In this document: positions 1 through 64,000 of the stretch, piece by piece | How positions within the stretch are numbered: position 1 is the first letter of the stretch | How the letters are laid out: each line of letters opens with the position of its first letter | Origin: an uncultured Gemmatimonadaceae bacterium | GTDB lineage: Bacteria; Gemmatimonadota; Gemmatimonadetes; Gemmatimonadales; Gemmatimonadaceae | Reading direction: 5' to 3' | DNA: 64,000 nucleotides | NCBI GenBank assembly: GCA_963781585.1 | Contig: CAWAGQ010000002.1 | Coordinates: 1 to 64,000, forward strand | The notes under the pieces: generated by a model | The model's database searches: none | What the model was told of the DNA's origin: nothing | Seen by the model: only the letters and a program-made list of their open reading frames with translations | Translations under genes and position numbers: made by a program

Positions 1-643
1 GCTGCGGCTGGAGCGCGCCACCGGCGGACACGACGTGATCCTGGTGGCCGATCCCGGGTTGTTCGCCAACCGGCAGCTGCGGGAGACGCGGGCCGGACCG
101 TTCGTGCTGTCGCTGCTGGCGCGGCGGTACGATCGCGTCACGTTCGACGAATATCAGCAGGGTTTCGGGCCGTCCGGTTCGCTGGCCCGCGCGCTGTTCA
201 GCTGGAGCCTGCGGTCACCGTTAGGCTGGGGTGTCTGGCAGGCGGCGCTCGCCGGCACGTTGGCGTTGATCGTGACCGGAGTGCGTTTCGGGCCGCCGCG
301 CGCGTCGACCGAGCGGAAGCGGCGGGAATCGCTGGAGCACGTGCGCGCCCTGGCCACGGCTCTGGCGGCGGCGCGTGGCCACGACGTGGCGATCGACTCG
401 CTGGTGCAGGGGCTGCGGCGCCGCCTGTCGCCGGGTGCGCGACGCACGCGAGAATCGGCGCGTGCATGGCTGGCGTCGCTGGAGCAGCAGACCATGCCGC
501 CGCCGGCGCGTGCGGCCCTTCGTGAACTGGAAACTCTCGCCGCGCCGGGGCAGAACGAGGAGGCGGTGCTTCGTGCCGCCAATGACGTGGAGGACGTGTG
601 GGACACGCTTCGACAATCGACTCCGGCGAACTGGCGTCGCTGA
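1..643 (+). CDS. DUF4350-type membrane protein of the MoxR/DUF58 operon, 5' end outside window
   Basis: Frame is open from the window start. Has 'VTFDEYQQG', a TM helix, 'RFGPP' and 'SLEHVRALA', typical of DUF4350 proteins upstream of moxR. Confidence 0.7.
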
Positions 644-1578
644 CCGCCGCCGCCACGCGCGTGCTCGATCAACTGCGCCGGGTGGTGCTCGGCCAGGACG
701 CCGCGCTGCGCGAGGCGCTGCTGGCGCTCCTGAGCCGCGGCCAGTGCTGCTGGAGGGACCGCCGGGCACCGCCAAGACGCTCCTGGTGCGCGCGCTGAGC
801 CGCGCGCTTGGCCTGGGCTTCCGGCGAATCCAGTTCACGCCCGATCTCATGCCGTCGGACATCACGGCGTGAGCATGCTGGCCGGGCCGGGACGTTCACG
901 TTTCGCGCCGGGCCGCTCTTCGCCGACCTGATCCTCGGCGACGAGATCAATCGCGCGCCGGCCAAGACGCAGGCGGCGATGCTCGAGGCGATGCAGGAGC
1001 GCAGCGTGACGGTGGATGGCGTGACGCATGCCCTGAGCGCGGCCTTCACCGTGTTCGCCACCCAGAATCCGATCGAGTTCGAGGGGACGTATCCGCTGCC
1101 GGAGGCGGAGCTGGACCGGTTCCTGGTGAAGACGCTGATCACCTATCCCGACGATGAGGCGGAACAGGGCCTGTTGCACCGGGTGCTCGAGGGATTCGAG
1201 GCTGCCGAACCGGAGAGCTACGGGATCGAGCGCGCGATCGACCGCGACGGGCTGGTGGCGCTGCAGCGGGCGGTGCGACGGGTGCGGGTGGAACCGGCGC
1301 TGCTGGCGTACGTGACCGCGATCGTGCGCGCTACGCGCGGTGCGCCGTCGCTCACGTTAGGCGGGTCGCCGCGGGCGAGCGTGGCGCTGCTCACCATGTC
1401 GCAGGCGTCGGCGCTGCTCGATGGACGGGACTACGTCGTCCCCGACGACATCAAGGCGCTGGCCCGGCCGGTGCTGCGGCACCGGGTCACGCTGGCCCCC
1501 GAGCTGGAGCTCGAAGGGGTCACCCCCGACGCCGCGATCCAGTCGCTCCTGGAGCGGGTGGAGGTACCACGCACATGA
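598..1578 (+). CDS. moxR: MoxR-family AAA+ ATPase, split by two apparent 1-bp deletions (about 745 and 868)
   Basis: Three consecutive frames give RVVLGQ / [11 protein letters not shown] (Walker A)...[14 protein letters not shown] / [20 protein letters not shown]...[22 protein letters not shown]. Confidence 0.9.
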
Positions 1579-2897
1579 TCATCCCCGCGCGCCGGTGGTT
1601 CGCGGGCGCCGCGGCGTTAGGCGTGATCGCTCCGGTGGCGCTGGTCTGGTCGCCGGCCGCGGTGGTGCTGGTGGCGGCCGACGTGGTGTGGATCGCCGCC
1701 CTGGTGGCCGACGCAGTGCGGGTCGCCCGTCTCCGGTGGTCGGAGATCGTCGTGCGCCGCGAAACGTCGCCGGCGTTCTCCGTGGGCCGGTCGCTCCCGG
1801 CGACGCTCGTCTGGCGAAACGAGTCCGATCGCCCGCTCGACCTGCAGGTGCGCGAGGAGGTGGCGTCGATCATCACGCTCGCCGCACCCGTGCAGCGCGC
1901 GCTGCACCTCGATCCGGGCGCCACTGCGCGCGAGGAGCTGACCGTCCGGCCGCTGCAGCGCGGCAAGGAATCCGCCGGGCGCCTTCACCTGCGGCTCCGC
2001 GGCCCCCGGGGGCTCGCCTGGCGCCAGGGGACCATCGACCTCCCGTGGCACGTGACCGTCTACCCGAATCTCGTGGGCGCATCGCTCCGCACGCTCCCCA
2101 CCCAGACCCAGCGGCGGCGGGAAGCCGGCCAGCGGAGCGTGCGTCGCATCGGTGAAGGACGCGTTTTCGAGAGCCTGCGGGAATGGGTTCCCGGCGACGA
2201 CACGCGCACCATCGACTGGAAGGCCACCGCCCGCCGTGGAAAAGTCATGGCGCGCCAGTACGAGGACGAACGCCGCCAGGAAGTGCTGATCGTCATCGAT
2301 GCGGGACGCATGCTGACCGCCGAGGTGGATGGCGTGCCGCGTCTGGAAGCGGTGGCCGAGGCAGCGCTGCACCTCGCCTATTCCGCGGTCGCACACGACG
2401 ACAACGTCGCGCTGATGGCGTTCGCCGACGAGGTGCAGCTGTTCGTGCCGCCGGCGCGGGGGCAGCGCGCGCTGCGCGGCGTGCTGGACGGCCTGGCGTC
2501 CATCGAGGGTCGCCTGGTGGAACCGAACTACCCCGCCGCCTTTGCCTATCTCGCGACGCGCAACCGGAAGCGCGCCCTGACCGTCCTGTTCACCGACGTC
2601 ATCGACCGCACCGCGAGTGAGGCGCTGCTCGCCCACGTCGCGTCACTTCGGCCGCGCCACCTGCCGCTCGCTGTCACGCTGCGCGACCCGCAACTCGAGC
2701 GTGTGGCCAACGCCCGCCCGCATACGGGCACCGAAGCGTTCGAGCGCGCGGCGGCCGAAGAGCTCCTGATCGAGCGCGAAGAGGCGCTGGCCGAGATGCG
2801 CCGCAGCGGCGTCCTGGTGCTGGACGTGCCGCCGGCGGCCGCGGCGCGCGCGGTCGTGGAGCAATACATCGCGCTCAAGCGGCGCGCCGCGATCTGA
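1575..2897 (+). CDS. DUF58 domain protein (vWA-like MoxR partner)
   Basis: FESLREWVPGDDTRTIDWKATARRGKVMARQYEDER motif; ATGA overlap with moxR. Confidence 0.9.
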   Translation: MIIPARRWFAGAAALGVIAPVALVWSPAAVVLVAADVVWIAALVADAVRVARLRWSEIVVRRETSPAFSVGRSLPATLVWRNESDRPLDLQVREEVASIITLAAPVQRALHLDPGATAREELTVRPLQRGKESAGRLHLRLRGPRGLAWRQGTIDLPWHVTVYPNLVGASLRTLPTQTQRRREAGQRSVRRIGEGRVFESLREWVPGDDTRTIDWKATARRGKVMARQYEDERRQEVLIVIDAGRMLTAEVDGVPRLEAVAEAALHLAYSAVAHDDNVALMAFADEVQLFVPPARGQRALRGVLDGLASIEGRLVEPNYPAAFAYLATRNRKRALTVLFTDVIDRTASEALLAHVASLRPRHLPLAVTLRDPQLERVANARPHTGTEAFERAAAEELLIEREEALAEMRRSGVLVLDVPPAAAARAVVEQYIALKRRAAI

Positions 2898-2973
2898 GCG
2901 CCGAAACACCGGTCATCCCGCCGAGAGCCCGCCGCGCCAGCGAGGGCGACGAGCGATCTCTCAGGCGCCCGAC

Positions 2974-3345
2974 CTACTTCTTCGTCGTGACGAGAATGAC
3001 GTACTGCACCCTCGACCCCCAGCGCATCTGCGCCTCGGAGGGCGTGAGGTAGCGCACTTCCTGTACACCACCGACTTCGATGTCCCGCAGCGTGCCCGAG
3101 AACGGCGTGTTGTCGACGAAGATGCTCGCCTGCCCCCACATCGGCCGGATCTGACGGACCAGGTCCGACACGCTGCTCACGCCCGGGTGCTGGGCGATCT
3201 CGTCGGCGGTGATGACGTTCGTGCGTCGGCTGGCCGCGGCGGTACGCGGCGCTTCGGCCGAGCCGGCGGTGGCGCTGCCGCCACCGCTGGCGCAGGCCAT
3301 AAGCGTTGCGGCAAGGGTCACAGAGAGAAACGTCGAGCTGCGCAT
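2974..3345 (-). CDS. Small lipoprotein with TonB-plug-like domain
   Basis: Lipobox LMAC, then 'NVITADEI', 'DLVRQIRP', 'IFVD', 'VQEVRYL...VILVTTK', resembling plug-domain motifs. Confidence 0.6.
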   Translation of the reverse strand: MRSSTFLSVTLAATLMACASGGGSATAGSAEAPRTAAASRRTNVITADEIAQHPGVSSVSDLVRQIRPMWGQASIFVDNTPFSGTLRDIEVGGVQEVRYLTPSEAQMRWGSRVQYVILVTTKK

Positions 3346-3422
3346 GGGGGCTCCGGATGGGGTGAGAGGTCGCGTGGTCCGGGTCGGGAAGAAGAGGGGA
3401 TCCGGAACGATGCGCAAGAGTA

Positions 3423-3513
3423 GCCGGGCGGCGTCACGTCACATGAACGCCGCTCCGTCGATGCCGGGCGGCGTCACGTCACATGAACGCCGCTCCGTCG
3501 ATGCCGGGCGGCG
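3423..3513. repeat. Perfect 40-bp tandem duplication covering the 3' end of the phosphodiesterase gene
   Basis: gccgggcggcgtcacgtcacatgaacgccgctccgtcgat at 3423-3462 and 3463-3502, followed by a partial unit gccgggcggcg. Confidence 0.95.
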
Positions 3514-4939
3514 CGTCGATCCCGAGCACCCGGAGCACCGATGGCATCACGTCCACCGTGCGACGCGGACGCCGTGCTGGAGGCCGGCTCAGGAGCAACG
3601 GGACCAGCATGTGATCCCGGTGGAGGGCGCCGTGCGTGGAGCGGTGCGGGATCGGCTCGTACCAGTCCCGGAAGTCCCACCGCGGCGCGGCGGAGAGGAT
3701 GATGTCGCCCGAGCGTGCCGCGCCCGCGAGCTCGGCAATCTGCACCACCGCGTCCGGATAGTCTCCATCGATCGAGGCCTCGAGCAACGCATCCGCGCAC
3801 TCGCGATCGAGCTCGCCAAGATCCAGTGGGTCGCCGTCGACCGGATGGTACGAGTAGCGTGCATCGCCGAGCCGCGGCTGCGCGGCGCCCCTGCCCCAAG
3901 TGGCCGGCGCCGCAGGGTGCCGTGTGATCAACGCGCTGCCGCGGCCGCGCGCGCACACCTCCACGTGATCGGGATCGTGCGCCCGGATCAGGAGGTCGAC
4001 CGACGGCCGCTCGCCAAGGTCTGCGGCGAAGTCGCTCCATCGGTCGCACAACGCGGGCCAGAATGGACGCGTTCGATGCTCGATCTCGAGGTACAGGTGC
4101 GCCATCGCGTTGCCGCTTACCATCACCGCCACGTCGGCAGGGAACATGGTGAACGGGTGCGCGCGCACGCGGAGCCCGGCGGCACGCAGGGCCGTGGCCA
4201 GATCGTCGTGGCGGTGCACCGGCGAGTGTCCGTGATCGCTCACGATCCAGAGGTGCATGGTGCGCCAGCGTCCGTCGTACTCCGCGTCGCGGCGAACGGC
4301 GGCGACGGCATCGTCCACGGCGCGCAGGGCTTCGGTCACCAGCGGCGAGTCGTGGCCGGCCGCGTGCGACATCTTGTCGACGCCCGGGAACGCGGCCATG
4401 GCGAAGCGCGGGCGATCGCGCCGGATGCGGTCCACCACGCGCGCCGCGACCCGGCGCTCGAGGTCGAGCCATCCACGGGGATTACCACGCCCGTGGGTCC
4501 ACGCGGCCCGGGCCGAGATGCCGATGGTCGTCCCCACGCGCTGCCGGCCGCCCAGGCCGCGATCGATGAGGCTCAGCGAACCTAACGATTGCCCCGGGGT
4601 GAGCTCGAACAGCGTGGGCGATCGGACGTCGAGGTCGGAGTCCAGGGCGTGGATGTCGAATCCCACGTAGCTGCGCGAATACCCGAGGAGGGGGCGCACA
4701 CGCCGCTGGCGATCGTACCATCGGAGTCCCGGCAGTCCGGCCGGCCCGGGGAGTCGTCCCACCAGAAATGGGGCGTAGGCCACCCCGGTCACGCTCGGGA
4801 ATGCGGTGACGACGGTGTGCAGCGCGCCTTCCTCGCGGAGCATCGCAAGCGCCGGTGCCTCGCCCCGATCGATCGCACAGCGCAGCGTGTCGGGGCGGAG
4901 ACCGTCGGCGAGGAGAATGATGACGGAGGTGGAGGTCAA
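3479..4939 (-). CDS. Alkaline phosphatase superfamily / nucleotide pyrophosphatase-phosphodiesterase
   Basis: LADGLRPD, FPSVT (nucleophile Thr), DKMSH, VSDHGH and THGAL motifs. Confidence 0.85.
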   Translation of the reverse strand: MTSTSVIILLADGLRPDTLRCAIDRGEAPALAMLREEGALHTVVTAFPSVTGVAYAPFLVGRLPGPAGLPGLRWYDRQRRVRPLLGYSRSYVGFDIHALDSDLDVRSPTLFELTPGQSLGSLSLIDRGLGGRQRVGTTIGISARAAWTHGRGNPRGWLDLERRVAARVVDRIRRDRPRFAMAAFPGVDKMSHAAGHDSPLVTEALRAVDDAVAAVRRDAEYDGRWRTMHLWIVSDHGHSPVHRHDDLATALRAAGLRVRAHPFTMFPADVAVMVSGNAMAHLYLEIEHRTRPFWPALCDRWSDFAADLGERPSVDLLIRAHDPDHVEVCARGRGSALITRHPAAPATWGRGAAQPRLGDARYSYHPVDGDPLDLGELDRECADALLEASIDGDYPDAVVQIAELAGAARSGDIILSAAPRWDFRDWYEPIPHRSTHGALHRDHMLVPLLLSRPPARRPRRTVDVMPSVLRVLGIDAPPGIDGAAFM

Positions 4940-5050
4940 GGATCAGAGGTCGTGGGTCTGCCGCCCCTTCGCTGGCGCACTGCGGCATCCCGTCGGTAAA
5001 CTCAGGCGCGCCGAGACTTCCGGATTCCTGCCGAACACCGTACCCCGAGG

Positions 5051-6061
5051 GTGATGCCGAAGCGAAAGCAGCCGAGCCGCAAGTCTGTCCGGAAGCCCCC
5101 TGCCGCGGGGGACGCAGGAACCGGCGACGAGGGCGCCGGGCATGGCGCCGATCAGCCCGCCATCGTCGGCCGCATAACGCGGTCGCGGCGCATCGATCCG
5201 GCGCGGCGCGCCTCCGCCGAACAACGCTCGCGCGACTATCTCCGCGAGCGGACCGAGGAAGGACACCTCCGCGCCGGGCGCACGCCCCCGTCGCAGATGC
5301 TCGAGGGCCACACCGCCGGCGCGATCCGCGAGATCGACACCTCCATCCGCACCTACTTCCCGCTGACCGAGGACGCGAAGCTGCTGCGCCAGCGCGGTGC
5401 ACCCCTCGACGATTTTACCCAGACCGACCCCTGGCGCGTGCTGCGCATCATGGGCGAGTTCATCGAGGGCTTCGACGTCTTCGCCTGGCTGGAGAAAGGG
5501 GTGACCATCTTCGGATCGGCGCGCACCGGCCCCGACGACCCGATGTATCAGGCGGCGCAGGAAACGGCGCAGCTGCTGGCCAACGCGGGCTTCGCGATCA
5601 TCACCGGCGCCGGCCCCGGTATCATGGAAGCGGCCAACAAGGGTGCGCGACTTGGTGGCGCGCGCTCGATCGGCTGCAACATCGAGCTTCCGTTCGAGCA
5701 GGGCACCAATCCGTACGTCGATACCGTGGTGAACTTCCGCTACTTCTTCGTCCGCAAGACGATGTTCATGAAGTACTCGAACGCGTTCGTGATTTTCCCG
5801 GGCGGCTTCGGCACGCTCGACGAGCTGTTCGAGGCGCTCACGCTCATCCAGACGGGAAAGATCTACCAGTTCCCGCTGATCCTGTTCGGACGACACTACT
5901 GGGCGGGGCTGGTGCGATGGCTGCACTCGCGCGTCCTCGGCGAGCGCAAGATCGCGCCCGGCGACCTCGAGCTGATGCTGCTGACCGACGAACCGCGCGA
6001 GGCGGCCGAAGCCATCATCGCCGCCTACGATTCGCAGCAGCGGGAAGCGCGGAAGCGGTGA
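5051..6061 (+). CDS. LOG family (TIGR00730) Rossmann-fold nucleotide phosphoribohydrolase with N-terminal extension
   Basis: VTIFGSAR, TGAGPGIMEAANKGA, FFVRKTMF and PGGFGTLDELFE motifs. Confidence 0.9.
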   Translation: MMPKRKQPSRKSVRKPPAAGDAGTGDEGAGHGADQPAIVGRITRSRRIDPARRASAEQRSRDYLRERTEEGHLRAGRTPPSQMLEGHTAGAIREIDTSIRTYFPLTEDAKLLRQRGAPLDDFTQTDPWRVLRIMGEFIEGFDVFAWLEKGVTIFGSARTGPDDPMYQAAQETAQLLANAGFAIITGAGPGIMEAANKGARLGGARSIGCNIELPFEQGTNPYVDTVVNFRYFFVRKTMFMKYSNAFVIFPGGFGTLDELFEALTLIQTGKIYQFPLILFGRHYWAGLVRWLHSRVLGERKIAPGDLELMLLTDEPREAAEAIIAAYDSQQREARKR

Positions 6062-6156
6062 GTGTCAGGATCGGTGCGATGGTCCACGAGGCCTTGCCGT
6101 GCGCGCGGTAGTCGAAGGGACTCCTGACCAACCCATGACCGGAAGCCGCCCTCTCC

Positions 6157-7401
6157 ATGGCTGAACGGAAGAAGAAGAAGACCGGCCGCGCCCTCGGCCT
6201 GAAGGCGTCGCGCGTCGGACGTCCCGTGCAGCGCGCCACCGCCGGCGGCCCGAAGGCCGAGCAGAAGCAGGCGGCTGAGGAGCGCGAGCGCGCCGGCGCG
6301 GCCCATCTGGCCGCCGAGCGGAGCCGGTTCCTGCGCGGACGCCGCATCGATCCGCGCCCCATCGATGGCGGCGAGCGCGTGGCCGATCTGATCGACGAAA
6401 CGTTCCTCGCCTACAACGCGGGCCGGCTTCGTGAAGCCTGCCAGCTCTTCGCGGAGAAGATGCTCGCGCCTGACGTGACGGTGGGTCTGACCATGACCGG
6501 CGCGCTCACGCCGGCCGGACTCGGGATGTCGGCCATCATCCCGCTCATCGACGCCGGCTTCGTCGACTGGATCATCTCCACCGGCGCCAATCTGTACCAC
6601 GACACCCACTTCGGGCTCGGGCTGTCGATGCACCAGGGGAACGCGCAGACGTCGGACATCGTGCTGCGCGAGGAAGGCGTCGTCCGGATCTACGACATCT
6701 TCTTCGACTACGACGTCCTGCTGTCCACCGACGCCTTCTTCCGCACCATCATCCAGGGCCCGGAGTTTCAGCGCGCGATGTCGAGCGCCGAGTTCCACTC
6801 GCTATGCGGCAGGTACGTGCGGGAGCGGGAACGGGTGCTCGGGATCGGCCGGAAATCGCTGCTCGGCGCGGCCTATGACGGCGGGGTGCCGATCTACACC
6901 TCATCGCCGGGGGATTCGTCGATCGGGATGAACGTCGCCGCGCTGGCGCTGTCGGGGAACCGATGCGTCATCGACCCGAACGCCGACGTGAACGAGACCG
7001 CGGCGATCGTCCTCGACGCCAAGCGCAAGGGCGGGAAGAGCGGCGTGGTCATACTCGGCGGCGGGAGTCCCAAGAATTTCGCGCTGCAGACCGAGCCGCA
7101 GATCCAGGAAGTGCTGGGCATCGACGAGAAGGGGCACGACTACTTCCTGCAGATCACCGACGCGCGCCCGGACACCGGCGGGCTGTCGGGCGCCACGCCG
7201 GCGGAGGCGGTGAGCTGGGGGAAGATCGACCCCGACCGGCTTCCCGATGCTGTGGTCTGCTATCTCGATTCGACGGTGGCCCTGCCGCTGCTCACGTCGT
7301 ACGCGCTGGCGCGGCGCAAGAAACGCCGGCTGCGGCGCCTCTATGCGAGACGCGCGCAGCTGATGCGCAGGCTCAAGCGAGAGCTGGTTAAGGCGAGGTA
7401 G
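6157..7401 (+). CDS. Deoxyhypusine-synthase-like protein (probable homospermidine synthase)
   Basis: [32 protein letters not shown] and [17 protein letters not shown] motifs. Confidence 0.85.
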
Positions 7402-7422
7402 GGGCCTGGTCTTCGACCTCCC

Positions 7423-7538
7423 TCTGGCCTTTGGCCTCTGGCCGCTGGCCGCTGGCCGCTGGCCGCTGGCCTTTGGCCTTTGGCCTCTGGCCTCTGGCCT
7501 TTGGCCTTTGGCCTCTGGCCTATGGCAGGCCTTTGGCC
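7423..7538. repeat. Heptamer tandem repeat (TGGCCTY/TGGCCGC) between convergent genes
   Basis: About 15 consecutive 7-bp units read directly. Confidence 0.9.
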
Positions 7539-8344
7539 TCCCCATGACCCATGGCCTGCGGCCGAATCCCGCGCAGCACCGCGCTAACCAAATTGCGTTT
7601 CGAGTATTCGCCCGCCGAGAAGATCCCCGGAAGCCCTTCGCGGCCCAGTACGGCGAGTTGGATCGCGCGGTCGCTCCACCCGCGCGCGGCGAGTTCCTCG
7701 ATGCGCCCGATAACCTCCTCGAGCCACGCCACCTTCGCTTCCAGGGCGCGTACCGGCGAGGGGATGAGCCCGCGATGCGCGTCGAACATCCGCCCCGGGC
7801 CTAACGCGATGGCGGCGCGCAGGCTGCGCGCCAGCTCCCGCGGGCGCTCGTGCAGATGGGCCACGCTCACCTTCACGCCGAGGAACAGGTCGGCCGAGAA
7901 GAGCGTCCCCTCGCGCGCATCCCAGACGACATGATGATCGTGCGCGTGTCCCGGTGAAGACACAAGCCGCAGGTCGGAATCGGTGAGCGGGATGACGTCC
8001 GATTGCAGGGGGACAGGACTGCCCCACGTGAAGCGCCGGTAGAACGCAATGCGGCGCGGGGCGCGCACGTCGGCCAGCGTCGCATCGCTGATCGCCAGTG
8101 GGATCCCCCACCGCGCCAGCCGCTGCACGTTGCCGGCGTGGTCCTCGTGACTGTGGGTGATGAACGCGCCGCCGATCCGCTGTCGCTCGAGGAAGGCCAG
8201 GAGGGGGTGGCCGATGGCGGGGAACCCGGAGTCCACCAGCATGCCGCGCACCAGGTACACGCTCACCGACATGCCGATGAGGCGACTGCGCAGGTGAGTC
8301 AGCTCCAGCCGTGTCACGTCGCCGTGGCGTTCGATCCGGATCAC
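7520..8344 (-). CDS. MBL-fold metallo-hydrolase
   Basis: THSHEDHAGN, PGHAHDH and LFSADLF motifs. Confidence 0.9.
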   Translation of the reverse strand: MIRIERHGDVTRLELTHLRSRLIGMSVSVYLVRGMLVDSGFPAIGHPLLAFLERQRIGGAFITHSHEDHAGNVQRLARWGIPLAISDATLADVRAPRRIAFYRRFTWGSPVPLQSDVIPLTDSDLRLVSSPGHAHDHHVVWDAREGTLFSADLFLGVKVSVAHLHERPRELARSLRAAIALGPGRMFDAHRGLIPSPVRALEAKVAWLEEVIGRIEELAARGWSDRAIQLAVLGREGLPGIFSAGEYSKRNLVSAVLRGIRPQAMGHGEAKGLP

Positions 8345-8470
8345 AGGGGAAGTGTAGCCACGCGCCGCCGGCCGGCGAATTGAAATGCCGCCCGCGCATG
8401 GTTAGGTTGCGGAACATGCAGCGCCCGGCCTGGAGAGGTCGGGCGCTCCCTTTTCTACCCGCGCGCCCCC

Positions 8471-8947
8471 ATGTTCGAGGCCCTGAAGCACAAGCTCGGC
8501 GAGGAAGTCGAGCGGCTCACGCACGAGCTCAACGTCGTGCTGCCCAACGAGATCCGCAAAGCGGTGGAGCTCGGCGACCTGCGCGAGAACAGCGAATACA
8601 AGAGCGCGCTCGAGCGGCAGCAGTTCGTCCAGGCGCGGCTCGGCCAGCTGCGCCAACGGCTGAGCAAGCTGTCGCAGATCGACATCTCGCAGATTCCGGC
8701 CGACAGGGTGGGACTGGGCTCGCGCGTGGTGGTGGAGTGCCAGGAGACGCACATGATGGAGACGTATCACCTCGTCTTCGGCGATTTCGAGAATTTCGAC
8801 GAGGGGCACGTGACGATGTCGTCACCGATCGGCCGCGCGCTCATCGGGAAGGAAGTCGGCGACGACGTGCTGCTCAAGCTTCCGACGCGGGTGCGGCGGC
8901 TCCGGATCGTCCAGCTGCGAACGATCCACGAGGAGAACGGGGCGTAG
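8471..8947 (+). CDS. GreA/GreB-family transcription elongation factor
   Basis: GDLRENSEY and SSPIGRALIGKEVGD motifs. Confidence 0.9.
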   Translation: MFEALKHKLGEEVERLTHELNVVLPNEIRKAVELGDLRENSEYKSALERQQFVQARLGQLRQRLSKLSQIDISQIPADRVGLGSRVVVECQETHMMETYHLVFGDFENFDEGHVTMSSPIGRALIGKEVGDDVLLKLPTRVRRLRIVQLRTIHEENGA

Positions 8948-8972
8948 AGCGGTGCGAGAAGGTGACGGATCG

Positions 8973-9140
8973 TCAGACTGACGATCCGCCGCCAGGAAGC
9001 CGCCTCCGGAGGAACCCGGTGCGCCGGTGCATCGGCAGCGCGAGCTGACGCCTGATCTGTTCGCCGAGCGCCCGCTCCGATTCCTTGCGCAACGCCGAGC
9101 GCACACGACGCGGCCGGCGCCTGGAGCTACGTCTTCTCAC
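8973..9140 (-). CDS. Small basic protein paired with the nucleotidyltransferase (putative TA-like partner)
   Basis: GTG start overlapping the corrected NTase stop; LRKESERALGEQIRRQLALPMHRRTGFLRRRLPGGGS. Confidence 0.45.
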   Translation of the reverse strand: MRRRSSRRRPRRVRSALRKESERALGEQIRRQLALPMHRRTGFLRRRLPGGGSSV

Positions 9141-9584
9141 GGAGTGTTCTCCGCAGGATGGGGAGCACGCCGCGATCCTGAGGACGATTGGCGGCGGCCT
9201 TGCTTCGATGATGTCCGCGAGATCAGCCACGAGCAGGGAGTGATCACCGAAATGCACGGCGGTGGCGCGTGCTCGGAGCGATTCGAACTTCCGGATGCCG
9301 TCGACCTTGGCCATGAAGTCGAGTTGCAGGCCGTCGCGCTCGCGGATGACGCGGTACAGTCCGGACGCAGGATAATATGGATGCATCACAACCGCATCGA
9401 GGTCGTCGGCCAGGCGACGCAGCTTGCGCAGATTGGCGTCCGACTTTCGAAACATGAAGTCGAGGTCGAGGGTGGTGACCGGCGCACCCTGCAGGGCGGC
9501 GGCGGCGTTGCCGATGAGCACCGCATCGAGGCGGTGCTTCGCCAGCAGGCGCGCCGTGAGCGCGAGGAGTCGCTCTGCCGTCAT
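9127..9584 (-). CDS. DUF6036-like nucleotidyltransferase, apparent 1-bp frameshift near 9207
   Basis: LIGNAAAALQGAPVTTLDLDF motif. Shifting frame restores the family C-terminus DII-SKAAANRPQD...EKT*. Confidence 0.7.
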
Positions 9585-9682
9585 GTCTGAAGACTAACGA
9601 CGCTTGCCCGCGCTGGGCCATTGCGGCGCGGCGCGCGCTCCTGGCGAGTCCCGGGGGGGTATCGTGAAGCCTGTCGTGGAGG

Positions 9683-10522
9683 TTGCGTCGTCGTATGCCT
9701 GGACGTGAATTGCAGGAGCAGTATTCGGGCCCGCGAGGGCACGTATATGTCGCGATCGAGGACTCGGCGGGGTGTCGCCGAGCGGTCCGCGCGGCGGTGG
9801 CGGTCGCAGACGAGGTCCACGAAGTGCGGATGCTGGACGAGGTAGAAGAGCAGTCCGAGGTCGATGAGCCGAGAGTGATCATCGTCGGATTGCGAATGCA
9901 GGGGAGAGAGCTCTCCCCGTCGCTGCTGCGAGCGTTCCGCCGACGCGACCCGGTGACGTCGATCATCCTGTGCGTGACGGCGGGCGATCGCGCCATTGGG
10001 AATGTGGCTGGGCTCTGTCGCGCGGGAGTCGACGGCCTGGTGGTGTTTCACCACGGGCAGGAGCACGACTACGAGCTCGTGAAGGAGATCGACGAGCGGC
10101 TGATGCACGCGCTGGCGCCATCGTACCGCGACGCGCTGGCATGGGCCGACCGGTCGCGGGGAGCGTTCGAGCAGGAGTGGGTGGCTCGGAACGCCTGGGA
10201 ACCGCTAGACGTGGTCGACATCGCGGACCAGTTCTCCTTGAGCCCGAAGACTGTCTGCCGCGACCTTAAGGTCATGGGCTGGAAAGACGCCAAACGCGCT
10301 CTCGACGGCGGGCGCCTTCTGCACCTCGGGGCAGTCCTCAACGATGATCGCGTGACACTCGAGCAGGCCGCGGAACAGCTCGCATTCGGGAGTGGCAGCG
10401 CGGTCTCTCATTTCGTACGTCGAGTGACGCGTCGAACGGCGGCAGGCTTTCGAGAGGATGGGGCCATCGCCGCCGCGACCGCCCACTGGACGTCGCGCGG
10501 ACATCCTGGCCCGCGAGGATAG
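9683..10522 (+). CDS. AraC-family regulator with receiver-like N-terminal domain (module copy 1)
   Basis: Two C-terminal HTHs (VVDIADQFSLSPKTVCRDL; TLEQAAEQLAFGSGSAVSHFVRRVT). 'RAGVDGL' is shared with the 46525 and 33100 regulators. Start codon uncertain. Confidence 0.8.
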   Translation: MRRRMPGRELQEQYSGPRGHVYVAIEDSAGCRRAVRAAVAVADEVHEVRMLDEVEEQSEVDEPRVIIVGLRMQGRELSPSLLRAFRRRDPVTSIILCVTAGDRAIGNVAGLCRAGVDGLVVFHHGQEHDYELVKEIDERLMHALAPSYRDALAWADRSRGAFEQEWVARNAWEPLDVVDIADQFSLSPKTVCRDLKVMGWKDAKRALDGGRLLHLGAVLNDDRVTLEQAAEQLAFGSGSAVSHFVRRVTRRTAAGFREDGAIAAATAHWTSRGHPGPRG

Positions 10523-10653
10523 GCTCTCGCTCTCGCCATTGAGCGCTGGTCCGCCGCGTGGTGGCGGCGCCTCGCGGCATCGCTCCGGCCGCAACGGCGG
10601 CGCCCACCGCCGATGCGTCCGACAGCACCGACATCGCGTCAGGCCAAGACTCG

Positions 10654-10688
10654 TGACGGAACCCGTCAACGGTTGTCCGAAATGGTCA
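10654..10688 (+). promoter_or_regulatory. Putative AraC-type direct-repeat operator (20-bp period)
   Basis: TGACGGAAcccGTCA at 10654 and TGTCCGAAatgGTCA at 10674, between regulator and cargo. Confidence 0.4.
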
Positions 10689-10828
10689 TTGTCGAACCAC
10701 AGGTTGGCCTCGAGATTGACGACCGCTTGCGCCCTCGTTACGTCGTCCAGCCGGTTCATCGGCCTGCGAGTGTCTCGCCAGCCTCGACATCCTGAGGAGC
10801 TGTTGATGTTCACCAGTGTGACGGCGCC

Positions 10829-12022
10829 ATGGTGCGCCATCCGAACGGAGCCTTCGTGACAGCGTTCGCTCAATCCGATCGTGTTGGACGGGCGATTCTG
10901 TCCATCGTGCTGTCGCTGGTGGCCGCCGTTGCGCCCCACGATCTGCGGTCGCAGCGAGTTGTGCGGATCAACGAAGACGTGTCGTGTCGGTCGTGTGAGA
11001 TCGTGCTCACCCCTGGGCCCCGATTGGGTGATGCGGACGGACCGGGGTCGCTGGTGGCAGAACCGAGTAGCCTTGCATCGGATAACCACGGCCGATTCTA
11101 CCTGACTGAGTTCACGACCGCCCAACCGCCGCTGGTCTTCGATTCTCAGGGACGATTCCTGCGGGAGTTGGGCAGACTGGGACCGGGACCCGGTGAGTTC
11201 CTGATGGCGCGCTACCTCGTGGTTGGTGAGAGCGACAGTGTCTACGTGACCGACGCTCAGGCTGGCAGATTGAGCGTGTTCACTCCTGAGCTTTTGTTGG
11301 CGAGATCGGCGTCCGACGCCGGAGTGGCCAGAGGAATGTCGTTCGAAGTGCTGAACAACGGTTCGATCGTCGTCGCAACGGACGTCCTGACGAGAGAACG
11401 CATCGGATTCCCGCTGCATCTATACGGTCCAGGCCTGGAATTCTTGAAGTCGTTTGGTGCCGATACGCCGGCGTTTGATCCGGGTCACCCGCTTCTCTCG
11501 CGCCGGCGTCTGAGCCGCAGCCACGACGGAGGCCTCTGGTCGGCACGAGCGACGGAGTATGTGATCGATCGGTTCGATTCGAACGGGCGTAGGACGTTGC
11601 GCGTGGTGAGGCAGGCGCCGTGGTTCCGCCCCCACCAAGGGCCGAATCTGATCGAGGACCCGGAACCTAAGCCGAGAATCATGGCGATTTCCGAGGACTC
11701 CTTGGGCCGGTTGTGGGTGCTTACGGTTGTCAAGGACGACCGGTGGAAGACGGCACTCGGGTACAATCTGCCCTCTCGGCTTGGAGGGGGACGCTCGCCC
11801 ATGCCGGTTATCGTCGACGAGGACCGCTACTTCGATACGATCATCGAGGTGATCGACGTCGAAAAGGGCAAACTCGTAGCCACACGACGGGTCCCCCAGG
11901 CAATCCCAATCATTGTGGACGAGAAACACGTTGCCAGGCGCCGCGAGGATCGGTCGGGTGCCTACTACATACAGCTCTGGTCGGTGTCTGTCAGAGACAC
12001 CGCGCGTCACACCCCACGGTAA
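10829..12022 (+). CDS. Secreted 6-bladed beta-propeller (NHL/TolB-like) protein
   Basis: Signal peptide, CRSC, GRLGPGPGEF, IGFPLHL, SFG and FDTIIEVID; paralogous to 47549 and 50563. Start may be GTG 10856. Confidence 0.8.
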   Translation: MVRHPNGAFVTAFAQSDRVGRAILSIVLSLVAAVAPHDLRSQRVVRINEDVSCRSCEIVLTPGPRLGDADGPGSLVAEPSSLASDNHGRFYLTEFTTAQPPLVFDSQGRFLRELGRLGPGPGEFLMARYLVVGESDSVYVTDAQAGRLSVFTPELLLARSASDAGVARGMSFEVLNNGSIVVATDVLTRERIGFPLHLYGPGLEFLKSFGADTPAFDPGHPLLSRRRLSRSHDGGLWSARATEYVIDRFDSNGRRTLRVVRQAPWFRPHQGPNLIEDPEPKPRIMAISEDSLGRLWVLTVVKDDRWKTALGYNLPSRLGGGRSPMPVIVDEDRYFDTIIEVIDVEKGKLVATRRVPQAIPIIVDEKHVARRREDRSGAYYIQLWSVSVRDTARHTPR

Positions 12023-12037
12023 CAAGGAGGCAAGATA

Positions 12038-12529
12038 ATGAAGCTCAGATTCTGCTGCACGCTGGGGCTGGCATTCCTCGCAGCGGTTTCGTCGGTGTCC
12101 CTCGGGATGCCGGCGACGAGGGGAGGTGGCATGCCACTTGAGCACGGGCATGCGATGGCACAGTCGTCATGCCAGGGATGGTGCACGATCTGCGATCTGT
12201 TCGAAAACCTGTGGGTCGTCACCCCGTCAGAGTTGCCGAATGACGAAGATCGCAACGTCGTCTGCGGTCACCACGTCCCTTGCCCAAACGATTGCTGGGT
12301 GAGCGCGAACACCAGTGTTGATCGAATTGTTCACGTTGTGGCGAGTGCGGACGACGAGCAGCTTCGGCTCCTCATGCACCAGGTACCGCGGCTCAAGGTC
12401 AACGCAGCGAGGAAGGCGTTGCAGTTGGATGGCTGCCAGCCTGGCACGGTGGTGATGAATCTGCCAATGTCAGAGCACCAAATGGCTATCGCGACCGCCG
12501 ATGTGCGGACGAGGGTTGCACAGCGGTAG
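12038..12529 (+). CDS. Secreted Cys-rich protein: 6-Cys core plus conserved C-terminal domain
   Basis: RBS AAGGAGG and signal peptide; C-terminus aligns with the 48701-49222 product. Confidence 0.75.
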   Translation: MKLRFCCTLGLAFLAAVSSVSLGMPATRGGGMPLEHGHAMAQSSCQGWCTICDLFENLWVVTPSELPNDEDRNVVCGHHVPCPNDCWVSANTSVDRIVHVVASADDEQLRLLMHQVPRLKVNAARKALQLDGCQPGTVVMNLPMSEHQMAIATADVRTRVAQR

Positions 12530-12755
12530 AGCGCTTGGGGCGTGCAGAAGGAAGGCACAAGCGCGGGTGTGGAGCGGCCTCGCGCATCCGCCTGGACGAC
12601 CACGCCGCAGGCGATCGGGCCGACTCGTCAGGCAACGGCCCCGGCTCCCGCCGGGGCCGTCTTGCGCTATGCGGCGAGGTCGCCCGAGAGCGCTGACTAT
12701 TCGCGCCCCCGTGCTCGTCCGCCGCGAGGAATCCACGGCGCTCGACCGCGAGGTC

Positions 12756-13910
12756 TTACCGCCCTCGATGCGGACACTTCTTCCGCGCACTCGTCGAGTC
12801 GAGAGCGAACACCTGCTCCTCGATGAGCACGCACACCACCGTGTCCTGCGCCGCCGAATTCCAGAACCGCGCGCACGTACCGACCTGCCCGCGAGGATCC
12901 GACCCCGGCGTCGCTGACATCCGCACCTGCCAGCACGCCGCCGTCAGATCCTGAATCATGGTCTTCTGGATCACCGACCACGTGGTGTCCTTGAGGTACC
13001 AGATGTACGACGGATGATTCGCGCCCAGCACGGCTGTCGCCGAGGTATCGGTGCCGTAGAGCCTGACGATGGTTGCCGAGTCGACGCCCAGGTATCCCTG
13101 CTTGAAGACCCTGGAGACCCAGTCGCGCGCCGGCGACCCGTAGGCGACCACGGGCCGCGTCGGCGCCCCCTTGGGCGTCGTGCCCCGGAGCAGCAGCTGC
13201 AGCTGCGCCTGCGCGTACGGCACGTACGGCGGCACCGGCAGCGAATTCCCCGACGTATCGGGGGCGGCGATCGGAACCACGTCGACGATCGTCTCGTACA
13301 ACGCCGCGCTGTCGTTCCGCACGCCGTTCACGTTGAGCAGCCCCTGCCAGCGCTCACTGGTGGCGTCGCCCAGGTAATCCATGGTGAGCAGCGCGGTGGT
13401 GGGCGGAAAGTGCAGCAGCTGCACCGAGTGCTGCTGGCGCAACGCGAGGCCTAACGGCAGGAACGAACGCCACGACGCGTGCCATTGCCCGCGGGCCATG
13501 ATCGCCTGCGCGGTGTCCCACGCGATCTTGCCGTTCCGCAGGAATTGCTGGATCAACGACGCGTACTGCTGCGCCCCATCCGCCGTAATGGTGGCGGAGA
13601 ACTGCCCCTTGCTGGACGCGACGGTGACCGTGCCGGTCGAGCCGTCCCGGATCAGCGTGAGGCGGATGTAGTGCTGGATGGTCTGGGCGAGCGTGTAATT
13701 GGAGTCGGGGTTGTTCGGGTACGAGAAGAGGTCGACCAAGGTCGCCGAATCACCCAGTGGGATTTGCACCTTGGGTGTGAAGGTGTTGGAGGCGCTGTCC
13801 GTGCGCGCACCATTGCCGCCGCCGCAGGCGGCGAGGGATGCCGCCGCGATCGACGGTAATACTGCGCGGAAGACGACGCGAACCACGCGCCTGAACGACC
13901 TTCGGTTCAT
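12756..13910 (-). CDS. Lipoprotein of unknown function
   Basis: Lipobox LAAC; long ORF with native-looking codon usage; VVAYG..A and NHPS motifs. Confidence 0.7.
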   Translation of the reverse strand: MNRRSFRRVVRVVFRAVLPSIAAASLAACGGGNGARTDSASNTFTPKVQIPLGDSATLVDLFSYPNNPDSNYTLAQTIQHYIRLTLIRDGSTGTVTVASSKGQFSATITADGAQQYASLIQQFLRNGKIAWDTAQAIMARGQWHASWRSFLPLGLALRQQHSVQLLHFPPTTALLTMDYLGDATSERWQGLLNVNGVRNDSAALYETIVDVVPIAAPDTSGNSLPVPPYVPYAQAQLQLLLRGTTPKGAPTRPVVAYGSPARDWVSRVFKQGYLGVDSATIVRLYGTDTSATAVLGANHPSYIWYLKDTTWSVIQKTMIQDLTAACWQVRMSATPGSDPRGQVGTCARFWNSAAQDTVVCVLIEEQVFALDSTSARKKCPHRGR

Positions 13911-14037
13911 TGGGGCTCCCAAGATCAGCAGGTATCGGCGGTCAGCAGCTCACGCTCAGCGGTCGGCTTTCTCCACACAGATGCCAGCGCTCGGCCGGAC
14001 CGCCGAAAGGTGTCGCCATTGCCGGGAAGCTGCCAGT

Positions 14038-15723
14038 TCACAGCTCACGGCTGCGAGCCAATTCGCTGATCGCTGATCGCTGCCCTGACCCTTCAGCCTC
14101 GATCCCGAACACCTCTTCGACCTCTCGCATGTACGCCTGCACTTCCGACGCCTGCCGCGCCGCGTCCCACGCCAGCCGCGCCCCCACCAGCCCCGCCACC
14201 AGCGGCGCCAGCGACACCCCCTGATCCCGTGACTCGAACGCCACGTGGGTCCGCCGGATCAGCAGATCGCCTAACGTGAGCGCCATCTCGCGTTCCACGG
14301 CGTAGACGAACTCGGCCCCGATCTCCGGCCCGTCGGCGCTCACCGGTTCGCCCAGCACCGGCTCGTTCACCGCGATCTCCCACACCAGGGGCCACCGCGT
14401 GCCGTAGACGGCCAGGAGCCGCTCGCGGGCCGCCGCCGGCATCGGGACCGCGACCGCATCGGCCATCAGCTCCGACGCCGGCCTCTCGCCCCCCGGGAGC
14501 GGCACGTGCGCTGTCACGCAGCGCTGCACCAGCGGTCGCCCCACCGCGTCCACCACGTGGTCCACCACTTCCTCGGCCACCGCCCGATACGTCGTCAGTT
14601 TTCCGCCGGTCACGCTCACCACCCCCCGCGCGCCGGTGGTGATGGCGTGCTCGCGCGAAGCCGACGACGGGTCCTCGCCCGCGAGGCCGGCCGCCAGCGG
14701 CCGGATGCCGGCCCACGCCCCGATCACGTCGCGTTCAACCAGCGCTGCGCCGGGGAAATAGCGGTTGGCGGCCGTGAGCAGGTAGGCCACGTCCTCGCGG
14801 GTCGCGCGCGCCTCCGCCGGCCCCGCCGGTGCGACGGTCTCCGTGGTCCCGATAATCGTCCGCGCCCCGGCGGGGAGCGTGAACATCACCCGGCCGTCGG
14901 CCGGATGCAGCATGGTGACCGCCTGACGATTCCCCACCCGCGCGCGCGGTACGGCGATGTGGGCGCCCTTGGAGCCGAGGATGGCCGGACGCGCGGCCGG
15001 CTGCTCCTCGCGCTGCAGGGCGTCGGTCCAGGGGCCGGTGGCGTTCACCAGCATGCGAGCCCGGACGTCGAAGGTGCGATTCGTCAGCGCGTCGACCACC
15101 GTGACCCCGGTTGCCTGTCGTCCGGCGCCGACCAGTCCGGTCACCTTGCAGTAGTTGGCGACCGCCGCTCCCGCCTCCACGGCCGCGACCACGTTGGCGA
15201 GCGTGAGCCGGGCGTCGTCGGTGGCCGCGTCGAAGTACATCGCGCCGCCTAACAAGTCGTCGGCTCGCAGCGCCGGCTCGCGGTCCAGCACCTCCCTCCG
15301 ATTCAGCCGCTCGTGCTGGGCCACGTTGCGAAAGAGGGCCAGCGTGTCGTAGAGTGCGAGGCCGGTGATGAGCATCGGGCGCGAGATCCGCGCGCCGCGA
15401 TACACCGGCCAGGTGAAGGCGAGCGGATGCACGAGGTGGGGGGCCATGTCGAGCAGAATGCGCCGCTCCCGGCTCGACTCGAAGACCAGATGCAGGTGCC
15501 CATGCTCCAGATAGCGCACACCGCCGTGCACCAGCCGCGACGACCGGCTCGACGTCCCGCTGGCGAAATCGCGCTGCTCCACCAGTGCGGTGCGCAGGCC
15601 GCGCAGCGCCGCATCCCGCGCGATCCCCGCGCCGCTGATGCCCCCGCCGATCACCAGGAGATCGAAGGGCTCGGTCGCAAGCCGCTCGATGGTCGTGGCC
15701 CGACGCTCGACCGCGGGAATCAC
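14038..15723 (-). CDS. glpD: FAD-dependent glycerol-3-phosphate dehydrogenase
   Basis: DLLVIGGGISGAGIARDAALRG, GTSSRSSRLVHGGVRYLE, VNATGPW and GGKLTTYR motifs. Confidence 0.9.
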   Translation of the reverse strand: MIPAVERRATTIERLATEPFDLLVIGGGISGAGIARDAALRGLRTALVEQRDFASGTSSRSSRLVHGGVRYLEHGHLHLVFESSRERRILLDMAPHLVHPLAFTWPVYRGARISRPMLITGLALYDTLALFRNVAQHERLNRREVLDREPALRADDLLGGAMYFDAATDDARLTLANVVAAVEAGAAVANYCKVTGLVGAGRQATGVTVVDALTNRTFDVRARMLVNATGPWTDALQREEQPAARPAILGSKGAHIAVPRARVGNRQAVTMLHPADGRVMFTLPAGARTIIGTTETVAPAGPAEARATREDVAYLLTAANRYFPGAALVERDVIGAWAGIRPLAAGLAGEDPSSASREHAITTGARGVVSVTGGKLTTYRAVAEEVVDHVVDAVGRPLVQRCVTAHVPLPGGERPASELMADAVAVPMPAAARERLLAVYGTRWPLVWEIAVNEPVLGEPVSADGPEIGAEFVYAVEREMALTLGDLLIRRTHVAFESRDQGVSLAPLVAGLVGARLAWDAARQASEVQAYMREVEEVFGIEAEGSGQRSAISELARSREL

Positions 15724-15728
15724 GGGCG

Positions 15729-16331
15729 ATGAGCGACGAACTGAGCGACCGCGAGCGCTGGGCGGCGCGGTACGCCGCGAACATCGCCGACGAGCGGCCG
15801 CCCTCCGAGTGGGTTCTGGCCGCCTGCCAGCACATTCCGCGGGACTGGCTGATTCTCGATCTCGCCGCGGGAGCCGGCCGCAACGCCATGGCACTCGTGC
15901 GCGATGGACATAGCACGGTGGCGCTGGACTTCGTGGAGGAGGCGATCCGGCACGCGGCGGCCGCGAACGAGCTGGTTCACGGCGTGGTGGCCGACGCGCG
16001 ATCGCTGCCGATCAGGCCTGGATCGGTCGACGCCATCGTCTGTACGAATTTCCTGGTGCGGCCGCTGTTCGAGGATATCAAAGCGCTCCTCAAGCCGGGC
16101 GGGTTTCTGGTTTACGAAACCTACACCCTCGAACACCGAACGCTGGTGGAAGCGGGACTCGCCCGCGCACCCCGGTCGCCCGAGTACCTGCTTCAGCCTG
16201 GCGAACTCCTTCGCCTCGTCGCGCCGCTCGAGATCATCGATCAGCGCGAGGGCCACGTGCGCGATACGGCCGGAGAGCGCTACTGCGCATCCGTTGTCGC
16301 GCGGAAGCGCACCGCGGATTCCGTGAAGTAA
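15729..16331 (+). CDS. Class I SAM-dependent methyltransferase (TehB-like)
   Basis: ILDLAAGAGRNA and LKPGGFLVYET motifs. Confidence 0.85.
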   Translation: MSDELSDRERWAARYAANIADERPPSEWVLAACQHIPRDWLILDLAAGAGRNAMALVRDGHSTVALDFVEEAIRHAAAANELVHGVVADARSLPIRPGSVDAIVCTNFLVRPLFEDIKALLKPGGFLVYETYTLEHRTLVEAGLARAPRSPEYLLQPGELLRLVAPLEIIDQREGHVRDTAGERYCASVVARKRTADSVK

Positions 16332-16451
16332 CGACACATCGCGGCAGCGGTGACGCCACCGCGAGGAGCGGCCGCCACCTGCCGCTGCATCACGCGGCTT
16401 CTTGGCGCAGAGCCGCGCCCACGACGTGCGCGACCCTCCGCAGTACGGGTC

Positions 16452-17351
16452 TCAGCGGTTCCCGTACGGCTTCGGCGGAACGGTCTGCAGATACGACCAG
16501 ACCGCGCGGATCTCGTCATCCGTCATCTCCCGCGTCAGCGGCCAAGGCATGCCCGTCGAGTCGATCGCCGTACCGTCCGGTCGCTTCCCTTCACGCAATG
16601 CCCGGAAGAACGCGGCCTCATCGTACGCCTTCAGGCCCTCCGGCGTGATATTCGCCGGGGGACGCGGCGACGGCGGGCCGTTCTCCATCGGTCCGCCCGA
16701 GAGCGTCTCGCCGTGACAATACCGGCAGCCCCCCACGGTGACGAGATACTCCCCATACTCCGCCGTGGGACCGGCCGGAGGCGCCGGAGGCGCCTTCTTG
16801 TCGTGATCGATGGCAAACGCCTCCTGCGCGGCATCGAGCTTTCCGAGTGCCAGCAGGACGCGACCCACGGGACCAAAGCTCGGCCGCGGATGCTCGCGAT
16901 CGACTGGCGGCACGCTCCGCACGTACGCGATGATCGCTTCCACGTCCGCGTCGCTCAGGCGGTGGTACATTGCCGACGGCATGAGGAAGAGCGGCCGCCC
17001 ATCCGCCGCCACGCCGTCACGAATGGCGTTGACCCACTGCCCGGCCGAGAGGTTGAATCCGAATCCCCCGCGGCCGCCCGTCAGGTTTGCGCTCGCGATC
17101 CGGGCGAACATCCCGTCGTTGATCATCGTCCGGCCGCCCAGATCATCGCCATGGCACGCGACGCACTTGCTGATCGCCCGTGCCAGGTGCTTCCCACGCT
17201 CGATCGAGGCGCTATCGGTCGCTACCGTGATGCTCGGCTCCTTCACCGTGATCCGGCGCGTCAGCTTCTGCGCCGAGACCGCGTAGAAGGTGAGGACAGC
17301 CAGGACGAGCACCACCGCGATGCTGCCGAGGATCCGGAGAAGGAGTCGCAT
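16452..17351 (-). CDS. Membrane-anchored diheme c-type cytochrome
   Basis: CVACH and CRYCH heme motifs, ANLT/ANITP and MP motifs, N-terminal TM helix. Confidence 0.9.
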   Translation of the reverse strand: MRLLLRILGSIAVVLVLAVLTFYAVSAQKLTRRITVKEPSITVATDSASIERGKHLARAISKCVACHGDDLGGRTMINDGMFARIASANLTGGRGGFGFNLSAGQWVNAIRDGVAADGRPLFLMPSAMYHRLSDADVEAIIAYVRSVPPVDREHPRPSFGPVGRVLLALGKLDAAQEAFAIDHDKKAPPAPPAGPTAEYGEYLVTVGGCRYCHGETLSGGPMENGPPSPRPPANITPEGLKAYDEAAFFRALREGKRPDGTAIDSTGMPWPLTREMTDDEIRAVWSYLQTVPPKPYGNR

Positions 17352-17590
17352 AAGTCGAATGAGGGAGTTCGGGTTGCGGTTTGAGGCGACGGTTGTGGGC
17401 CAGCCACGCCAGCTCGTCGCGCGTCCGATGGCTGGAGAGGCCGGCGCATCGAACGCGCGCTCCGTGGAGGCGGGCCCTTCGCGAAATTTTCCCGCGCATC
17501 ATGCATCGCGGAAACGAGAATGCAAGAGCCAGGGGGCCGAGACGTGTCACGACCCCTCGCAGGGGCCGGACCCGCCGGCCGGTACCCGCC

Positions 17591-17682
17591 AGCTGAAACC
17601 TGATAGCTGATAGCTGATTATGGCTGATAGCTCATCGCTGATTCCTGATAGCTGATCGCTGACGGCTGATATCGCTGATAGC
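17591..17682. repeat. Degenerate heptamer repeat (GCTGATA) immediately upstream of fadI
   Basis: About 12 imperfect units read directly. Confidence 0.8.
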
Positions 17683-17690
17683 TTTCCCCA

Positions 17691-18974
17691 ATGCCCAACG
17701 GACGTCGCGTCGCCATCGTCGCCGGCATCCGCACGCCGTTCGCCCGCGCCGGGACGGCCCTCAAGTCGCTTTCCGCCATCGAACTCGGCCGCCTCTGCGT
17801 GGCGGAGCTCATGCAACGCACCGACCTCGACGGCCACACCGTCGATGCCCTCATCTTCGGTACCGTCGTCCCGTCGGTGCTCGCCCCCAACATCGCGCGC
17901 GAAGTCGCCCTGCTTCCGCATCTCCCCAAGGGCGTTCAGGCGTTTACCGTCGGTCGCGCCTGCGCGTCAGCGAACCAGGCCATCACAGACGCGGCCGACC
18001 AGATCACCCTCGGCCACGCCGACGTCGTGATCGCGGGAGGCGCCGAGGCGCTGTCGAGCGTCCCCATCCTGCATTCGCGCGGCTTCGCCGACGCCCTGGT
18101 CAACGCGTCGCGCGCCAAGACCCTCGGCGCGCGCCTTCGCGCGCTGGCGGCCATCCGCCCGCGCGATCTGATCCCCATCACGCCGGCCATTGCCGAGCGC
18201 ACCACCGGGGAGACGATGGGACAGTCGGCCGAGAAGATGGCCAAGATCAACCACATTCCCCGCGAGGAGCAGGACCAGTTCGCGCTGCGCTCGCACCGCC
18301 TCGCCCAGGCCGGCACCGCCGATGGCCGCCTCACCGCCGAGATCATGCCCGTCTGGGTGCCGCCGCATAACGCGACCGTGCTCGCGTCGGACAACGGCAT
18401 CCGCGAAGACACCACCATCGAGAAGCTCCGCGCTCTTCCTCCGGTCTTCGATCGCCGGTACGGCACTGTCACCGCCGGCAACTCCTCGCCGCTCACCGAC
18501 GGCGCCGCCGCCCTCATCCTCATGAGCGAGCAGCGAGCGCACGAACTCGGCTTCCCCCCGCTAGGCTTCATCCGCTCGTACGCCTATGCGGCACTTGACC
18601 CCGGCGAACAGCTCCTGATGGCGCCGGTGCTGGCGGCCCCGGTCGCGCTCCAGCGGGCCGGCCTCACCCTGCGCGACATGGACCTGGTGGAGATGCACGA
18701 GGCCTTTGCCGCCCAGGTGCTGTCGAACCTGCGCGGCTTCGAGTCGCGTGACTGGGCCAGGCGCGGCGGATTCGACGAACCGGTGGGCGAAGTGGACTTC
18801 GCGAAGCTCAACGTGATGGGCGGATCGATCGCCATCGGCCACCCGTTCGGCGCCACCGGCGCGCGCATCACCCTGACGCTGGTCAACGAACTCGCCCGGC
18901 GCGGAGGACAGTTCGGCCTCATGACCGTCTGCGCCGCCGGCGGAATGGGCTTCGCGATGGTGGTGGAACGATGA
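17691..18974 (+). CDS. fadI: 3-ketoacyl-CoA thiolase (FadI type)
   Basis: RACAS, EMHEAFAAQ, GHPFGATG and CAAGG motifs; PNIAREV is typical of FadI. Confidence 0.9.
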   Translation: MPNGRRVAIVAGIRTPFARAGTALKSLSAIELGRLCVAELMQRTDLDGHTVDALIFGTVVPSVLAPNIAREVALLPHLPKGVQAFTVGRACASANQAITDAADQITLGHADVVIAGGAEALSSVPILHSRGFADALVNASRAKTLGARLRALAAIRPRDLIPITPAIAERTTGETMGQSAEKMAKINHIPREEQDQFALRSHRLAQAGTADGRLTAEIMPVWVPPHNATVLASDNGIREDTTIEKLRALPPVFDRRYGTVTAGNSSPLTDGAAALILMSEQRAHELGFPPLGFIRSYAYAALDPGEQLLMAPVLAAPVALQRAGLTLRDMDLVEMHEAFAAQVLSNLRGFESRDWARRGGFDEPVGEVDFAKLNVMGGSIAIGHPFGATGARITLTLVNELARRGGQFGLMTVCAAGGMGFAMVVER

Positions 18975-21124
18975 GCGCCCTGAGCGTCACGATGGACGAG
19001 GGCATCGCCGTCGTCACCTTCGATATCCCCGGCGAGCCGGTCAACATCATTTCGCGCCCCGTGAAGGACGAGTTCCTCGCCCTCTTCGAGCGCCTCGAGT
19101 CGGATGACACCGTGCGCGCCGCCGTGCTCGTGAGCGGGAAGCCCAACTCGTTCATCGCCGGCGCCGACATCGAGGAATTCCTCGAGTGGACCCAGGCCGC
19201 ACAGGCTGAGGCGGTGAGCCGCGATGGGCACGCCATCCTCGATCGCCTGGAGCGCCTGCGCACGCCGGTGGTTGCCGCCATCCACGGCGCGTGTCTGGGG
19301 GGCGGCCTCGAGACGGTCCTCGCCTGCGCCCATCGCGTCGCGACCGATCATCCGAAGACCGTGCTCGCGCTGCCGGAGGTGCAGATCGGACTCTTCCCCG
19401 GTGCCGGTGGCACCCAGCGCCTGCCGCGCACCGTGGGGCTCCAGGCCGCGCTCGACATGATCCTCACGGGACGCAACGTCCCGGCCAGGAAAGCGCTCCG
19501 CATCGGTCTCATTCACGACCTGGTGCACCCGGCCATCCTTCTCGAGATCGCCGTCAGGCGCGCTCGCGAGATCGCCGACGGTAGCCGCCGCCGCAACGCC
19601 AACACCCGTCCGCGCGGATGGTTGAATGTGCTCCTCGACGACAATCCGTTCGGCCGCGCGTTCGTCATGCGTCAGGCGCGCCAGCGCGTGCTCAAGACCA
19701 CGGGCGGTCACTACCCGGCACCCCTCGCGGCGCTCGACGCCGTGAGCGCCGGCTACGACTCCCGCGAGCGCGGATTTCGTGAGGAGGCCCGGCTCTTTGG
19801 CGAGATGGCGATGACCCAGGTATGTCGGGAACTGATCTTCCTGTTCTTCGCCACCACCGCCCTCAAGAAGGATCCGGGTGTTCCTGCCCCGGCGCCCGCG
19901 CCACTCCCCATCCACAAGATTGGCGTGCTGGGCGCCGGCTTCATGGGCTCGGCGATCGCCGCCGTCGCCGCGTTGCAGGAGACGATGGTGCGACTCAAAG
20001 ACGCCGATCTGGCGCGAGTGGGACATGGTCTCGACGCGGCGCGCGGGATCCTCCGTGACCGCTTCGTGAAGAAGCGCCTGACTCGCCAGGAGTTCGACGA
20101 TCGGCTGTCGCTCATCGGCGGAGCTACCGACTACTCCGGATTCCACAGCGTCGATCTGGTGATCGAGGCGGTGTTCGAGGATCTCTCCGTGAAGCAGGCG
20201 GTGGTCCGTGAAGTGGAGGCAGTGATTCCCGGGCACGCCATTGTCGCGTCGAACACCAGCACCATCCCGATCGCGCGCATCGCCGAGGCGTCGAATCGGC
20301 CGGAGCGCGTTCTGGGGATGCACTTCTTCTCGCCGGTTCAGAAGATGCCGCTCCTCGAGGTGATCGTCACGCCGGAGACGCTCCCCGAGGTCACGGCGAC
20401 GGCGGTGAGTTTCGGCAAGAAGCTCGGGAAGACCGTGATCGTCGTAAATGACTCCCCGGGTTTCTACGTCAATCGGATTCTCGCCCCGTACCTCAACGAA
20501 GCAGGACGCCTCCTCGACGCCGGCGCCGCGATCGACCTGGTGGACAAGGCACTGGCGGACTTCGGCTTCCCGGTGGGTCCGATCACGCTGCTCGACGAAG
20601 TCGGCCTCGACGTTGCCGGGAAGTCGGGCGCCATCTTCGCGGAGGCGTTCGGCGACCGGATGGCGCCATCACAGGCTTTGCGGCGCGTGGTGGAGTCGGG
20701 CCGGCTCGGGCGGAAGGGCAAGCAGGGCTTCTACTTGTATGATGCGGAGGGGAAGAAAGGCGGCGTGGACGAGAGCATCTATCAGATCATCCGACCTGAC
20801 ACGCCCCACGCCGAAATCCCGACAACGGAGATCCAGCAGCGGTGCGTACTTGCCATGGTGAATGAAGCGGTCCGGTGTCTGGAAGACGGAATCATCCGGC
20901 TACCGCGGGACGGCGACGTCGGGGCCGTGTTCGGGATCGGGTTCCCGGCATTTCGTGGGGGCCCGTTCCGGTACGTGGATGCCGCGGGGGCAGACCGAAT
21001 CGTCAAGCAGCTGGAGGATCTGGACGTCCGGTTCGCGGCACGGTTCACGCCGGGCGAGCGGCTCGTGCAGATGGCGCGTCGGGGAGAGCGGTTCTACCCG
21101 GCGACCGGGCGCCCGGTCGCCTAA
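18971..21124 (+). CDS. fadJ: Fatty acid oxidation complex alpha subunit (enoyl-CoA hydratase / 3-hydroxyacyl-CoA dehydrogenase)
   Basis: [36 protein letters not shown] and GMHFFSPV motifs. Confidence 0.92.
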
Positions 21125-21403
21125 CGAGCGGGTGCCGGGGAGGTCGACCGTCGCTCCGGGCTTGCGGGCTCGAGTGTGACCCACGCACTCGACCGCATGG
21201 GATGTGGGCGACAGATTGGATGCCTCCGCCGGCACCAACGCGGGAATCGGACGGGTGGAAACGGGGCACTGGAAGCACGCTGAGCGAGGGACGACGGTGG
21301 AGCTGCGCGTAACACATAACGCATTGCCAGAAACTGGGTTACACGGCCAGGTCGTTTGCATGGCCTGTTGCCTGTGGCCTGTGGCCCCTGGCCCCGTTGA
21401 CGC

Positions 21404-21976
21404 ATGACTCCTTTGCGGGGTCTACCTATTCAGACAACTGACGGCGATGCCGCTGTCGTGGCGCGTGTCCTGGCGGGTGATACTGCCGCCTACGCCACGC
21501 TGGTAGCGCGGTACCGGGCACAGTTCGCGCGGTATGCGGTACGAATGCTCGGCAACCGGGAGGATGCGGAGGAGGCGCTGCAGGATGCCTTCATCCGGGC
21601 CTATCGGTCGCTGGGGAAGTGCGACGATCCCGAGCGGTTCGGATCGTGGCTCTTCCGGATTCTCGGTAATCGATGTCGGACGGTCGGGACGAGGCGGGGG
21701 CGACGGGAAAAGACGTTCGTGCGCGACGATATCGCGCTTCTCGACGCTTCCGAGGAGCACCCGGCCGAGCAGAACGCGTGGCGGGAGGAGATTCAGCGAG
21801 CACTGATGCTGCTCGACAGCGATCAGCGCGAGGCGTTTCTCCTCAAACATGTGGAAGAGCTGGGGTACGAGGAAATCGCCGCCATGACCGGAGTTCGGGT
21901 GTCGGCGCTCAAGATGCGGGTCAAACGAGCCTGCGAGCGGCTGAAGGGTCTGCTCCAGGAGGTTCAGGGTGTCTGA
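21404..21976 (+). CDS. ECF sigma factor
   Basis: DAEEALQDAF, FGSWLFRI and region-4 HTH (YEEIAAMTG...KMRVKRA). Confidence 0.9.
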   Translation: MTPLRGLPIQTTDGDAAVVARVLAGDTAAYATLVARYRAQFARYAVRMLGNREDAEEALQDAFIRAYRSLGKCDDPERFGSWLFRILGNRCRTVGTRRGRREKTFVRDDIALLDASEEHPAEQNAWREEIQRALMLLDSDQREAFLLKHVEELGYEEIAAMTGVRVSALKMRVKRACERLKGLLQEVQGV

Positions 21977-22586
21977 TCAGAGTGCAACGTCATTCATCGA
22001 AGCGATCGCCAGCGAGCTGAGGCGCCCCGTGCGCCTCGACCCGCGGTTCGACGATCGCGTGATGGCGGCGATCGAGGCACCTGAGGTCATCCCGCTGCAT
22101 CCGCAGGTGCTTCGCCCGTGGATTCTCCGCCCCCGCACCATTTCGGTCTCGCCCATTGGTGGGTTCGCGGCCGCGGCCGCGCTGGTGGGGATCATCGCCC
22201 TTGGCGTGTGGCGCCTGGAAGGGGGGGCGCTCACGTCTGCGGTCGCGAACACGCCGGCGTCGGGCGCGCCGCTCGTCAACGTGGCCAACCGGTCGGGCAA
22301 CGACGAAAGCGTCCGGTTCGTGCACCAGTTCCTCATCGTCGCGCCGTCGGCGAAGAAAGTGGCCCTCGTCGGTGATTTCAATGATTGGGACGGCTCGCGG
22401 ACGATGATGAGCCGCGTAAATGATGAGGGGATGTGGAGCGTGAGCGTGCCGCTCTCGGTCGGGCTCCATCAGTTCCAGTACGTGGTGGACGATTCGCTCC
22501 GCCTGAACGATCCCACGCTCCCGAGGACCCCGGAAGAATTCGGGTCGGCCAACTCGGTAATCAGCATCTCGGGGAGAGGCGAATGA
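21969..22586 (+). CDS. Putative anti-sigma factor: TM helix plus CBM48/AMPK-type glycogen-binding domain
   Basis: Overlaps the sigma gene; TM helix; APSAKKVALVGDFNDW...GLHQFQYVVD..DP...FGSANSV. Confidence 0.75.
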   Translation: MSDQSATSFIEAIASELRRPVRLDPRFDDRVMAAIEAPEVIPLHPQVLRPWILRPRTISVSPIGGFAAAAALVGIIALGVWRLEGGALTSAVANTPASGAPLVNVANRSGNDESVRFVHQFLIVAPSAKKVALVGDFNDWDGSRTMMSRVNDEGMWSVSVPLSVGLHQFQYVVDDSLRLNDPTLPRTPEEFGSANSVISISGRGE

Positions 22587-23389
22587 CGCGCCGCATCGCT
22601 CTTCTCGCATTCGTGGTCTCGGCGGCCGTCTCGGCGACCGCGATGGCCCGGCAGCAGGGTGTTGACCCACGGCTCGTCGCCAACCTCGACGGCCGGCTGC
22701 GCGCGTCCGTGGTGGCGGTGGTCGATTCGGCACAGCGACAGGGACTTCCCACCGAGCCGCTGATCGACATGGCGATGGAGGCGATCAACAAGCGCACCAC
22801 CAACCCGCGCATCAGCGACGCCGCCATCGTGTCCAGTGTCAGCGGTCTGATGCGGGACCTGCGGACGGCGCGTGCAGCGCTGGGGCCGAAGTCCACGCCC
22901 GCCGACATCAAGGCGGCCGCGTACGCGCTGCGCAGCGGGCTCGATGTGAGGCAGCTCGAGCGCGTGCGCACGGCGAAGGGCGACACGCGGATCGCGACGG
23001 CGCTGGAGGTGCTGACGTACATCAGTCGTCTGGGTGTGCACCCCGATTCGGCGGCCAATGTGATCGTGAATCTCGTCGCGGTGCGGGCGAGCGACGACCA
23101 GTTGCTCGCGCTCAAGGACGACGTGGAACGCGACGTGGCCGGGGGGACGTCGGCGGCGCTGGCCATGGCGGCGCGCGGAGAGGGCCTGGCGGCACAGATT
23201 CACGACGTGCAGGCGAACAATGGCGGTGCCCGTGGGGCGGCATTACCTTCGGGACTCGGTTCGACGCGCGCGGCAGACCCGACGGCGAACGGTGCGCTCG
23301 GTGCCCAGGTGCAGGGCAACGTGACGCCGGGGTCGTCGCCGACCGGCGGATCGAAGCCTGCTCCAGTCGGAAAGCCGAAGAAGCCGTAA
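22583..23389 (+). CDS. Secreted helical protein of unknown function
   Basis: ATGA-coupled start, signal peptide, low-complexity C-terminus. Confidence 0.7.
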   Translation: MTRRIALLAFVVSAAVSATAMARQQGVDPRLVANLDGRLRASVVAVVDSAQRQGLPTEPLIDMAMEAINKRTTNPRISDAAIVSSVSGLMRDLRTARAALGPKSTPADIKAAAYALRSGLDVRQLERVRTAKGDTRIATALEVLTYISRLGVHPDSAANVIVNLVAVRASDDQLLALKDDVERDVAGGTSAALAMAARGEGLAAQIHDVQANNGGARGAALPSGLGSTRAADPTANGALGAQVQGNVTPGSSPTGGSKPAPVGKPKKP

Positions 23390-23417
23390 ACCCACCGACC
23401 AGCATAGTGCGCGTTTC

Positions 23418-24599
23418 ATGATGCGCGGCGGGGCACCGGCCCTCGCCGCGCAACTGCTATTGGTGATCTCCGCGCCCGCCGTTTCGCCGGCTCAGACTCA
23501 GCTGGTGCGAACGCGCGACGTGGGGTTTGCGACTATCCGGTACGAGAACGGCCTCACGCTGGGTGCGACCACGCTGTACGAGGGCCTGGAAGCGCGCCGT
23601 CGCAATTCGGTGACTGCCGCGAACGGTGTGGTCTCCCTGTTCAACGACGGCCGGTGGAGCATGCAGGGCTTTCTCGACGGCACGACGTGGTCTGAGCCCC
23701 TGGCCGCGCCAAAATCGCTCCGGAGTCTGTTCACCTCGCTCCGCAGCGAAGTGTCGCTGGGTGCGGCCACAACCGCGCAGAGCGGGTTCATGCCTACGCT
23801 CGCGGTCATCGGACGCACCCGTGTTGATTTCGACCACGACCGGCACGGTGCATCGGTGGGCGCGGCGGTGGCCCGGGCGTTCGACGGACGGTTCTGGCAG
23901 ACCACGGTACTGGGAGAGATGAGCGGCTGGCTGCGCCAGGGAGCCACGCTGTTCTCGTTCCGGACCACGCCCATGCAGCTCGCGGTGGGCGACATGCTCG
24001 CCGACAACGAAGGCGTGGTGCAATGGTCGCGGGGATCGGCCAACTTCGCCTTCACGTTAGGCATCCGGCTCGGGGAGGCGCAGCGCGGGACGGTGGGATG
24101 GGGCGGTATGACGGTCACGTGGCCGCTGCGCTCGGATCTCTGGACGTCAGTGAGCCTGGGGAGCTATCCCGCCGATCTCGTGCAGTCCCTTCCCGGCGGC
24201 CGGTACGCGTCGGTCACGATCCGCCTGCCGAACGGCAGACTGCCGCCGCTCCATCTCCCGCCGCCGCCCGTGCCGCCGCCGCCTCGCCCGCCGGAGCTCC
24301 CGTACACCGAGCGGCTGGCGATGGTGATCGGCTTCGCAGTCGACTCGGTCAATCTGCGCGAGGTTCGCGTGTGGGCGCCGGGAGTGCGGAAGGTGGAGCT
24401 GATGGGGGACTTCGTCGACTGGCTTCCGGTGCCCCTGATCAGGCAGCCTGACGGGGAATGGCGTGGGTACTATCGCGTGTCACCGGGCCTCCATCGGGTG
24501 GCGCTGCGGCTGGATGGCGAGGAAATCGACGTGCCCACCAATCTCAGGCGCGTGGACGAGGGACTGCTGGGGGCGTATGGGCTGATATTCGTTCGCTGA
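23418..24599 (+). CDS. Secreted, probably outer-membrane beta-rich protein with C-terminal CBM48-like domain
   Basis: Signal peptide, amphipathic beta strands, Pro-rich linker, then APGVRKVELMGDFVDW...PGLHRVALRLDG. Confidence 0.7.
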   Translation: MMRGGAPALAAQLLLVISAPAVSPAQTQLVRTRDVGFATIRYENGLTLGATTLYEGLEARRRNSVTAANGVVSLFNDGRWSMQGFLDGTTWSEPLAAPKSLRSLFTSLRSEVSLGAATTAQSGFMPTLAVIGRTRVDFDHDRHGASVGAAVARAFDGRFWQTTVLGEMSGWLRQGATLFSFRTTPMQLAVGDMLADNEGVVQWSRGSANFAFTLGIRLGEAQRGTVGWGGMTVTWPLRSDLWTSVSLGSYPADLVQSLPGGRYASVTIRLPNGRLPPLHLPPPPVPPPPRPPELPYTERLAMVIGFAVDSVNLREVRVWAPGVRKVELMGDFVDWLPVPLIRQPDGEWRGYYRVSPGLHRVALRLDGEEIDVPTNLRRVDEGLLGAYGLIFVR

Positions 24600-24621
24600 A
24601 CCAGCAACCCTCGTCGCGCGG

Positions 24622-25329
24622 CTACTTCACCTTCACGAACTCGATCCGGGTATCGCTGTCGCGGTTCACTTTCCCCTTCTCGAGGCGGACATCGCCTCCG
24701 AGCGCGTCCCGAAGGGTCTTCATACGCTGCTCGGCTACGATGTTGGCCGCATCGTTGGCGTACCGCGGGTCGAGATAGAAGTCGACCCGGAAGTGTCCGC
24801 CGGCCGCCGCGAGCGCCGGAGCGAGCGCGGTCATCACTTGCGTGAACGACGCGGCGCCCGCCTCCGATACGCCGCCCTGGCCAGCCACCCAGTCGATCTC
24901 GCGGACCGCGGTCTTGCCTCCCGCCAGGTCACCGGCGGGATCGTCCGAGAGGCGTGCTGATTTCCCCGGAGCCTCGGTCTGGCCACCGGCGTGCGCCATC
25001 CGCATCTCGCTGGAGTCGATCGCCTTCTGCATTCGCCCGAACATGTTCGCGGTCATGTCCTGGGATATCGCCTGTTCGCACTGCGCGCGCTTCTGCGGCG
25101 GAACCACCTTGGTGACGCGCTTCATGACCTCGTTCGCCTTGTCGCGCTCTGCCTTGGTGGGTGCCCGCATCTCCCCGTTGGTCGGGTCATAGATCGCGCG
25201 GTAGTCTTCGATGCTGATGCCCATGCACTTCGCGGCCTGTTCCATCTGTGACGGGGTCTGCATCCCCATCTGCGCCGCCACCGGCGCCGCGACGAGTAGC
25301 AGAACGAGGAAGTAAGAGTGTCGAATCAT
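24622..25329 (-). CDS. Secreted protein with degenerate OmpA-C-like domain
   Basis: Signal peptide; C-terminal pattern (EQRMKTLRDAL...RIEFVK) resembles OmpA-like domains. Confidence 0.5.
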   Translation of the reverse strand: MIRHSYFLVLLLVAAPVAAQMGMQTPSQMEQAAKCMGISIEDYRAIYDPTNGEMRAPTKAERDKANEVMKRVTKVVPPQKRAQCEQAISQDMTANMFGRMQKAIDSSEMRMAHAGGQTEAPGKSARLSDDPAGDLAGGKTAVREIDWVAGQGGVSEAGAASFTQVMTALAPALAAAGGHFRVDFYLDPRYANDAANIVAEQRMKTLRDALGGDVRLEKGKVNRDSDTRIEFVKVK

Positions 25330-25426
25330 CGTTAGACTCAGCTTTGAGTAGACAGTTGTCAGTTCTCAGCGGTCAGAAATCAGCGGCCGGCCGTGAATCA
25401 TCAGTCGCGGGCTTTCTCTTCTGCTC

Positions 25427-25492
<66 letters not shown>

Positions 25493-25496
25493 TTTC

Positions 25497-26078
25497 TCAG
25501 AACAGAATCCCGAACGTCACCGGAATCATCGTGATCGACTTCGTGTCGATCGCGCCCTTGTCCGTGTAGACGTTCTGTACGCGCCCTTCGGCGAAGGCGT
25601 CGATGCGTCCCAGCTTGAGGCGGATGCCCGCGCCGCCGTCCACGCCGAAGTGCGTCTTCGACGTCGATGTCGTGGTCCCGCCCTCCGTGAACTCGTCCTT
25701 CAGGTTGAACGCGCCGACCGACGCCGTGACGTACGGGGTGAGTGGTCCGAGCGAGATGAGGTTGATGGAGAGCCCTCCCATGCCGCTCAGCATCTGGCTC
25801 GTCCCGGTGGTGCCCGACCCGGCGAGGAGTGCTTCCTTGTAGTCGAACTTCTGGTAGCCCAGGTTGAACCGCAGCGGGATGCCAATGTTGAGCAGCAGGT
25901 ATGCCTGCCCGTTGACCCCGCTCTTGAGCGCGTCTGCCGTATGGCTCGTCGGCACGCTCACCCCGCCGCCGAAGCCGATCCGGATCGTGTGGTCGGACTG
26001 CGCTCCTGCCTGGCGGCTGGCAATGGCGGATATCGCGATGAGTGCCGCCGTCGAGTGGATCACGTAACGCTTTGTCAT
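25497..26078 (-). CDS. Small outer-membrane beta-barrel (OmpA/OmpW-like) protein
   Basis: Signal peptide, TPYV and HFGVDGGAG motifs, C-terminal Phe. Confidence 0.8.
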   Translation of the reverse strand: MTKRYVIHSTAALIAISAIASRQAGAQSDHTIRIGFGGGVSVPTSHTADALKSGVNGQAYLLLNIGIPLRFNLGYQKFDYKEALLAGSGTTGTSQMLSGMGGLSINLISLGPLTPYVTASVGAFNLKDEFTEGGTTTSTSKTHFGVDGGAGIRLKLGRIDAFAEGRVQNVYTDKGAIDTKSITMIPVTFGILF

Positions 26079-26214
26079 GGTTCCTCGGAGTCCTGACAGG
26101 CCCTGGCCGGCTGTCGGGTGGTTGGTTGCGCTTGCCGCTCCTTACGACGTCCTCTACTTTCGCCGCTGAGGTCATTCGCGTATCACAAAGGCGTCATCTG
26201 GCGGCGGCGTGCCG

Positions 26215-29069
26215 ATGTTTCGGCTGAAAACCCTGGGTAGCACCCTGATCGAAGGGCCCAATGGCGTCTTGACGGGTGCCGCCTCGCAACGCCGCCGACT
26301 TGCACTGCTCGCCCTTGTGGCGGCGGGCCGGGGTGGCATCAGTCGCGATCGCCTCGTCGGGCTGCTCTGGCCGGAGAGCGACGAGGAGCGCGCCCGACAC
26401 GCGCTGTCGCAACTCATCTACGCCCTGCGCCGTGACCTGGGGGCGGACGTGGTGTCCGGCGGGACTACCGCGCTCGCGCTCGACTCGTCCGTGCTCAGCA
26501 GCGACGTGGGCGATCTCCAGCAGGCATTCGACGCCGGGCATTTCGATGAGGTCGCCGAGCTGTACGCGGGGCCCTTTCTCGACGGGTTCTACCTCAATGG
26601 ATGTCCCGACTTCGAGCGATGGGTGGACGAGGAGCGCGCGCGCGTTGCGAGCTGCGTGCACGTCGCGCTCGACAAGCTCGCAACGCGCGCGCGCCAGGGC
26701 GGCGACGCGGCTGGCGCGGTCCACTGGCTGAAACGCCTCGCCGCCCTCGCTCCGCTCGATTCGCGCATCGCCCGCTCCCTCGTCGAGGCGCTGGCCGCTG
26801 CCGGCGACCGCGCCGGCGCGCTCCGTCAGGCGCGGATTCACCAGGAGTTGCTGCGCGTCGAGCTTGGGGCGGCGCCGGATCCAGCGCTCGCAGCCCTCGT
26901 CACCTCACTCGAGGGATCTGCGCCGGTTCTCCCGCACCCCGCCGGCAAAGGTGCCTCGCGCGGTGTCTCGCAGAGCTCGCTTTCCCTGGACCCACCTCTG
27001 GCAACCGCCGCGTCTGCCGAAATCGCGCCGGCAGCGGCTGGTTCGCCGTCGGACAGCGGTCGAGCCGATGGAGCGTCAATTCCGTTTGAGCCGCATCAAT
27101 CGTCGCTCGGCGTCGAGGCGCCACGGCGGCGGGTACCGATCCGCGCGCTCGCCGCCGCAGGAATCGTGCTGCTGGCCACCGCCGCAGTGCTCGGTACGAG
27201 ACTCGTCCGGGCACCCGCCGCCACGTCGCGCGACCTGGTGGTGATCGCCGATGCGGAGAACGCGACGGGCGATTCCGTCTTCGATCGCTCGGTTCCGGTG
27301 GCGCTGGCGGCGGCGCTGGCCCAATCCGGGCGCGTCTACGTGCTGCCCCCGGAGCGTCTGCGGCAGGCCTTCGAGCGGATGCGCCGTCCCGAGCCCGCGC
27401 CTGACTCGTTAGGTGCCGGGCTGGCGCGCGAGGTGGCGCAGCGCGAGGGCGCCAGGGTGGTCATCGTGCCGACCGTGGTGCGCGCCGACAGCGCGTACGA
27501 AATCGGGGCGCGACTCGAGGATGCGGCCACGGGGGGAGTACTGAGCGCGATCACCGTCCGCGCCGCCAATCGGGGCGATGTCGTCGATGCTCTCGACCGC
27601 GTGGGGCGGAGGCTGCGACGCGCCCTTGGCGAATCCATGCTCTCGGTGGCGACCCGCACTGTTCCGCTCCCACGCGTCACCACGCGATCCATCGAGGCGC
27701 TGAAGAAGTACGCCGATGGGAGCCTGGCCTTCCGCACCAGCCGGCTCGATGAGGCCCGAGCGCTCCTCACCGAGGCGGTGACCATCGATTCCACCTTCGC
27801 TTCGGCGCTGGCGGCGCTCGGCGGCTACTACTACTGGACCAACCAGCCCGCTGCCGGCGACAAGTACTATTCCCGCGCCTTGGCGCACCTCGACGCCCTG
27901 CCGGAACGCGAACAGGTGATGATCCGCGCCAGCGCGGACAGCTGGCGCGGAAATCGTCAGGCATCGACCGCCGCCCTGGAGGCGTATCTCGTCGAGCAAC
28001 CCGGCGAGCTGGACGTGCTCGATGCGCTCGGCTACGACTACATGCGGATGGGCCGGTCGGCCGATGCGGCACGGACACTCGGTCGAGTCGCGGCGCTCGA
28101 CTCGATGGACTACAACGCGTTCATCAATCTGGCCAGCGCCGAGAAGCAGCTCGGCCGGCTCGCGACGCACTCGGCGCACTATCATCGCGCGTTTGCCCTC
28201 ATGCCGTCCATGAAGTCGGCGAACACCAATCTCAACCTCGAGTACGGATCGGCGTATGTGGCGCTCGGCGAGCCCGACTCCGCCGCTGTGGTGTTTGCCG
28301 CGATGCTCCAGGGCGACCGCCTGACGAGGGCGCGAGGACTGCGTTCGCTCGCGTTCCTCGACATGTCGCGTGGGCAGACTCCGAGGCCCGCGTGCGGCTC
28401 GCCGAAGCGATCGGCCTCACGGACGGGGCGCTCCTGAGCCAGGCGCGCAATCGGCTGCTGCTCGCGGGCGCGCTCGACCGCCTCGGACGCGAGCGCGACG
28501 CGGCCACGCAGCTCGATTCCTCGTATGCATCGGTGCGACGATTCGACGCCGAGCCGACGTTTCTTTTCTGGGTGGGGAAGGCGCTCGCGCGGGCCGGGCG
28601 GGAACGTCAGGCGGCCACGCTGCTCGAGACGCTGCGCACGCGCGTCCATCCCGGGAGCCTGACCGACTCGGCGGCGCGCGAAGGACTGGTGGGCGAAGTG
28701 CTGGTCGCCCAACGCAAGGCAAAGAATGCGGTGCCGCATCTCGAGGCCGCATTCCGCGCCGACTCGTCCGCGTTCACACTCGAGTCCCTCGCCTATGGCG
28801 TTGCCGCATCAGGGGCGCTCGAGCGCGCCGACTCGCTGTATCGCCAGCTGGCGGATCATCGCGAGTTCGGGTGGGAGGGTCAGGAGTACTGGCACATGGC
28901 CCTCTATCAGGTTGGGCGGACGGACGAGCTCCTCGACCGCGCCGATGCGGCGGTCGCCGCGTATCAGCAGTTCCTCGATCTCTGGCGCGGTGCGGAGCCG
29001 TTGTTTCCCCCACTCGTGGATGCGCGCGAACGCATGACGAGGCTGCATCTGCGCGACGTGCCGCGGTAG
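26215..29069 (+). CDS. SARP/BTAD-domain transmembrane regulator with periplasmic TPR region, apparent frameshift near 28378
   Basis: LALLALVA...SRDRLVGLLWPESDEERARHALSQLIY, LYAGPFLDGF, TM helix and TPRs; continues in ORF 28392-29069. Confidence 0.8.
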
Positions 29070-29159
29070 CGACGGCTCGTCGAACCGCGAGCGAAACGTC
29101 GCTCCCCTGCGTAGCTTGACGCCCGTGCCGGACATGCCCGAACCCGAACGCCAGGAATC

Positions 29160-29939
29160 ATGACGCCACTTGTCAGGCAGTCGCTCGTCTCGCTGGTCGC
29201 CGCGCTCATGGCGATCCCCGGACGGTCCTTCGCGCAGGCCGATGAGATCCAGGTCTATGACGGCGGGCTGGCGCCCGTGGGCGTGTTCAACCTCACGCTC
29301 CACAACAACTACACGCCCAACGGGATCAAGACGCCGGGGTTCAGCGGCAGCGTGGTGTCGGACAAGTCCTGGAACGGCGTGCCCGAGTGGGCGCTGGGTG
29401 TGACGCGATGGTTCGAGGCCGGGCTTTACCTGCCCCTGTACACGCTGGACAAGGACAAGGGATTCGGGCTCGACGGCGCCAAGCTCCGAACGCTGTTCGC
29501 GGTGCCGGGCGCCGACGACCGGACGTTCGTGTACGGCGTGAATTTCGAGTTCAGCTATAACGCGAAGCGCTGGGACAAGAAGCGGTTCACGTCGGAGATC
29601 CGTCCGATCCTCGGATGGCACCTCGACCCGGTGGACGTGATCGTCAATCCGATCTTCGATACATCATACGACGGACTGAAGAACCTCGAGTTCGTTCCCT
29701 CGACGCGCGTGGCGTACAATCTCCAGGGCGGCTGGGCGATGGCGGTGGAGGAGTACGACGACTTCGGACCCGTGCACCAGTTTTTTCCGGGGAGGGCGCA
29801 GGCGCATCAGCTCTACGGCGTGGTGGATCATTCCGGGAAGACGCTGGACGTGGAAGCCGGCATCGGATTCGGTCTCACGAACGCCACCGACAAGCTCACG
29901 CTGAAGCTGATTCTCTCGCGCGACCTCAATCGACAGTAG
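29160..29939 (+). CDS. Putative outer-membrane beta-barrel / transporter-family protein
   Basis: Signal peptide, DEIQVY start of the mature protein, alternating aromatic beta strands. Confidence 0.65.
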   Translation: MTPLVRQSLVSLVAALMAIPGRSFAQADEIQVYDGGLAPVGVFNLTLHNNYTPNGIKTPGFSGSVVSDKSWNGVPEWALGVTRWFEAGLYLPLYTLDKDKGFGLDGAKLRTLFAVPGADDRTFVYGVNFEFSYNAKRWDKKRFTSEIRPILGWHLDPVDVIVNPIFDTSYDGLKNLEFVPSTRVAYNLQGGWAMAVEEYDDFGPVHQFFPGRAQAHQLYGVVDHSGKTLDVEAGIGFGLTNATDKLTLKLILSRDLNRQ

Positions 29940-30078
29940 CGCGTGCTGGCGACGAAAACGTGTGTCGGCGACGATTCCGGTGGTGGGGCCTTTCTGAGCC
30001 AGCGTGCTCTCCCTTGGACGAGCGCGCTGAGGGCGCCGGTCGTGGCGTTCGAGACCTGCAATCGGGCGGACCGCGTGA

Positions 30079-30133
30079 CTTAATGGATTCTTAATCCTGC
30101 CGTAATGGTCTCGTTGACCTGGCGCCGTATCTT
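30079..30133 (+). promoter_or_regulatory. Triple 11-bp-period box (CTTAAT-N5-CTTAAT-N5-CGTAAT) plus -10-like TATCTT
   Basis: Boxes at 30079, 30090 and 30101; identical arrangement at 45152. Confidence 0.7.
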
Positions 30134-30214
30134 GGAGCCGGGTCGCCTGGCGGCGTTGTCGGGCTTAGGCGTCCGTCGATCGAGTGATCCGCTGCTCTGC
30201 AGGTTGAGGGCATC

Positions 30215-32636
30215 ATGCCGATGCGCGAGAGCAATGCCTGGTGGCTGAGGGTCGTTTTCATCGCGGCCCTGATTGCGGCCTGGGGCCTGCCGCTCGTGGC
30301 GCAGGACGTCCGGGTGCTGGTGGTCGATCGGGCGTCGGGCGCGCCGCTGACGGGCGCCATCGTGTCGCTCGTCCTCGAGGACGGGTCGCGGCACACCGGC
30401 GCGCTGACGAACGAGCAGGGGAGTGCCACTCTGCATGGCACGTTAGGCGCACGGGTCCGGGTGCGGGCCGAACGGATCGGCTACGCCACTGACAGCTCGG
30501 CGGCCCGCGAGCTCACGGCGGAGCCGCAGTCGGTGCGGATCGCGCTGGTGCCCCAGCCGCTGCTGCTGGAGAAAGTGGCGGTCCGCGCCACACGCACGTG
30601 CAGGATGGACCCCAATACTGGTACGGTGGTGGCGCGGCTCTGGGGCGAAGTCCACAAGGCGCTGGATGCCACCGTCCTCTCTGCCCCGCAACGCCTCCCG
30701 ATCGACGTCTGGCGCTACACGCGGATCCTCGACCGGTCGCTGCGGGTGGTGGCCGAGACGACCGCGACGCGATCCGTCCCCGCTGGGGCGCCGTTCACGA
30801 CGGCACCGGCCGAAGAACTGTCTCGTCTCGGTTTCGCGCACCCGGTGGAAGGCGACCTCACATATTTTGCGCCCGATGCGGCGCTCCTGCTCTCGGATCA
30901 ATTCGCGCAGGACCACTGCTTCGGGGTGAAGGAGGTGCCGGGATCGCAAACGCTGATCGGGCTGGCGTTCGATCCGGCGCCCGGTCGGCGGGTCAGCGAT
31001 GTCACCGGCGTGCTGTGGGTCGATCGGCAGACGGGTGAGCTGCGGTGGATGGACTACGCGTACAGCCGCCCGCCGTCGGGCGCGCAGCCCGGCCAGGCGG
31101 GCGGGCGCCTCGAGTTCGCCGCGCTGCCTGACGGGCAGTGGATCGTCGAACGCTGGTACATCCGGCTGCCGCGGATGGCGCGGGTAGGCGCCGCGCGCGT
31201 CGGCGCCTTCAGCGTGCCGGCCCGGGACAGCCTCCTGGGCTACCGCGAAGAGGGGGGTTGGGCCGCGACGGAGTCCAGGCGTGGAGCCGCGGCGGCCGAC
31301 CAGCCGACGCTGACCGGGCTCGTGTTCGACAGCCTCCACGGCGGGCCGCTCGCGAACGCGCACCTCAGCCTGGCCGGCGGCGTGTCCGACGCGGTGACCG
31401 ACAGCACCGGCCGGTACCGGCTGCGCAGCGTGCTGGCGGGGCGGTACCGCCTAACGACGGACGACCCGCGGCTCGGGCACTTCAGCACCGAGGGAGCTGA
31501 GCGCGAGGTGGTGTTGTCGCTGGGCGAGGCGACCGTGGTCGACTGGGCCGTGGCCAGCGCGGCGACGTTGCGCGCGCGGTTCTGTGGAAAGGAAACGGTG
31601 CGGGGCGACCGGCCGCAGCTCATCATAGGATACGTCGTCGACTCGGCTCTCGCGCGCGCCGGTCAGCGGCGCGCGGGCGGTGATGTCGTGGCGGCGCCTG
31701 GCGGTGCAGGCGTCGGAGCGGCTGGTGAGCGCGGCGGTCGGCGACTCCACCGTGGAGACGGAATCCGACGAGGCGGGGATCGTGACGTTCTGCCGGCCGC
31801 CGCGGCAGGACGTGGTGCGGTTGCGGGCGGAGCTCGGCGGAGCGCGTGTGGAGCGGAGCGTCCCAGCCGACGACACCGCGAGCGTGGTCGAGGTGCGGCT
31901 GGCTCTGAGCACTGCGTCGGCCGGATCGACCACGTTGCGCGGGCGGGTGCTCATCAAGACCGATTCGGCGACGCGTCCGGCCGCGGCGGCGGAGGTCCTG
32001 CTGCCCGGGCTCTCGAAGTCGGCCCGCACCGCGGTGGACGGTGCGTTCGCCTTCGCCATGCTCTCCCGCGGCACGTACACCGTGCTGGTGCGCGACGTCG
32101 GCTACCGGCCGGTGCTGGCGCGGGTGGCGGTCCCCATGCCGGCGGATTCGGTGCGCGAGTTCGTGCTGACGCCGATTGCCCCGGAGCTCCCGGGCGTGGC
32201 GATCACGGCGACCGCGGTATCGTCCAAGATGCGGGGCTTCGAAGAGCGGCGCCTGACCAATGCCGGCGGCCGGTTCATCACGCGCGCGGAGCTGGCGAAG
32301 CACGAGGAGTGGCCCCTGAGCGACCTGCTGCGTTCGGTGCCCGGCGTGCGCCTGGCGCGGCAGCCGGACAACACGGTTCTTCTGGAGAGCACGCGCTCCG
32401 CGATCGCAGCATTGATCCCAGGCAAGGATACGCTCGCGCACTGCTACTACCAGGTATACCTCGATGGAACCGTGATCTTCCAGCCGGGCCGGGGGCTGCC
32501 GCCGAATATCGACGACTTCGCGCCAAACGGGATCGAGGCGATCGAGATCTACGCGGGGCCGGCCAGCACGCCCATGCGCTTCGGCGGCATCGGTGCGGCA
32601 TGTGGGACGATCGTGTTGTGGACGCGGGCGCCGTGA
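30215..32636 (+). CDS. Secreted multi-CarboxypepD_reg-like protein with C-terminal TonB-plug domain (gene A), frameshift near 31660
   Basis: Signal peptide, repeated transthyretin-like units (TDSTGRYRL, GTYTVLVRDVGY), GFEERR...FITRAEL and CYYQVYLDG...IEAIEIY...CGTIVLWTR. No beta-barrel. Confidence 0.8.
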
Positions 32637-33097
32637 GGTCACGGATCTCGGCTCGCGCGGCAGCCATACTCCTGGCCCATTCTGCTGCGGCGCAAAGCGG
32701 CAGTCTGGTCGGACGCATCTCGTCGGACTCCCTCGGTGGCGCGGCCATTGCGGCGGAAGTCACCCTGCCGGCGCTTCACGCCGTCGCACACACGGACTCC
32801 CGCGGCCGCTACCGGCTCACCGGGCTCGTGCCGGGACGGTATCTGGTTGAGGCTCGGGCCGTCGGATTCAAGACTTCGGCCGACAGTGTGGACATTCCCC
32901 GATCAGGTGAGGCGGTGCACGACCTCGTCCTGACCAGGCTCGTGCCCGTGCTCGCCCCGGTCGTGACGACGAGTCCGGGAGTCAGGTACCTATCGCCGGG
33001 GCTGCGGGGCTTCGAGGCTCGACGCCATGTCGGCTTCGGCCACTTCATTGTCGAGGACATCCTTCGGAAGTATGACAATGACCGGCTGTCCGATCTG
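32633..33097 (+). pseudogene. Truncated CarboxypepD_reg/TonB-plug gene (gene B, copy 1)
   Basis: Closely matches 44312-44775 and stops at 'RLSDL', where it is joined to the middle of the regulator gene. Confidence 0.8.
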
Positions 33098-33099
33098 CA

Positions 33100-33686
33100 A
33101 CGGTGCGCCGGCTCCGGGCGCAGAACCTGCACCTTCCGGTGCTGGTGGGCGTGCGCAACGTCCTCGTGCGCGACGTTCCCGTGAAGGCCTACGCCCGCGG
33201 CGGCGTGGATGCCCTGTTCCTGCTGGATTACCCGTTCGAGCGCGAGGAGCTGGTGAAGGAGGTGCACGCGCGGCTGGCGGTTCCCGTGCCTGCGCGCGTG
33301 CTCGACGCGCTGGGTCCACTGCTTGCGCCCGGCGTCGGCAGGACAATCGGGTGTTGGTGCATGCGCAACGCGATGCGGACGTGCCCCGTACGCCGCGTCG
33401 TCGCCTTCTTCCGGATGGACGAGAAGCAGCTCGATGACTCCGTGGAGGCCCTCGGTCTTCCGGCGGTGGGGACGCTCCTCAGGCTCGGGTGTCATCATCG
33501 TGCGCGCGAGCTGGAATCGTGGGGTGGGGTGTCGAAGGGCTGATTGCAGAGCGGCTGGGTTTCCCCGACGCCAAGTCGCTGGCGACGATGCGGCGTCACC
33601 TGCGCGCGTTACCGCGCCTGGCCAAGGTCGCTGCGCCGATTCGGGAGCTTCTGACGATGGGGTTGGAGGCGGGGCGTGCGGATTAG
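33100..33686 (+). pseudogene. 5'-truncated receiver-like AraC regulator (module copy 2), frameshift near 33540
   Basis: Aligns with about 46727-47301 (RDVPVKAYAR-GVDALF, GVGRTIGCWCMRNA, IAE-LGFPDAK). Confidence 0.8.
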
Positions 33687-33778
33687 CGGCCGCCGCAGGG
33701 TGCGGTGTACCAGCCCGGCGGCTCCAGATGTGACGAGCAAGCGTGGCCCCTCTGGGTCCGTGATCTCCAGACGGTCGA

Positions 33779-33820
33779 ATATTCTCCAGAAAGTTGCGCC
33801 ATTTGCCAGAAAGTGAGGTG
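33779..33820 (+). promoter_or_regulatory. Putative AraC-type direct-repeat operator (CCAGAAAGT x2, 20-bp period)
   Basis: CCAGAAAGT at 33786 and 33806; conserved at 47392 and 47412. Confidence 0.7.
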
Positions 33821-33926
33821 GCGCCCCCCGCAAGACCGTCACACTTTCGCATCGCATAGGTACGCGGACGTTCGATCTTCACTTTGTCTCCATCATCGTC
33901 CTACCCTTAATTAACCGGAGGTTGCG

Positions 33927-34202
33927 ATGCGGCCCACCCAGTTGAAGCTTCTCGGAATCGCAGTCATCGCGGCCGGCGGCGGAGTCTTGTTGGTCGAGCC
34001 CGCTGCAGCCCGCGCGATGCCGACCAGTTGTGACACTATTGGCGAGTGCGTGAGCGAGTGCCCGAGTGAAGAAGAGGTAATAGATTGGTGCGCCGACGAA
34101 GCGATTGCGCACGGTTGCATGCTGACGGGAGGCGGTTGCAACAACTGGGAGGGCAACTGCTCGATTGCATACAAGCACTGCCACATGAAGGAGGCCGAGT
34201 AG
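33927..34202 (+). CDS. Secreted 8-Cys acidic peptide (candidate disulfide-rich peptide or RiPP precursor)
   Basis: RBS GGAGG, signal peptide ending AAA/ARA, mature region with 8 Cys and many D/E/S/T. Confidence 0.75.
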   Translation: MRPTQLKLLGIAVIAAGGGVLLVEPAAARAMPTSCDTIGECVSECPSEEEVIDWCADEAIAHGCMLTGGGCNNWEGNCSIAYKHCHMKEAE

Positions 34203-34475
34203 TGCCGAGCATCCGTCCCAGCCGCAATGCGGCGCTGTGTCTGTGAGCCATAGCTTCGTTGGGTCGGGATGCCACCTTCGCCATGTCGGAGGAGAGCCGC
34301 GTGTTCACAAAGGACGATGGCCGTGGAGTCTTTAGCACGGTGCATTGCCCGCGTCATCCCTTCGGACTTCACGGTTACACACATAGTGCGTCGGCGCGCA
34401 CCGTAATCGTTGGCGTCTGCCCCGTATGGCACTCGCCCTCAAGTACGGGTTCCAACACGCTCTGGGAAGATCTCA

Positions 34476-35162
34476 ATGCCAAAAGGCCCATCACGCTCTC
34501 AGCGAGGCCGGACAGACGTCGCGGGCGCCACGATTGCCGTCTGCGCGGTGCTGATGACACTCTTCGTCGGATATCGGGAACTCGCTCCCACGCCGCAGGA
34601 CATCAGATTGATACCACCGCCGGCCCAACTCGATAATTGGGCGGCGATTGCAACGAACGACCGTCCTCGGCTGGGGCCAGAGCACGCTGCTGTCACCGTG
34701 GTCGAGTTTGGTGATTTCGAGTGCCCGGCTTGTCGAGCGTATGCGGCCACCTTGGACTCCGTCCGTCGCCGCTATCCCGCTGATGTGAAAGTACTGTTTG
34801 CACACTTTCCAATATCCTATCATCGGTTTGCTATCCCCGCCGCAAGGGCCGCCGAGTGCGCGAATGTACAGGGGCGTTTCGAGCAATTCTACTACGCTGT
34901 CTTCGCAAACCAGGACTCGCTCGGCTTGATGCCGTGGTCCAGCTTTGGGGAAGCGGTGGGAATCCCGGATCTCCCAGGTTTCATGAGCTGCGTCGCGGCG
35001 CGCGCGCCGATAGATCGAGTAGGTCGCGATACACTACTTGCGAAAGAGCTTGGCGTACGTGGAACGCCAACAATCCTGGTCAACGGTTGGAAGTGGAGCC
35101 AACCACCCTCGTTCGCGACGCTCGACAGCGTGGTGCAGCATGAGCACAATCGGGCCCCCTAG
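34476..35162 (+). CDS. Membrane-anchored DsbA-family thiol-disulfide oxidoreductase
   Basis: VVEFGDFECPAC, HFP, AARAAECA and GVRGTPT (cis-Pro loop) motifs. Confidence 0.9.
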   Translation: MPKGPSRSQRGRTDVAGATIAVCAVLMTLFVGYRELAPTPQDIRLIPPPAQLDNWAAIATNDRPRLGPEHAAVTVVEFGDFECPACRAYAATLDSVRRRYPADVKVLFAHFPISYHRFAIPAARAAECANVQGRFEQFYYAVFANQDSLGLMPWSSFGEAVGIPDLPGFMSCVAARAPIDRVGRDTLLAKELGVRGTPTILVNGWKWSQPPSFATLDSVVQHEHNRAP

Positions 35163-35163
35163 C

Positions 35164-36459
35164 ATGCGGATTCGGGCATACGGCATCCACGGACTGCGGA
35201 CTATCGTCGCATGCAGCACCCCTGCGGCGTTGTGGCCGCAGGCGCTGGCGGTAATCAATCCTGCGCCTGACTTCAGTTCGCCGAGTTTTCACGTAGGGCG
35301 CGAATTGACGCGGCTGGACACGGACCTGTTGCATGAGATGTATGGCGTGCGACAGGTGACTTTTTCGGAGCGAGGAAGGCTCTTGGTGGCGATTCCAGAT
35401 GTGATGGAGGTGCGCGAATTCGATATGCAAGGTCGGCTTCTTCGCCGGATCGGGCGGCTTGGCTCGGGGCCCGGCGAAAACCGCTCCATTTCGAGTCTCA
35501 TGCGGTTGGCAGGTGACTCGGTCCTCGTCTACGATCAACTCCAGCGCCGGATCAACATTTTCGGACCCGCGCGTCGTTTCGCACGGAGCGTGACCGTCCG
35601 ATACGCAGTCGATCGATGCTGCAGCCCGACGGGCATATATCTCGGCCAAGTCCCGACGACTCCCCAACCACGGACCACATCAGGCCTCGCGATGACAGCT
35701 GACTATCGCATCGCGTCTTGGCGTGGACCGCCCGTGGTCGGGAGCGACCGCAAGTCGCTCGTCACATCAGACACGGCGCGCATTCGCCTGTTCGCGAGGG
35801 CCCCGAGAATTGTGCTGGACCGCAGTCGCGGCGTTGACGGCGAGTTCAGCTTCGGGCCCGTTTATCAGATCCCGTTCGTGGTTCCTCCAATGATCGCGTT
35901 CACGGAGCACTGCATTGTCAATGCGAGTGGTGCAGAGTACGAGATCCACATTTACTCATCCAACGGCCGTCTGCTGCGGGTCGCGACTGCTCCCGTGGCG
36001 CCCGAGCCCGTTACGCGAACAGATATACGCCGCATGCGAGACTCGCTTTCGGCGACGGTGCCGGACGAGGCCCAGTCGCGCCGGCTGTTGGCAGCCCTGG
36101 ACACGATCCGCCTGCCGTCATCCCATCCAGTCATTGACGCGCTGCTCGCCGACGGTACGTCAATCTGGGTCCGCAGCTGGAGCGCCAAGCCATCCGGGGC
36201 TGAGCGGTGGGCGCGCTTTGACGAAGAGGGCCACCTGCAAGGTAGTCTGGTTACTCCTCCCAATCGTCACGCCGTTGCTTTTTTTCAGGGGCGCATTGCA
36301 CTTTTGGAAGAAGATCCCGCCACAGGTTTGCAGCACTTGAGCGTTTCCTCAATCACACAAAACGCGGTCGGGGGGCAGGAAGGTAGGCCGGTACCGAGCA
36401 TGGTCTCGCGCCGCGACCGGCGGGTCGATGGCCCGACCGTAACTGATCCATGCTCATGA
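35164..36459 (+). CDS. 6-bladed beta-propeller protein (second subfamily)
   Basis: FDMQGRLLRRIGRLGSGPGE, GDSVLVYD, YEIHIYSSNGRLLR and WARFDEEG motifs. Start uncertain (35140 or 35164). Confidence 0.75.
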   Translation: MRIRAYGIHGLRTIVACSTPAALWPQALAVINPAPDFSSPSFHVGRELTRLDTDLLHEMYGVRQVTFSERGRLLVAIPDVMEVREFDMQGRLLRRIGRLGSGPGENRSISSLMRLAGDSVLVYDQLQRRINIFGPARRFARSVTVRYAVDRCCSPTGIYLGQVPTTPQPRTTSGLAMTADYRIASWRGPPVVGSDRKSLVTSDTARIRLFARAPRIVLDRSRGVDGEFSFGPVYQIPFVVPPMIAFTEHCIVNASGAEYEIHIYSSNGRLLRVATAPVAPEPVTRTDIRRMRDSLSATVPDEAQSRRLLAALDTIRLPSSHPVIDALLADGTSIWVRSWSAKPSGAERWARFDEEGHLQGSLVTPPNRHAVAFFQGRIALLEEDPATGLQHLSVSSITQNAVGGQEGRPVPSMVSRRDRRVDGPTVTDPCS

Positions 36460-37019
36460 CATGTCGCTACCGGGCGGTGGCCTGCGCCCTCTGGTTCAGC
36501 ATAACGACGAGTTGTGCTACGAACCGGCGCACTACGTTTCCGCGTTCGCCGAATCCCATGCGACTGGTGGCGAGCTCGCTGGAAACGCCCGACGGTCAGG
36601 CGTTTACTGTACGAGGCAGGTTTGAAGGAACCGTGCTGGTGCGAGGGGGCTGGATCGATATCATCGTTCCCGCTGCTACCATTGCGTTTCGGCAGTCGGT
36701 GGTGGACATACGGTATCGTTCCCTCCGAGTGCGGGCCGCGCTAGCATCCGGTTCACAACCTCGGCCATGGCGCATTATCTCCGAGAGCAGGGCAATTCCG
36801 CTTCGCCCGCTCCTGGCGAGGGCGCTCACCAGCGCCGACTCCGCGCAGCGCGTGCTCGTCGATACCCTGCGTTTCGAAGTGCCGCTGCCGCGTGAGCTGC
36901 CGGCCGATCGGGTTTGGATTGCATTCGAATTCGAGTTTGTAGACACGAGCGCTAGCGGTTTCTGCCAGCTGGCTTGGACCTACGCGCATGCGGAACCGCC
37001 GCTGCAGGTATCCCGATGA
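36450..37019 (+). CDS. Putative lipoprotein of unknown function
   Basis: Overlaps the upstream stop; hydrophobic N-terminus ending ITTSC; beta-rich. Confidence 0.55.
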   Translation: MLMTCRYRAVACALWFSITTSCATNRRTTFPRSPNPMRLVASSLETPDGQAFTVRGRFEGTVLVRGGWIDIIVPAATIAFRQSVVDIRYRSLRVRAALASGSQPRPWRIISESRAIPLRPLLARALTSADSAQRVLVDTLRFEVPLPRELPADRVWIAFEFEFVDTSASGFCQLAWTYAHAEPPLQVSR

Positions 37020-37308
37020 CCCGAGTGAGCACGGACCGGATGGTGGCCGCAGCAGCGCCCGCCCCCTCCGGTACGTGCTGCGCGTGAGGCAGGATGGCCG
37101 CTGGGTCGAACTTCGACGGAGAAGATCGGCCGCCCGAGTCTGGCCGCGTCAGCCCAGCAGCCGGGCGAAACCGGGAACTGTTCGTCCACCCATCACTGCG
37201 GACGAATGTCGTATCAGTACCTGGTACTGAAATGGCGTCTTCTCAATGCACCGGTTGTCGCGCGCAGGCTCTGGCCAAAGAACGTGGGACGCGCGAGCAG
37301 CGTGCGTC

Positions 37309-38886
37309 GTGAGCGCCTATGCGCTGGTGGTGGGCTTTGGTGGAACGAGCGAGTACCGACAGCAACTCAGAGCCCGTTTTGCATCCCACGGCTTGCACTC
37401 CCTTTTCCTCGATAGGTGGGACGAGTGGCACATTTCGCTGTTTCCAAATAGCGCATCGTATCAGCTGCGGTCGGTGGGCGGTCTGCCTACTGTGCGGGCG
37501 CCTGATGTGAGGGTCGTCTTGTTATTCGGTTACCCGTCACCGCCCGAGGTTGACGCAGCGGACACGTACTACCAAGCCGTCGAGTACGAGGCGCTGCTGT
37601 TCGGCCTCTGTGCGCTTGCTACTCCGGTGACTGCATCGAGATGGCAGTTTCTTGCGATGGGGTATTCAGATAGTCGCCAGCGAGTCGGCATGGGCCATGA
37701 TGTCCTCCAGCTCTGGCCGTCAGTAACAGGCCTCTTCGAACTTGGTGCACGTGAGGCTCTGCTATTCGGCGACGGCTGCATCTACCTGACCGCGGAGCGA
37801 CAGGTCGTTTGCCCGTCCATCTGGCCTTGGTCACCTCAGATACCGTTCCCCGTCACGCTTGAGCTCGATGTGGCTCGCAGCGAGTTCGTTCCGCTGGTGG
37901 GCATGCTCCCTGACTGGACTCCACCGAGCAGCACCATCTTGCAGGCTATCATCGCGGCATCGTTGGGCGGTCAACACAGCTGGCGCAGCATCGTCGAGAC
38001 GCCCATTCCCCGCATGATGCCTGCGGGAGTGGGACGTATCGGCATTGTGGCGCATCGCACTGATCAGACGGCAATACATCTGCTGCACCGGTGCAGAATT
38101 CAGGGAAAGCGGTCGACCCTCCTGGACCTGACCTTCCTTTACTCGCGCTCTTGTCCTACCGCCGTATTCGAAGAAAGCCTGGAGCAGCTGCACCATGAAC
38201 CGCTCGTGTTCGCGCGACCGCTGCTTGTAATCCGGGCCGGGGATCCGAACAACACGCTTGCCCCCGAACGCCACATGCGAGTGCTTCGCACTCTACAGCA
38301 GAGGTTCCTCCCCACCATGAATCCTCCCGCCGCAGGTCATACCAATTTCTCGAAATCCGCTCACGCCGCATGCCTGGTCGAGCAGGGCTTGGACGTACCT
38401 GCGACGCTTGCTACCAACGATGCTGCCGCAGCTCGGGATTTCCTCGCTGAATACCGGCATGTGATATACAAGTCGGGCAGCTGGATGAGGAGTCTCGCCG
38501 CCGTACTTCGGCGAGATGATGTCGATCGCCTCGAATCCCTGCATAACTGCCCCTGCCTTTTCCAGGAGCGGATCGTGGGGCCCAGCTGTCGGGTTCACAC
38601 TGTGTTCGACGAGCAGATGTCTCTGCTGATCAATATTCCAGGCGTGGATTATCGCCCACGCGTTAGCGCGCACCACTGTCGGCCGATAGAGCTGCCAGCG
38701 CCGCTTTCACGTTCGCTCTCAGCGGCAGCTATGGCTGCCGGGCTCGCCTTATCCGGCTGCGACGTTATCTGGAGCCCGGATTCCAAGAAGTGGCTCACAC
38801 TTGAAATCAATCGCATGCCGGCGTTTGCCTTCTACGATCACTTGTCGTCGATGTCGGTTGCGGATGCTGTGCTGGATCACGTATGA
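37309..38886 (+). CDS. RimK/MvdC-D-like ATP-grasp ligase fused to an N-terminal, probably degenerate, ATP-grasp-like domain
   Basis: MNPP...NFSK, GLDVPATLATND, VIYKS, CLFQERI, RVH, DYR, GCD and LEINRMPAF motifs. Start uncertain (ORF opens at 37246). Confidence 0.8.
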   Translation: MSAYALVVGFGGTSEYRQQLRARFASHGLHSLFLDRWDEWHISLFPNSASYQLRSVGGLPTVRAPDVRVVLLFGYPSPPEVDAADTYYQAVEYEALLFGLCALATPVTASRWQFLAMGYSDSRQRVGMGHDVLQLWPSVTGLFELGAREALLFGDGCIYLTAERQVVCPSIWPWSPQIPFPVTLELDVARSEFVPLVGMLPDWTPPSSTILQAIIAASLGGQHSWRSIVETPIPRMMPAGVGRIGIVAHRTDQTAIHLLHRCRIQGKRSTLLDLTFLYSRSCPTAVFEESLEQLHHEPLVFARPLLVIRAGDPNNTLAPERHMRVLRTLQQRFLPTMNPPAAGHTNFSKSAHAACLVEQGLDVPATLATNDAAAARDFLAEYRHVIYKSGSWMRSLAAVLRRDDVDRLESLHNCPCLFQERIVGPSCRVHTVFDEQMSLLINIPGVDYRPRVSAHHCRPIELPAPLSRSLSAAAMAAGLALSGCDVIWSPDSKKWLTLEINRMPAFAFYDHLSSMSVADAVLDHV

Positions 38887-39450
38887 GCGAAACAACTCTC
38901 CAGGTTTCGGCGCGGCGTGTGCTTCGCCGTCCGAGGCCGGAGCGTGGGCGGGGGTGAGTGGGGTACCATCGCGAGGATTCGCCCTGATGACACAGTGGAT
39001 CGATCTACTGGACGGGTGCCAGGCGCGCGGATCGGCACTAGCCTCGCTCCCGGGTACGGGACCGAGGTGATAGCGTGGTCTGCTGGCCATGGGTACTTGG
39101 GGGCGAGTGAAGGAGGATCCTTCCGTTGAATCCGATGCCCGCGTTCGTATCATCCGTGGCCAGAAACGTCGCTGGCCCTACGGTGGCTACTCCAATCGGT
39201 TACCTTACTGCAGTTTCTGGCAGCGCGCCGGAACGAGCATCGGTCCCATGGCGGCCCCTGCCACTTGCCGTCCTTCGCGGACCGTCAGGCGCGTTTCGTC
39301 GTGGAATTGGTCGAATACGGCAAGCCAGTGGTGAGTATCTTTTGTGGTTTGGTTCGCGTGCGCCGGTGGGTGCTCACGCCGACACCTTGATCGTCCTCAG
39401 CTTGTCTGACGGGGTTGTCACCGGTTGGATCGCGCCGCTCGAGACCCCGG
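38883..39450 (+). pseudogene. Probable fragmented gene (propeller-like remnant) cut by the gene A duplicate
   Basis: ATGA-coupled start; broken frames; 'GAFRRGIGR...DTLIVLSLSDGVVTGW' runs into gene A sequence at about 39450. Confidence 0.3.
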
Positions 39451-40644
39451 AGCGCTCGTACATCCGGCTGCCGCGGATGGCGCGAGTGGGCGCCGCGCGC
39501 GTGGGCGCCTTCACCGTGCCTGCCCGGGACAGCCTCCTGGGCTACCGCGAGGAGGGGGGCTGGGCCGCGATGGAGTCCCGGCGGGGCGCTTGGGCGGCCG
39601 GGATGCCGACGCTGACCGGGCTGGTGTTCGCCAGCCTTCACGGCGTGCCGCTCGCGAACGCGCACCTCAACCTGGCCGGGGGCGTGGCCGATGCGGTGAC
39701 CGATAGCACCGGCCGGTACCGGCTCCGGAGCGCGCTGGCGGGGCGCTACCGCCCCTCCACCGTGGAGACGGAATCCGACGCGGCGGGGATCGTGACGTTC
39801 TGCCGGCCGCCGCGGCAGGACGTGGTGCGGCTGCGGGCGGAGCTCGGCGGCGCCCGTGTGGAGCGGAGCCTCGCAGATGACGGACACCGCGAGCGTGGTG
39901 GAGGTGCGGCTGGCCCTGAGCACCGCGGCGGCGGGATCGACCACGTTGCGCGGGCGGGTGCTCATCAGGACCGATTCGGCGACGCGGCCGGCCGCATCAG
40001 CGGAGGTCCTGCTGCCCGGGCTCGCGAAGTCGGCCCGGACAAATGGCGACGGTTCCTTCGCCTTCGTCGCGCTCTCGCGCGGCACGTACACCGTGCTGGT
40101 GCGCGACGTCGGCTACCGGCCGGTGCTGGCGCGGGTGACGGTCCCACTGCCGGCGGACTCGGTGCGCGAGTTCGTGCTGACGCCGATTGCCCCGGAGCTG
40201 CCGGGGGTGGCGGTCACGGCGACCGCGGTGTCGTCCAAGATGCGGGGGTTCGAGGAGCGGCGCCTGACCAATGCCGGCGGCCGGTTCATCACCCGCGCCG
40301 ACCTCGCGAAACACGAGGAGTGGCCCCTGAGCGACGTGCTGCGATCGGTGCCCGGCGTGCGCCTGGCGCGGCAGCCGGACAACTCGGTCTATCTGGTGAG
40401 CACGCGCGCGGCGTTCGCGGCGACCATTTCGAAATCGGGCGCAGACATCTGCTACTACCAGGTGTACCTCGATGGAACCGTGATCTTCCAGCCGGGCCGG
40501 GGGCTGCCGCCGAATATCAACGACTTCGCGCCGAACGGGATCGAGGCGATCGAGATCTACGCGGGGCCGGCCAGCACGCCCATGCGGTTCAGTGGCATCG
40601 GTGCGGCCTGCGGGACGATCGTGCTGTGGACGCGGGCGCCGTGA
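39451..40644 (+). pseudogene. 5'-truncated, internally deleted duplicate of gene A
   Basis: Matches about 31148-32636, lacks about 31452-31744 (junction near 39753) and has a frameshift near 39875. Confidence 0.85.
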
Positions 40645-40666
40645 GGGAGTGAATCTCCTCTCATCG

Positions 40667-41239
40667 TCAGCCGCCGGGCATCTGACGGGCTCGGATCCAC
40701 AGCCCCTCAAGCCCGCGCTCTCGCACCAGCCCTTCGAGCGCGGCCGTATCGATCGCCACGCCACTCACCCGCAGCATCCCGGCGATGTCTCGGAGGTGAC
40801 GATCAGATCCGCTCTCGCCGAAGTACTCCAGCTTCCGCACGATGACGTATTCGAGAGGCGCGAACCAGAGCGTGTCGCCTTTCACATCTTCTGGACGGCG
40901 GCGCGGGAATGCCCACGCGTGCAATGGATCGGATCCCGCGAGGTACACATCGGCCCGAAGTGCGGTCTCACGGTGAACGATGTTGAAGTGGCCGAAGCGA
41001 CTGCGTGCGACTTCCTGTTCGAGTATCTCGGTCGGCGGCACGTAATAGGCCGGCTCGTTGAAGACCGCGAGCAGCCGCTCGGACTGACCGGCGCCCAGCC
41101 ACAGGACCACGTCCACGTCGTTCGTCATTCGGGGCTCGCCGTAGGCGATGGCGGCCACCGAACCGGTGATCATGTAGGGGAGTCCGCTGCGCGACAGCGG
41201 CGAGAGAATCACGCGCCGCAGATCGGCGGTCGCGCTCAC
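40667..41239 (-). CDS. DUF6036-like nucleotidyltransferase (putative TA component)
   Basis: PYMITGSVAAIAYGEPRMTNDVDVV and VIVRKL...SDRHLRDI motifs. Confidence 0.75.
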   Translation of the reverse strand: MSATADLRRVILSPLSRSGLPYMITGSVAAIAYGEPRMTNDVDVVLWLGAGQSERLLAVFNEPAYYVPPTEILEQEVARSRFGHFNIVHRETALRADVYLAGSDPLHAWAFPRRRPEDVKGDTLWFAPLEYVIVRKLEYFGESGSDRHLRDIAGMLRVSGVAIDTAALEGLVRERGLEGLWIRARQMPGG

Positions 41240-41427
41240 CGAAATGCCGCGCGAACCGCCGTCAGGAGCTCCGTCTCGGACCACTCCGGGTGTTGTCGCG
41301 CCAGCACGGCGCGTTTCAGCTCCCACGCGAATGTTCGCAACGCGTGGGCCGTGGCCAGACGTTGATCGATCGTCATCGCCCGGAGCCTCTCGATCTGCAC
41401 GACCTCGGCCTCGCTGTGCGGATCCAT
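41236..41427 (-). CDS. Small helical partner protein upstream of the nucleotidyltransferase
   Basis: GTGA overlap; QIERLRAMTIDQRL...RQHPEWSETEL. Confidence 0.65.
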   Translation of the reverse strand: MDPHSEAEVVQIERLRAMTIDQRLATAHALRTFAWELKRAVLARQHPEWSETELLTAVRAAFR

Positions 41428-41647
41428 GAAAGGAAAACTGCCGACCATTCCGGGTGGCAACAAGCATCTCGTCACTGCGGGGTGCCTGGCTATCGCGGCG
41501 CGCCTGCGTGACGACGGCTGGCTTGCTCGAGGTTCGAGGATCAGCGGCGTCGTGTCGGTCAGACGCGCATCATCTTTCGCCGCCTCCGGTGCGTTTCGCA
41601 GCGCGACATTCCCTCGCCGGTCACCTCCCGCGCTCCAGCCATAGTCG

Positions 41648-42205
41648 TCAACGAACAATGCCGCTCACCGCTGCCCACTGGGCTTGCAGGCCCAGCACCT
41701 CGACCCAATGTCGTATGTATTCCCGGTCCAGCTCCTCGCCCCGCAGCCGCAGCAGCGCCCGCACGTCGTCCATCTGCCGACTGGAGTCGCCCAGCTTTGC
41801 CCACTCGAGCTTCGAGAGAACTACGTCCTCCAGCGTCGCGATGTCGAGCAGGATGCCCTGGAAGTCAATTGGCTGCCGGCGTTCGAACTCGGTAGCGCTG
41901 AACGGGCGCAATTTCCGCACGATGAAGTCCGCCTTCCAGCCCGACTCCACGTCGACCACGTTGAACAGTGCACGCTGGGTGAGTGCCTCCTGGGCGGCTT
42001 CCGGCGAGACGTATACGCCACTCGCCCGCATGCGCCCGACGAACGACTGGAGCTGGGAGGGAAGCGGGTCGATCACCAAATCGATGTCCATGGTCGCGCG
42101 CCCGGCGCCATGGTACGCGCTCGCCACCGATCCGGTCAGCATGAATGGAATCCCCTCCTCGCGCAGCGCGGTCGCGAGCGCGCGCAGGAGCGCCTCTGCT
42201 GTCAC
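41648..42205 (-). CDS. DUF6036-like nucleotidyltransferase (second paralogue)
   Basis: PFMLTGSVASAYHGAGRATMDIDLV and EDVVLSKLEW...SSRQMDDV motifs. Confidence 0.75.
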   Translation of the reverse strand: MTAEALLRALATALREEGIPFMLTGSVASAYHGAGRATMDIDLVIDPLPSQLQSFVGRMRASGVYVSPEAAQEALTQRALFNVVDVESGWKADFIVRKLRPFSATEFERRQPIDFQGILLDIATLEDVVLSKLEWAKLGDSSRQMDDVRALLRLRGEELDREYIRHWVEVLGLQAQWAAVSGIVR

Positions 42206-42426
42206 TCGCGACCGCTGGTCAGACGACCGCGCGTGACCGGCTCGCCCAGCAGCACTTCCACGAGCTCGAGTGTGGAGCGCTCCGGATAGCGCACGCGGAG
42301 GCGCGACAATGCGAGTTCGCGGATCGTCTCGCTGTCGGCCAACGCCCGTCGCAGGCGGTCCACGGGAGGTGTTCGGAGGATCGCCTCACGCGCGACGGCT
42401 GCGGCGTCCGTTGACGTGTCGGTCAT
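42202..42426 (-). CDS. Small helical partner protein
   Basis: GTGA overlap; MTDTS...PVDRLRRAL...LRVRYPE, similar in pattern to the 41236 partner. Confidence 0.65.
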   Translation of the reverse strand: MTDTSTDAAAVAREAILRTPPVDRLRRALADSETIRELALSRLRVRYPERSTLELVEVLLGEPVTRGRLTSGRE

Positions 42427-42490
42427 GTGCCAGGAGGTTGCTGGTGGCCGGAGGCGCCCCGAGACGCTGGTGCAGCAGGGATCCCGGAGG

Positions 42491-42988
42491 TCATGCGGGA
42501 AAGATACCGCCCGACTCTCGCGCGGCCACTGCGGCCGATCTGTCGTCCGCCACGCCCCGAGACGTCTCCCAGAGGACCGCGCCACGTGGTCGGGCAGGCT
42601 CGTTATCGCCGAGCTGGTCCCGGCAGATGAGGCGGAGTTCCTCGTCATCGACGGCGTGATAGAAGTGCACCATTCGGTTGCGATAGCCTGCAAGCCGAAG
42701 CATGAGTGCGGCGTCGGGCGTATCGAGGACGTGTACGTCCGCCAGCATGTCCGCGATCGCCTTGTACTCAGCCACGCCAGGTCCGAAGCCCTTGGCGAGG
42801 ATGTGGCGACCGAGATCGCGCAGGGCCTCCAGCGCACGGCGCAGGTATGATTCGGCGGCGGCGACCGTTCGAGGATCGGCGCGAAAGTCGGCGGCATCCA
42901 GCGGCAGCGCGCGAATCGCCGCGATCATGCGTCGAATCCATGCCGCCCGGTCGACCACGACGCCCGCGCTGATCGGCGCCGGCGTCAT
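42491..42988 (-). CDS. hepT: HepT-like HEPN ribonuclease (DUF86); C-terminus possibly frameshifted
   Basis: AAESYLRRALEALRDLGRHI and RNRMVH (RxxxxH) motifs. Confidence 0.85.
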   Translation of the reverse strand: MTPAPISAGVVVDRAAWIRRMIAAIRALPLDAADFRADPRTVAAAESYLRRALEALRDLGRHILAKGFGPGVAEYKAIADMLADVHVLDTPDAALMLRLAGYRNRMVHFYHAVDDEELRLICRDQLGDNEPARPRGAVLWETSRGVADDRSAAVAARESGGIFPA

Positions 42989-43422
42989 CGTCCGCCGCCG
43001 CGCAACACGAGCTCCCGCCGCTCGCGCTCCAGCGGGGCCAGATCGCCAGCGCGGCGCAGAATGAACAACTCGTACTCCGCATGATCGACCGCATCCGTGC
43101 AGTACAGCAGATTGCCCCGGATGACCGCCAACGCGAGGAACGGGCCCGCCTCCGTCACGACCAGCAGATCCACCTGTTTCACCCCAAGGGCATGCTCGAG
43201 CGCGAGCGTCAACTCGACGCGTTCTGCCGGAGTCAACAGGCGATCGCGCACCGGTCTGACGGCGATATCGACGTCGGAGTCGGCCCGGACCGCGCCATCC
43301 GACCGCGGGGCACCGGTCGCGATCTGGTCGGCGCGGCTGCCGAAGACGTAGATGTCGGCGAGGCCGAACCGCGCGGCGATCGCTTCGAGCCGCACCGGAG
43401 GGCTCTCGTTGGTGGCTGCCAT
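42985..43422 (-). CDS. mntA: MntA-like minimal nucleotidyltransferase antitoxin
   Basis: YVFGSRAD...DSDVDIAV and VDLL motifs; ATGA overlap with the HEPN gene. Confidence 0.85.
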   Translation of the reverse strand: MAATNESPPVRLEAIAARFGLADIYVFGSRADQIATGAPRSDGAVRADSDVDIAVRPVRDRLLTPAERVELTLALEHALGVKQVDLLVVTEAGPFLALAVIRGNLLYCTDAVDHAEYELFILRRAGDLAPLERERRELVLRGGGR

Positions 43423-43586
43423 GGCGGGAATCCTACCCGACGGCGTGGGCGCCGCCAAGTTGGCTTGTGCGGGAGGCCTTCCTGCGCCGATCGCCGGGGC
43501 CGACGACAGGGACAGCGCCGGCGCCGCGGCTCGATGTCGTCGGTCTCCCTGCCACCGTGGGACTCGCGTTGCAGTCGTCAGGCTCT

Positions 43587-43925
43587 TCAGGTCGCGATGA
43601 TCTCATTGAGTCCGTCGATCACCGACTCGAGGTCCTCGGGTGAGGTGCGGCCCAGACGTCTCCCCAGGCGTTCGACCGAGAGTGTTCGGACCTGACTGAT
43701 CTTGACCCAGGACCGCTTCGGCAGGCCGCGGCTCTGCAGTTCCAGCGTGAGGGGGAAGCCCGCTCGTTGCGGCCGGGACGTGAGTGCCACCGCGATCACT
43801 GTCCCGGAGCGTTCATTGAACACGTCGTGACTGAGGATCAGAACCGGTCGCAGTCCCGCCTGCTCGCGCCCTCCCGTGGGATTCAGATTGGCCCACCGGA
43901 TCTCCCCTCTCAGTATTTGGGCCAT
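43587..43925 (-). CDS. mazF: PemK/MazF-family toxin
   Basis: RGEIRWANLNP..GREQAGLRPVLILS and SQVRTLSVERL motifs. Confidence 0.9.
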   Translation of the reverse strand: MAQILRGEIRWANLNPTGGREQAGLRPVLILSHDVFNERSGTVIAVALTSRPQRAGFPLTLELQSRGLPKRSWVKISQVRTLSVERLGRRLGRTSPEDLESVIDGLNEIIAT

Positions 43926-44152
43926 GCCTGCAGGTCGGCTCCCAACCCTTCGTCCGCGAGGTGCTGCTCGTCCGCGGCGTCCAGTTTCGCACATTCGGCG
44001 GCTAGTCGACGCCGATCCAGCCGTGCCAACATGTCGGTCACCGCAGCTTCGATTGCCCGGCTGCGATTCCGGAACTGTGCCGAGCGCACCAGCCGGTCGA
44101 GCCGTTGGAGGGTGTTGGCGTCGAGTGTGACGGCGACTTTGGCTTTCGGCAT
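43910..44152 (-). CDS. Ribbon-helix-helix antitoxin
   Basis: KVAVTLD...LDRLV....NRSRAIEAAV; overlaps the toxin start. Confidence 0.85.
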   Translation of the reverse strand: MPKAKVAVTLDANTLQRLDRLVRSAQFRNRSRAIEAAVTDMLARLDRRRLAAECAKLDAADEQHLADEGLGADLQAWPKY

Positions 44153-44161
44153 CAGCACCTG

Positions 44162-44174
44162 ATCATAGTATGAT
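44162..44174. promoter_or_regulatory. Palindromic operator upstream of the RHH-MazF operon
   Basis: ATCATA-G-TATGAT about 10 bp before the antitoxin start. Confidence 0.55.
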
Positions 44175-44311
44175 GTCTCTCCATACTCGTCCGGATGGCC
44201 GCGCTCAACTCGTGGGTGGTCATGCCACTGGTCGGGCGCTGATGTGCGCTGTAACGTCGAAGGGGATCATCATGACCCCCGCCCGACGATGCTGTCATGC
44301 GTGCCAAATGT

Positions 44312-45092
44312 ATGATTTCGGCGAGCGCTGCCGTGACAGCAATGCTTCTGGCCCATGCGGCAGGCGCGCAGAGTCGGCAGCCTGGTTGGGCGCGTCACGT
44401 CGGACTCGCTCGGTGGCGGCGGCATTTCGGCCGAAATCACCGCGCCGGCGCTTCACGCCGTCGCGCACACGGACTCGCGGGGGACCTACCGCCTCACTGG
44501 ACTCGAGCCGGGACGGTATCTGGTCGAGGCACGGGCCGTCGGATTCAAGACCGCGGCGGACAGTGTGGACATTCCTCGGTCACGTGAGGCGGGGCACGAC
44601 TTCGTCCTCACCAGGCTCGTCCCCGTGCTCCCCCCGGTCGTGACGACGAGTCCGGAAGTCAGGTACCTGTCGCCGGGGCTGCGGGGCTTCGAGGCGCGAC
44701 GCCATCACGGCTTCGGACACTTCATTGCCGAGGACATGCTTCGGAAGCATGACGATGACAGTCTGTCTGATCTGCTGAGCACGCGAATCCCGGGGGTCTT
44801 GATAGCCCGTGCAGGTCAGAACGCCGCGTATGTCTCGTCGAGCCGGAAGTCGGAGGGCGGCATCCGGGCCTTCGGCAGCGGTAGCCGGCCAATTCCCTGC
44901 TATACCACGATCTACCTGGACGGTGCGCTCTTCTACGACGCGACGCTTTCCGTGCAGCCACCGCCCGACATCAACCAGTTCACTGTCCATCAGTTGGGCG
45001 GGGTCGAGTTCTACGCAGGTTCGGCCACCACGGCCGAAGGGTTCAGGGTTTCGCCGTGCGGGACGCTCTTGCTGTGGACGCGCGAGCGGTAG
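44312..45092 (+). CDS. CarboxypepD_reg plus TonB-plug protein (gene B, complete copy), frameshift near 44375
   Basis: Signal peptide in one frame, then GRYLVEARAVGF, GFEARR and CYTTIYLDG...VEFY...CGTLLLWTR. Confidence 0.8.
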
Positions 45093-45151
45093 TGCCGGCT
45101 GCGCGACCCGAATGGTATCGGATCTCGGCGGCCGGGGGCGAGCCGGTACGA

Positions 45152-45206
45152 CTTAATGAACTCTTAATCCTCGCGTAATGGTCTGATCGGCCTGGGGCCG
45201 CATCTT
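45152..45206 (+). promoter_or_regulatory. Second triple CTTAAT/CTTAAT/CGTAAT box plus -10-like CATCTT
   Basis: Boxes at 45152, 45163 and 45174; flanks homologous to 30079-30142. Confidence 0.7.
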
Positions 45207-45329
45207 GGAGCCGGGTTCACGGCGGCGGTGGCGGGACTCTGGCCGGAACGGCTTTGTGCGAGCTCAACGCATCAGGTCGGACAGCCGGGTCATCCCGACG
45301 CACGGGTATGGCAGCCCTGGGAGGATACC

Positions 45330-46190
45330 ATGGCGATGCACGAGCGGACTGTCCGTTGGCTGGTCGCATGCTTCGGCGGCCTAACGATTCTCCCGATGGC
45401 GGCTGCCGCGCAAACCGGCGGCACGCGCGTCCTCTCGGGAGTCGCGGCCGACACGTCCGGCAACCGCGTGCCATACGTCACGGTCTGGTTCGCCGGGACG
45501 CGCCGAACGGTCAGTGACGATTCGGGACGGTTCCGTGTGGAGCTGCCGCGGGAGGCCGGAGTCACCGTGCAGCTGCGCCGGCTGGGTTTCGCCCCGACCG
45601 ATGTTCGCCTCGAGTTCGGCGGCGACACCGCGATGACGATCACGCTGGTACCGGTGGCGGCGAAACTGGCGGCGCTGCGCGTGCAGGCGGAACAGCAGGT
45701 GCTCAGTCTCGAGCTGCACGGGTTCTACGAGCGAATGGCCGAGCAGGAGAAGTGGGGCGGGTCGGGACAGTTCGTCACGCCGGAGGAGATCGAATTCCGC
45801 AAATCGCCGCGAACCACGCAGTTGCTGGACGGCCGGCACGGAGTGGCGCTCAAGGGTGTGGGAAGCTGCAACGTCCAGGTGCAGTGCTTCGTCCCGTTAG
45901 GCACGAACAACTGCATCATGCAGATATACCTCAATGGACAACGCCTGATGCCGACCGGAGGCGCGCGCGCCACCGCCACGGGCGGTATGGTGGCGACGGC
46001 GTTCAGGGCCCTGTCGGGCCAGGCGGCCGTAGCGGGTGGACTGGGTCCGGGCAACGTGGTCTTTCTCGATGATTTCGTGCATCCCTCGGAGCTCGCCGGT
46101 ATCGAGATCTATCAACGGGCGGTTCAGGCACCGCCGCAATACCAGATGCTGAATGGCAATTGCGGTGTGATTCTGGTGTGGACCAAATGA
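45330..46190 (+). CDS. CarboxypepD_reg plus TonB-plug protein (gene C)
   Basis: RBS GGAGG, signal peptide, SDDSGRF, RRLGF, GFYERM and CIMQIYLNG...IEIY...CGVILVWTK. Confidence 0.85.
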   Translation: MAMHERTVRWLVACFGGLTILPMAAAAQTGGTRVLSGVAADTSGNRVPYVTVWFAGTRRTVSDDSGRFRVELPREAGVTVQLRRLGFAPTDVRLEFGGDTAMTITLVPVAAKLAALRVQAEQQVLSLELHGFYERMAEQEKWGGSGQFVTPEEIEFRKSPRTTQLLDGRHGVALKGVGSCNVQVQCFVPLGTNNCIMQIYLNGQRLMPTGGARATATGGMVATAFRALSGQAAVAGGLGPGNVVFLDDFVHPSELAGIEIYQRAVQAPPQYQMLNGNCGVILVWTK

Positions 46191-46276
46191 GAGCCGCGTT
46201 TCCGCTCATCGTCCAAGGACTGGGCGGGGCGGCGTAGGGTCCTGTCGGGGCGCTCGTTCATACTGCGTGCTGTCGC

Positions 46277-46323
46277 GCCGCCACCGCGAACGCCAGAGAG
46301 TACCGCCGCAACCCGTCCGCTGA
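46277..46323 (-). repeat. Near-identical copy of the 3' part of the 49383-49781 gene
   Basis: gccgccaccgcgaa(c/t)gccaga(g/a)agtaccgccgcaacccgtccgctga matches about 49460-49505. Confidence 0.8.
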
Positions 46324-46524
46324 CTCCCACGGGAGACGCAAGAGATCGGATACGCTTGGCACCGGGAAGCGGTACGTCGCAGAGTGTCAGGGAGCGGCTT
46401 CCACGCTTGCGCGACCGCCTCGTCGTCATGCAGGTGAGGTATCGATGTCCACGTCATCGTCGTCGCGGTCAGTGCCTGACACGGGCTCAGCCGGGGGGGG
46501 CACCGCGATTCGCCGGCGCAGCAG

Positions 46525-47301
46525 GTGCACCGGGTGCCTGAGATCCTCGTGGACCTGGAAGCGCGCCCGCTGTGGAACGAGATCGTGGAGGGATTGGGCG
46601 CGATCACGGCGCGATTCATCGACGTGGCCGCAGCAGTACGCAAGGTCGATTCCGGCGAGGTTCGTGCTGCCGCTCTCGTCCTGTTGGGCGACCGCACCGC
46701 GGACGGTGCGCCGAGCGAGCTGACGGCGCGCCGGCTGCGGACGCTGAACGTACACGTGCCCGTGTTGGTCGCCGTGGTCAACGTTCGGATGCGCGACGTT
46801 CCGGTGAAGGCCTACGCCCGCGCCGGCGTCGATGCCCTCTTCCTGATGGACCTTCCGTTCGAACGTCAGGAACTCGGGAAGGACCTGCGCGCGCGACTCA
46901 TGCTTCCCGTCCCTGCACGCCTGCTCGATGCCTTCGGACGACTCCTCAGGCCGGGCGTCGGCAGGACCATCGGGTGCTGGTGCATGCGCAATGCTACGCG
47001 GACGTGTCCCGTGCGTCGCGTGGTCGACTACTTCCGAATCGATGAGAAGCGGCTGGATAAGGAGGTGGAGGCCCTCGGCCTTCCCCCGGTGGGGACGCCT
47101 CTCAGGCTCGGGTGTCACCATCGTGCGCTCGAGCTGGAAGCGAGCGGCGCGCTCTCAATGGAAGGGATTGCGGAGCAACTGGGTTTTCCCGACGCCAAGC
47201 CGCTGGCAGCGATGCGGCGGCACCTGCGAGGGTCACCACGTCTGGCGGCAGTCGCGTCGCCCATTCGGGAGCTTCTGATGATGGGGTTGGAGGAAGTGTA
47301 G
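46525..47301 (+). CDS. Receiver-like AraC-family regulator (module copy 3)
   Basis: RAGVDALF motif and C-terminal SMEGIAEQLGFPDAKPL HTH; homologous to the 9683 and 33100 regulators. Confidence 0.75.
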   Translation: MHRVPEILVDLEARPLWNEIVEGLGAITARFIDVAAAVRKVDSGEVRAAALVLLGDRTADGAPSELTARRLRTLNVHVPVLVAVVNVRMRDVPVKAYARAGVDALFLMDLPFERQELGKDLRARLMLPVPARLLDAFGRLLRPGVGRTIGCWCMRNATRTCPVRRVVDYFRIDEKRLDKEVEALGLPPVGTPLRLGCHHRALELEASGALSMEGIAEQLGFPDAKPLAAMRRHLRGSPRLAAVASPIRELLMMGLEEV

Positions 47302-47384
47302 GGGCCATCGCAGGGTGCGGTGTAGCATTTCCGGGATGTGACGACAACGTGGCGCCACGGGACCGGTGACCTCCACGCGCTCCA

Positions 47385-47428
47385 ATATTCTCCAGAAAGT
47401 TGGGGCATTCGCCAGAAAGTGACGTGGT
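47385..47428 (+). promoter_or_regulatory. Putative AraC-type direct-repeat operator (CCAGAAAGT x2, 20-bp period)
   Basis: CCAGAAAGT at 47392 and 47412. Confidence 0.7.
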
Positions 47429-47548
47429 GTGCTGGGGACTGCCAGTCGTAACATGTCACAACATGATGTTATCCGTGAACTCTTGAACGGCATGGAGGAG
47501 TATCATGTCGCAGCATCCCGTGCTCGTGCGCGCTGCGTTAGTGGTATC

Positions 47549-48691
47549 ATGAGTCCAGTTCTACGGCGTCACGGTCCGCCGCGCGACCGTCCGATCCGTT
47601 TCGTTCACGCCCTCGTTCTCGGCGGCTTGCTGTGCGCCAGCCGTCCCCTGCGGGGCCAGGACGTGCGGCTGCCGGAGCGTGGCACCTGCTCTCGATGCCG
47701 AGTCGTGCTGGAGCGGATGGGCACGCTCGGTACGGACACGCTGGACGGGTACCTCACGAACTATCCCATCTGGGCGGCCATGGATGGCGAGGGGCGCGTG
47801 TACGTCACGCTGCAGCCGCCTGGTGATCTTGTGCTCGCCTTCGATTCGCTGGGGAAATTTCTTGGACGTGTTGGCAAGAAAGGTCAGGGTCCGGGCGAGT
47901 TCGCCTTCCCGGTCCTGGTGCTTCCGCGGGCCGACAACTCACTACTCATCTACGATTTCAACGGCTCGAAGCTCTCCACGCTCACGCGCGATTGGAAGTT
48001 CGTCAGCATGGTGCGCCAGACCGCAGCCCCGCTGGGCGTTCTGGCGGACGGTCGGAGGCTGGTCAACAACCCCGCGATTGATCGAGATCTCGTCGGATAT
48101 CCACTGCATCTCGTCGACAGCACGGGCAAGACCGTGGCGTCGTTCGGCGCCGACTCAGGTCGCTTCGAACAAGCAGATCGCTGGAAGCTGACGCGGACGG
48201 TGTCGGTGGGACTGCGTGGCACAATCTGGTCGGCCTATTTCGATCGGTATCGGATCGATGAGTGGTCCCCGGACCTTGACCGCCTGCGCGTCTTTCGGCG
48301 GGCTGTCAGCTGGATGCCAATTGTTGCAGCGCTCTCCGACGGCGGCCTCGGCGAAAGACCGTCGGCACGGGTCGTCGCCCTTCGAGAGGATGAGTTGCAC
48401 AGGCTCTGGATTTTCTCCCGAGTCCCGAGCGAAGAGTGGCGAGCTGCGCTCGGCCCCCCGGTTGCAGCCGGCCGTCGAACAACCTACCCGCAGCTGGACG
48501 AAGGACGACTCTTCGATACGATGATCGACGTGATCGACTTGCGGACCAATCACCTGCTCGTAACACAGCGCGTGCGGGAACACATCAGGTTCTCCCTCGA
48601 CACGCGACACGTCGCGTCGTATCGCGAGGATGAAAAGGGCACTCCACTGCTCGTGCTGTGGAGAGTGTCGCTGGTCGGCGTTCAACGATAG
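47549..48691 (+). CDS. Secreted 6-bladed beta-propeller protein
   Basis: Signal peptide, CSRC, GKKGQGPGEF, VGYPLHL, SFGAD and FDTMIDVID motifs. Confidence 0.8.
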   Translation: MSPVLRRHGPPRDRPIRFVHALVLGGLLCASRPLRGQDVRLPERGTCSRCRVVLERMGTLGTDTLDGYLTNYPIWAAMDGEGRVYVTLQPPGDLVLAFDSLGKFLGRVGKKGQGPGEFAFPVLVLPRADNSLLIYDFNGSKLSTLTRDWKFVSMVRQTAAPLGVLADGRRLVNNPAIDRDLVGYPLHLVDSTGKTVASFGADSGRFEQADRWKLTRTVSVGLRGTIWSAYFDRYRIDEWSPDLDRLRVFRRAVSWMPIVAALSDGGLGERPSARVVALREDELHRLWIFSRVPSEEWRAALGPPVAAGRRTTYPQLDEGRLFDTMIDVIDLRTNHLLVTQRVREHIRFSLDTRHVASYREDEKGTPLLVLWRVSLVGVQR

Positions 48692-48700
48692 GGAGGAACT

Positions 48701-49222
48701 ATGCAGATGCAGATGCATGTTCTCCGCGGAATGATGCTGTGCGGCGTGCTATTCGTGTCAGCCGCCGGCGCGTGATGGCCGCCATCCTCAAATCCTGCTC
48801 GGTGGTCATCAGGGCCCGCGGCCGGTGACCTTTCCGTCATCGCAGTGTCTCGACCCGCGCTCACAGGTTGCTTCGGCTGCTTCCCGGGTGGCTATGGGGA
48901 TCCCGTGATCTGCTCGTCCGGCCAGCATTTCGATCAGACAGGCACCTCCGAATTCTGGCGGGACAACATGGACGCCGGCTGCGTGTGGACGGAGTGTCGT
49001 GATGTTCACAACAGCTGCAACGTCACGCTCGCTCCCGTGATCGATGCCGTGAAGAGTGCGATTGCCGAGAATGACTTCGCGGAAGTCCGGGCGCTGATGA
49101 AGGACGATCCGCACATCGAGTACAATGCGAGACGCTCCGCCATTCAGGTGATCGGATGCGACTCAACTGTGCTCCTGCATGTCCCGCTGAGCAGAGCGAA
49201 ACGAACGAGCCTTCTCCATTGA
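48701..49222 (+). CDS. Secreted Cys-rich protein (paralogue of 12038) with in-frame TGA at 48773-48775
   Basis: RBS GGAGG, 24-aa signal peptide, TGA, then the same frame continues to a 6-Cys core and the conserved C-terminal domain. Confidence 0.7.
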
Positions 49223-49382
49223 CGCGTTGGCCTGCAGCAACCGTCGTAATAAGGTTGCCGACAGATCGCAGCTTCCAGGCCGGTTCAGCAGCGTAACGGC
49301 ACGAGGCGGAGGAGCGTGCCGGTCCACCAGTACGCTCTTCCGTCCCGGCCTGCAGGGCACATGCAGCGGTGACAGTCAACCG

Positions 49383-49781
49383 TCAGGGTCCCGTCCGCAG
49401 ATCGAGGCCAACAACCTTGTTTGCCTGGGCTGATCCATCGTGCTCGACTTCCCGCCTTGCCGCCACCGCGAATGCCAGAAAGTACCGCCGCAACCCGTCC
49501 GCTGAATCCGGCGGTACTTCCGGATCGAAGAACAGCCGGCAGAACTCCTCGCGCGCCCGCAACACCTCACGACGCCGCGGACCCCTCCACCGCTCGTCAC
49601 CCGCGGTGAAGTCGAACAACTCGAGCGCCCTGGCCAGCGCGTGATCGAATCGACTCCGGTTCCCGGACTCCCACGCGCGGATCGACCGCTCCACCTCGCT
49701 CCCCACGTGGGCCATCTGCTCCACGATCGAAAGCGTGCGCCACCGCGCCGCTCGCTCCGCCTGACGAGTCGTCTCCGTCAT
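49383..49781 (-). CDS. Conserved helical hypothetical protein coupled to DUF5674
   Basis: ATGA overlap; WRTLSIVEQMAHVGSEVER...ALELFD...EVLRAREEF. Confidence 0.65.
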   Translation of the reverse strand: MTETTRQAERAARWRTLSIVEQMAHVGSEVERSIRAWESGNRSRFDHALARALELFDFTAGDERWRGPRRREVLRAREEFCRLFFDPEVPPDSADGLRRYFLAFAVAARREVEHDGSAQANKVVGLDLRTGP

Positions 49782-50137
49782 GCGTCGCTCACGAGACGTG
49801 ACACGGTATTCCGGACACGCTCGCGCAGCGCGGCATCTTGCACACTCCGGCTCCGATTCCGATCCGCCGGCCGCACGTTGATCATCGAGTCGAACTCGAT
49901 CCACCCCTCGCCGTGCTCATCCGGGTACAGATTGATTCCCCACAGGGATGCCTGTCGCGACCCGTCATCCAGCAGCGCCGCTTCCTCATCCGAATGCAGC
50001 TCCCCTCCGGCCGCCATGACGTCCCGGTCGATATCCACGACGGCCTTCACCATGTCCCCGAACTGACGCTCCGCCATGGTACGGAGCTCCGCACGGGTGA
50101 GCGGACTGCGGACGAGGATGATGTCGGGACGTTCCAT
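49778..50137 (-). CDS. DUF5674-family protein
   Basis: MVKAVVDI, GGELHSDEEAALL, LWGINLYP and EFDSMINVRP..NRSR motifs. Confidence 0.75.
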   Translation of the reverse strand: MERPDIILVRSPLTRAELRTMAERQFGDMVKAVVDIDRDVMAAGGELHSDEEAALLDDGSRQASLWGINLYPDEHGEGWIEFDSMINVRPADRNRSRSVQDAALRERVRNTVSRLVSDA

Positions 50138-50562
50138 GAGGCAGGGCTACTGTCGGGGTGCCACGGACCGGGGCGCGCAAACTTGCCTCCGTCCCTGGTG
50201 CCGCTCAAGTGCACAGGCCAGCACATCGAGCCCGGAGAGCCGCGACGTCATCAGGTCAGGCAAGCACGTCAGCAGCGCGGTGACCCGCTCTCGAGCACCG
50301 CCGCCCACGTCGCGAGCGGTCGACGGCTCGAGTCCCACGTTGAGTCCCAGGAACGGGCTGGCCAGGAGGCCCACGTACGACGGTGCTGAGGCGCATGGGG
50401 ATTGCCGCGAGTGTGTCCAGAGGGGTACCCTCGCCATTCGTCGTGCAATCCAACGGATGATTCTGAAGCGGTGCGCGCGGCGCGATTCGGGCACCCTTCA
50501 TGTGACGGCGCCGACGGTCACCCCCGTCGTTTCGGCCATCCATCACTATTACCTCGGAGCGC

Positions 50563-51687
50563 ATGATGTCCGCTGCAGCCCGCCACACCCTGCGAATAAC
50601 GCCGATGGTCCTGGCTGCACTGGCGCTCACGGTAACCGCGGTGCCGGCGCAGGAGATGATCATCGCTGATCGTGTCACATGCGCTCGCTGCTCCATTGAG
50701 CTGAACCTTCGGTTGACTCTCAACACGACCGGTACCGGAGGAACCACGGGCGTTCCGCTGCAAGTGGTTCCGTTGAGTGATGGCCGACGTGTGGTCCGGC
50801 TCGCCGGGCAGCTTCCGACTGTCCTGTCCAGCAATGGCCGCGACCTTCGTGAAATCGGTCGCCGCGGCGCGGGCCCCGGGGAATTTCAGGAAGTGGCAGA
50901 TGTAGCGCGACTGCCTGGCGATTCGCTGCTGCTGCTGGATTCCGACCTGAGTCGTGCATCGGTGCTGGGGCCTGACGGCATGTTCGTGCGGTCGGTGACA
51001 CTGCCGTTCTACACCTCCGGCGTCGCTGTTCTGGACTGGCCCCGCAATGTCGTCGTGAATGGAATGAGCCATACCCCTGATGCGGTTGGCTGGCCTCTTC
51101 ACTTGATGGACTTCTCCACTTCGCCGGCTCGCCTCCGGTCATCCTTCGGAGACAACCAGGCGGAACTCCGCGCCGGGCAGGACTTCACTCTAATCCGACG
51201 CTTTTTCGCCGTATCCGGTACGTCCTTCTGGACTCACCAAATCACGAGTTATCAACTCAGCCGATACTCCGCAGACGGACGAATCCAAGGGACGATTCGT
51301 CGTCAACCAGAATGGTTCGCCCGCGAGTCGCCGTGGACCGTAGGCGGTCCGACCATGGCTCCTCCGCCATTCCTTCAGGCGGCGGCTGTACGGAATGACA
51401 CACTCTGGGTTGCCGCCGCTATCCCGCGGCCCGACTGGCAGAGGGTATGGCACTCCGACCGAATCGCAGGGAAACGAGAGCTGACGCGCGCCGAAAGGCC
51501 TGATCTGGTCGAACTCTACAAGACCCGACTCGAAGTGATCGAGTTGCGCAGGGGCGCCCTGGTCGCCCAGCGGGATGTGGACGGACTCGTCGTCACGATT
51601 GATAACCGACTGGGCGCAACGCTGTACACGCTGAACCGCGAGCTGGAGCCCAAGGTCCAGGTGTTCGATCTTCAACTCAAGCGATGA
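50563..51687 (+). CDS. Secreted 6-bladed beta-propeller protein (orphan copy)
   Basis: Signal peptide, CARC, GRRGAGPGEF, VGWPLHL, SFG and YKTRLEVIE motifs. Confidence 0.8.
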   Translation: MMSAAARHTLRITPMVLAALALTVTAVPAQEMIIADRVTCARCSIELNLRLTLNTTGTGGTTGVPLQVVPLSDGRRVVRLAGQLPTVLSSNGRDLREIGRRGAGPGEFQEVADVARLPGDSLLLLDSDLSRASVLGPDGMFVRSVTLPFYTSGVAVLDWPRNVVVNGMSHTPDAVGWPLHLMDFSTSPARLRSSFGDNQAELRAGQDFTLIRRFFAVSGTSFWTHQITSYQLSRYSADGRIQGTIRRQPEWFARESPWTVGGPTMAPPPFLQAAAVRNDTLWVAAAIPRPDWQRVWHSDRIAGKRELTRAERPDLVELYKTRLEVIELRRGALVAQRDVDGLVVTIDNRLGATLYTLNRELEPKVQVFDLQLKR

Positions 51688-51872
51688 GGGCTGAGGCTCT
51701 GGCGGCAGCCGTTTGCCCGCGCGAACGGCCCGCCCTGCGCGACTTGTGGCGTATGAAACTGCCCCGACGTCCGCAAGCTGGCGCGTGTCGATCGACAACC
51801 AACGCCAGGCGCAGGCGCGTCCCGTAGTCAGCGCCCGCCGCGAATCCTCGCCGAACGCCAGAAAGGAGCGCG

Positions 51873-51900
51873 GTAGCCCCTCCCCTGACGCAGGGGCTGC
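51873..51900. terminator. GC-rich hairpin between the propeller and peptidase genes
   Basis: GTAGCCCCT...AGGGGCTGC inverted repeat; no U-tract. Confidence 0.3.
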
Positions 51901-52009
51901 TGCCCCACGGACGCCCGGATGGCCATCCGCTGACCCGCTTTGCGTCACCGTGGCGGTTCCGCCCGTCCGCCCGGTAGCTTAACGGCGCACCACGGAACCC
52001 TGGACAGCC

Positions 52010-53707
52010 GTGACCCATCCACACCTCGCGCTCGCCCCCGCACTCGCTGCAGTGCTCGCCTGCGGCTCAGGTGCGCCACCGAACACCGGCGCGGGCATCG
52101 CCAGCTCGATCCGGCACCCCGGCACCCAGGCCGAACGCACCAACTACCGCGAGACCTCCACCCACGCCCAGGTCGTCGCGTTCATCGATTCGCTGAAGCT
52201 CCTCGGCCGGCCCATGGTCACCGGCAACATCGGCACCACCTTCGAGGGACGCTCGCTCCCCTACGTCGTGGTCTCGCGCCCGCTCTTCGGCACCCCCGAC
52301 GCCGCGCGCCGATCGGGCCGCCCCATCGTCTACGTCCAGGGCAACATCCACGCGGGCGAAGTCGAGGGAAAGGAAGCGCTGCTCGCGCTTGTCCGGGATC
52401 TCCTCCTCGATCCCCGTCCCAACGTCCTCGACTCGATCGTCCTCATTGCCCAGCCTATCTACAACGCCGACGGCAACGATCACTTCGGTCCCCAGGCCCG
52501 CAACCGCGGCTCGCAGAACGGACCGGAAATGGTCGGCACCCGCGCCAATGCCCAGGGCTACAACCTGAATCGCGACTACATGAAGCTCGACGCGCCCGAG
52601 TCGCGCGGCGCGCTCGCGATGTTCAACGCCTGGGACCCGCACGTTTTTGTCGACCTCCACACCACCGACGGCAGCTACCACGGCTACAACCTCACCTACG
52701 CGCCGTCGCTCAGTCCCGCCGCCGAACTTCCGGGCTTCACCAATGGCGGCCTCTGGGCGCATGACTCGCTGCTGCCCGAGCTCCGCCGCCGCCTCAACGC
52801 GCGCGACCACGTCGCCACCTTCGACTACGGCGACTTCCGAGGCGGCAGCGACTCCGCCAGCGTCGCCCGCGGCTGGTACACCTTCGAGCACCTCCCGCGC
52901 TACGGCACCAACTACTACGGGCTCCGCGGCCGCCTCGGCATCCTGAGCGAAGCGTTCTCCCACGACCCCTTCGAGACGCGCGTGCACGCCACTTACGCGT
53001 TCGTGAAAGAACTGCTCTCGCTGGTGGCCGAGCGCGGCGCGACCATCGTCGCCATGGCGCGACAGTCCGATGCCGCACTTCGTGCCGGGCGCGACATTCC
53101 GTCGATTCCCGTGCGCGCCAGGATGACCACGAATCGGAGCGACGACGTGGTGTACGAGGACCTCGAACCTTCCAGCGATACGACCAACCGCGAGATCGGC
53201 GTGCGGCGTGGCATGCGCCGCACGGGCCGCTACCACACGTTGCGCATCCCCATCTACGACCGCTTCACGCCGACCGTCACCCGACCAGCGCCGTGGGGAT
53301 ATGCGCTCGCGCCCGGTGACACCTCGGCCGTGAATCTCCTCCGTCTGCACGGGATCGCCGTCGAGCGGACCGGTCGGCCGTGGTCCGGCGACGCCGGCCC
53401 CCAGTTCCGGGTCGATTCCACCATCACGGACCCGCGTCCGTTCGAGCCCCAGGCTGCGATTCCACGCCTCGAGGTGCGGCTGGTGGGCCGATGGGAATCG
53501 GGGCAGCCGGTCACGCTCGCTCCCGGCACCTGGATCGTGCGGGTGGCCCAGCCGCTCGGCGTACTCGCGATGTACCTGCTGGAGCCGGAGAGCGACGACG
53601 GGATCGTCGCCTGGGACATCGGCGGCCGATCGAAGGGCGGCCCGGGGACTGCGCCGGTGGTTCGCCTGGCGCAACCCGTTCCGGTCCGGCTGGCGCCGGC
53701 GCGATGA
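52010..53707 (+). CDS. M14-family zinc carboxypeptidase lipoprotein
   Basis: Lipobox VLAC, IHAGEVEGKE, NLNRD and VDLHTT motifs. Confidence 0.88.
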   Translation: MTHPHLALAPALAAVLACGSGAPPNTGAGIASSIRHPGTQAERTNYRETSTHAQVVAFIDSLKLLGRPMVTGNIGTTFEGRSLPYVVVSRPLFGTPDAARRSGRPIVYVQGNIHAGEVEGKEALLALVRDLLLDPRPNVLDSIVLIAQPIYNADGNDHFGPQARNRGSQNGPEMVGTRANAQGYNLNRDYMKLDAPESRGALAMFNAWDPHVFVDLHTTDGSYHGYNLTYAPSLSPAAELPGFTNGGLWAHDSLLPELRRRLNARDHVATFDYGDFRGGSDSASVARGWYTFEHLPRYGTNYYGLRGRLGILSEAFSHDPFETRVHATYAFVKELLSLVAERGATIVAMARQSDAALRAGRDIPSIPVRARMTTNRSDDVVYEDLEPSSDTTNREIGVRRGMRRTGRYHTLRIPIYDRFTPTVTRPAPWGYALAPGDTSAVNLLRLHGIAVERTGRPWSGDAGPQFRVDSTITDPRPFEPQAAIPRLEVRLVGRWESGQPVTLAPGTWIVRVAQPLGVLAMYLLEPESDDGIVAWDIGGRSKGGPGTAPVVRLAQPVPVRLAPAR

Positions 53708-53857
53708 AGCGCCGGAATTCGCGGAATGCGTCGCGGGTGCGGCGCGCCGCCTAACGTGAGTCAGCCGCGGCGCGGCCCAACGCGGGTCAGAGGTGGCGCT
53801 CTGCCTAACGCGCGGCCGTCCCGGTGCGCCCCCGGTCGTTCGTCCGCGATCGGATGG

Positions 53858-55147
53858 CTACTCCGGACGACGCGGCTTGGCGGTCCGTCCCGACCCCGAG
53901 CCCGAAGTGCTCGACGCGCCGCCGCCGGACTGCGATGCCGACCCTCCCGACGACCCCGATTGCGAGGAGCCGGACGCGGTGGATCCGCGAGGGGCAGTGT
54001 AGCCGCGCCCCTTCACCACCCGCCCGTGACGGTCCTGCTCGGAGGTGTTGTCGACTGGACCTTGCTTGACCACAACCACCACCGGCTGGTTTCCGTAATA
54101 CCAGCCGCCGTAGCCGTACCGATACCCGTAGCCGCAGCCGGCTCCATATGGCGCGTAGCCGTATGGCGCGTAGCCGTATGGCGAATAGCCGAATAACGAG
54201 AAGCCAAACGGATCGTAACCCAACGGCTCATAGCAGTCGAAACGGGAGCCCGCGAACGCATTCCCGGCGTAGCCGCGTGTCGTCGGACCGGGCTCCGCAC
54301 TGGCGCTCGGATTGCTCACGACGCTCAACCCCCCAGCCCGTGAGCGGTCCAGCGCGAACACCTTCGGGTAGGAGAGTGCAACCATCACGTCGATCACCGT
54401 CGACGGCACACCAGCCTCCTGCAAGCCGAGGAGCTGCTTCGCGTCGAGCGCGAACCCCTCGCCACGTTCCGCAAGCCACGTCTCGATCACGCCTGCGTCG
54501 AGGAAACGCGATGCCTCCTCGACGTCGTGAGCGGTCAGCGGCGCGGCGGCCGCAATCCTGGCCGCATTCACCGCCAGGGAGCGACCCTGCAACGCCCTAG
54601 CGATCTCCGCTGGGAGAGGGCCGTCGGGAGTCGCCGCTCGGTAGCGTGCCACGCGCACGCCGGTCCCGGTCCCCACGCTCACACCTTCGACCTCGATCCA
54701 CTCACCGGATTGCGACATCGCCATCACGCCGTTCGATTGTCGCGCCAAACCGCCGGTGCAGGTGTAGTTCGATCGCAGGTACACCCGCTCTCCGCCGGAC
54801 GACCACTGCGCCCGGTCCCAACCGGTGCATCCGTCCCTGGACACCTGGCGCTCTTCGCCGGTGGCCTCGACCAGCTGCCGGGTCGCGATACTGTCACCCA
54901 CCACGGTGACGATGTCGACCGACGACGGGCCCGCGGCCGGAATCACGCAGACCCGGGGCGCTCGCATCGTGGCACCCGTCGCCGCCGACGCGGTTGCCAC
55001 CGCTTCCCAGCAGCCAAGCCACGGCTGCCATCGCGGATCGCCGCTGGATTGCGCCCGCGCCGGCGTGGCGTACTGAAGAAACATCACGCCGCCCACCAAT
55101 GCGGTCACGGTCGTGAACCGCCGGGTGATGCTCGCGCGACTGGTCAT
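53858..55147 (-). CDS. Secreted hypothetical protein with Tyr/Gly-rich repeats and Ser/Gly tail
   Basis: Signal peptide ending ARA, WQPWLGCW motif, (GYxPY)x3; start uncertain. Confidence 0.65.
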   Translation of the reverse strand: MTSRASITRRFTTVTALVGGVMFLQYATPARAQSSGDPRWQPWLGCWEAVATASAATGATMRAPRVCVIPAAGPSSVDIVTVVGDSIATRQLVEATGEERQVSRDGCTGWDRAQWSSGGERVYLRSNYTCTGGLARQSNGVMAMSQSGEWIEVEGVSVGTGTGVRVARYRAATPDGPLPAEIARALQGRSLAVNAARIAAAAPLTAHDVEEASRFLDAGVIETWLAERGEGFALDAKQLLGLQEAGVPSTVIDVMVALSYPKVFALDRSRAGGLSVVSNPSASAEPGPTTRGYAGNAFAGSRFDCYEPLGYDPFGFSLFGYSPYGYAPYGYAPYGAGCGYGYRYGYGGWYYGNQPVVVVVKQGPVDNTSEQDRHGRVVKGRGYTAPRGSTASGSSQSGSSGGSASQSGGGASSTSGSGSGRTAKPRRPE

Positions 55148-55160
55148 GATGCCCATCCTG

Positions 55161-56003
55161 TCAGAACCTGACGTAGAGACCGAGAGAACCGTCGTAGCCG
55201 GAGAGATCGATCCGATGGAAACCAGTGAAGTCACGACTCATGCGCGCTCTCGCCAAGGTATAGACAGCCTCACCGGTGAGTCCGAAGCGGGGCCCGAGCG
55301 AAAGGTCCACGCCGGCGAACCCGGTCGCGGCCGGTGTCCACCCGGAGGATTCGAACTTGTCCGGAAATACGGCGAGCGTGCTCATGTCGATAAAATCGCC
55401 CTGCTGCCGGAACCGGTACCACATGGCGCCGGCGCCCACGCCCACGAACGGCGCGAATTGGGCCGGTATCCAGGCAAATTGGCCGACCGATCGGCCGCGA
55501 TCCATGAGGTACAGCTTCGCGCTTGCCGTCACCGGAAGCCGCTCGAGCTTCGTGGTCTGCTCGATGGGCAGGTCGTTGTTGTCCACGAAATCCCGAAACT
55601 CCGACTGCGCACTTCGGCCGGCGTACGACGTGCTGAACACCAGGTCCAGCCGCGGCCGGAGACGGAACGCCAGCTCCGCACCGAATGAGGGGCTGCCGAA
55701 GTCGCCGTGTCCCAATGTCAGCTCGTCCGTGATGAACGAGAAGATGTCGCTCCCCGCCCGCGCCTGCGCGAACCCGCCGTAGAGGCTGAAGCTTCCCACC
55801 GGTTCCTTGAACAGGAAGCCGTTTCCGGTTCCTTGCGCGTTGGTGGGAGCGGCGAGCATGAGAGCGATCGCGATCCCGGCAACATGGCCGACACGATCGA
55901 GCGGAGCCCAGCGCAGACGAGCGACGAACACGCTGTGTACAGACGGGGTCGGCCTCATCGGCCTCTCCAACGTGCGGGTGATCGACTCACCCATTCCTTC
56001 CAT
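55161..56003 (-). CDS. Outer-membrane beta-barrel protein
   Basis: Signal peptide, APFVGVGAG motif, C-terminal YVRF; true start probably downstream of 56003. Confidence 0.75.
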   Translation of the reverse strand: MEGMGESITRTLERPMRPTPSVHSVFVARLRWAPLDRVGHVAGIAIALMLAAPTNAQGTGNGFLFKEPVGSFSLYGGFAQARAGSDIFSFITDELTLGHGDFGSPSFGAELAFRLRPRLDLVFSTSYAGRSAQSEFRDFVDNNDLPIEQTTKLERLPVTASAKLYLMDRGRSVGQFAWIPAQFAPFVGVGAGAMWYRFRQQGDFIDMSTLAVFPDKFESSGWTPAATGFAGVDLSLGPRFGLTGEAVYTLARARMSRDFTGFHRIDLSGYDGSLGLYVRF

Positions 56004-56334
56004 GTGCTAGCATACCACGACGGGGCGGGCATCGGAAGCGAGAGCGTTGCTCGGCACTGGTAGGTGACAGTACCCGCCGCTCCCGAGAGGATCCGCCTTC
56101 TCTTCGCTACTGATTTTCGTGAGTGACGCGCTCGACCCGGGGCGGCGGGCTCCGTAGGTTAACCGCATGGGGGATCGTGCATAACAGCCCTGCAAGACTG
56201 CCTGGCGGGAGACACGTCTTCGGCGACGAAGCGGACGGGGTCACCGCCGTTCTCGAAGGCGCCAGTAGAAGGGTGCGTGACCGGGCGCCTGGCCAATACC
56301 GCATTCCGGGCCGGCGGTCCGACCCGGAAGGCCA

Positions 56335-57276
56335 ATGATCCGGCGCGCCCTTCTCGCCCTCTCCACCCATCCGCGGCTCTTCCGCTACGTGCGCGAGAGC
56401 AGGCTCGCCCGCCGCCTGTCGCTCCGCTTCGTGGCCGGCGAGACGGTCGACGATGCCGTCGCCGCGGTTCGCACACTGAACCAGCGCGGCATCGCCGCCT
56501 CGATGGACCAGCTCGGAGAGAGTGTGGCGAGTGCCCAGGCCGCGCGCACCACCGGCAAACAGTACTCCGCGCTCCTCGAACGCATCGCCACCGAGCGCCT
56601 CGCGGCCAACGTCTCCATCAAGCTCACCGCCCTCGGCCTGGACATCGACGAGGAGCTGTGTGTGACGAACGTGCAGGAGATCCTGGGCCGCGCGCGCGAC
56701 CTTGGCGCGTTCGTGCGCATCGATATGGAGGGCTCGGCGTACACCGAGCGCACCATCACGCTTTTTCACGAGTGCTTCTATCCCGCCTTCCCCGACAATG
56801 TCGGGATGGTGCTGCAGAGCTATCTCTATCGCACGGCCGACGACGTCGAGGGCGCGATCGCGCGTGGGTGCCGGGTGCGGCTCTGCAAGGGCGCGTACCG
56901 CGAGCCGGCGTCGGTGGCCTATCCGCGCAAGCCCGACGTGGACGCGAACTACGTGCGCTGCATGCAGCGCCTGCTGCGCGCTGGCAACTATCCGGGCATC
57001 GCGACCCATGACGAGCGGATCATCAACGAGGCGATTCGGCTGGCGCGCACCGGGGCGATCGTTCCCGAGCGATTCGAGTTCCAGATGCTCTACGGGGTGC
57101 GGCGCGATCTGCAGGAGCGCCTGGTACGCGAAGGGTGGCGGATGCGGGTGTACGTGCCGTTCGGGAGCTACTGGTATCCGTACCTCATGCGCCGTCTCGC
57201 CGAACGTCCCGCGAACGTCTTCTTCATCGTCGGCAACCTGGCGCGCGAGCGCATGCAGGGGCGAAAGGGGCCGTGA
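56335..57276 (+). CDS. Monofunctional proline dehydrogenase
   Basis: RFVAGET, SIKLT, RIDME, VRLCKGAY, IATHD, FQMLYG and YVPFG...YLMRRLAERPAN motifs. Confidence 0.93.
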   Translation: MIRRALLALSTHPRLFRYVRESRLARRLSLRFVAGETVDDAVAAVRTLNQRGIAASMDQLGESVASAQAARTTGKQYSALLERIATERLAANVSIKLTALGLDIDEELCVTNVQEILGRARDLGAFVRIDMEGSAYTERTITLFHECFYPAFPDNVGMVLQSYLYRTADDVEGAIARGCRVRLCKGAYREPASVAYPRKPDVDANYVRCMQRLLRAGNYPGIATHDERIINEAIRLARTGAIVPERFEFQMLYGVRRDLQERLVREGWRMRVYVPFGSYWYPYLMRRLAERPANVFFIVGNLARERMQGRKGP

Positions 57277-57473
57277 TCGGGAGAGGATCGCTCAGTGGGA
57301 GTTCACTGCCAACCGTAAGGCACTGGCGATTTCCCGTTTGCTGTTTGCCGTCCTCGGGCTGCCGCCAGCTTTACTTGTGAGCTGCCATCTGTTCACCGTT
57401 CGCTGGTAACGATGCCCGGCCAATTCCTCCCCCCGACCACTCGGCTGGCGACGCCAACACCATCGGCGGCTAC

Positions 57474-57839
57474 ATGGCCGTCCATGGACGCCCCGCGGCG
57501 TTCGAGGGATCAGACGGCATGTCGTACAGCGTGGCCATCGAGACGGCGCGCAACGATGACCAGGAGCAGCCGTGGGGAGCGTATTTCCTCTTCCTCCGGT
57601 GGCGGCGCATCGGCCCCCAGGGGGTGGAGGGACACCTCGAGACTGATTTTCTCGCGTTCGGCCAATCGGCCGACGCGGCCTCAGCCGCGTTAGGCGCGAT
57701 GCCGCTCAACAGCGTGCACGAGGAACTGGAGCGGCTCATCGCGGCGCGGCGGCCGTCCCCGGAGCGACGCTGGTGGGATGCCATGCGGGATGAAGGCGAC
57801 GAGGAAGGCGCGCCGGAGCAACCGGACACGCCGCAATGA
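57474..57839 (+). CDS. Conserved hypothetical protein
   Basis: HGRPAAFEGSDG..YSV and GHLETDFL; ATGA-coupled to rsgA. Confidence 0.6.
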   Translation: MAVHGRPAAFEGSDGMSYSVAIETARNDDQEQPWGAYFLFLRWRRIGPQGVEGHLETDFLAFGQSADAASAALGAMPLNSVHEELERLIAARRPSPERRWWDAMRDEGDEEGAPEQPDTPQ

Positions 57840-58792
57840 CGCCTGCAGCCCACGGCGACCCGAAGTCCGGAATCGCCGGAGTGCACGGACGCGTACTCCG
57901 TGGCACCGGAGGTATCTGGCACGTCCGCGGGGCCGACGGCTCGATCTACGAGGCCGCGCTGAAGGGTGGCGTGAAGCACGCCAGCGTCAGAAAGCTCGCG
58001 GTCGGCGACGAGGTCATTCTGCACGGTGAACGCGCGGGCGGTGTGAGCGCCATCGCCGAGATCCTCCCGCGGCGCTCACAGCTCGCGCGCCGCACTCCCG
58101 GAGGCGGCTATGGCGAACGCGTGGTGGTGGCCAACATCGACCAGGTGGTGGTGGTGTTCGCGATGCGGAAGCCGGAACCGCATCCACGCATGCTCGATCG
58201 CTTCCTGGTCATCGCGGAAGCCAACGACCTGCCGGCCCGTATCGTGATCAACAAGGTGGACCTGGCCGGGCTCGAGGACGCGCAGGAACGCTTCGGCTTC
58301 TACTCGACCATCGGCTATCCGGTGCACTACACGAGCGCCAAGTCCGGGCATGGGCTTGCTGAGCTGCACGAGGCGCTGCTCGGGAAGACTTCGGCGCTCA
58401 CCGGCCCGTCGGGTGTGGGGAAGTCGTCGCTCCTGAACGCGATGTACCCGGGCCTCAACCTGCGCGTGGGAGAGATCAGCGAATCCGTGAACAAGGGACG
58501 ACACACCACCGTGGGCGCCTCGATGCATCCGCTCCCGGACGCGGGGTTCGTGGTCGATACCCCCGGCCTGCGCGAGATCGGACTCTGGGGACTCCGGGCG
58601 GACGCGCTGGACGAGTGCTTCCCGGAGATGCGTGAGCGACGTGCCACCTGTCACTTCGCCAACTGCCGTCATCTCACGGAGCCTGGATGCGCCGTGCGCG
58701 GTGCCGTCGAAGCCGGCGAAGTGAGCGGGGAGCGCTATGCCTCATACACGACGCTGATGGAGGAAGTGCGGGAGGCCGAGGGGATGCGGTAA
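57836..58792 (+). CDS. rsgA: Ribosome small subunit-dependent GTPase A
   Basis: NKVDL, GPSGVGKSSLLN, GRHTT, DTPG and C-terminal CHFANCRHLTEPGC Zn site. Confidence 0.95.
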   Translation: MTPAAHGDPKSGIAGVHGRVLRGTGGIWHVRGADGSIYEAALKGGVKHASVRKLAVGDEVILHGERAGGVSAIAEILPRRSQLARRTPGGGYGERVVVANIDQVVVVFAMRKPEPHPRMLDRFLVIAEANDLPARIVINKVDLAGLEDAQERFGFYSTIGYPVHYTSAKSGHGLAELHEALLGKTSALTGPSGVGKSSLLNAMYPGLNLRVGEISESVNKGRHTTVGASMHPLPDAGFVVDTPGLREIGLWGLRADALDECFPEMRERRATCHFANCRHLTEPGCAVRGAVEAGEVSGERYASYTTLMEEVREAEGMR

Positions 58793-58867
58793 CGGGAGCG
58801 CCCGCCTCGAGCGGGGAATCCCTCGCTCCCTCCCGTCGCTGGACGCGCGGCGATGGAGCCTCGGACG

Positions 58868-59503
58868 TCAGGGAGACAGTCGCTCGATCACCCACCGATC
58901 GCCGTCACGCCGATATCGCACCCGATCGTGCAGGCGGCTCGGCCGCCCCTGCCAGAACTCCAGCTCGTCAGGCGCGAGGCGGAACCCGCCCCAGTGCGGC
59001 GGGAGCGGCACGTCGCCGCCGGGGAATCTCGCGGCGACCTCTGCCACCTGTGCCTCCAGCCACCCGCGTGCCGGGATCACCGCGCTCTGGATCGACGCCC
59101 AGGCGCCCATCCGCGCGCCTAACGGGCGCGACTGGAAGTACGTCGCTGATTCGGTGGAACTGATCCTGGTCACCGTGCCCTCGATGCGCACCTGCCGTTC
59201 GATCTCCTTCCAGAAGAACACCAGCGCGGCCCGGGGATTCGTCTCGAGCTCCGCCGACTTGCGGCTGCGATAGTCGGTGTAGAACACGAAACCATCCTGC
59301 CCCACGTCCTTGAGCAGGACGATCCGCGCCGACGGCTGCCCGTCGGCCGTGCTGGTCGCCAGCGTCATCGCGTTCGGGTCGACCAGCTCGGCGGCCTGCG
59401 CCTGCGCGAACCAGTGGCGGAACTGCGTGATGGGGTCGGGATCGACGTCGGCCACGTCGAGCGACGCCATCGCGTATTCGCGGCGCAGATCGGGAGGGGA
59501 CAT
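58868..59503 (-). CDS. pdxH: Pyridoxine/pyridoxamine 5'-phosphate oxidase
   Basis: LRREY, AMTLAT, RIVLLK, RQVRIEG and [13 protein letters not shown] motifs. Confidence 0.95.
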
Positions 59504-59612
59504 GGAGGGCAGGGGGAATTGAGAACGGCGCTGGAAAATAGCAGCCAACAGCTGACAGGTGACAACTACCAGTGGACAAACTCCGCCGATCTCGACCTCC
59601 GACGTATAGCCC

Positions 59613-59654
59613 ATGGCCTATGACCTATGGCCTATGACCTATGGCCTATGACCC
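59613..59654. repeat. Heptamer tandem repeat (TATGRCC) between divergent genes
   Basis: About 6 alternating TATGGCC/TATGACC units. Confidence 0.85.
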
Positions 59655-59715
59655 GTACTGAATTATTTTCTTCCGGGAACCCACCACCATCCACCTGGCT
59701 TCGTGCGAGAGGGGA

Positions 59716-60318
59716 ATGGCGAACAGCGCCGAAGACAAGAAGAAGAAAGACGAGAGCTTCGCGCGTGAGGCACTCCCCTGGATGGACGACGTCTACCGGT
59801 TCGCGCTGTCCCTGACGCGCGACGCCTCGGACGCCGAGGACACCGTACAGGAGACGTACCTGCGGGCCTACCGCTCGTGGCACACGTTTCAGTCGGGGAG
59901 CGACTGCCGGAGGTGGCTGTTCACGATCTGTCGGAATGCCTTCTTGCGCTCACGGGAGCGCCAACGGTTCGAGGTGGACGCCGAGGATGGTGACGCCGAA
60001 GCCGTGGCCGCAGTGCGGGTGCGTCAACAGATGATGGATGACGGGACCGACCGGCTGCTCGCCAGGCTCGACCTCGGCCCCGCGCTGTCGAAAGCGCTTG
60101 CCGAGCTGGACGAACCGTTCCGCTCCGCGGTGGTCCTCGTAGACGTGGAGGATCAATCGTACGAACACGCATCCGAAGTCCTCGGCGTGCCCATCGGGAC
60201 CGTGCGCTCCCGGCTGTTTCGTGGGCGGCGCCAGCTGCAGGAAAAGCTCGTGCGCTACGCGCGCGATGCCGGTTTCGTCACTGCGGGCGACGCATCGAAG
60301 GCGGTGACCGATGACTGA
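59716..60318 (+). CDS. ECF sigma factor (SigH/SigR-like)
   Basis: DAEDTVQETYLRAYRSW and GVPIGTVRSRLFRGR motifs. Confidence 0.9.
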   Translation: MANSAEDKKKKDESFAREALPWMDDVYRFALSLTRDASDAEDTVQETYLRAYRSWHTFQSGSDCRRWLFTICRNAFLRSRERQRFEVDAEDGDAEAVAAVRVRQQMMDDGTDRLLARLDLGPALSKALAELDEPFRSAVVLVDVEDQSYEHASEVLGVPIGTVRSRLFRGRRQLQEKLVRYARDAGFVTAGDASKAVTDD

Positions 60319-60568
60319 CGAAGTCCCCGACATCGACTGCCCCACGGCGCTCCGCCAGCTCTGGGACTACCTGGACGAGGAACTGACCGAGGACCGGATG
60401 GCGATGATGCGCCAGCATATGGCGAAATGCCGACGCTGCCTGCCGCACCACGACTTCGACAAACAGTTCCTCGCGGCCGTCCGCGCCACCCGCCGGGAAC
60501 AGCTGATGCCCCCCGAAGTCAAAGCGCGGGTGATGGAGCTCCTGGCCGAAGCCGGATACGCTGGTTAG
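60311..60568 (+). CDS. Zinc-binding anti-sigma factor (zf-HC2, RsrA-like)
   Basis: C...LWDYLDEEL...HMAKCRRC (HxxxCxxC). Confidence 0.88.
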   Translation: MTDEVPDIDCPTALRQLWDYLDEELTEDRMAMMRQHMAKCRRCLPHHDFDKQFLAAVRATRREQLMPPEVKARVMELLAEAGYAG

Positions 60569-60616
60569 GCGCGATCGGTCGACCGCGAGGAGCGTCGCGA
60601 TCGGTTGTCCGGGTGC

Positions 60617-61013
60617 TCAGCCTGGCGCCTCGAATCCGCCCTCGCGCAGCAGCACGCGGTCGAAGGTGTGGACCGACTCGCATCCCCGCGCCAGGCTCTC
60701 CTCGCGAATGAGATAGTCGGCGAAGTCCCCTTTCCCGGCCGCAAACGCCTCGAGCGCACGCACCAGCTGCTCGGGTGCGCCGAACGCAAGGTGCTTTGCG
60801 CGCATCAGCTCACGCAGGAGCGAGAGAATCTGGGCCTTGGGGACGCGATAGCTGGCCGACAACACCCAGACGAGCTCGCAGATCACGATGCTGGAGACGA
60901 AGAGATCCTCCCGCGCGGCAATCGCGCGGTCGACGACGCGCCGCCGCCGCCGACTGGCGCTCGTCGTCCTCCACGAGGAATCGAACCAGCACGTTGGTGT
61001 CGAGTCCGATCAC
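60617..61013 (-). CDS. vapC: PIN-domain VapC toxin, apparent frameshift near 60940
   Basis: MIGLDTNVLVRFL in one frame; ELVWVL...DFADYLI...TFDR in the next. Confidence 0.85.
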
Positions 61014-61246
61014 CGACGCGACCCCGCCTTGCGCACGGCCTCATTCATGTCGTCCACGGTCACGTTCCTGATCGCTGGCTTGACGAGCCCCCGCAATGCC
61101 CGGAGGTCCACATTCTCAGCCTCCACCGTCACGACGCCGTCACCCCGAATGTGGAACGCCAGCCGGTCGCCGGGATGCACGCCCAAGGCTTCCCGGACCC
61201 GCATCGGCACCGTGATCTGACCCTTGCTGGTAAGTTTCGCGGCCAT
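61010..61246 (-). CDS. AbrB/MazE/SpoVT-family antitoxin
   Basis: KLTSKGQITVP..VREALGV.PGD motif; upstream TTACC-GAT-GGTAA palindrome at 61270-61282. Confidence 0.88.
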   Translation of the reverse strand: MAAKLTSKGQITVPMRVREALGVHPGDRLAFHIRGDGVVTVEAENVDLRALRGLVKPAIRNVTVDDMNEAVRKAGSRR

Positions 61247-61349
61247 TTCCTTACTCAGTGAATAGTTCCTTACCGATGGTAATGCGCCTTCCGCGTCGAC
61301 GCAAGACTCTCGCCGGAGAATCCCCCGACCCGGCCCCCTCATTCCCTCA

Positions 61350-61378
61350 TTGACATAGGGGGGAGGGGTATCTAGTCT
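61350..61378 (+). promoter_or_regulatory. Sigma70 promoter with CsoR-like G-tract operator for the copper operon
   Basis: TTGACA-17 bp-TAGTCT, with spacer TAGGGGGGAGGGGTATC. Confidence 0.7.
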
Positions 61379-61435
61379 GCGCTTCGGAGCGTGGGGATAG
61401 TGTGTCCCCAGCGGGACCATTCGGAGGGAAGCCAC

Positions 61436-61648
61436 ATGAAGCGCGTCAATCTCGCCATCACCGGCATGCATTGTGGCCACTGCGTCCACGCCGTGCGCGA
61501 AGCCCTGGCGGCGGTGCCGGGCGTGCAGGTGGAACAGGTGGAGATCGGGTCGGCCAGCGTGTCGCTGAGCGACGACTCGGCCGGCGTCACTCCGCTGATC
61601 GACGCCGTCTATGAGGCCGGCTACGAAGCGGAGGAAGCGCTGCGATGA
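61436..61648 (+). CDS. copZ: Copper chaperone (HMA domain)
   Basis: GMHCGHC and AGY motifs. Confidence 0.88.
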   Translation: MKRVNLAITGMHCGHCVHAVREALAAVPGVQVEQVEIGSASVSLSDDSAGVTPLIDAVYEAGYEAEEALR

Positions 61649-62022
61649 CGGCCGCGGACTGGTTCGTCGTGCTAGGCGGCCTGGCGGCCATCGGCGCGGT
61701 GAACTGGTGGTTCTTCGTCGCTGGCCGACACGCCGTGGCCGCGAGCGAGCTCGCCTCGGGACTGCAGCAGGTGACCATCACCGTCCGCGGTGGCTATGAA
61801 CCCAGGCGTGTCTACCTGCGGGCGGGACGGCCGGCCAGGCTCGTCTTCGACCGTCAGGAGCGCGCCGGTTGTTCGGAGGAGGTCGTCTTTCCCGCGTTCG
61901 GGCTGCGCCGGTTTCTCCCGCCATTCGAGAAGACGACGATCGACCTCGAGCCGACAGCCCCGGGACGCTACGAGTTCACCTGCGGCATGAGCATGCTGCG
62001 CGGAACGTTGGAGGTCGAGTGA
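61645..62022 (+). CDS. Membrane-anchored cupredoxin-domain protein (CupA-like)
   Basis: TM helix, GGYEP, CSEEV and [10 protein letters not shown] motifs. Confidence 0.85.
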
Positions 62023-64000
62023 AGGACGACGGCAAACGCGGCGCAGCGGGAGTGACCGACCCGCAGGAGGGGAACGCGAAGCCGGCGCCGCCTTCCCGGC
62101 TCATTCGCCACTCGGCGCTCGTCAGGCGGCTGGCGGCGTCCGGTGACCACGCGGCGGTATCCGGCGACCACGCGGGCGCGCCAGGCGCGGCGTGCGAACT
62201 GCCAGACGAAGACGTGAAGCCCGAAGTCGGTCACGGCGTCCCGTCGCGGCTGACCATTCCGGTGACCGGCATGCACTGCGCGGCGTGTCAGGCGCGGGTG
62301 CAGCGCGTGCTCGAACGCACCCCGGGCGTGCAGGCTGCCACCGTGAGTCTCCTGACCGACAGCGCCTCGGTCCGGTTCGACCCCGCCATGGTGGATGGGT
62401 CCGCGCTGGTCGAACGCATCCGTAGCACGGGTTACGGCGCCGAGCTTCCGCTCGAGGAGCGGGGCGCGCTGGAGGAACAGCGCGCGCAGGACGAAGCACG
62501 CGAAGCGGAATTCCGCGACCTGAAGCGGAAAGCCATCGTGGCGCTCGTCGCTGGGGCGGTTGCGATGGTCGTCTCGATGCCCATCATGACGGGGGGCGCA
62601 CACGCCGGCACCGCGGTCACCGATCCGGTGATGCGCTGGGCCACGCAGACGATCGACCCCGTTCTCCGGCGCATCGCGCCGTGGCTGTACGCCGTTCCCC
62701 CGCGGCTCATGGCGTTCCTCCTGCTCGGTATGACCACGGTGGTGATGGCCTGGGCGGGGCGCCACTTCTACACGCGTGCCTGGCTGGGCTTCCGGCACCA
62801 TTCGGCCGACATGAATACGCTGATTGCCGTGGGCACCGGCGCGGCCTACACCTTTTCGCTCGTGGCCACCGTGGCCCCGGGCCTCTTTCTCAGCCGCGGT
62901 CTCGCGCCGGATCTGTATTTCGAGGCGGTGGTCATCCTCATCGGATTCATCCTGCTGGGGAACGCGCTCGAGGCGCGTGCCAAGGGGCGGACGTCCGCCG
63001 CCCTGCGCCGGCTGGTAAACCTGCGGCCGCGTACCGCGCGCGTGGAGCGCGACGGCGAGGAGCAGGACGTGGCGATGGAAGAGGTGAACTCCGGGGACGT
63101 GGTCTCGGTGCGTCCGGGAGAGCGGATTCCGGTGGACGGCGAAGTGACGAGCGGTGCCAGCAGCGTGGACGAATCGATGCTCACGGGCGAGCCGTTGCCG
63201 GTGGAGAAGCAACCCGGCGGTCACGTCATCGGCGGCACCGTGAACGGCCTCGGCGCATTCCGGTACCGGGCCACCACGTTAGGCGCCGACAGCGTGCTGG
63301 CCCAGATCGTCAAGCTGATGCGCGAGGCGCAGGGTTCGCGCGCCCCGATTCAGAATCTCGCCGATCGGGTGAGCGCGGTGTTCGTCCCGGTGGTCATCTC
63401 CATCGCCATTGCAGTATTCGTCGTCTGGTTCGTCGCGGCCGGGAGCGCGCCGCTGCTGCGCGCCGTCGGCGCCTCGGTCGCCGTCCTCGTCATCGCCTGT
63501 CCCTGCGCCATGGGACTCGCGGTGCCCACCGCCGTGATGGTCGCGTCGGGGAAGGGCGCCGAGCTCGGGATCCTCATCAAGGGCGGAGAGGCGCTGGAGC
63601 GCGCCCACCGGATCGACACGGTGGTCCTCGACAAGACCGGAACGCTGACCGAGGGGCGGCCGGTGATGACCGATGTCCTGGCCACGCCGGCCTTCGACGA
63701 AGGCGCGGTGCTGCGGCTCGCCGCGTCGCTCGAGCGGTCATCCGAGCACCCCCTCGCCACGGCCCTGGTGGACGCCGCCCGCGACCGTGGGCTCAGTCTG
63801 ACCGACGCCGAGTCGTTCACGTCGGTCACCGGCCGGGGCGTTGTTGGGAAGGTGGACGGCCGCGACGTGGCCGTCGGCAACGCGGCACTCCTGGGTGACC
63901 GCGGGATCGATCCGACGCCCCTCGACGCACAGGCGAAGACCCTGGCGAATGATGCGCGGACGACGATGTTCGTCGCCGTCGACGGCCGGCTCGCCGGGCT
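62019..64000 (+). CDS. copA: Cu(I)-exporting P1B-type ATPase, 3' end outside window
   Basis: One open frame with GMHCAAC (62268), TGE, CPC (63498), DKTGTLT (63630) and SEHP; start uncertain. Confidence 0.92.

Follow-up and report, generated by a model that had tools for sequence, protein, structure and literature searches.

Among the described proteins closest to the arrangement reported here are SOQ1, of the plant thylakoid lumen, and NHLRC2, from animals, both of which join a thioredoxin-like domain and an NHL propeller of six blades in a single chain. SOQ1 is reported to have its thioredoxin-like redox motif at the interface with the propeller, together with a small C-terminal domain whose redox-active cysteine pair receives electrons and takes part in disulfide exchange. 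Bacteria also have comparable systems. In Bacteroidales, genes for small exported NVEALA proteins adjoin those of DUF5128-type propellers, and a thioredoxin-like gene may also be present. Their function is undescribed, and a literature search for the word NVEALA gave no match.

Gemmatimonadota are abundant in soils and have been little studied. We have analyzed a window of 64,000 nt (the whole stretch of DNA considered) from a soil-type genome of this phylum, whose assembly has about 5.7 Mb. As in SOQ1 and NHLRC2, an NHL propeller and a thiol-redox motif are found together, outside the cytoplasm or in a redox setting. Unlike them, the propeller (P) has no thioredoxin domain: Its CxxC motif lies in an N-terminal strand, or else a DsbA-like protein is encoded apart. 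The small partner (S) has a gene to itself and belongs to a family without a model. The S–P arrangement resembles that of NVEALA proteins, except that S, at twice the length, carries a Cys/His motif and a C-terminal domain which are not theirs. P is exported, like the DUF5128 example 4raa (Bacteroides fragilis BF0058) and DUF4221 (3s9j), while an N-terminal CxxC and pairing with S are not among the features of the DUF5128 Pfam family, as far as visible. The pair of exported proteins is real, conserved and undescribed, and only here is it preceded by unusual AraC-type regulators (R). These share the C-terminal double helix-turn-helix of AraC/XylS activators with receiver-like N-domains and differ from them by a Gly at the phospho-acceptor Asp.

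Modules, regulators and cassette exchange

An earlier note on this DNA described a thrice-repeated module, formed by a regulator, a 20-bp-period repeat, a propeller and a small Cys-rich gene. This is only partly right. In modules 1 (9683–12529) and 3 (46525–49222), regulator, P and S do follow each other in this order. Module 2 has a decayed regulator duplicate and a different cargo: The R2 remnant is followed by a 91-aa Cys-rich gene, a DsbA-like gene, P2 and an ATP-grasp gene. Its Cys-rich gene is not found after the propeller, as in the other two modules, but upstream of P2, and is unrelated to S. R2 originated in a segmental duplication, since 30077–33821 matches 44375–47427 at 79–87% identity. 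The features of the window are collected in Table 1.

Table 1. Position and description of the features discussed in the text.
Feature	Position	Strand	Description
R1	9683..10522	+	AraC-type regulator; N-terminal receiver-like domain, Gly replacing the phospho-acceptor Asp
Two loose 20-nt units, GTCA..TTGTC..GAA	10665..10704	+	Between R1 and P1; weak operator candidate
P1	10829..12022	+	Exported propeller, predicted six-bladed, NHL/DUF5128-type; N-terminal CxxC (C53, C56)
S1	12038..12529	+	Exported, Cys/His-rich; starts 16 nt past the P1 stop, behind AAGGAGG
R2	33103..33686	+	R3-type regulator remnant, N-terminally truncated and frameshifted; two ORF pieces, 33103–33543 and 33489–33686
Direct repeat CCAGAAAGT-N11-CCAGAAAGT	33786..33814	+	20-bp period, after R2; candidate binding site of R3-type regulator
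91-aa protein	33927..34202	+	Signal peptide, 8 Cys; unrelated to S (no alignment)
DsbA-like protein	34410..35162	+	Predicted thioredoxin fold, CPAC; Thioredoxin_4 9.3e-19, DSBA 4.3e-11
P2	35038..36459	+	Divergent paralogue without CxxC; true start probably downstream of 35038
189-aa ORF	36450..37019	+	Part of the module 2 cargo; one relative in the genome; no Pfam match
546-aa protein	37246..38886	+	C-terminal ATP-grasp domain; resembles ribosomal-peptide maturases
56-nt direct repeat, left copy	46277..46332		Flanks the R3-P3-S3 block; 91% identical to 49459–49514
R3	46525..47301	+	Intact, same family as R1 (26% identity)
Direct repeat CCAGAAAGT-N11-CCAGAAAGT	47392..47420	+	20-bp period, after R3
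15-codon mini-ORF (MSQHPVLVRAALVVS)	47505..47552	+	Overlaps the P3 start (ATGA)
P3	47549..48691	+	CxxC-bearing; longest ORF from 47429, ATG 47549 likelier start
S3	48701..49222	+	Signal peptide from ATG 48701, in-frame TGA 48773–48775, mature part (48845–49222 ORF)
56-nt direct repeat, right copy	49459..49514		Flanks the R3-P3-S3 block
P4	50563..51687	+	CxxC-bearing; no adjoining regulator or S; missing from syntenic contig C6

The three homologous regulator reading frames of the earlier note (9683–10522, 33103–33543 and 46525–47301) are present, and all of them contain the motifs R.GVD.L and EL.K....RL. Only two are intact: R2 lacks about 66 N-terminal codons, and in the DNA alignment its homology begins about 200 nt into R3 and shows a 1-nt deletion. 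When searched alone, R1 matches HTH_18 with an E value of 4.4e-4, below the Pfam cut-off, and R3 gives no Pfam match to HTH_18 or HTH_AraC. HTH_18 is matched by 14 of the 18 regulator-family members (best value 8.1e-14). With the family profile, AdpA is found at an E value of 1e-14, and the similarity to receivers is weak (KdpE, 2.3e-5). By sequence, the R1/R3 family is assigned to the AraC/XylS class, with a predicted C-terminal double helix-turn-helix of the AraC type.

The phospho-acceptor column, whose position was assigned by reading of the alignment, has Gly instead of Asp in all six regulators which precede P or DsbA-like genes (R1, R3 and four from other genomes). Most family members unlinked to such genes retain the Asp. 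We considered R1 and R3 as two-component response regulators and rejected this identity: The Asp is absent and the receiver similarity is weak. No partner kinase gene was noted beside R1, R2 or R3 in the ORF list or the Pfam results. The family is found in 12 of the 93 genomes from the bacterial family of the window and in none of 307 elsewhere; the order regulator, DsbA-like gene, P also appears in other genomes.

A repeat with a 20-bp period had been described behind each regulator. It is exact after R2 and R3, while R1 is followed by loosely similar units, which start 20 nt apart (10665 and 10685, read by eye from the sequence); no exact repeat was found between R1 and P1. The exact pair CCAGAAAGT-N11-CCAGAAAGT gives two matches, only after R2 and R3, against none expected in 100 shuffles. 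Paired CCAGAAAGT sites number only four in the whole assembly, all of them beside R3-type regulator loci. Tandem Repeats Finder gives no report at the R2 and R3 repeats. As two direct repeats with a spacing of 20 bp, they are arranged much like the half-sites of AraC-type activators, and R3-type regulators probably bind them.

A comparison with the syntenic contig C6 presents the same promoter with different cargo. The two haplotypes, compared locally, are 87–94% identical, and both copies of the 56-nt repeat map to one overlapping stretch of C6. A Cys-rich gene is found there behind the same promoter (36335–36595 of C6). It begins MSQHPVLVRAALVV, and the mini-ORF at the start of P3 is a relic of its signal peptide. 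C6 also has a near-identical copy of R1–P1, without an S gene. Cassettes have been swapped at fixed promoters between haplotypes, which makes this region a tractable case of envelope-gene turnover.

A conserved pair of exported proteins

The four propeller reading frames previously described are all found (10829, 35038, 47429/47549 and 50563), and the motifs CxxC, GPGEF, G[FYW]PLHL, SFG and T.[IL][ED]VI are indeed common to P1, P3 and P4. The description of P4 as an orphan is correct: Neither a regulator nor an S gene adjoins it. P1 is 36% identical to P3 and 25% to P2. Propellers are not particular to this window, as the genome has about 60 paralogues, most of them without S; CxxC is found in only 8 of the 55 examined. 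CarboxypepD_reg proteins adjoin 20 propeller loci, and permeases and kinases are also recurrent neighbours. CxxC-type propellers without S in this genome are the C6 copy of P1, P4 and two other paralogues, so P can exist without S.

The Bacteroidota-type propeller family to which the earlier note pointed does match: P1 and P3 pass the cut-off of DUF5128 (PF17170; 29.5 and 26.0 bits, cut-off 22.9), P2 and P4 remain below it (14.3 and 12.7), and the match spans only profile positions 53–117 approximately, of 321 (about 60 residues, one blade region). The model of P1 has a pLDDT of 89.8. Its best Foldseek matches are the NHL domains of Thin, TRIM2, Brat and TRIM71 (E 1e-11 to 1e-13), and others include 4raa and 3s9j (E about 1e-10) and PAL (3fvz). 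The P profile finds the TRIM71 NHL domain at 9.5e-53 over five stretches and 4raa at 1.6e-10, with a local match to PAL and a faint one to SOQ1 (E 0.063). P is predicted to have an NHL-type six-bladed propeller fold.

S1 and S3 (in its 48845–49222 reading frame) are homologous, with 30% identity. In members of this family, a signal peptide is followed by the motif CxxC..H..H..CxxxHxxC and then by a C-terminal domain in which one Cys is invariant. This domain, of 75 residues, is modelled as alpha/beta, mostly with pLDDT above 90 (block means 82–97), and no fold match was found for it; the Cys/His segment (residues 35–79) is poorly modelled, with pLDDT below 50. Among 146 cluster representatives, C..C is conserved in 95–97%, the two His in 86–88% and C-x3-H-x2-C in 95–99%, and the R, Q and C of R.A.QV.GC in 100%. 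Most of them have an odd number of Cys (5 or 7), and Trp is frequent before the second His.

The family is large, with 2,778 cluster representatives at E values up to 0.001. We have found no model for it in Pfam or NCBIfam and no description in the literature. NVEALA (PF14055) is matched by none of 26 S-family members, and S1, S3 and the 91-aa protein of module 2 have no Pfam match (E up to 0.1 and 0.01). The profile also matches 4xxl weakly (E 8e-4), through the signal peptide and CxxC. Two identities have been rejected for S: c-type cytochrome, since CxxCH is found in only 3 of the 146 representatives, and membership in polymorphic toxin/immunity systems, which have a conserved N-terminal trafficking part and a variable C-terminal toxin, since S is most conserved C-terminally. 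S3 was also tested as a selenoprotein. A hairpin begins at the UGA, with a z value of only -1.5 and a 17-nt loop; tRNA-SeC is present on contig C4, and S1 has no Cys at the TGA position.

Among 400 other genomes of the phylum, S was found in 36, some of which have more than one copy. P directly adjoins S on the same strand in all 29 loci that were fetched, which cover 4 families and 20 genera. The chance of finding P in a random 3-kb stretch is about 5%, as estimated from some 60 P genes in 5.7 Mb. Twenty loci were fetched again with 6-kb flanks: P lies beside S in every one of them, and S and P are the only gene families which recur. Genes for maturases, cofactor maturation or outer-membrane export and release do not recur beside the pair in these 20 loci. 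The conserved unit is the S–P pair, far beyond chance. The earlier note had asked for neighbourhood conservation across Gemmatimonadota genomes, which is found for this pair and not for the regulator: The regulator family flanks only 2 of the 20 S–P loci and is limited to one bacterial family, so the three-family module is not a conserved unit. Its proposal of an undescribed unit of a small protein and a propeller partner stands, with the pair kept in 29/29 loci elsewhere and no family model for S.

The pairing is also specific for a subfamily of P. A CxxC-type P is the neighbour of 22 of the 29 S genes; beside the remaining seven, every P lacks a full CxxC. Within the 20 loci with long flanks, S touches 17/19 CxxC-type P versus 4/16 others, two P genes without the GxGPxE motif being counted as non-CxxC (Fisher p 1.4e-4, overstated because the genomes are related).

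Proposed function and alternatives

Taken as a whole, the best explanation, which we hold tentatively and at a little under an even chance, is that S and P form an extracytoplasmic two-protein unit centred on thiols or a metal. The core would be a two-gene operon for two exported proteins which cooperate outside the cytoplasm. P is a soluble NHL-type propeller of six blades, with CxxC some 11–14 residues from the mature N-terminus. We infer that S and P bind each other and that thiol or metal chemistry takes place between them: The C-terminal domain of S would dock on the propeller, and disulfides would be exchanged, or a metal shared, between the CxxC motif of P and the Cys/His segment of its partner. 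In such a thiol or metal relay the propeller might serve as scaffold, the role which the NHL domain has in SOQ1 towards the thioredoxin-like one. Only in the bacterial family of the window do the cassettes sit behind AraC-type regulators with a receiver-like domain that presumably cannot be phosphorylated, which would act as activators.

P paralogues that lack CxxC tend to have a DsbA-like gene next to them, along with further small exported proteins rich in Cys, which may do the same job with separate parts. In module 2, ORF 34410–35162 belongs, by its sequence, to the DsbA-like oxidoreductases of thioredoxin fold, and the 91-aa protein has no homologue in the genome (phmmer). For nine of the 16 DsbA-like ORFs, the distance to a P gene is no more than 400 bp, and seven of these P have no CxxC, small numbers from one genome. 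A DsbA-like gene is absent within 6 kb of S–P in all 20 other loci, which fits a CxxC that replaces DsbA and fits equally well no redox link at all.

S might instead be the permanent small subunit of a periplasmic enzyme, with P as the large subunit and the Cys/His/Trp segment holding a metal or a self-made cross-linked cofactor. Quinoprotein amine dehydrogenases combine a propeller subunit with a small Cys-rich subunit. The strict pairing agrees with this, and four Cys and three His conserved at 86–99%, with frequent Trp, suggest a set of ligands rather than simple disulfides; the near-invariant polar residues of P (E123, H197 and D142) occur once, rather than one per blade. We nevertheless consider it unlikely: Cofactor-maturation genes are not recurrent near the pair, such subunits are matched by S neither in sequence nor in fold, CxxCH (the haem c motif) is rare in S, and most P paralogues have no S.

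A bolder form of the preferred thiol or metal unit is rather less probable. It would be a new extracytoplasmic redox or metal enzyme, with an interface centre made by the CxxC of P, the Cys4His3 of S and its lone Cys, Gemmatimonadota-wide and with thousands of clusters, whose cassettes are exchanged for envelope adaptation to a changing chemical challenge.

The earlier note favoured a secreted disulfide-rich toxin, bacteriocin or signal, with P as receptor, immunity protein or chaperone, diversified by conflict. The patchy and sometimes multi-copy spread of S, the divergence between paralogue pairs (P1–P3 and S1–S3), the lower G+C of the cassettes (0.61–0.65 versus 0.66–0.72 in the flanks) and the different cargo at the same promoter on C6 might be expected of such a system. 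The reading does not fare well, since no toxin, immunity or defence family is matched and conservation within S is highest in the C-terminal domain, with the Cys/His motif also kept, the reverse of polymorphic toxins. Genes for outer-membrane export or release are not found among the neighbours, and a 380-aa propeller with about 60 paralogues, most of them without S, would be an unusual immunity protein. We regard it as improbable.

It is very improbable that S is a ribosomal modified-peptide precursor, with P as the enzyme which modifies or processes it. PAL, an NHL-type lyase which P matches locally by profile and also by Foldseek, acts on peptides. The maturase-like ATP-grasp gene is confined to module 2, where S is missing; no graspetide-type precursor was identified near it, and its protein matches TIGR04187 at 7.4e-19, with 68 bits, far below the cut-off of 350. 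No maturase recurs beside S–P in the 20 loci, and leader-core precursors are unlike S, which has a Sec signal peptide and folds into a domain of 75 residues. That S and P have no functional link and adjoin merely through the great expansion and recombination of the propeller family, with its 60 or so paralogues and many other expanded families as neighbours, is hardly tenable in view of 29 same-strand adjacencies out of 29 in 4 families and 20 genera and the specificity of S for the CxxC subfamily.

In summary, S is a large protein family without a database model. Its partner is one particular subfamily of an exported propeller that has expanded massively, so that a concrete pair can now be expressed and tested. 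If an NHL propeller, a thiol motif and a small Cys-rich exported protein form a recurrent envelope module, this could explain bacterial DUF5128-type propellers, and it could be the bacterial counterpart of the SOQ1/NHLRC2 architecture.

The S family and its propeller partner

The conserved unit is a pair of adjoining genes, which we call S and P. S genes code for small exported Cys/His-rich proteins (S1 and S3 in the window), P genes for exported six-bladed propellers of the NHL/DUF5128 type (P1 to P4). The earlier note had proposed a module of three parts, regulator, propeller and Cys-rich protein; as a conserved unit it does not stand, it is a local arrangement, partly made by duplication. 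The S-P neighbourhood itself is found again in other genomes: S has P as its immediate neighbour, on the same strand, in 29/29 loci fetched, and in 20/20 of the loci with 6-kb flanks. If antisense ORFs inside P genes are set aside, no further gene family recurs in these 20 loci; a weak regulator match is found in two of them, a DsbA-like gene in none. In our survey of sampled Gemmatimonadota, S is present in 36 of 400 other genomes: 10/93 in family f1, 9/166 in f2, 2/30 in f6, 15/70 in f7 and 0/41 in eight other families. The present genome has only S1 and S3.

S goes with a particular subfamily of propellers, those with an N-terminal CxxC (CxxC-type P). Such a propeller is touched by 22 of 29 S genes, downstream only at 10 loci, upstream only at 9, on both sides at one; at two loci it lies upstream and a non-CxxC propeller downstream. 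In the 20 large loci, S is touched by 17/19 CxxC-type P genes versus 4/16 others (p 1.4e-4, a significance overstated by relatedness; two P genes without GxGPxE were counted as non-CxxC).

In an exhaustive search with the S profile, 2,778 cluster representatives match at E ≤0.001 and 1,309 at ≤1e-10, the few that have names being called "hypothetical protein". When the S alignment was used for a word-based search of proteins, six were found, all unnamed or "hypothetical". None of 26 members matches anything relevant in Pfam, and NCBIfam has no such family. The consensus of 146 representatives is C..C, H, (W)H and C-x3-H-x2-C, then R.A.QV.GC(D)G..V.AH.P, in which the R, the Q and the last Cys are present in 100%. 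Most S proteins have five or seven Cys. The identity between S1 and S3 is 30%, most of it within the C-terminal 60 residues. All aligned members have a hydrophobic signal-like N-terminal segment except S3, which was entered from a GTG past its TGA. The alignment leaves out L035, L041 and L045, whose start codon could not be placed, L055, near-identical to L056, and L057, a usable 27th sequence. Only 3/146 representatives have CxxCH, so a weak match to cytochrome c (E 8e-4) can be disregarded. A 400-aa representative was rejected as a fusion, its start being mis-called; a search for longer, fused forms of S found none, which is weak evidence by the search tool's own account.

In the structural model of S, the C-terminal domain (about residues 90–163) is predicted to have two helices, three strands and one helix, mostly with pLDDT >90 (block means 82–97), and the Cys/His segment is below 50. 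A fold search with this model among 48,161 chains gives no match at Z ≥5 (best Z 4.6, rmsd 2.6, 58 residues), and an ESM Atlas look-up of S1 no usable match. The literature searches returned nothing on DUF5128 among the matches listed, nothing on NVEALA, and nothing related for Gemmatimonadota combined with cysteine-rich and beta-propeller.

S3 has an in-frame TGA (48773–48775) directly past its signal peptide. A tRNA-SeC is found in the genome (contig C4:507125–507221), and an 11-bp hairpin begins at the UGA (z −1.5, not convincing). S3 is either a pseudogene or a selenoprotein. A weak S-like match with two TGA codons in another genome (G203) was dropped as evidence of selenocysteine, it looks spurious in the three frames of its strand.

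The propellers are a large family. Of the four in the window, P1 and P3 score above the DUF5128 cut-off, in a match that spans one blade region, and P2 and P4 score below it. The P1 model (pLDDT 89.8) has its best structural matches in NHL domains, followed by DUF4221 (3s9j), BF0058 (4raa) and the peptide lyase PAL, and the family profile matches the NHL of TRIM71 at 9.5e-53. This genome has 52 matches to a four-sequence profile, and 61 ORFs at E ≤1e-8 after two rounds of profile building. Matches are found in 23 of 60 other genomes sampled from the phylum, several of which have 15 to 28 scored matches each. The genes next to the paralogues most often code for CarboxypepD_reg proteins (at 20 propeller loci), large permeases and kinases. 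A CxxC ahead of GxGPxE is present in 8 of 55 full-length paralogues in the genome, including P1, its copy on contig C6, P3 and P4. The motifs CxxC, GPGEF, G[FYW]PLHL, SFG and T.[IL][ED]VI, reported earlier for P1, P3 and P4, are indeed present in all three, which are 28–36% identical.

Modules and repeat sites in the window

The window covers bases 1–64000 of contig C2. The assembly (5.7 Mb in 17 contigs) has a completeness of 93.5% and a contamination of 7.2%; the named relatives of the window proteins are Gemmatimonadota and Gemmatimonadales MAG proteins.

Positions of the module features in the window
Feature	Position	Module and remarks
R1, AraC-type regulator	9683–10522	Module 1
P1	10829–12022	Module 1
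S1	12038–12529	Module 1; starts 16 nt past P1, AAGGAGG ahead
R2, regulator remnant	33103–33686	Module 2
Direct repeat	33786–33814	Module 2; same as in module 3
91-aa exported protein	33927–34202	Module 2; 8 Cys, unrelated to S
DsbA-like gene	34410–35162	Module 2
P2, divergent propeller	35038–36459	Module 2
ORF, function not assigned	36450–37019	Module 2
546-aa protein	37246–38886	Module 2; ATP-grasp domain resembling ribosomal-peptide maturases
R3, AraC-type regulator	46525–47301	Module 3
Direct repeat	47392–47420	Module 3
15-codon mini-ORF	47505–47552	Module 3; ahead of P3
P3	47549–48691	Module 3; most likely bounds
S3	48701–49222	Module 3
P4	50563–51687	Stands alone

A module repeated three times had been described. 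This is too strong: modules 1 and 3 do have regulator, propeller and S, but module 2 has a decayed regulator and different cargo. The regulator motifs reported with it (RxGVDxL and ELxKxxxxRL) are common to R1, R2 and R3. Stretches of 30077–33821 recur at 39450–40662 (89–94% identity) and 44375–47427 (79–87%). R2 is a decayed duplicate: it starts about 200 nt inside the reading frame of R3 and has lost one nucleotide. The ATP-grasp resemblance of the 546-aa protein lies in its C-terminal 190 residues (TIGR04187, 7.4e-19, far below cut-off), its 350-residue N-terminal part has no match, and no precursor peptide was identified.

The repeat with a 20-bp period, thought to follow every regulator, is present as exact copies after R2 and R3, but R1 is followed only by a pair of units that loosely resemble each other, at a distance of 20 nt, read by eye and without a chance control. 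The exact site, CCAGAAAGT-N11-CCAGAAAGT, occurs twice in the window, with none expected, and the whole assembly has four such paired sites, all at R3-type loci. Tandem Repeats Finder reported nothing in the spacers after the regulators. An Rfam scan of the whole window, scans for sigma-70 promoters and terminators around modules 1 and 3, and PADLOC on 12 proteins gave no matches.

Other repeats are also present. Related 7-nt units (CCTCTGG, GGCCTCT, ATGACCT) form three tandem arrays of 6–15 copies, at 7421–7526, 25427–25493 and 59594–59654, and a perfect 40-nt tandem duplication (2.3 copies, 100% identity) is found at 3423–3513. Coding stretches for CarboxypepD_reg (with TonB Plug) are repeated upstream of R2 and R3 (30215–33184, 39126–40652, 44355–46190). 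The 989-aa ORF at 30215 is partly of low complexity and overlaps a better-looking frame (31680–32636), which suggests frameshifts or mis-joined frames. Two small nucleotidyltransferase-like ORFs on the minus strand (41648–42205, 42985–43458) lie between the duplicated segments; one matches NTP_transf_5/AbiEii (weakly, below cut-off), the other Polbeta (4.2e-9).

Regulators and cassette turnover

The regulator profile matches AraC-type DNA-binding domains (AdpA, 1e-14); its match to receiver domains is weak (KdpE, 2.3e-5). HTH_18 is found in 14/18 family members. At the column of the putative phospho-acceptor Asp, in the alignment as read, R1, R3 and four regulators from other genomes have Gly. 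These four precede a P gene, or a DsbA-like gene and then P. Most regulators not linked to P or DsbA keep the Asp. A three-sequence model detects the regulators in 12/93 genomes from the bacterial family to which the window belongs, and in 0/307 others. A P or DsbA-like gene adjoins 6/16 regulator loci of other genomes, downstream in five of the six. The present genome has 18 regulator ORF matches, or about 15 genes, six of them within 1.5 kb of a P gene. From this distribution and these neighbourhoods, the link between regulator and cassette is real but local. R3-type regulators also have several Cys between the receiver-like and DNA-binding parts (GCWCMRN...C...LGCHH in R3; CxC, C, C-H-H), which might form a redox- or metal-sensing site.

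Nine of 16 DsbA-like ORFs have a P gene no more than 400 bp away, and seven of those P genes have no CxxC. Contig C9 has an R1-type regulator with a propeller downstream of it, and after this propeller come genes for two exported proteins, one of 89 aa with 9 Cys and one of 70 aa with 8. These arrangements allow us to distinguish three types of cassette, in small numbers: CxxC-type P with S; DsbA-like gene and plain P, sometimes with a small Cys-rich protein; and DsbA-like gene with small Cys-rich proteins only. The genome has a second cluster (C9:124800–140400), in which two regulators of the R1 type, one of them frameshifted, are found together with several propellers, DsbA-like genes and a tandem pair of small exported proteins with 8–9 Cys in a CC..C..CC..CC pattern.

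In contig C6 of the same assembly, bases 1–54006 are syntenic with 2570–64000 of the window, at about 84–94% identity outside the cassette blocks. The two differ exactly at the regulator/propeller cassettes. C6 is probably from a co-binned related strain, given the contamination of 7.2%, rather than a large duplication. In the R1-P1 block the identity rises to 98.9%, from 84–93% in its flanks; S1 is absent from C6, and so is the module 2 cargo (33822–39450). On C6 the R3 orthologue is accompanied by the same repeat site, and in place of P3-S3 there follow genes for an 86-aa protein with 8 Cys and a DsbA-like protein, then a second site of this kind, a further DsbA-like gene and a gene for a 96-aa protein with 6 Cys. 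The mini-ORF ahead of P3 is the start of the signal peptide of this 86-aa protein. Direct repeats of 56 nt, 91% identical, flank the R3-P3-S3 block, and the G+C of the cassettes (0.61–0.65) is below that of their surroundings. The 3' end of a 173-aa ORF (49383–49904, minus strand) contains this 56-nt repeat; a DUF5674 gene (49778–50137, minus strand, 3e-35) overlaps or adjoins this ORF.

Possible function and significance

S and P are a tight pair, both exported; S belongs with the CxxC subfamily and has ligand-like sets of Cys and His, P has an NHL fold. S may dock on P by its conserved C-terminal domain, and the CxxC of P would exchange disulfides or share a metal with S. We hold this reading, docking together with thiol or metal exchange, as a tentative one. 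That S is a permanent small subunit bearing a metal or cofactor seems rather unlikely. A toxin or signal with a cognate partner, the function suggested in the earlier note, is improbable, and the remaining readings are less likely.

The nearest studied analogue of the pair is SOQ1, the likeness being in parts only. In SOQ1 the interface with the NHL propeller holds a thioredoxin-like redox motif, and electrons pass to a small domain that has a pair of Cys. Unlike SOQ1, P has no thioredoxin domain, so P and S are not members of the SOQ1 family.

In summary, the S-P pair is undescribed, as had been suggested, and both its genes and their pairing are real. What is new here is the extent of the S family and its motif, the specificity of S for CxxC propellers, the AraC regulators without Asp and their repeat site, and the comparison of haplotypes.
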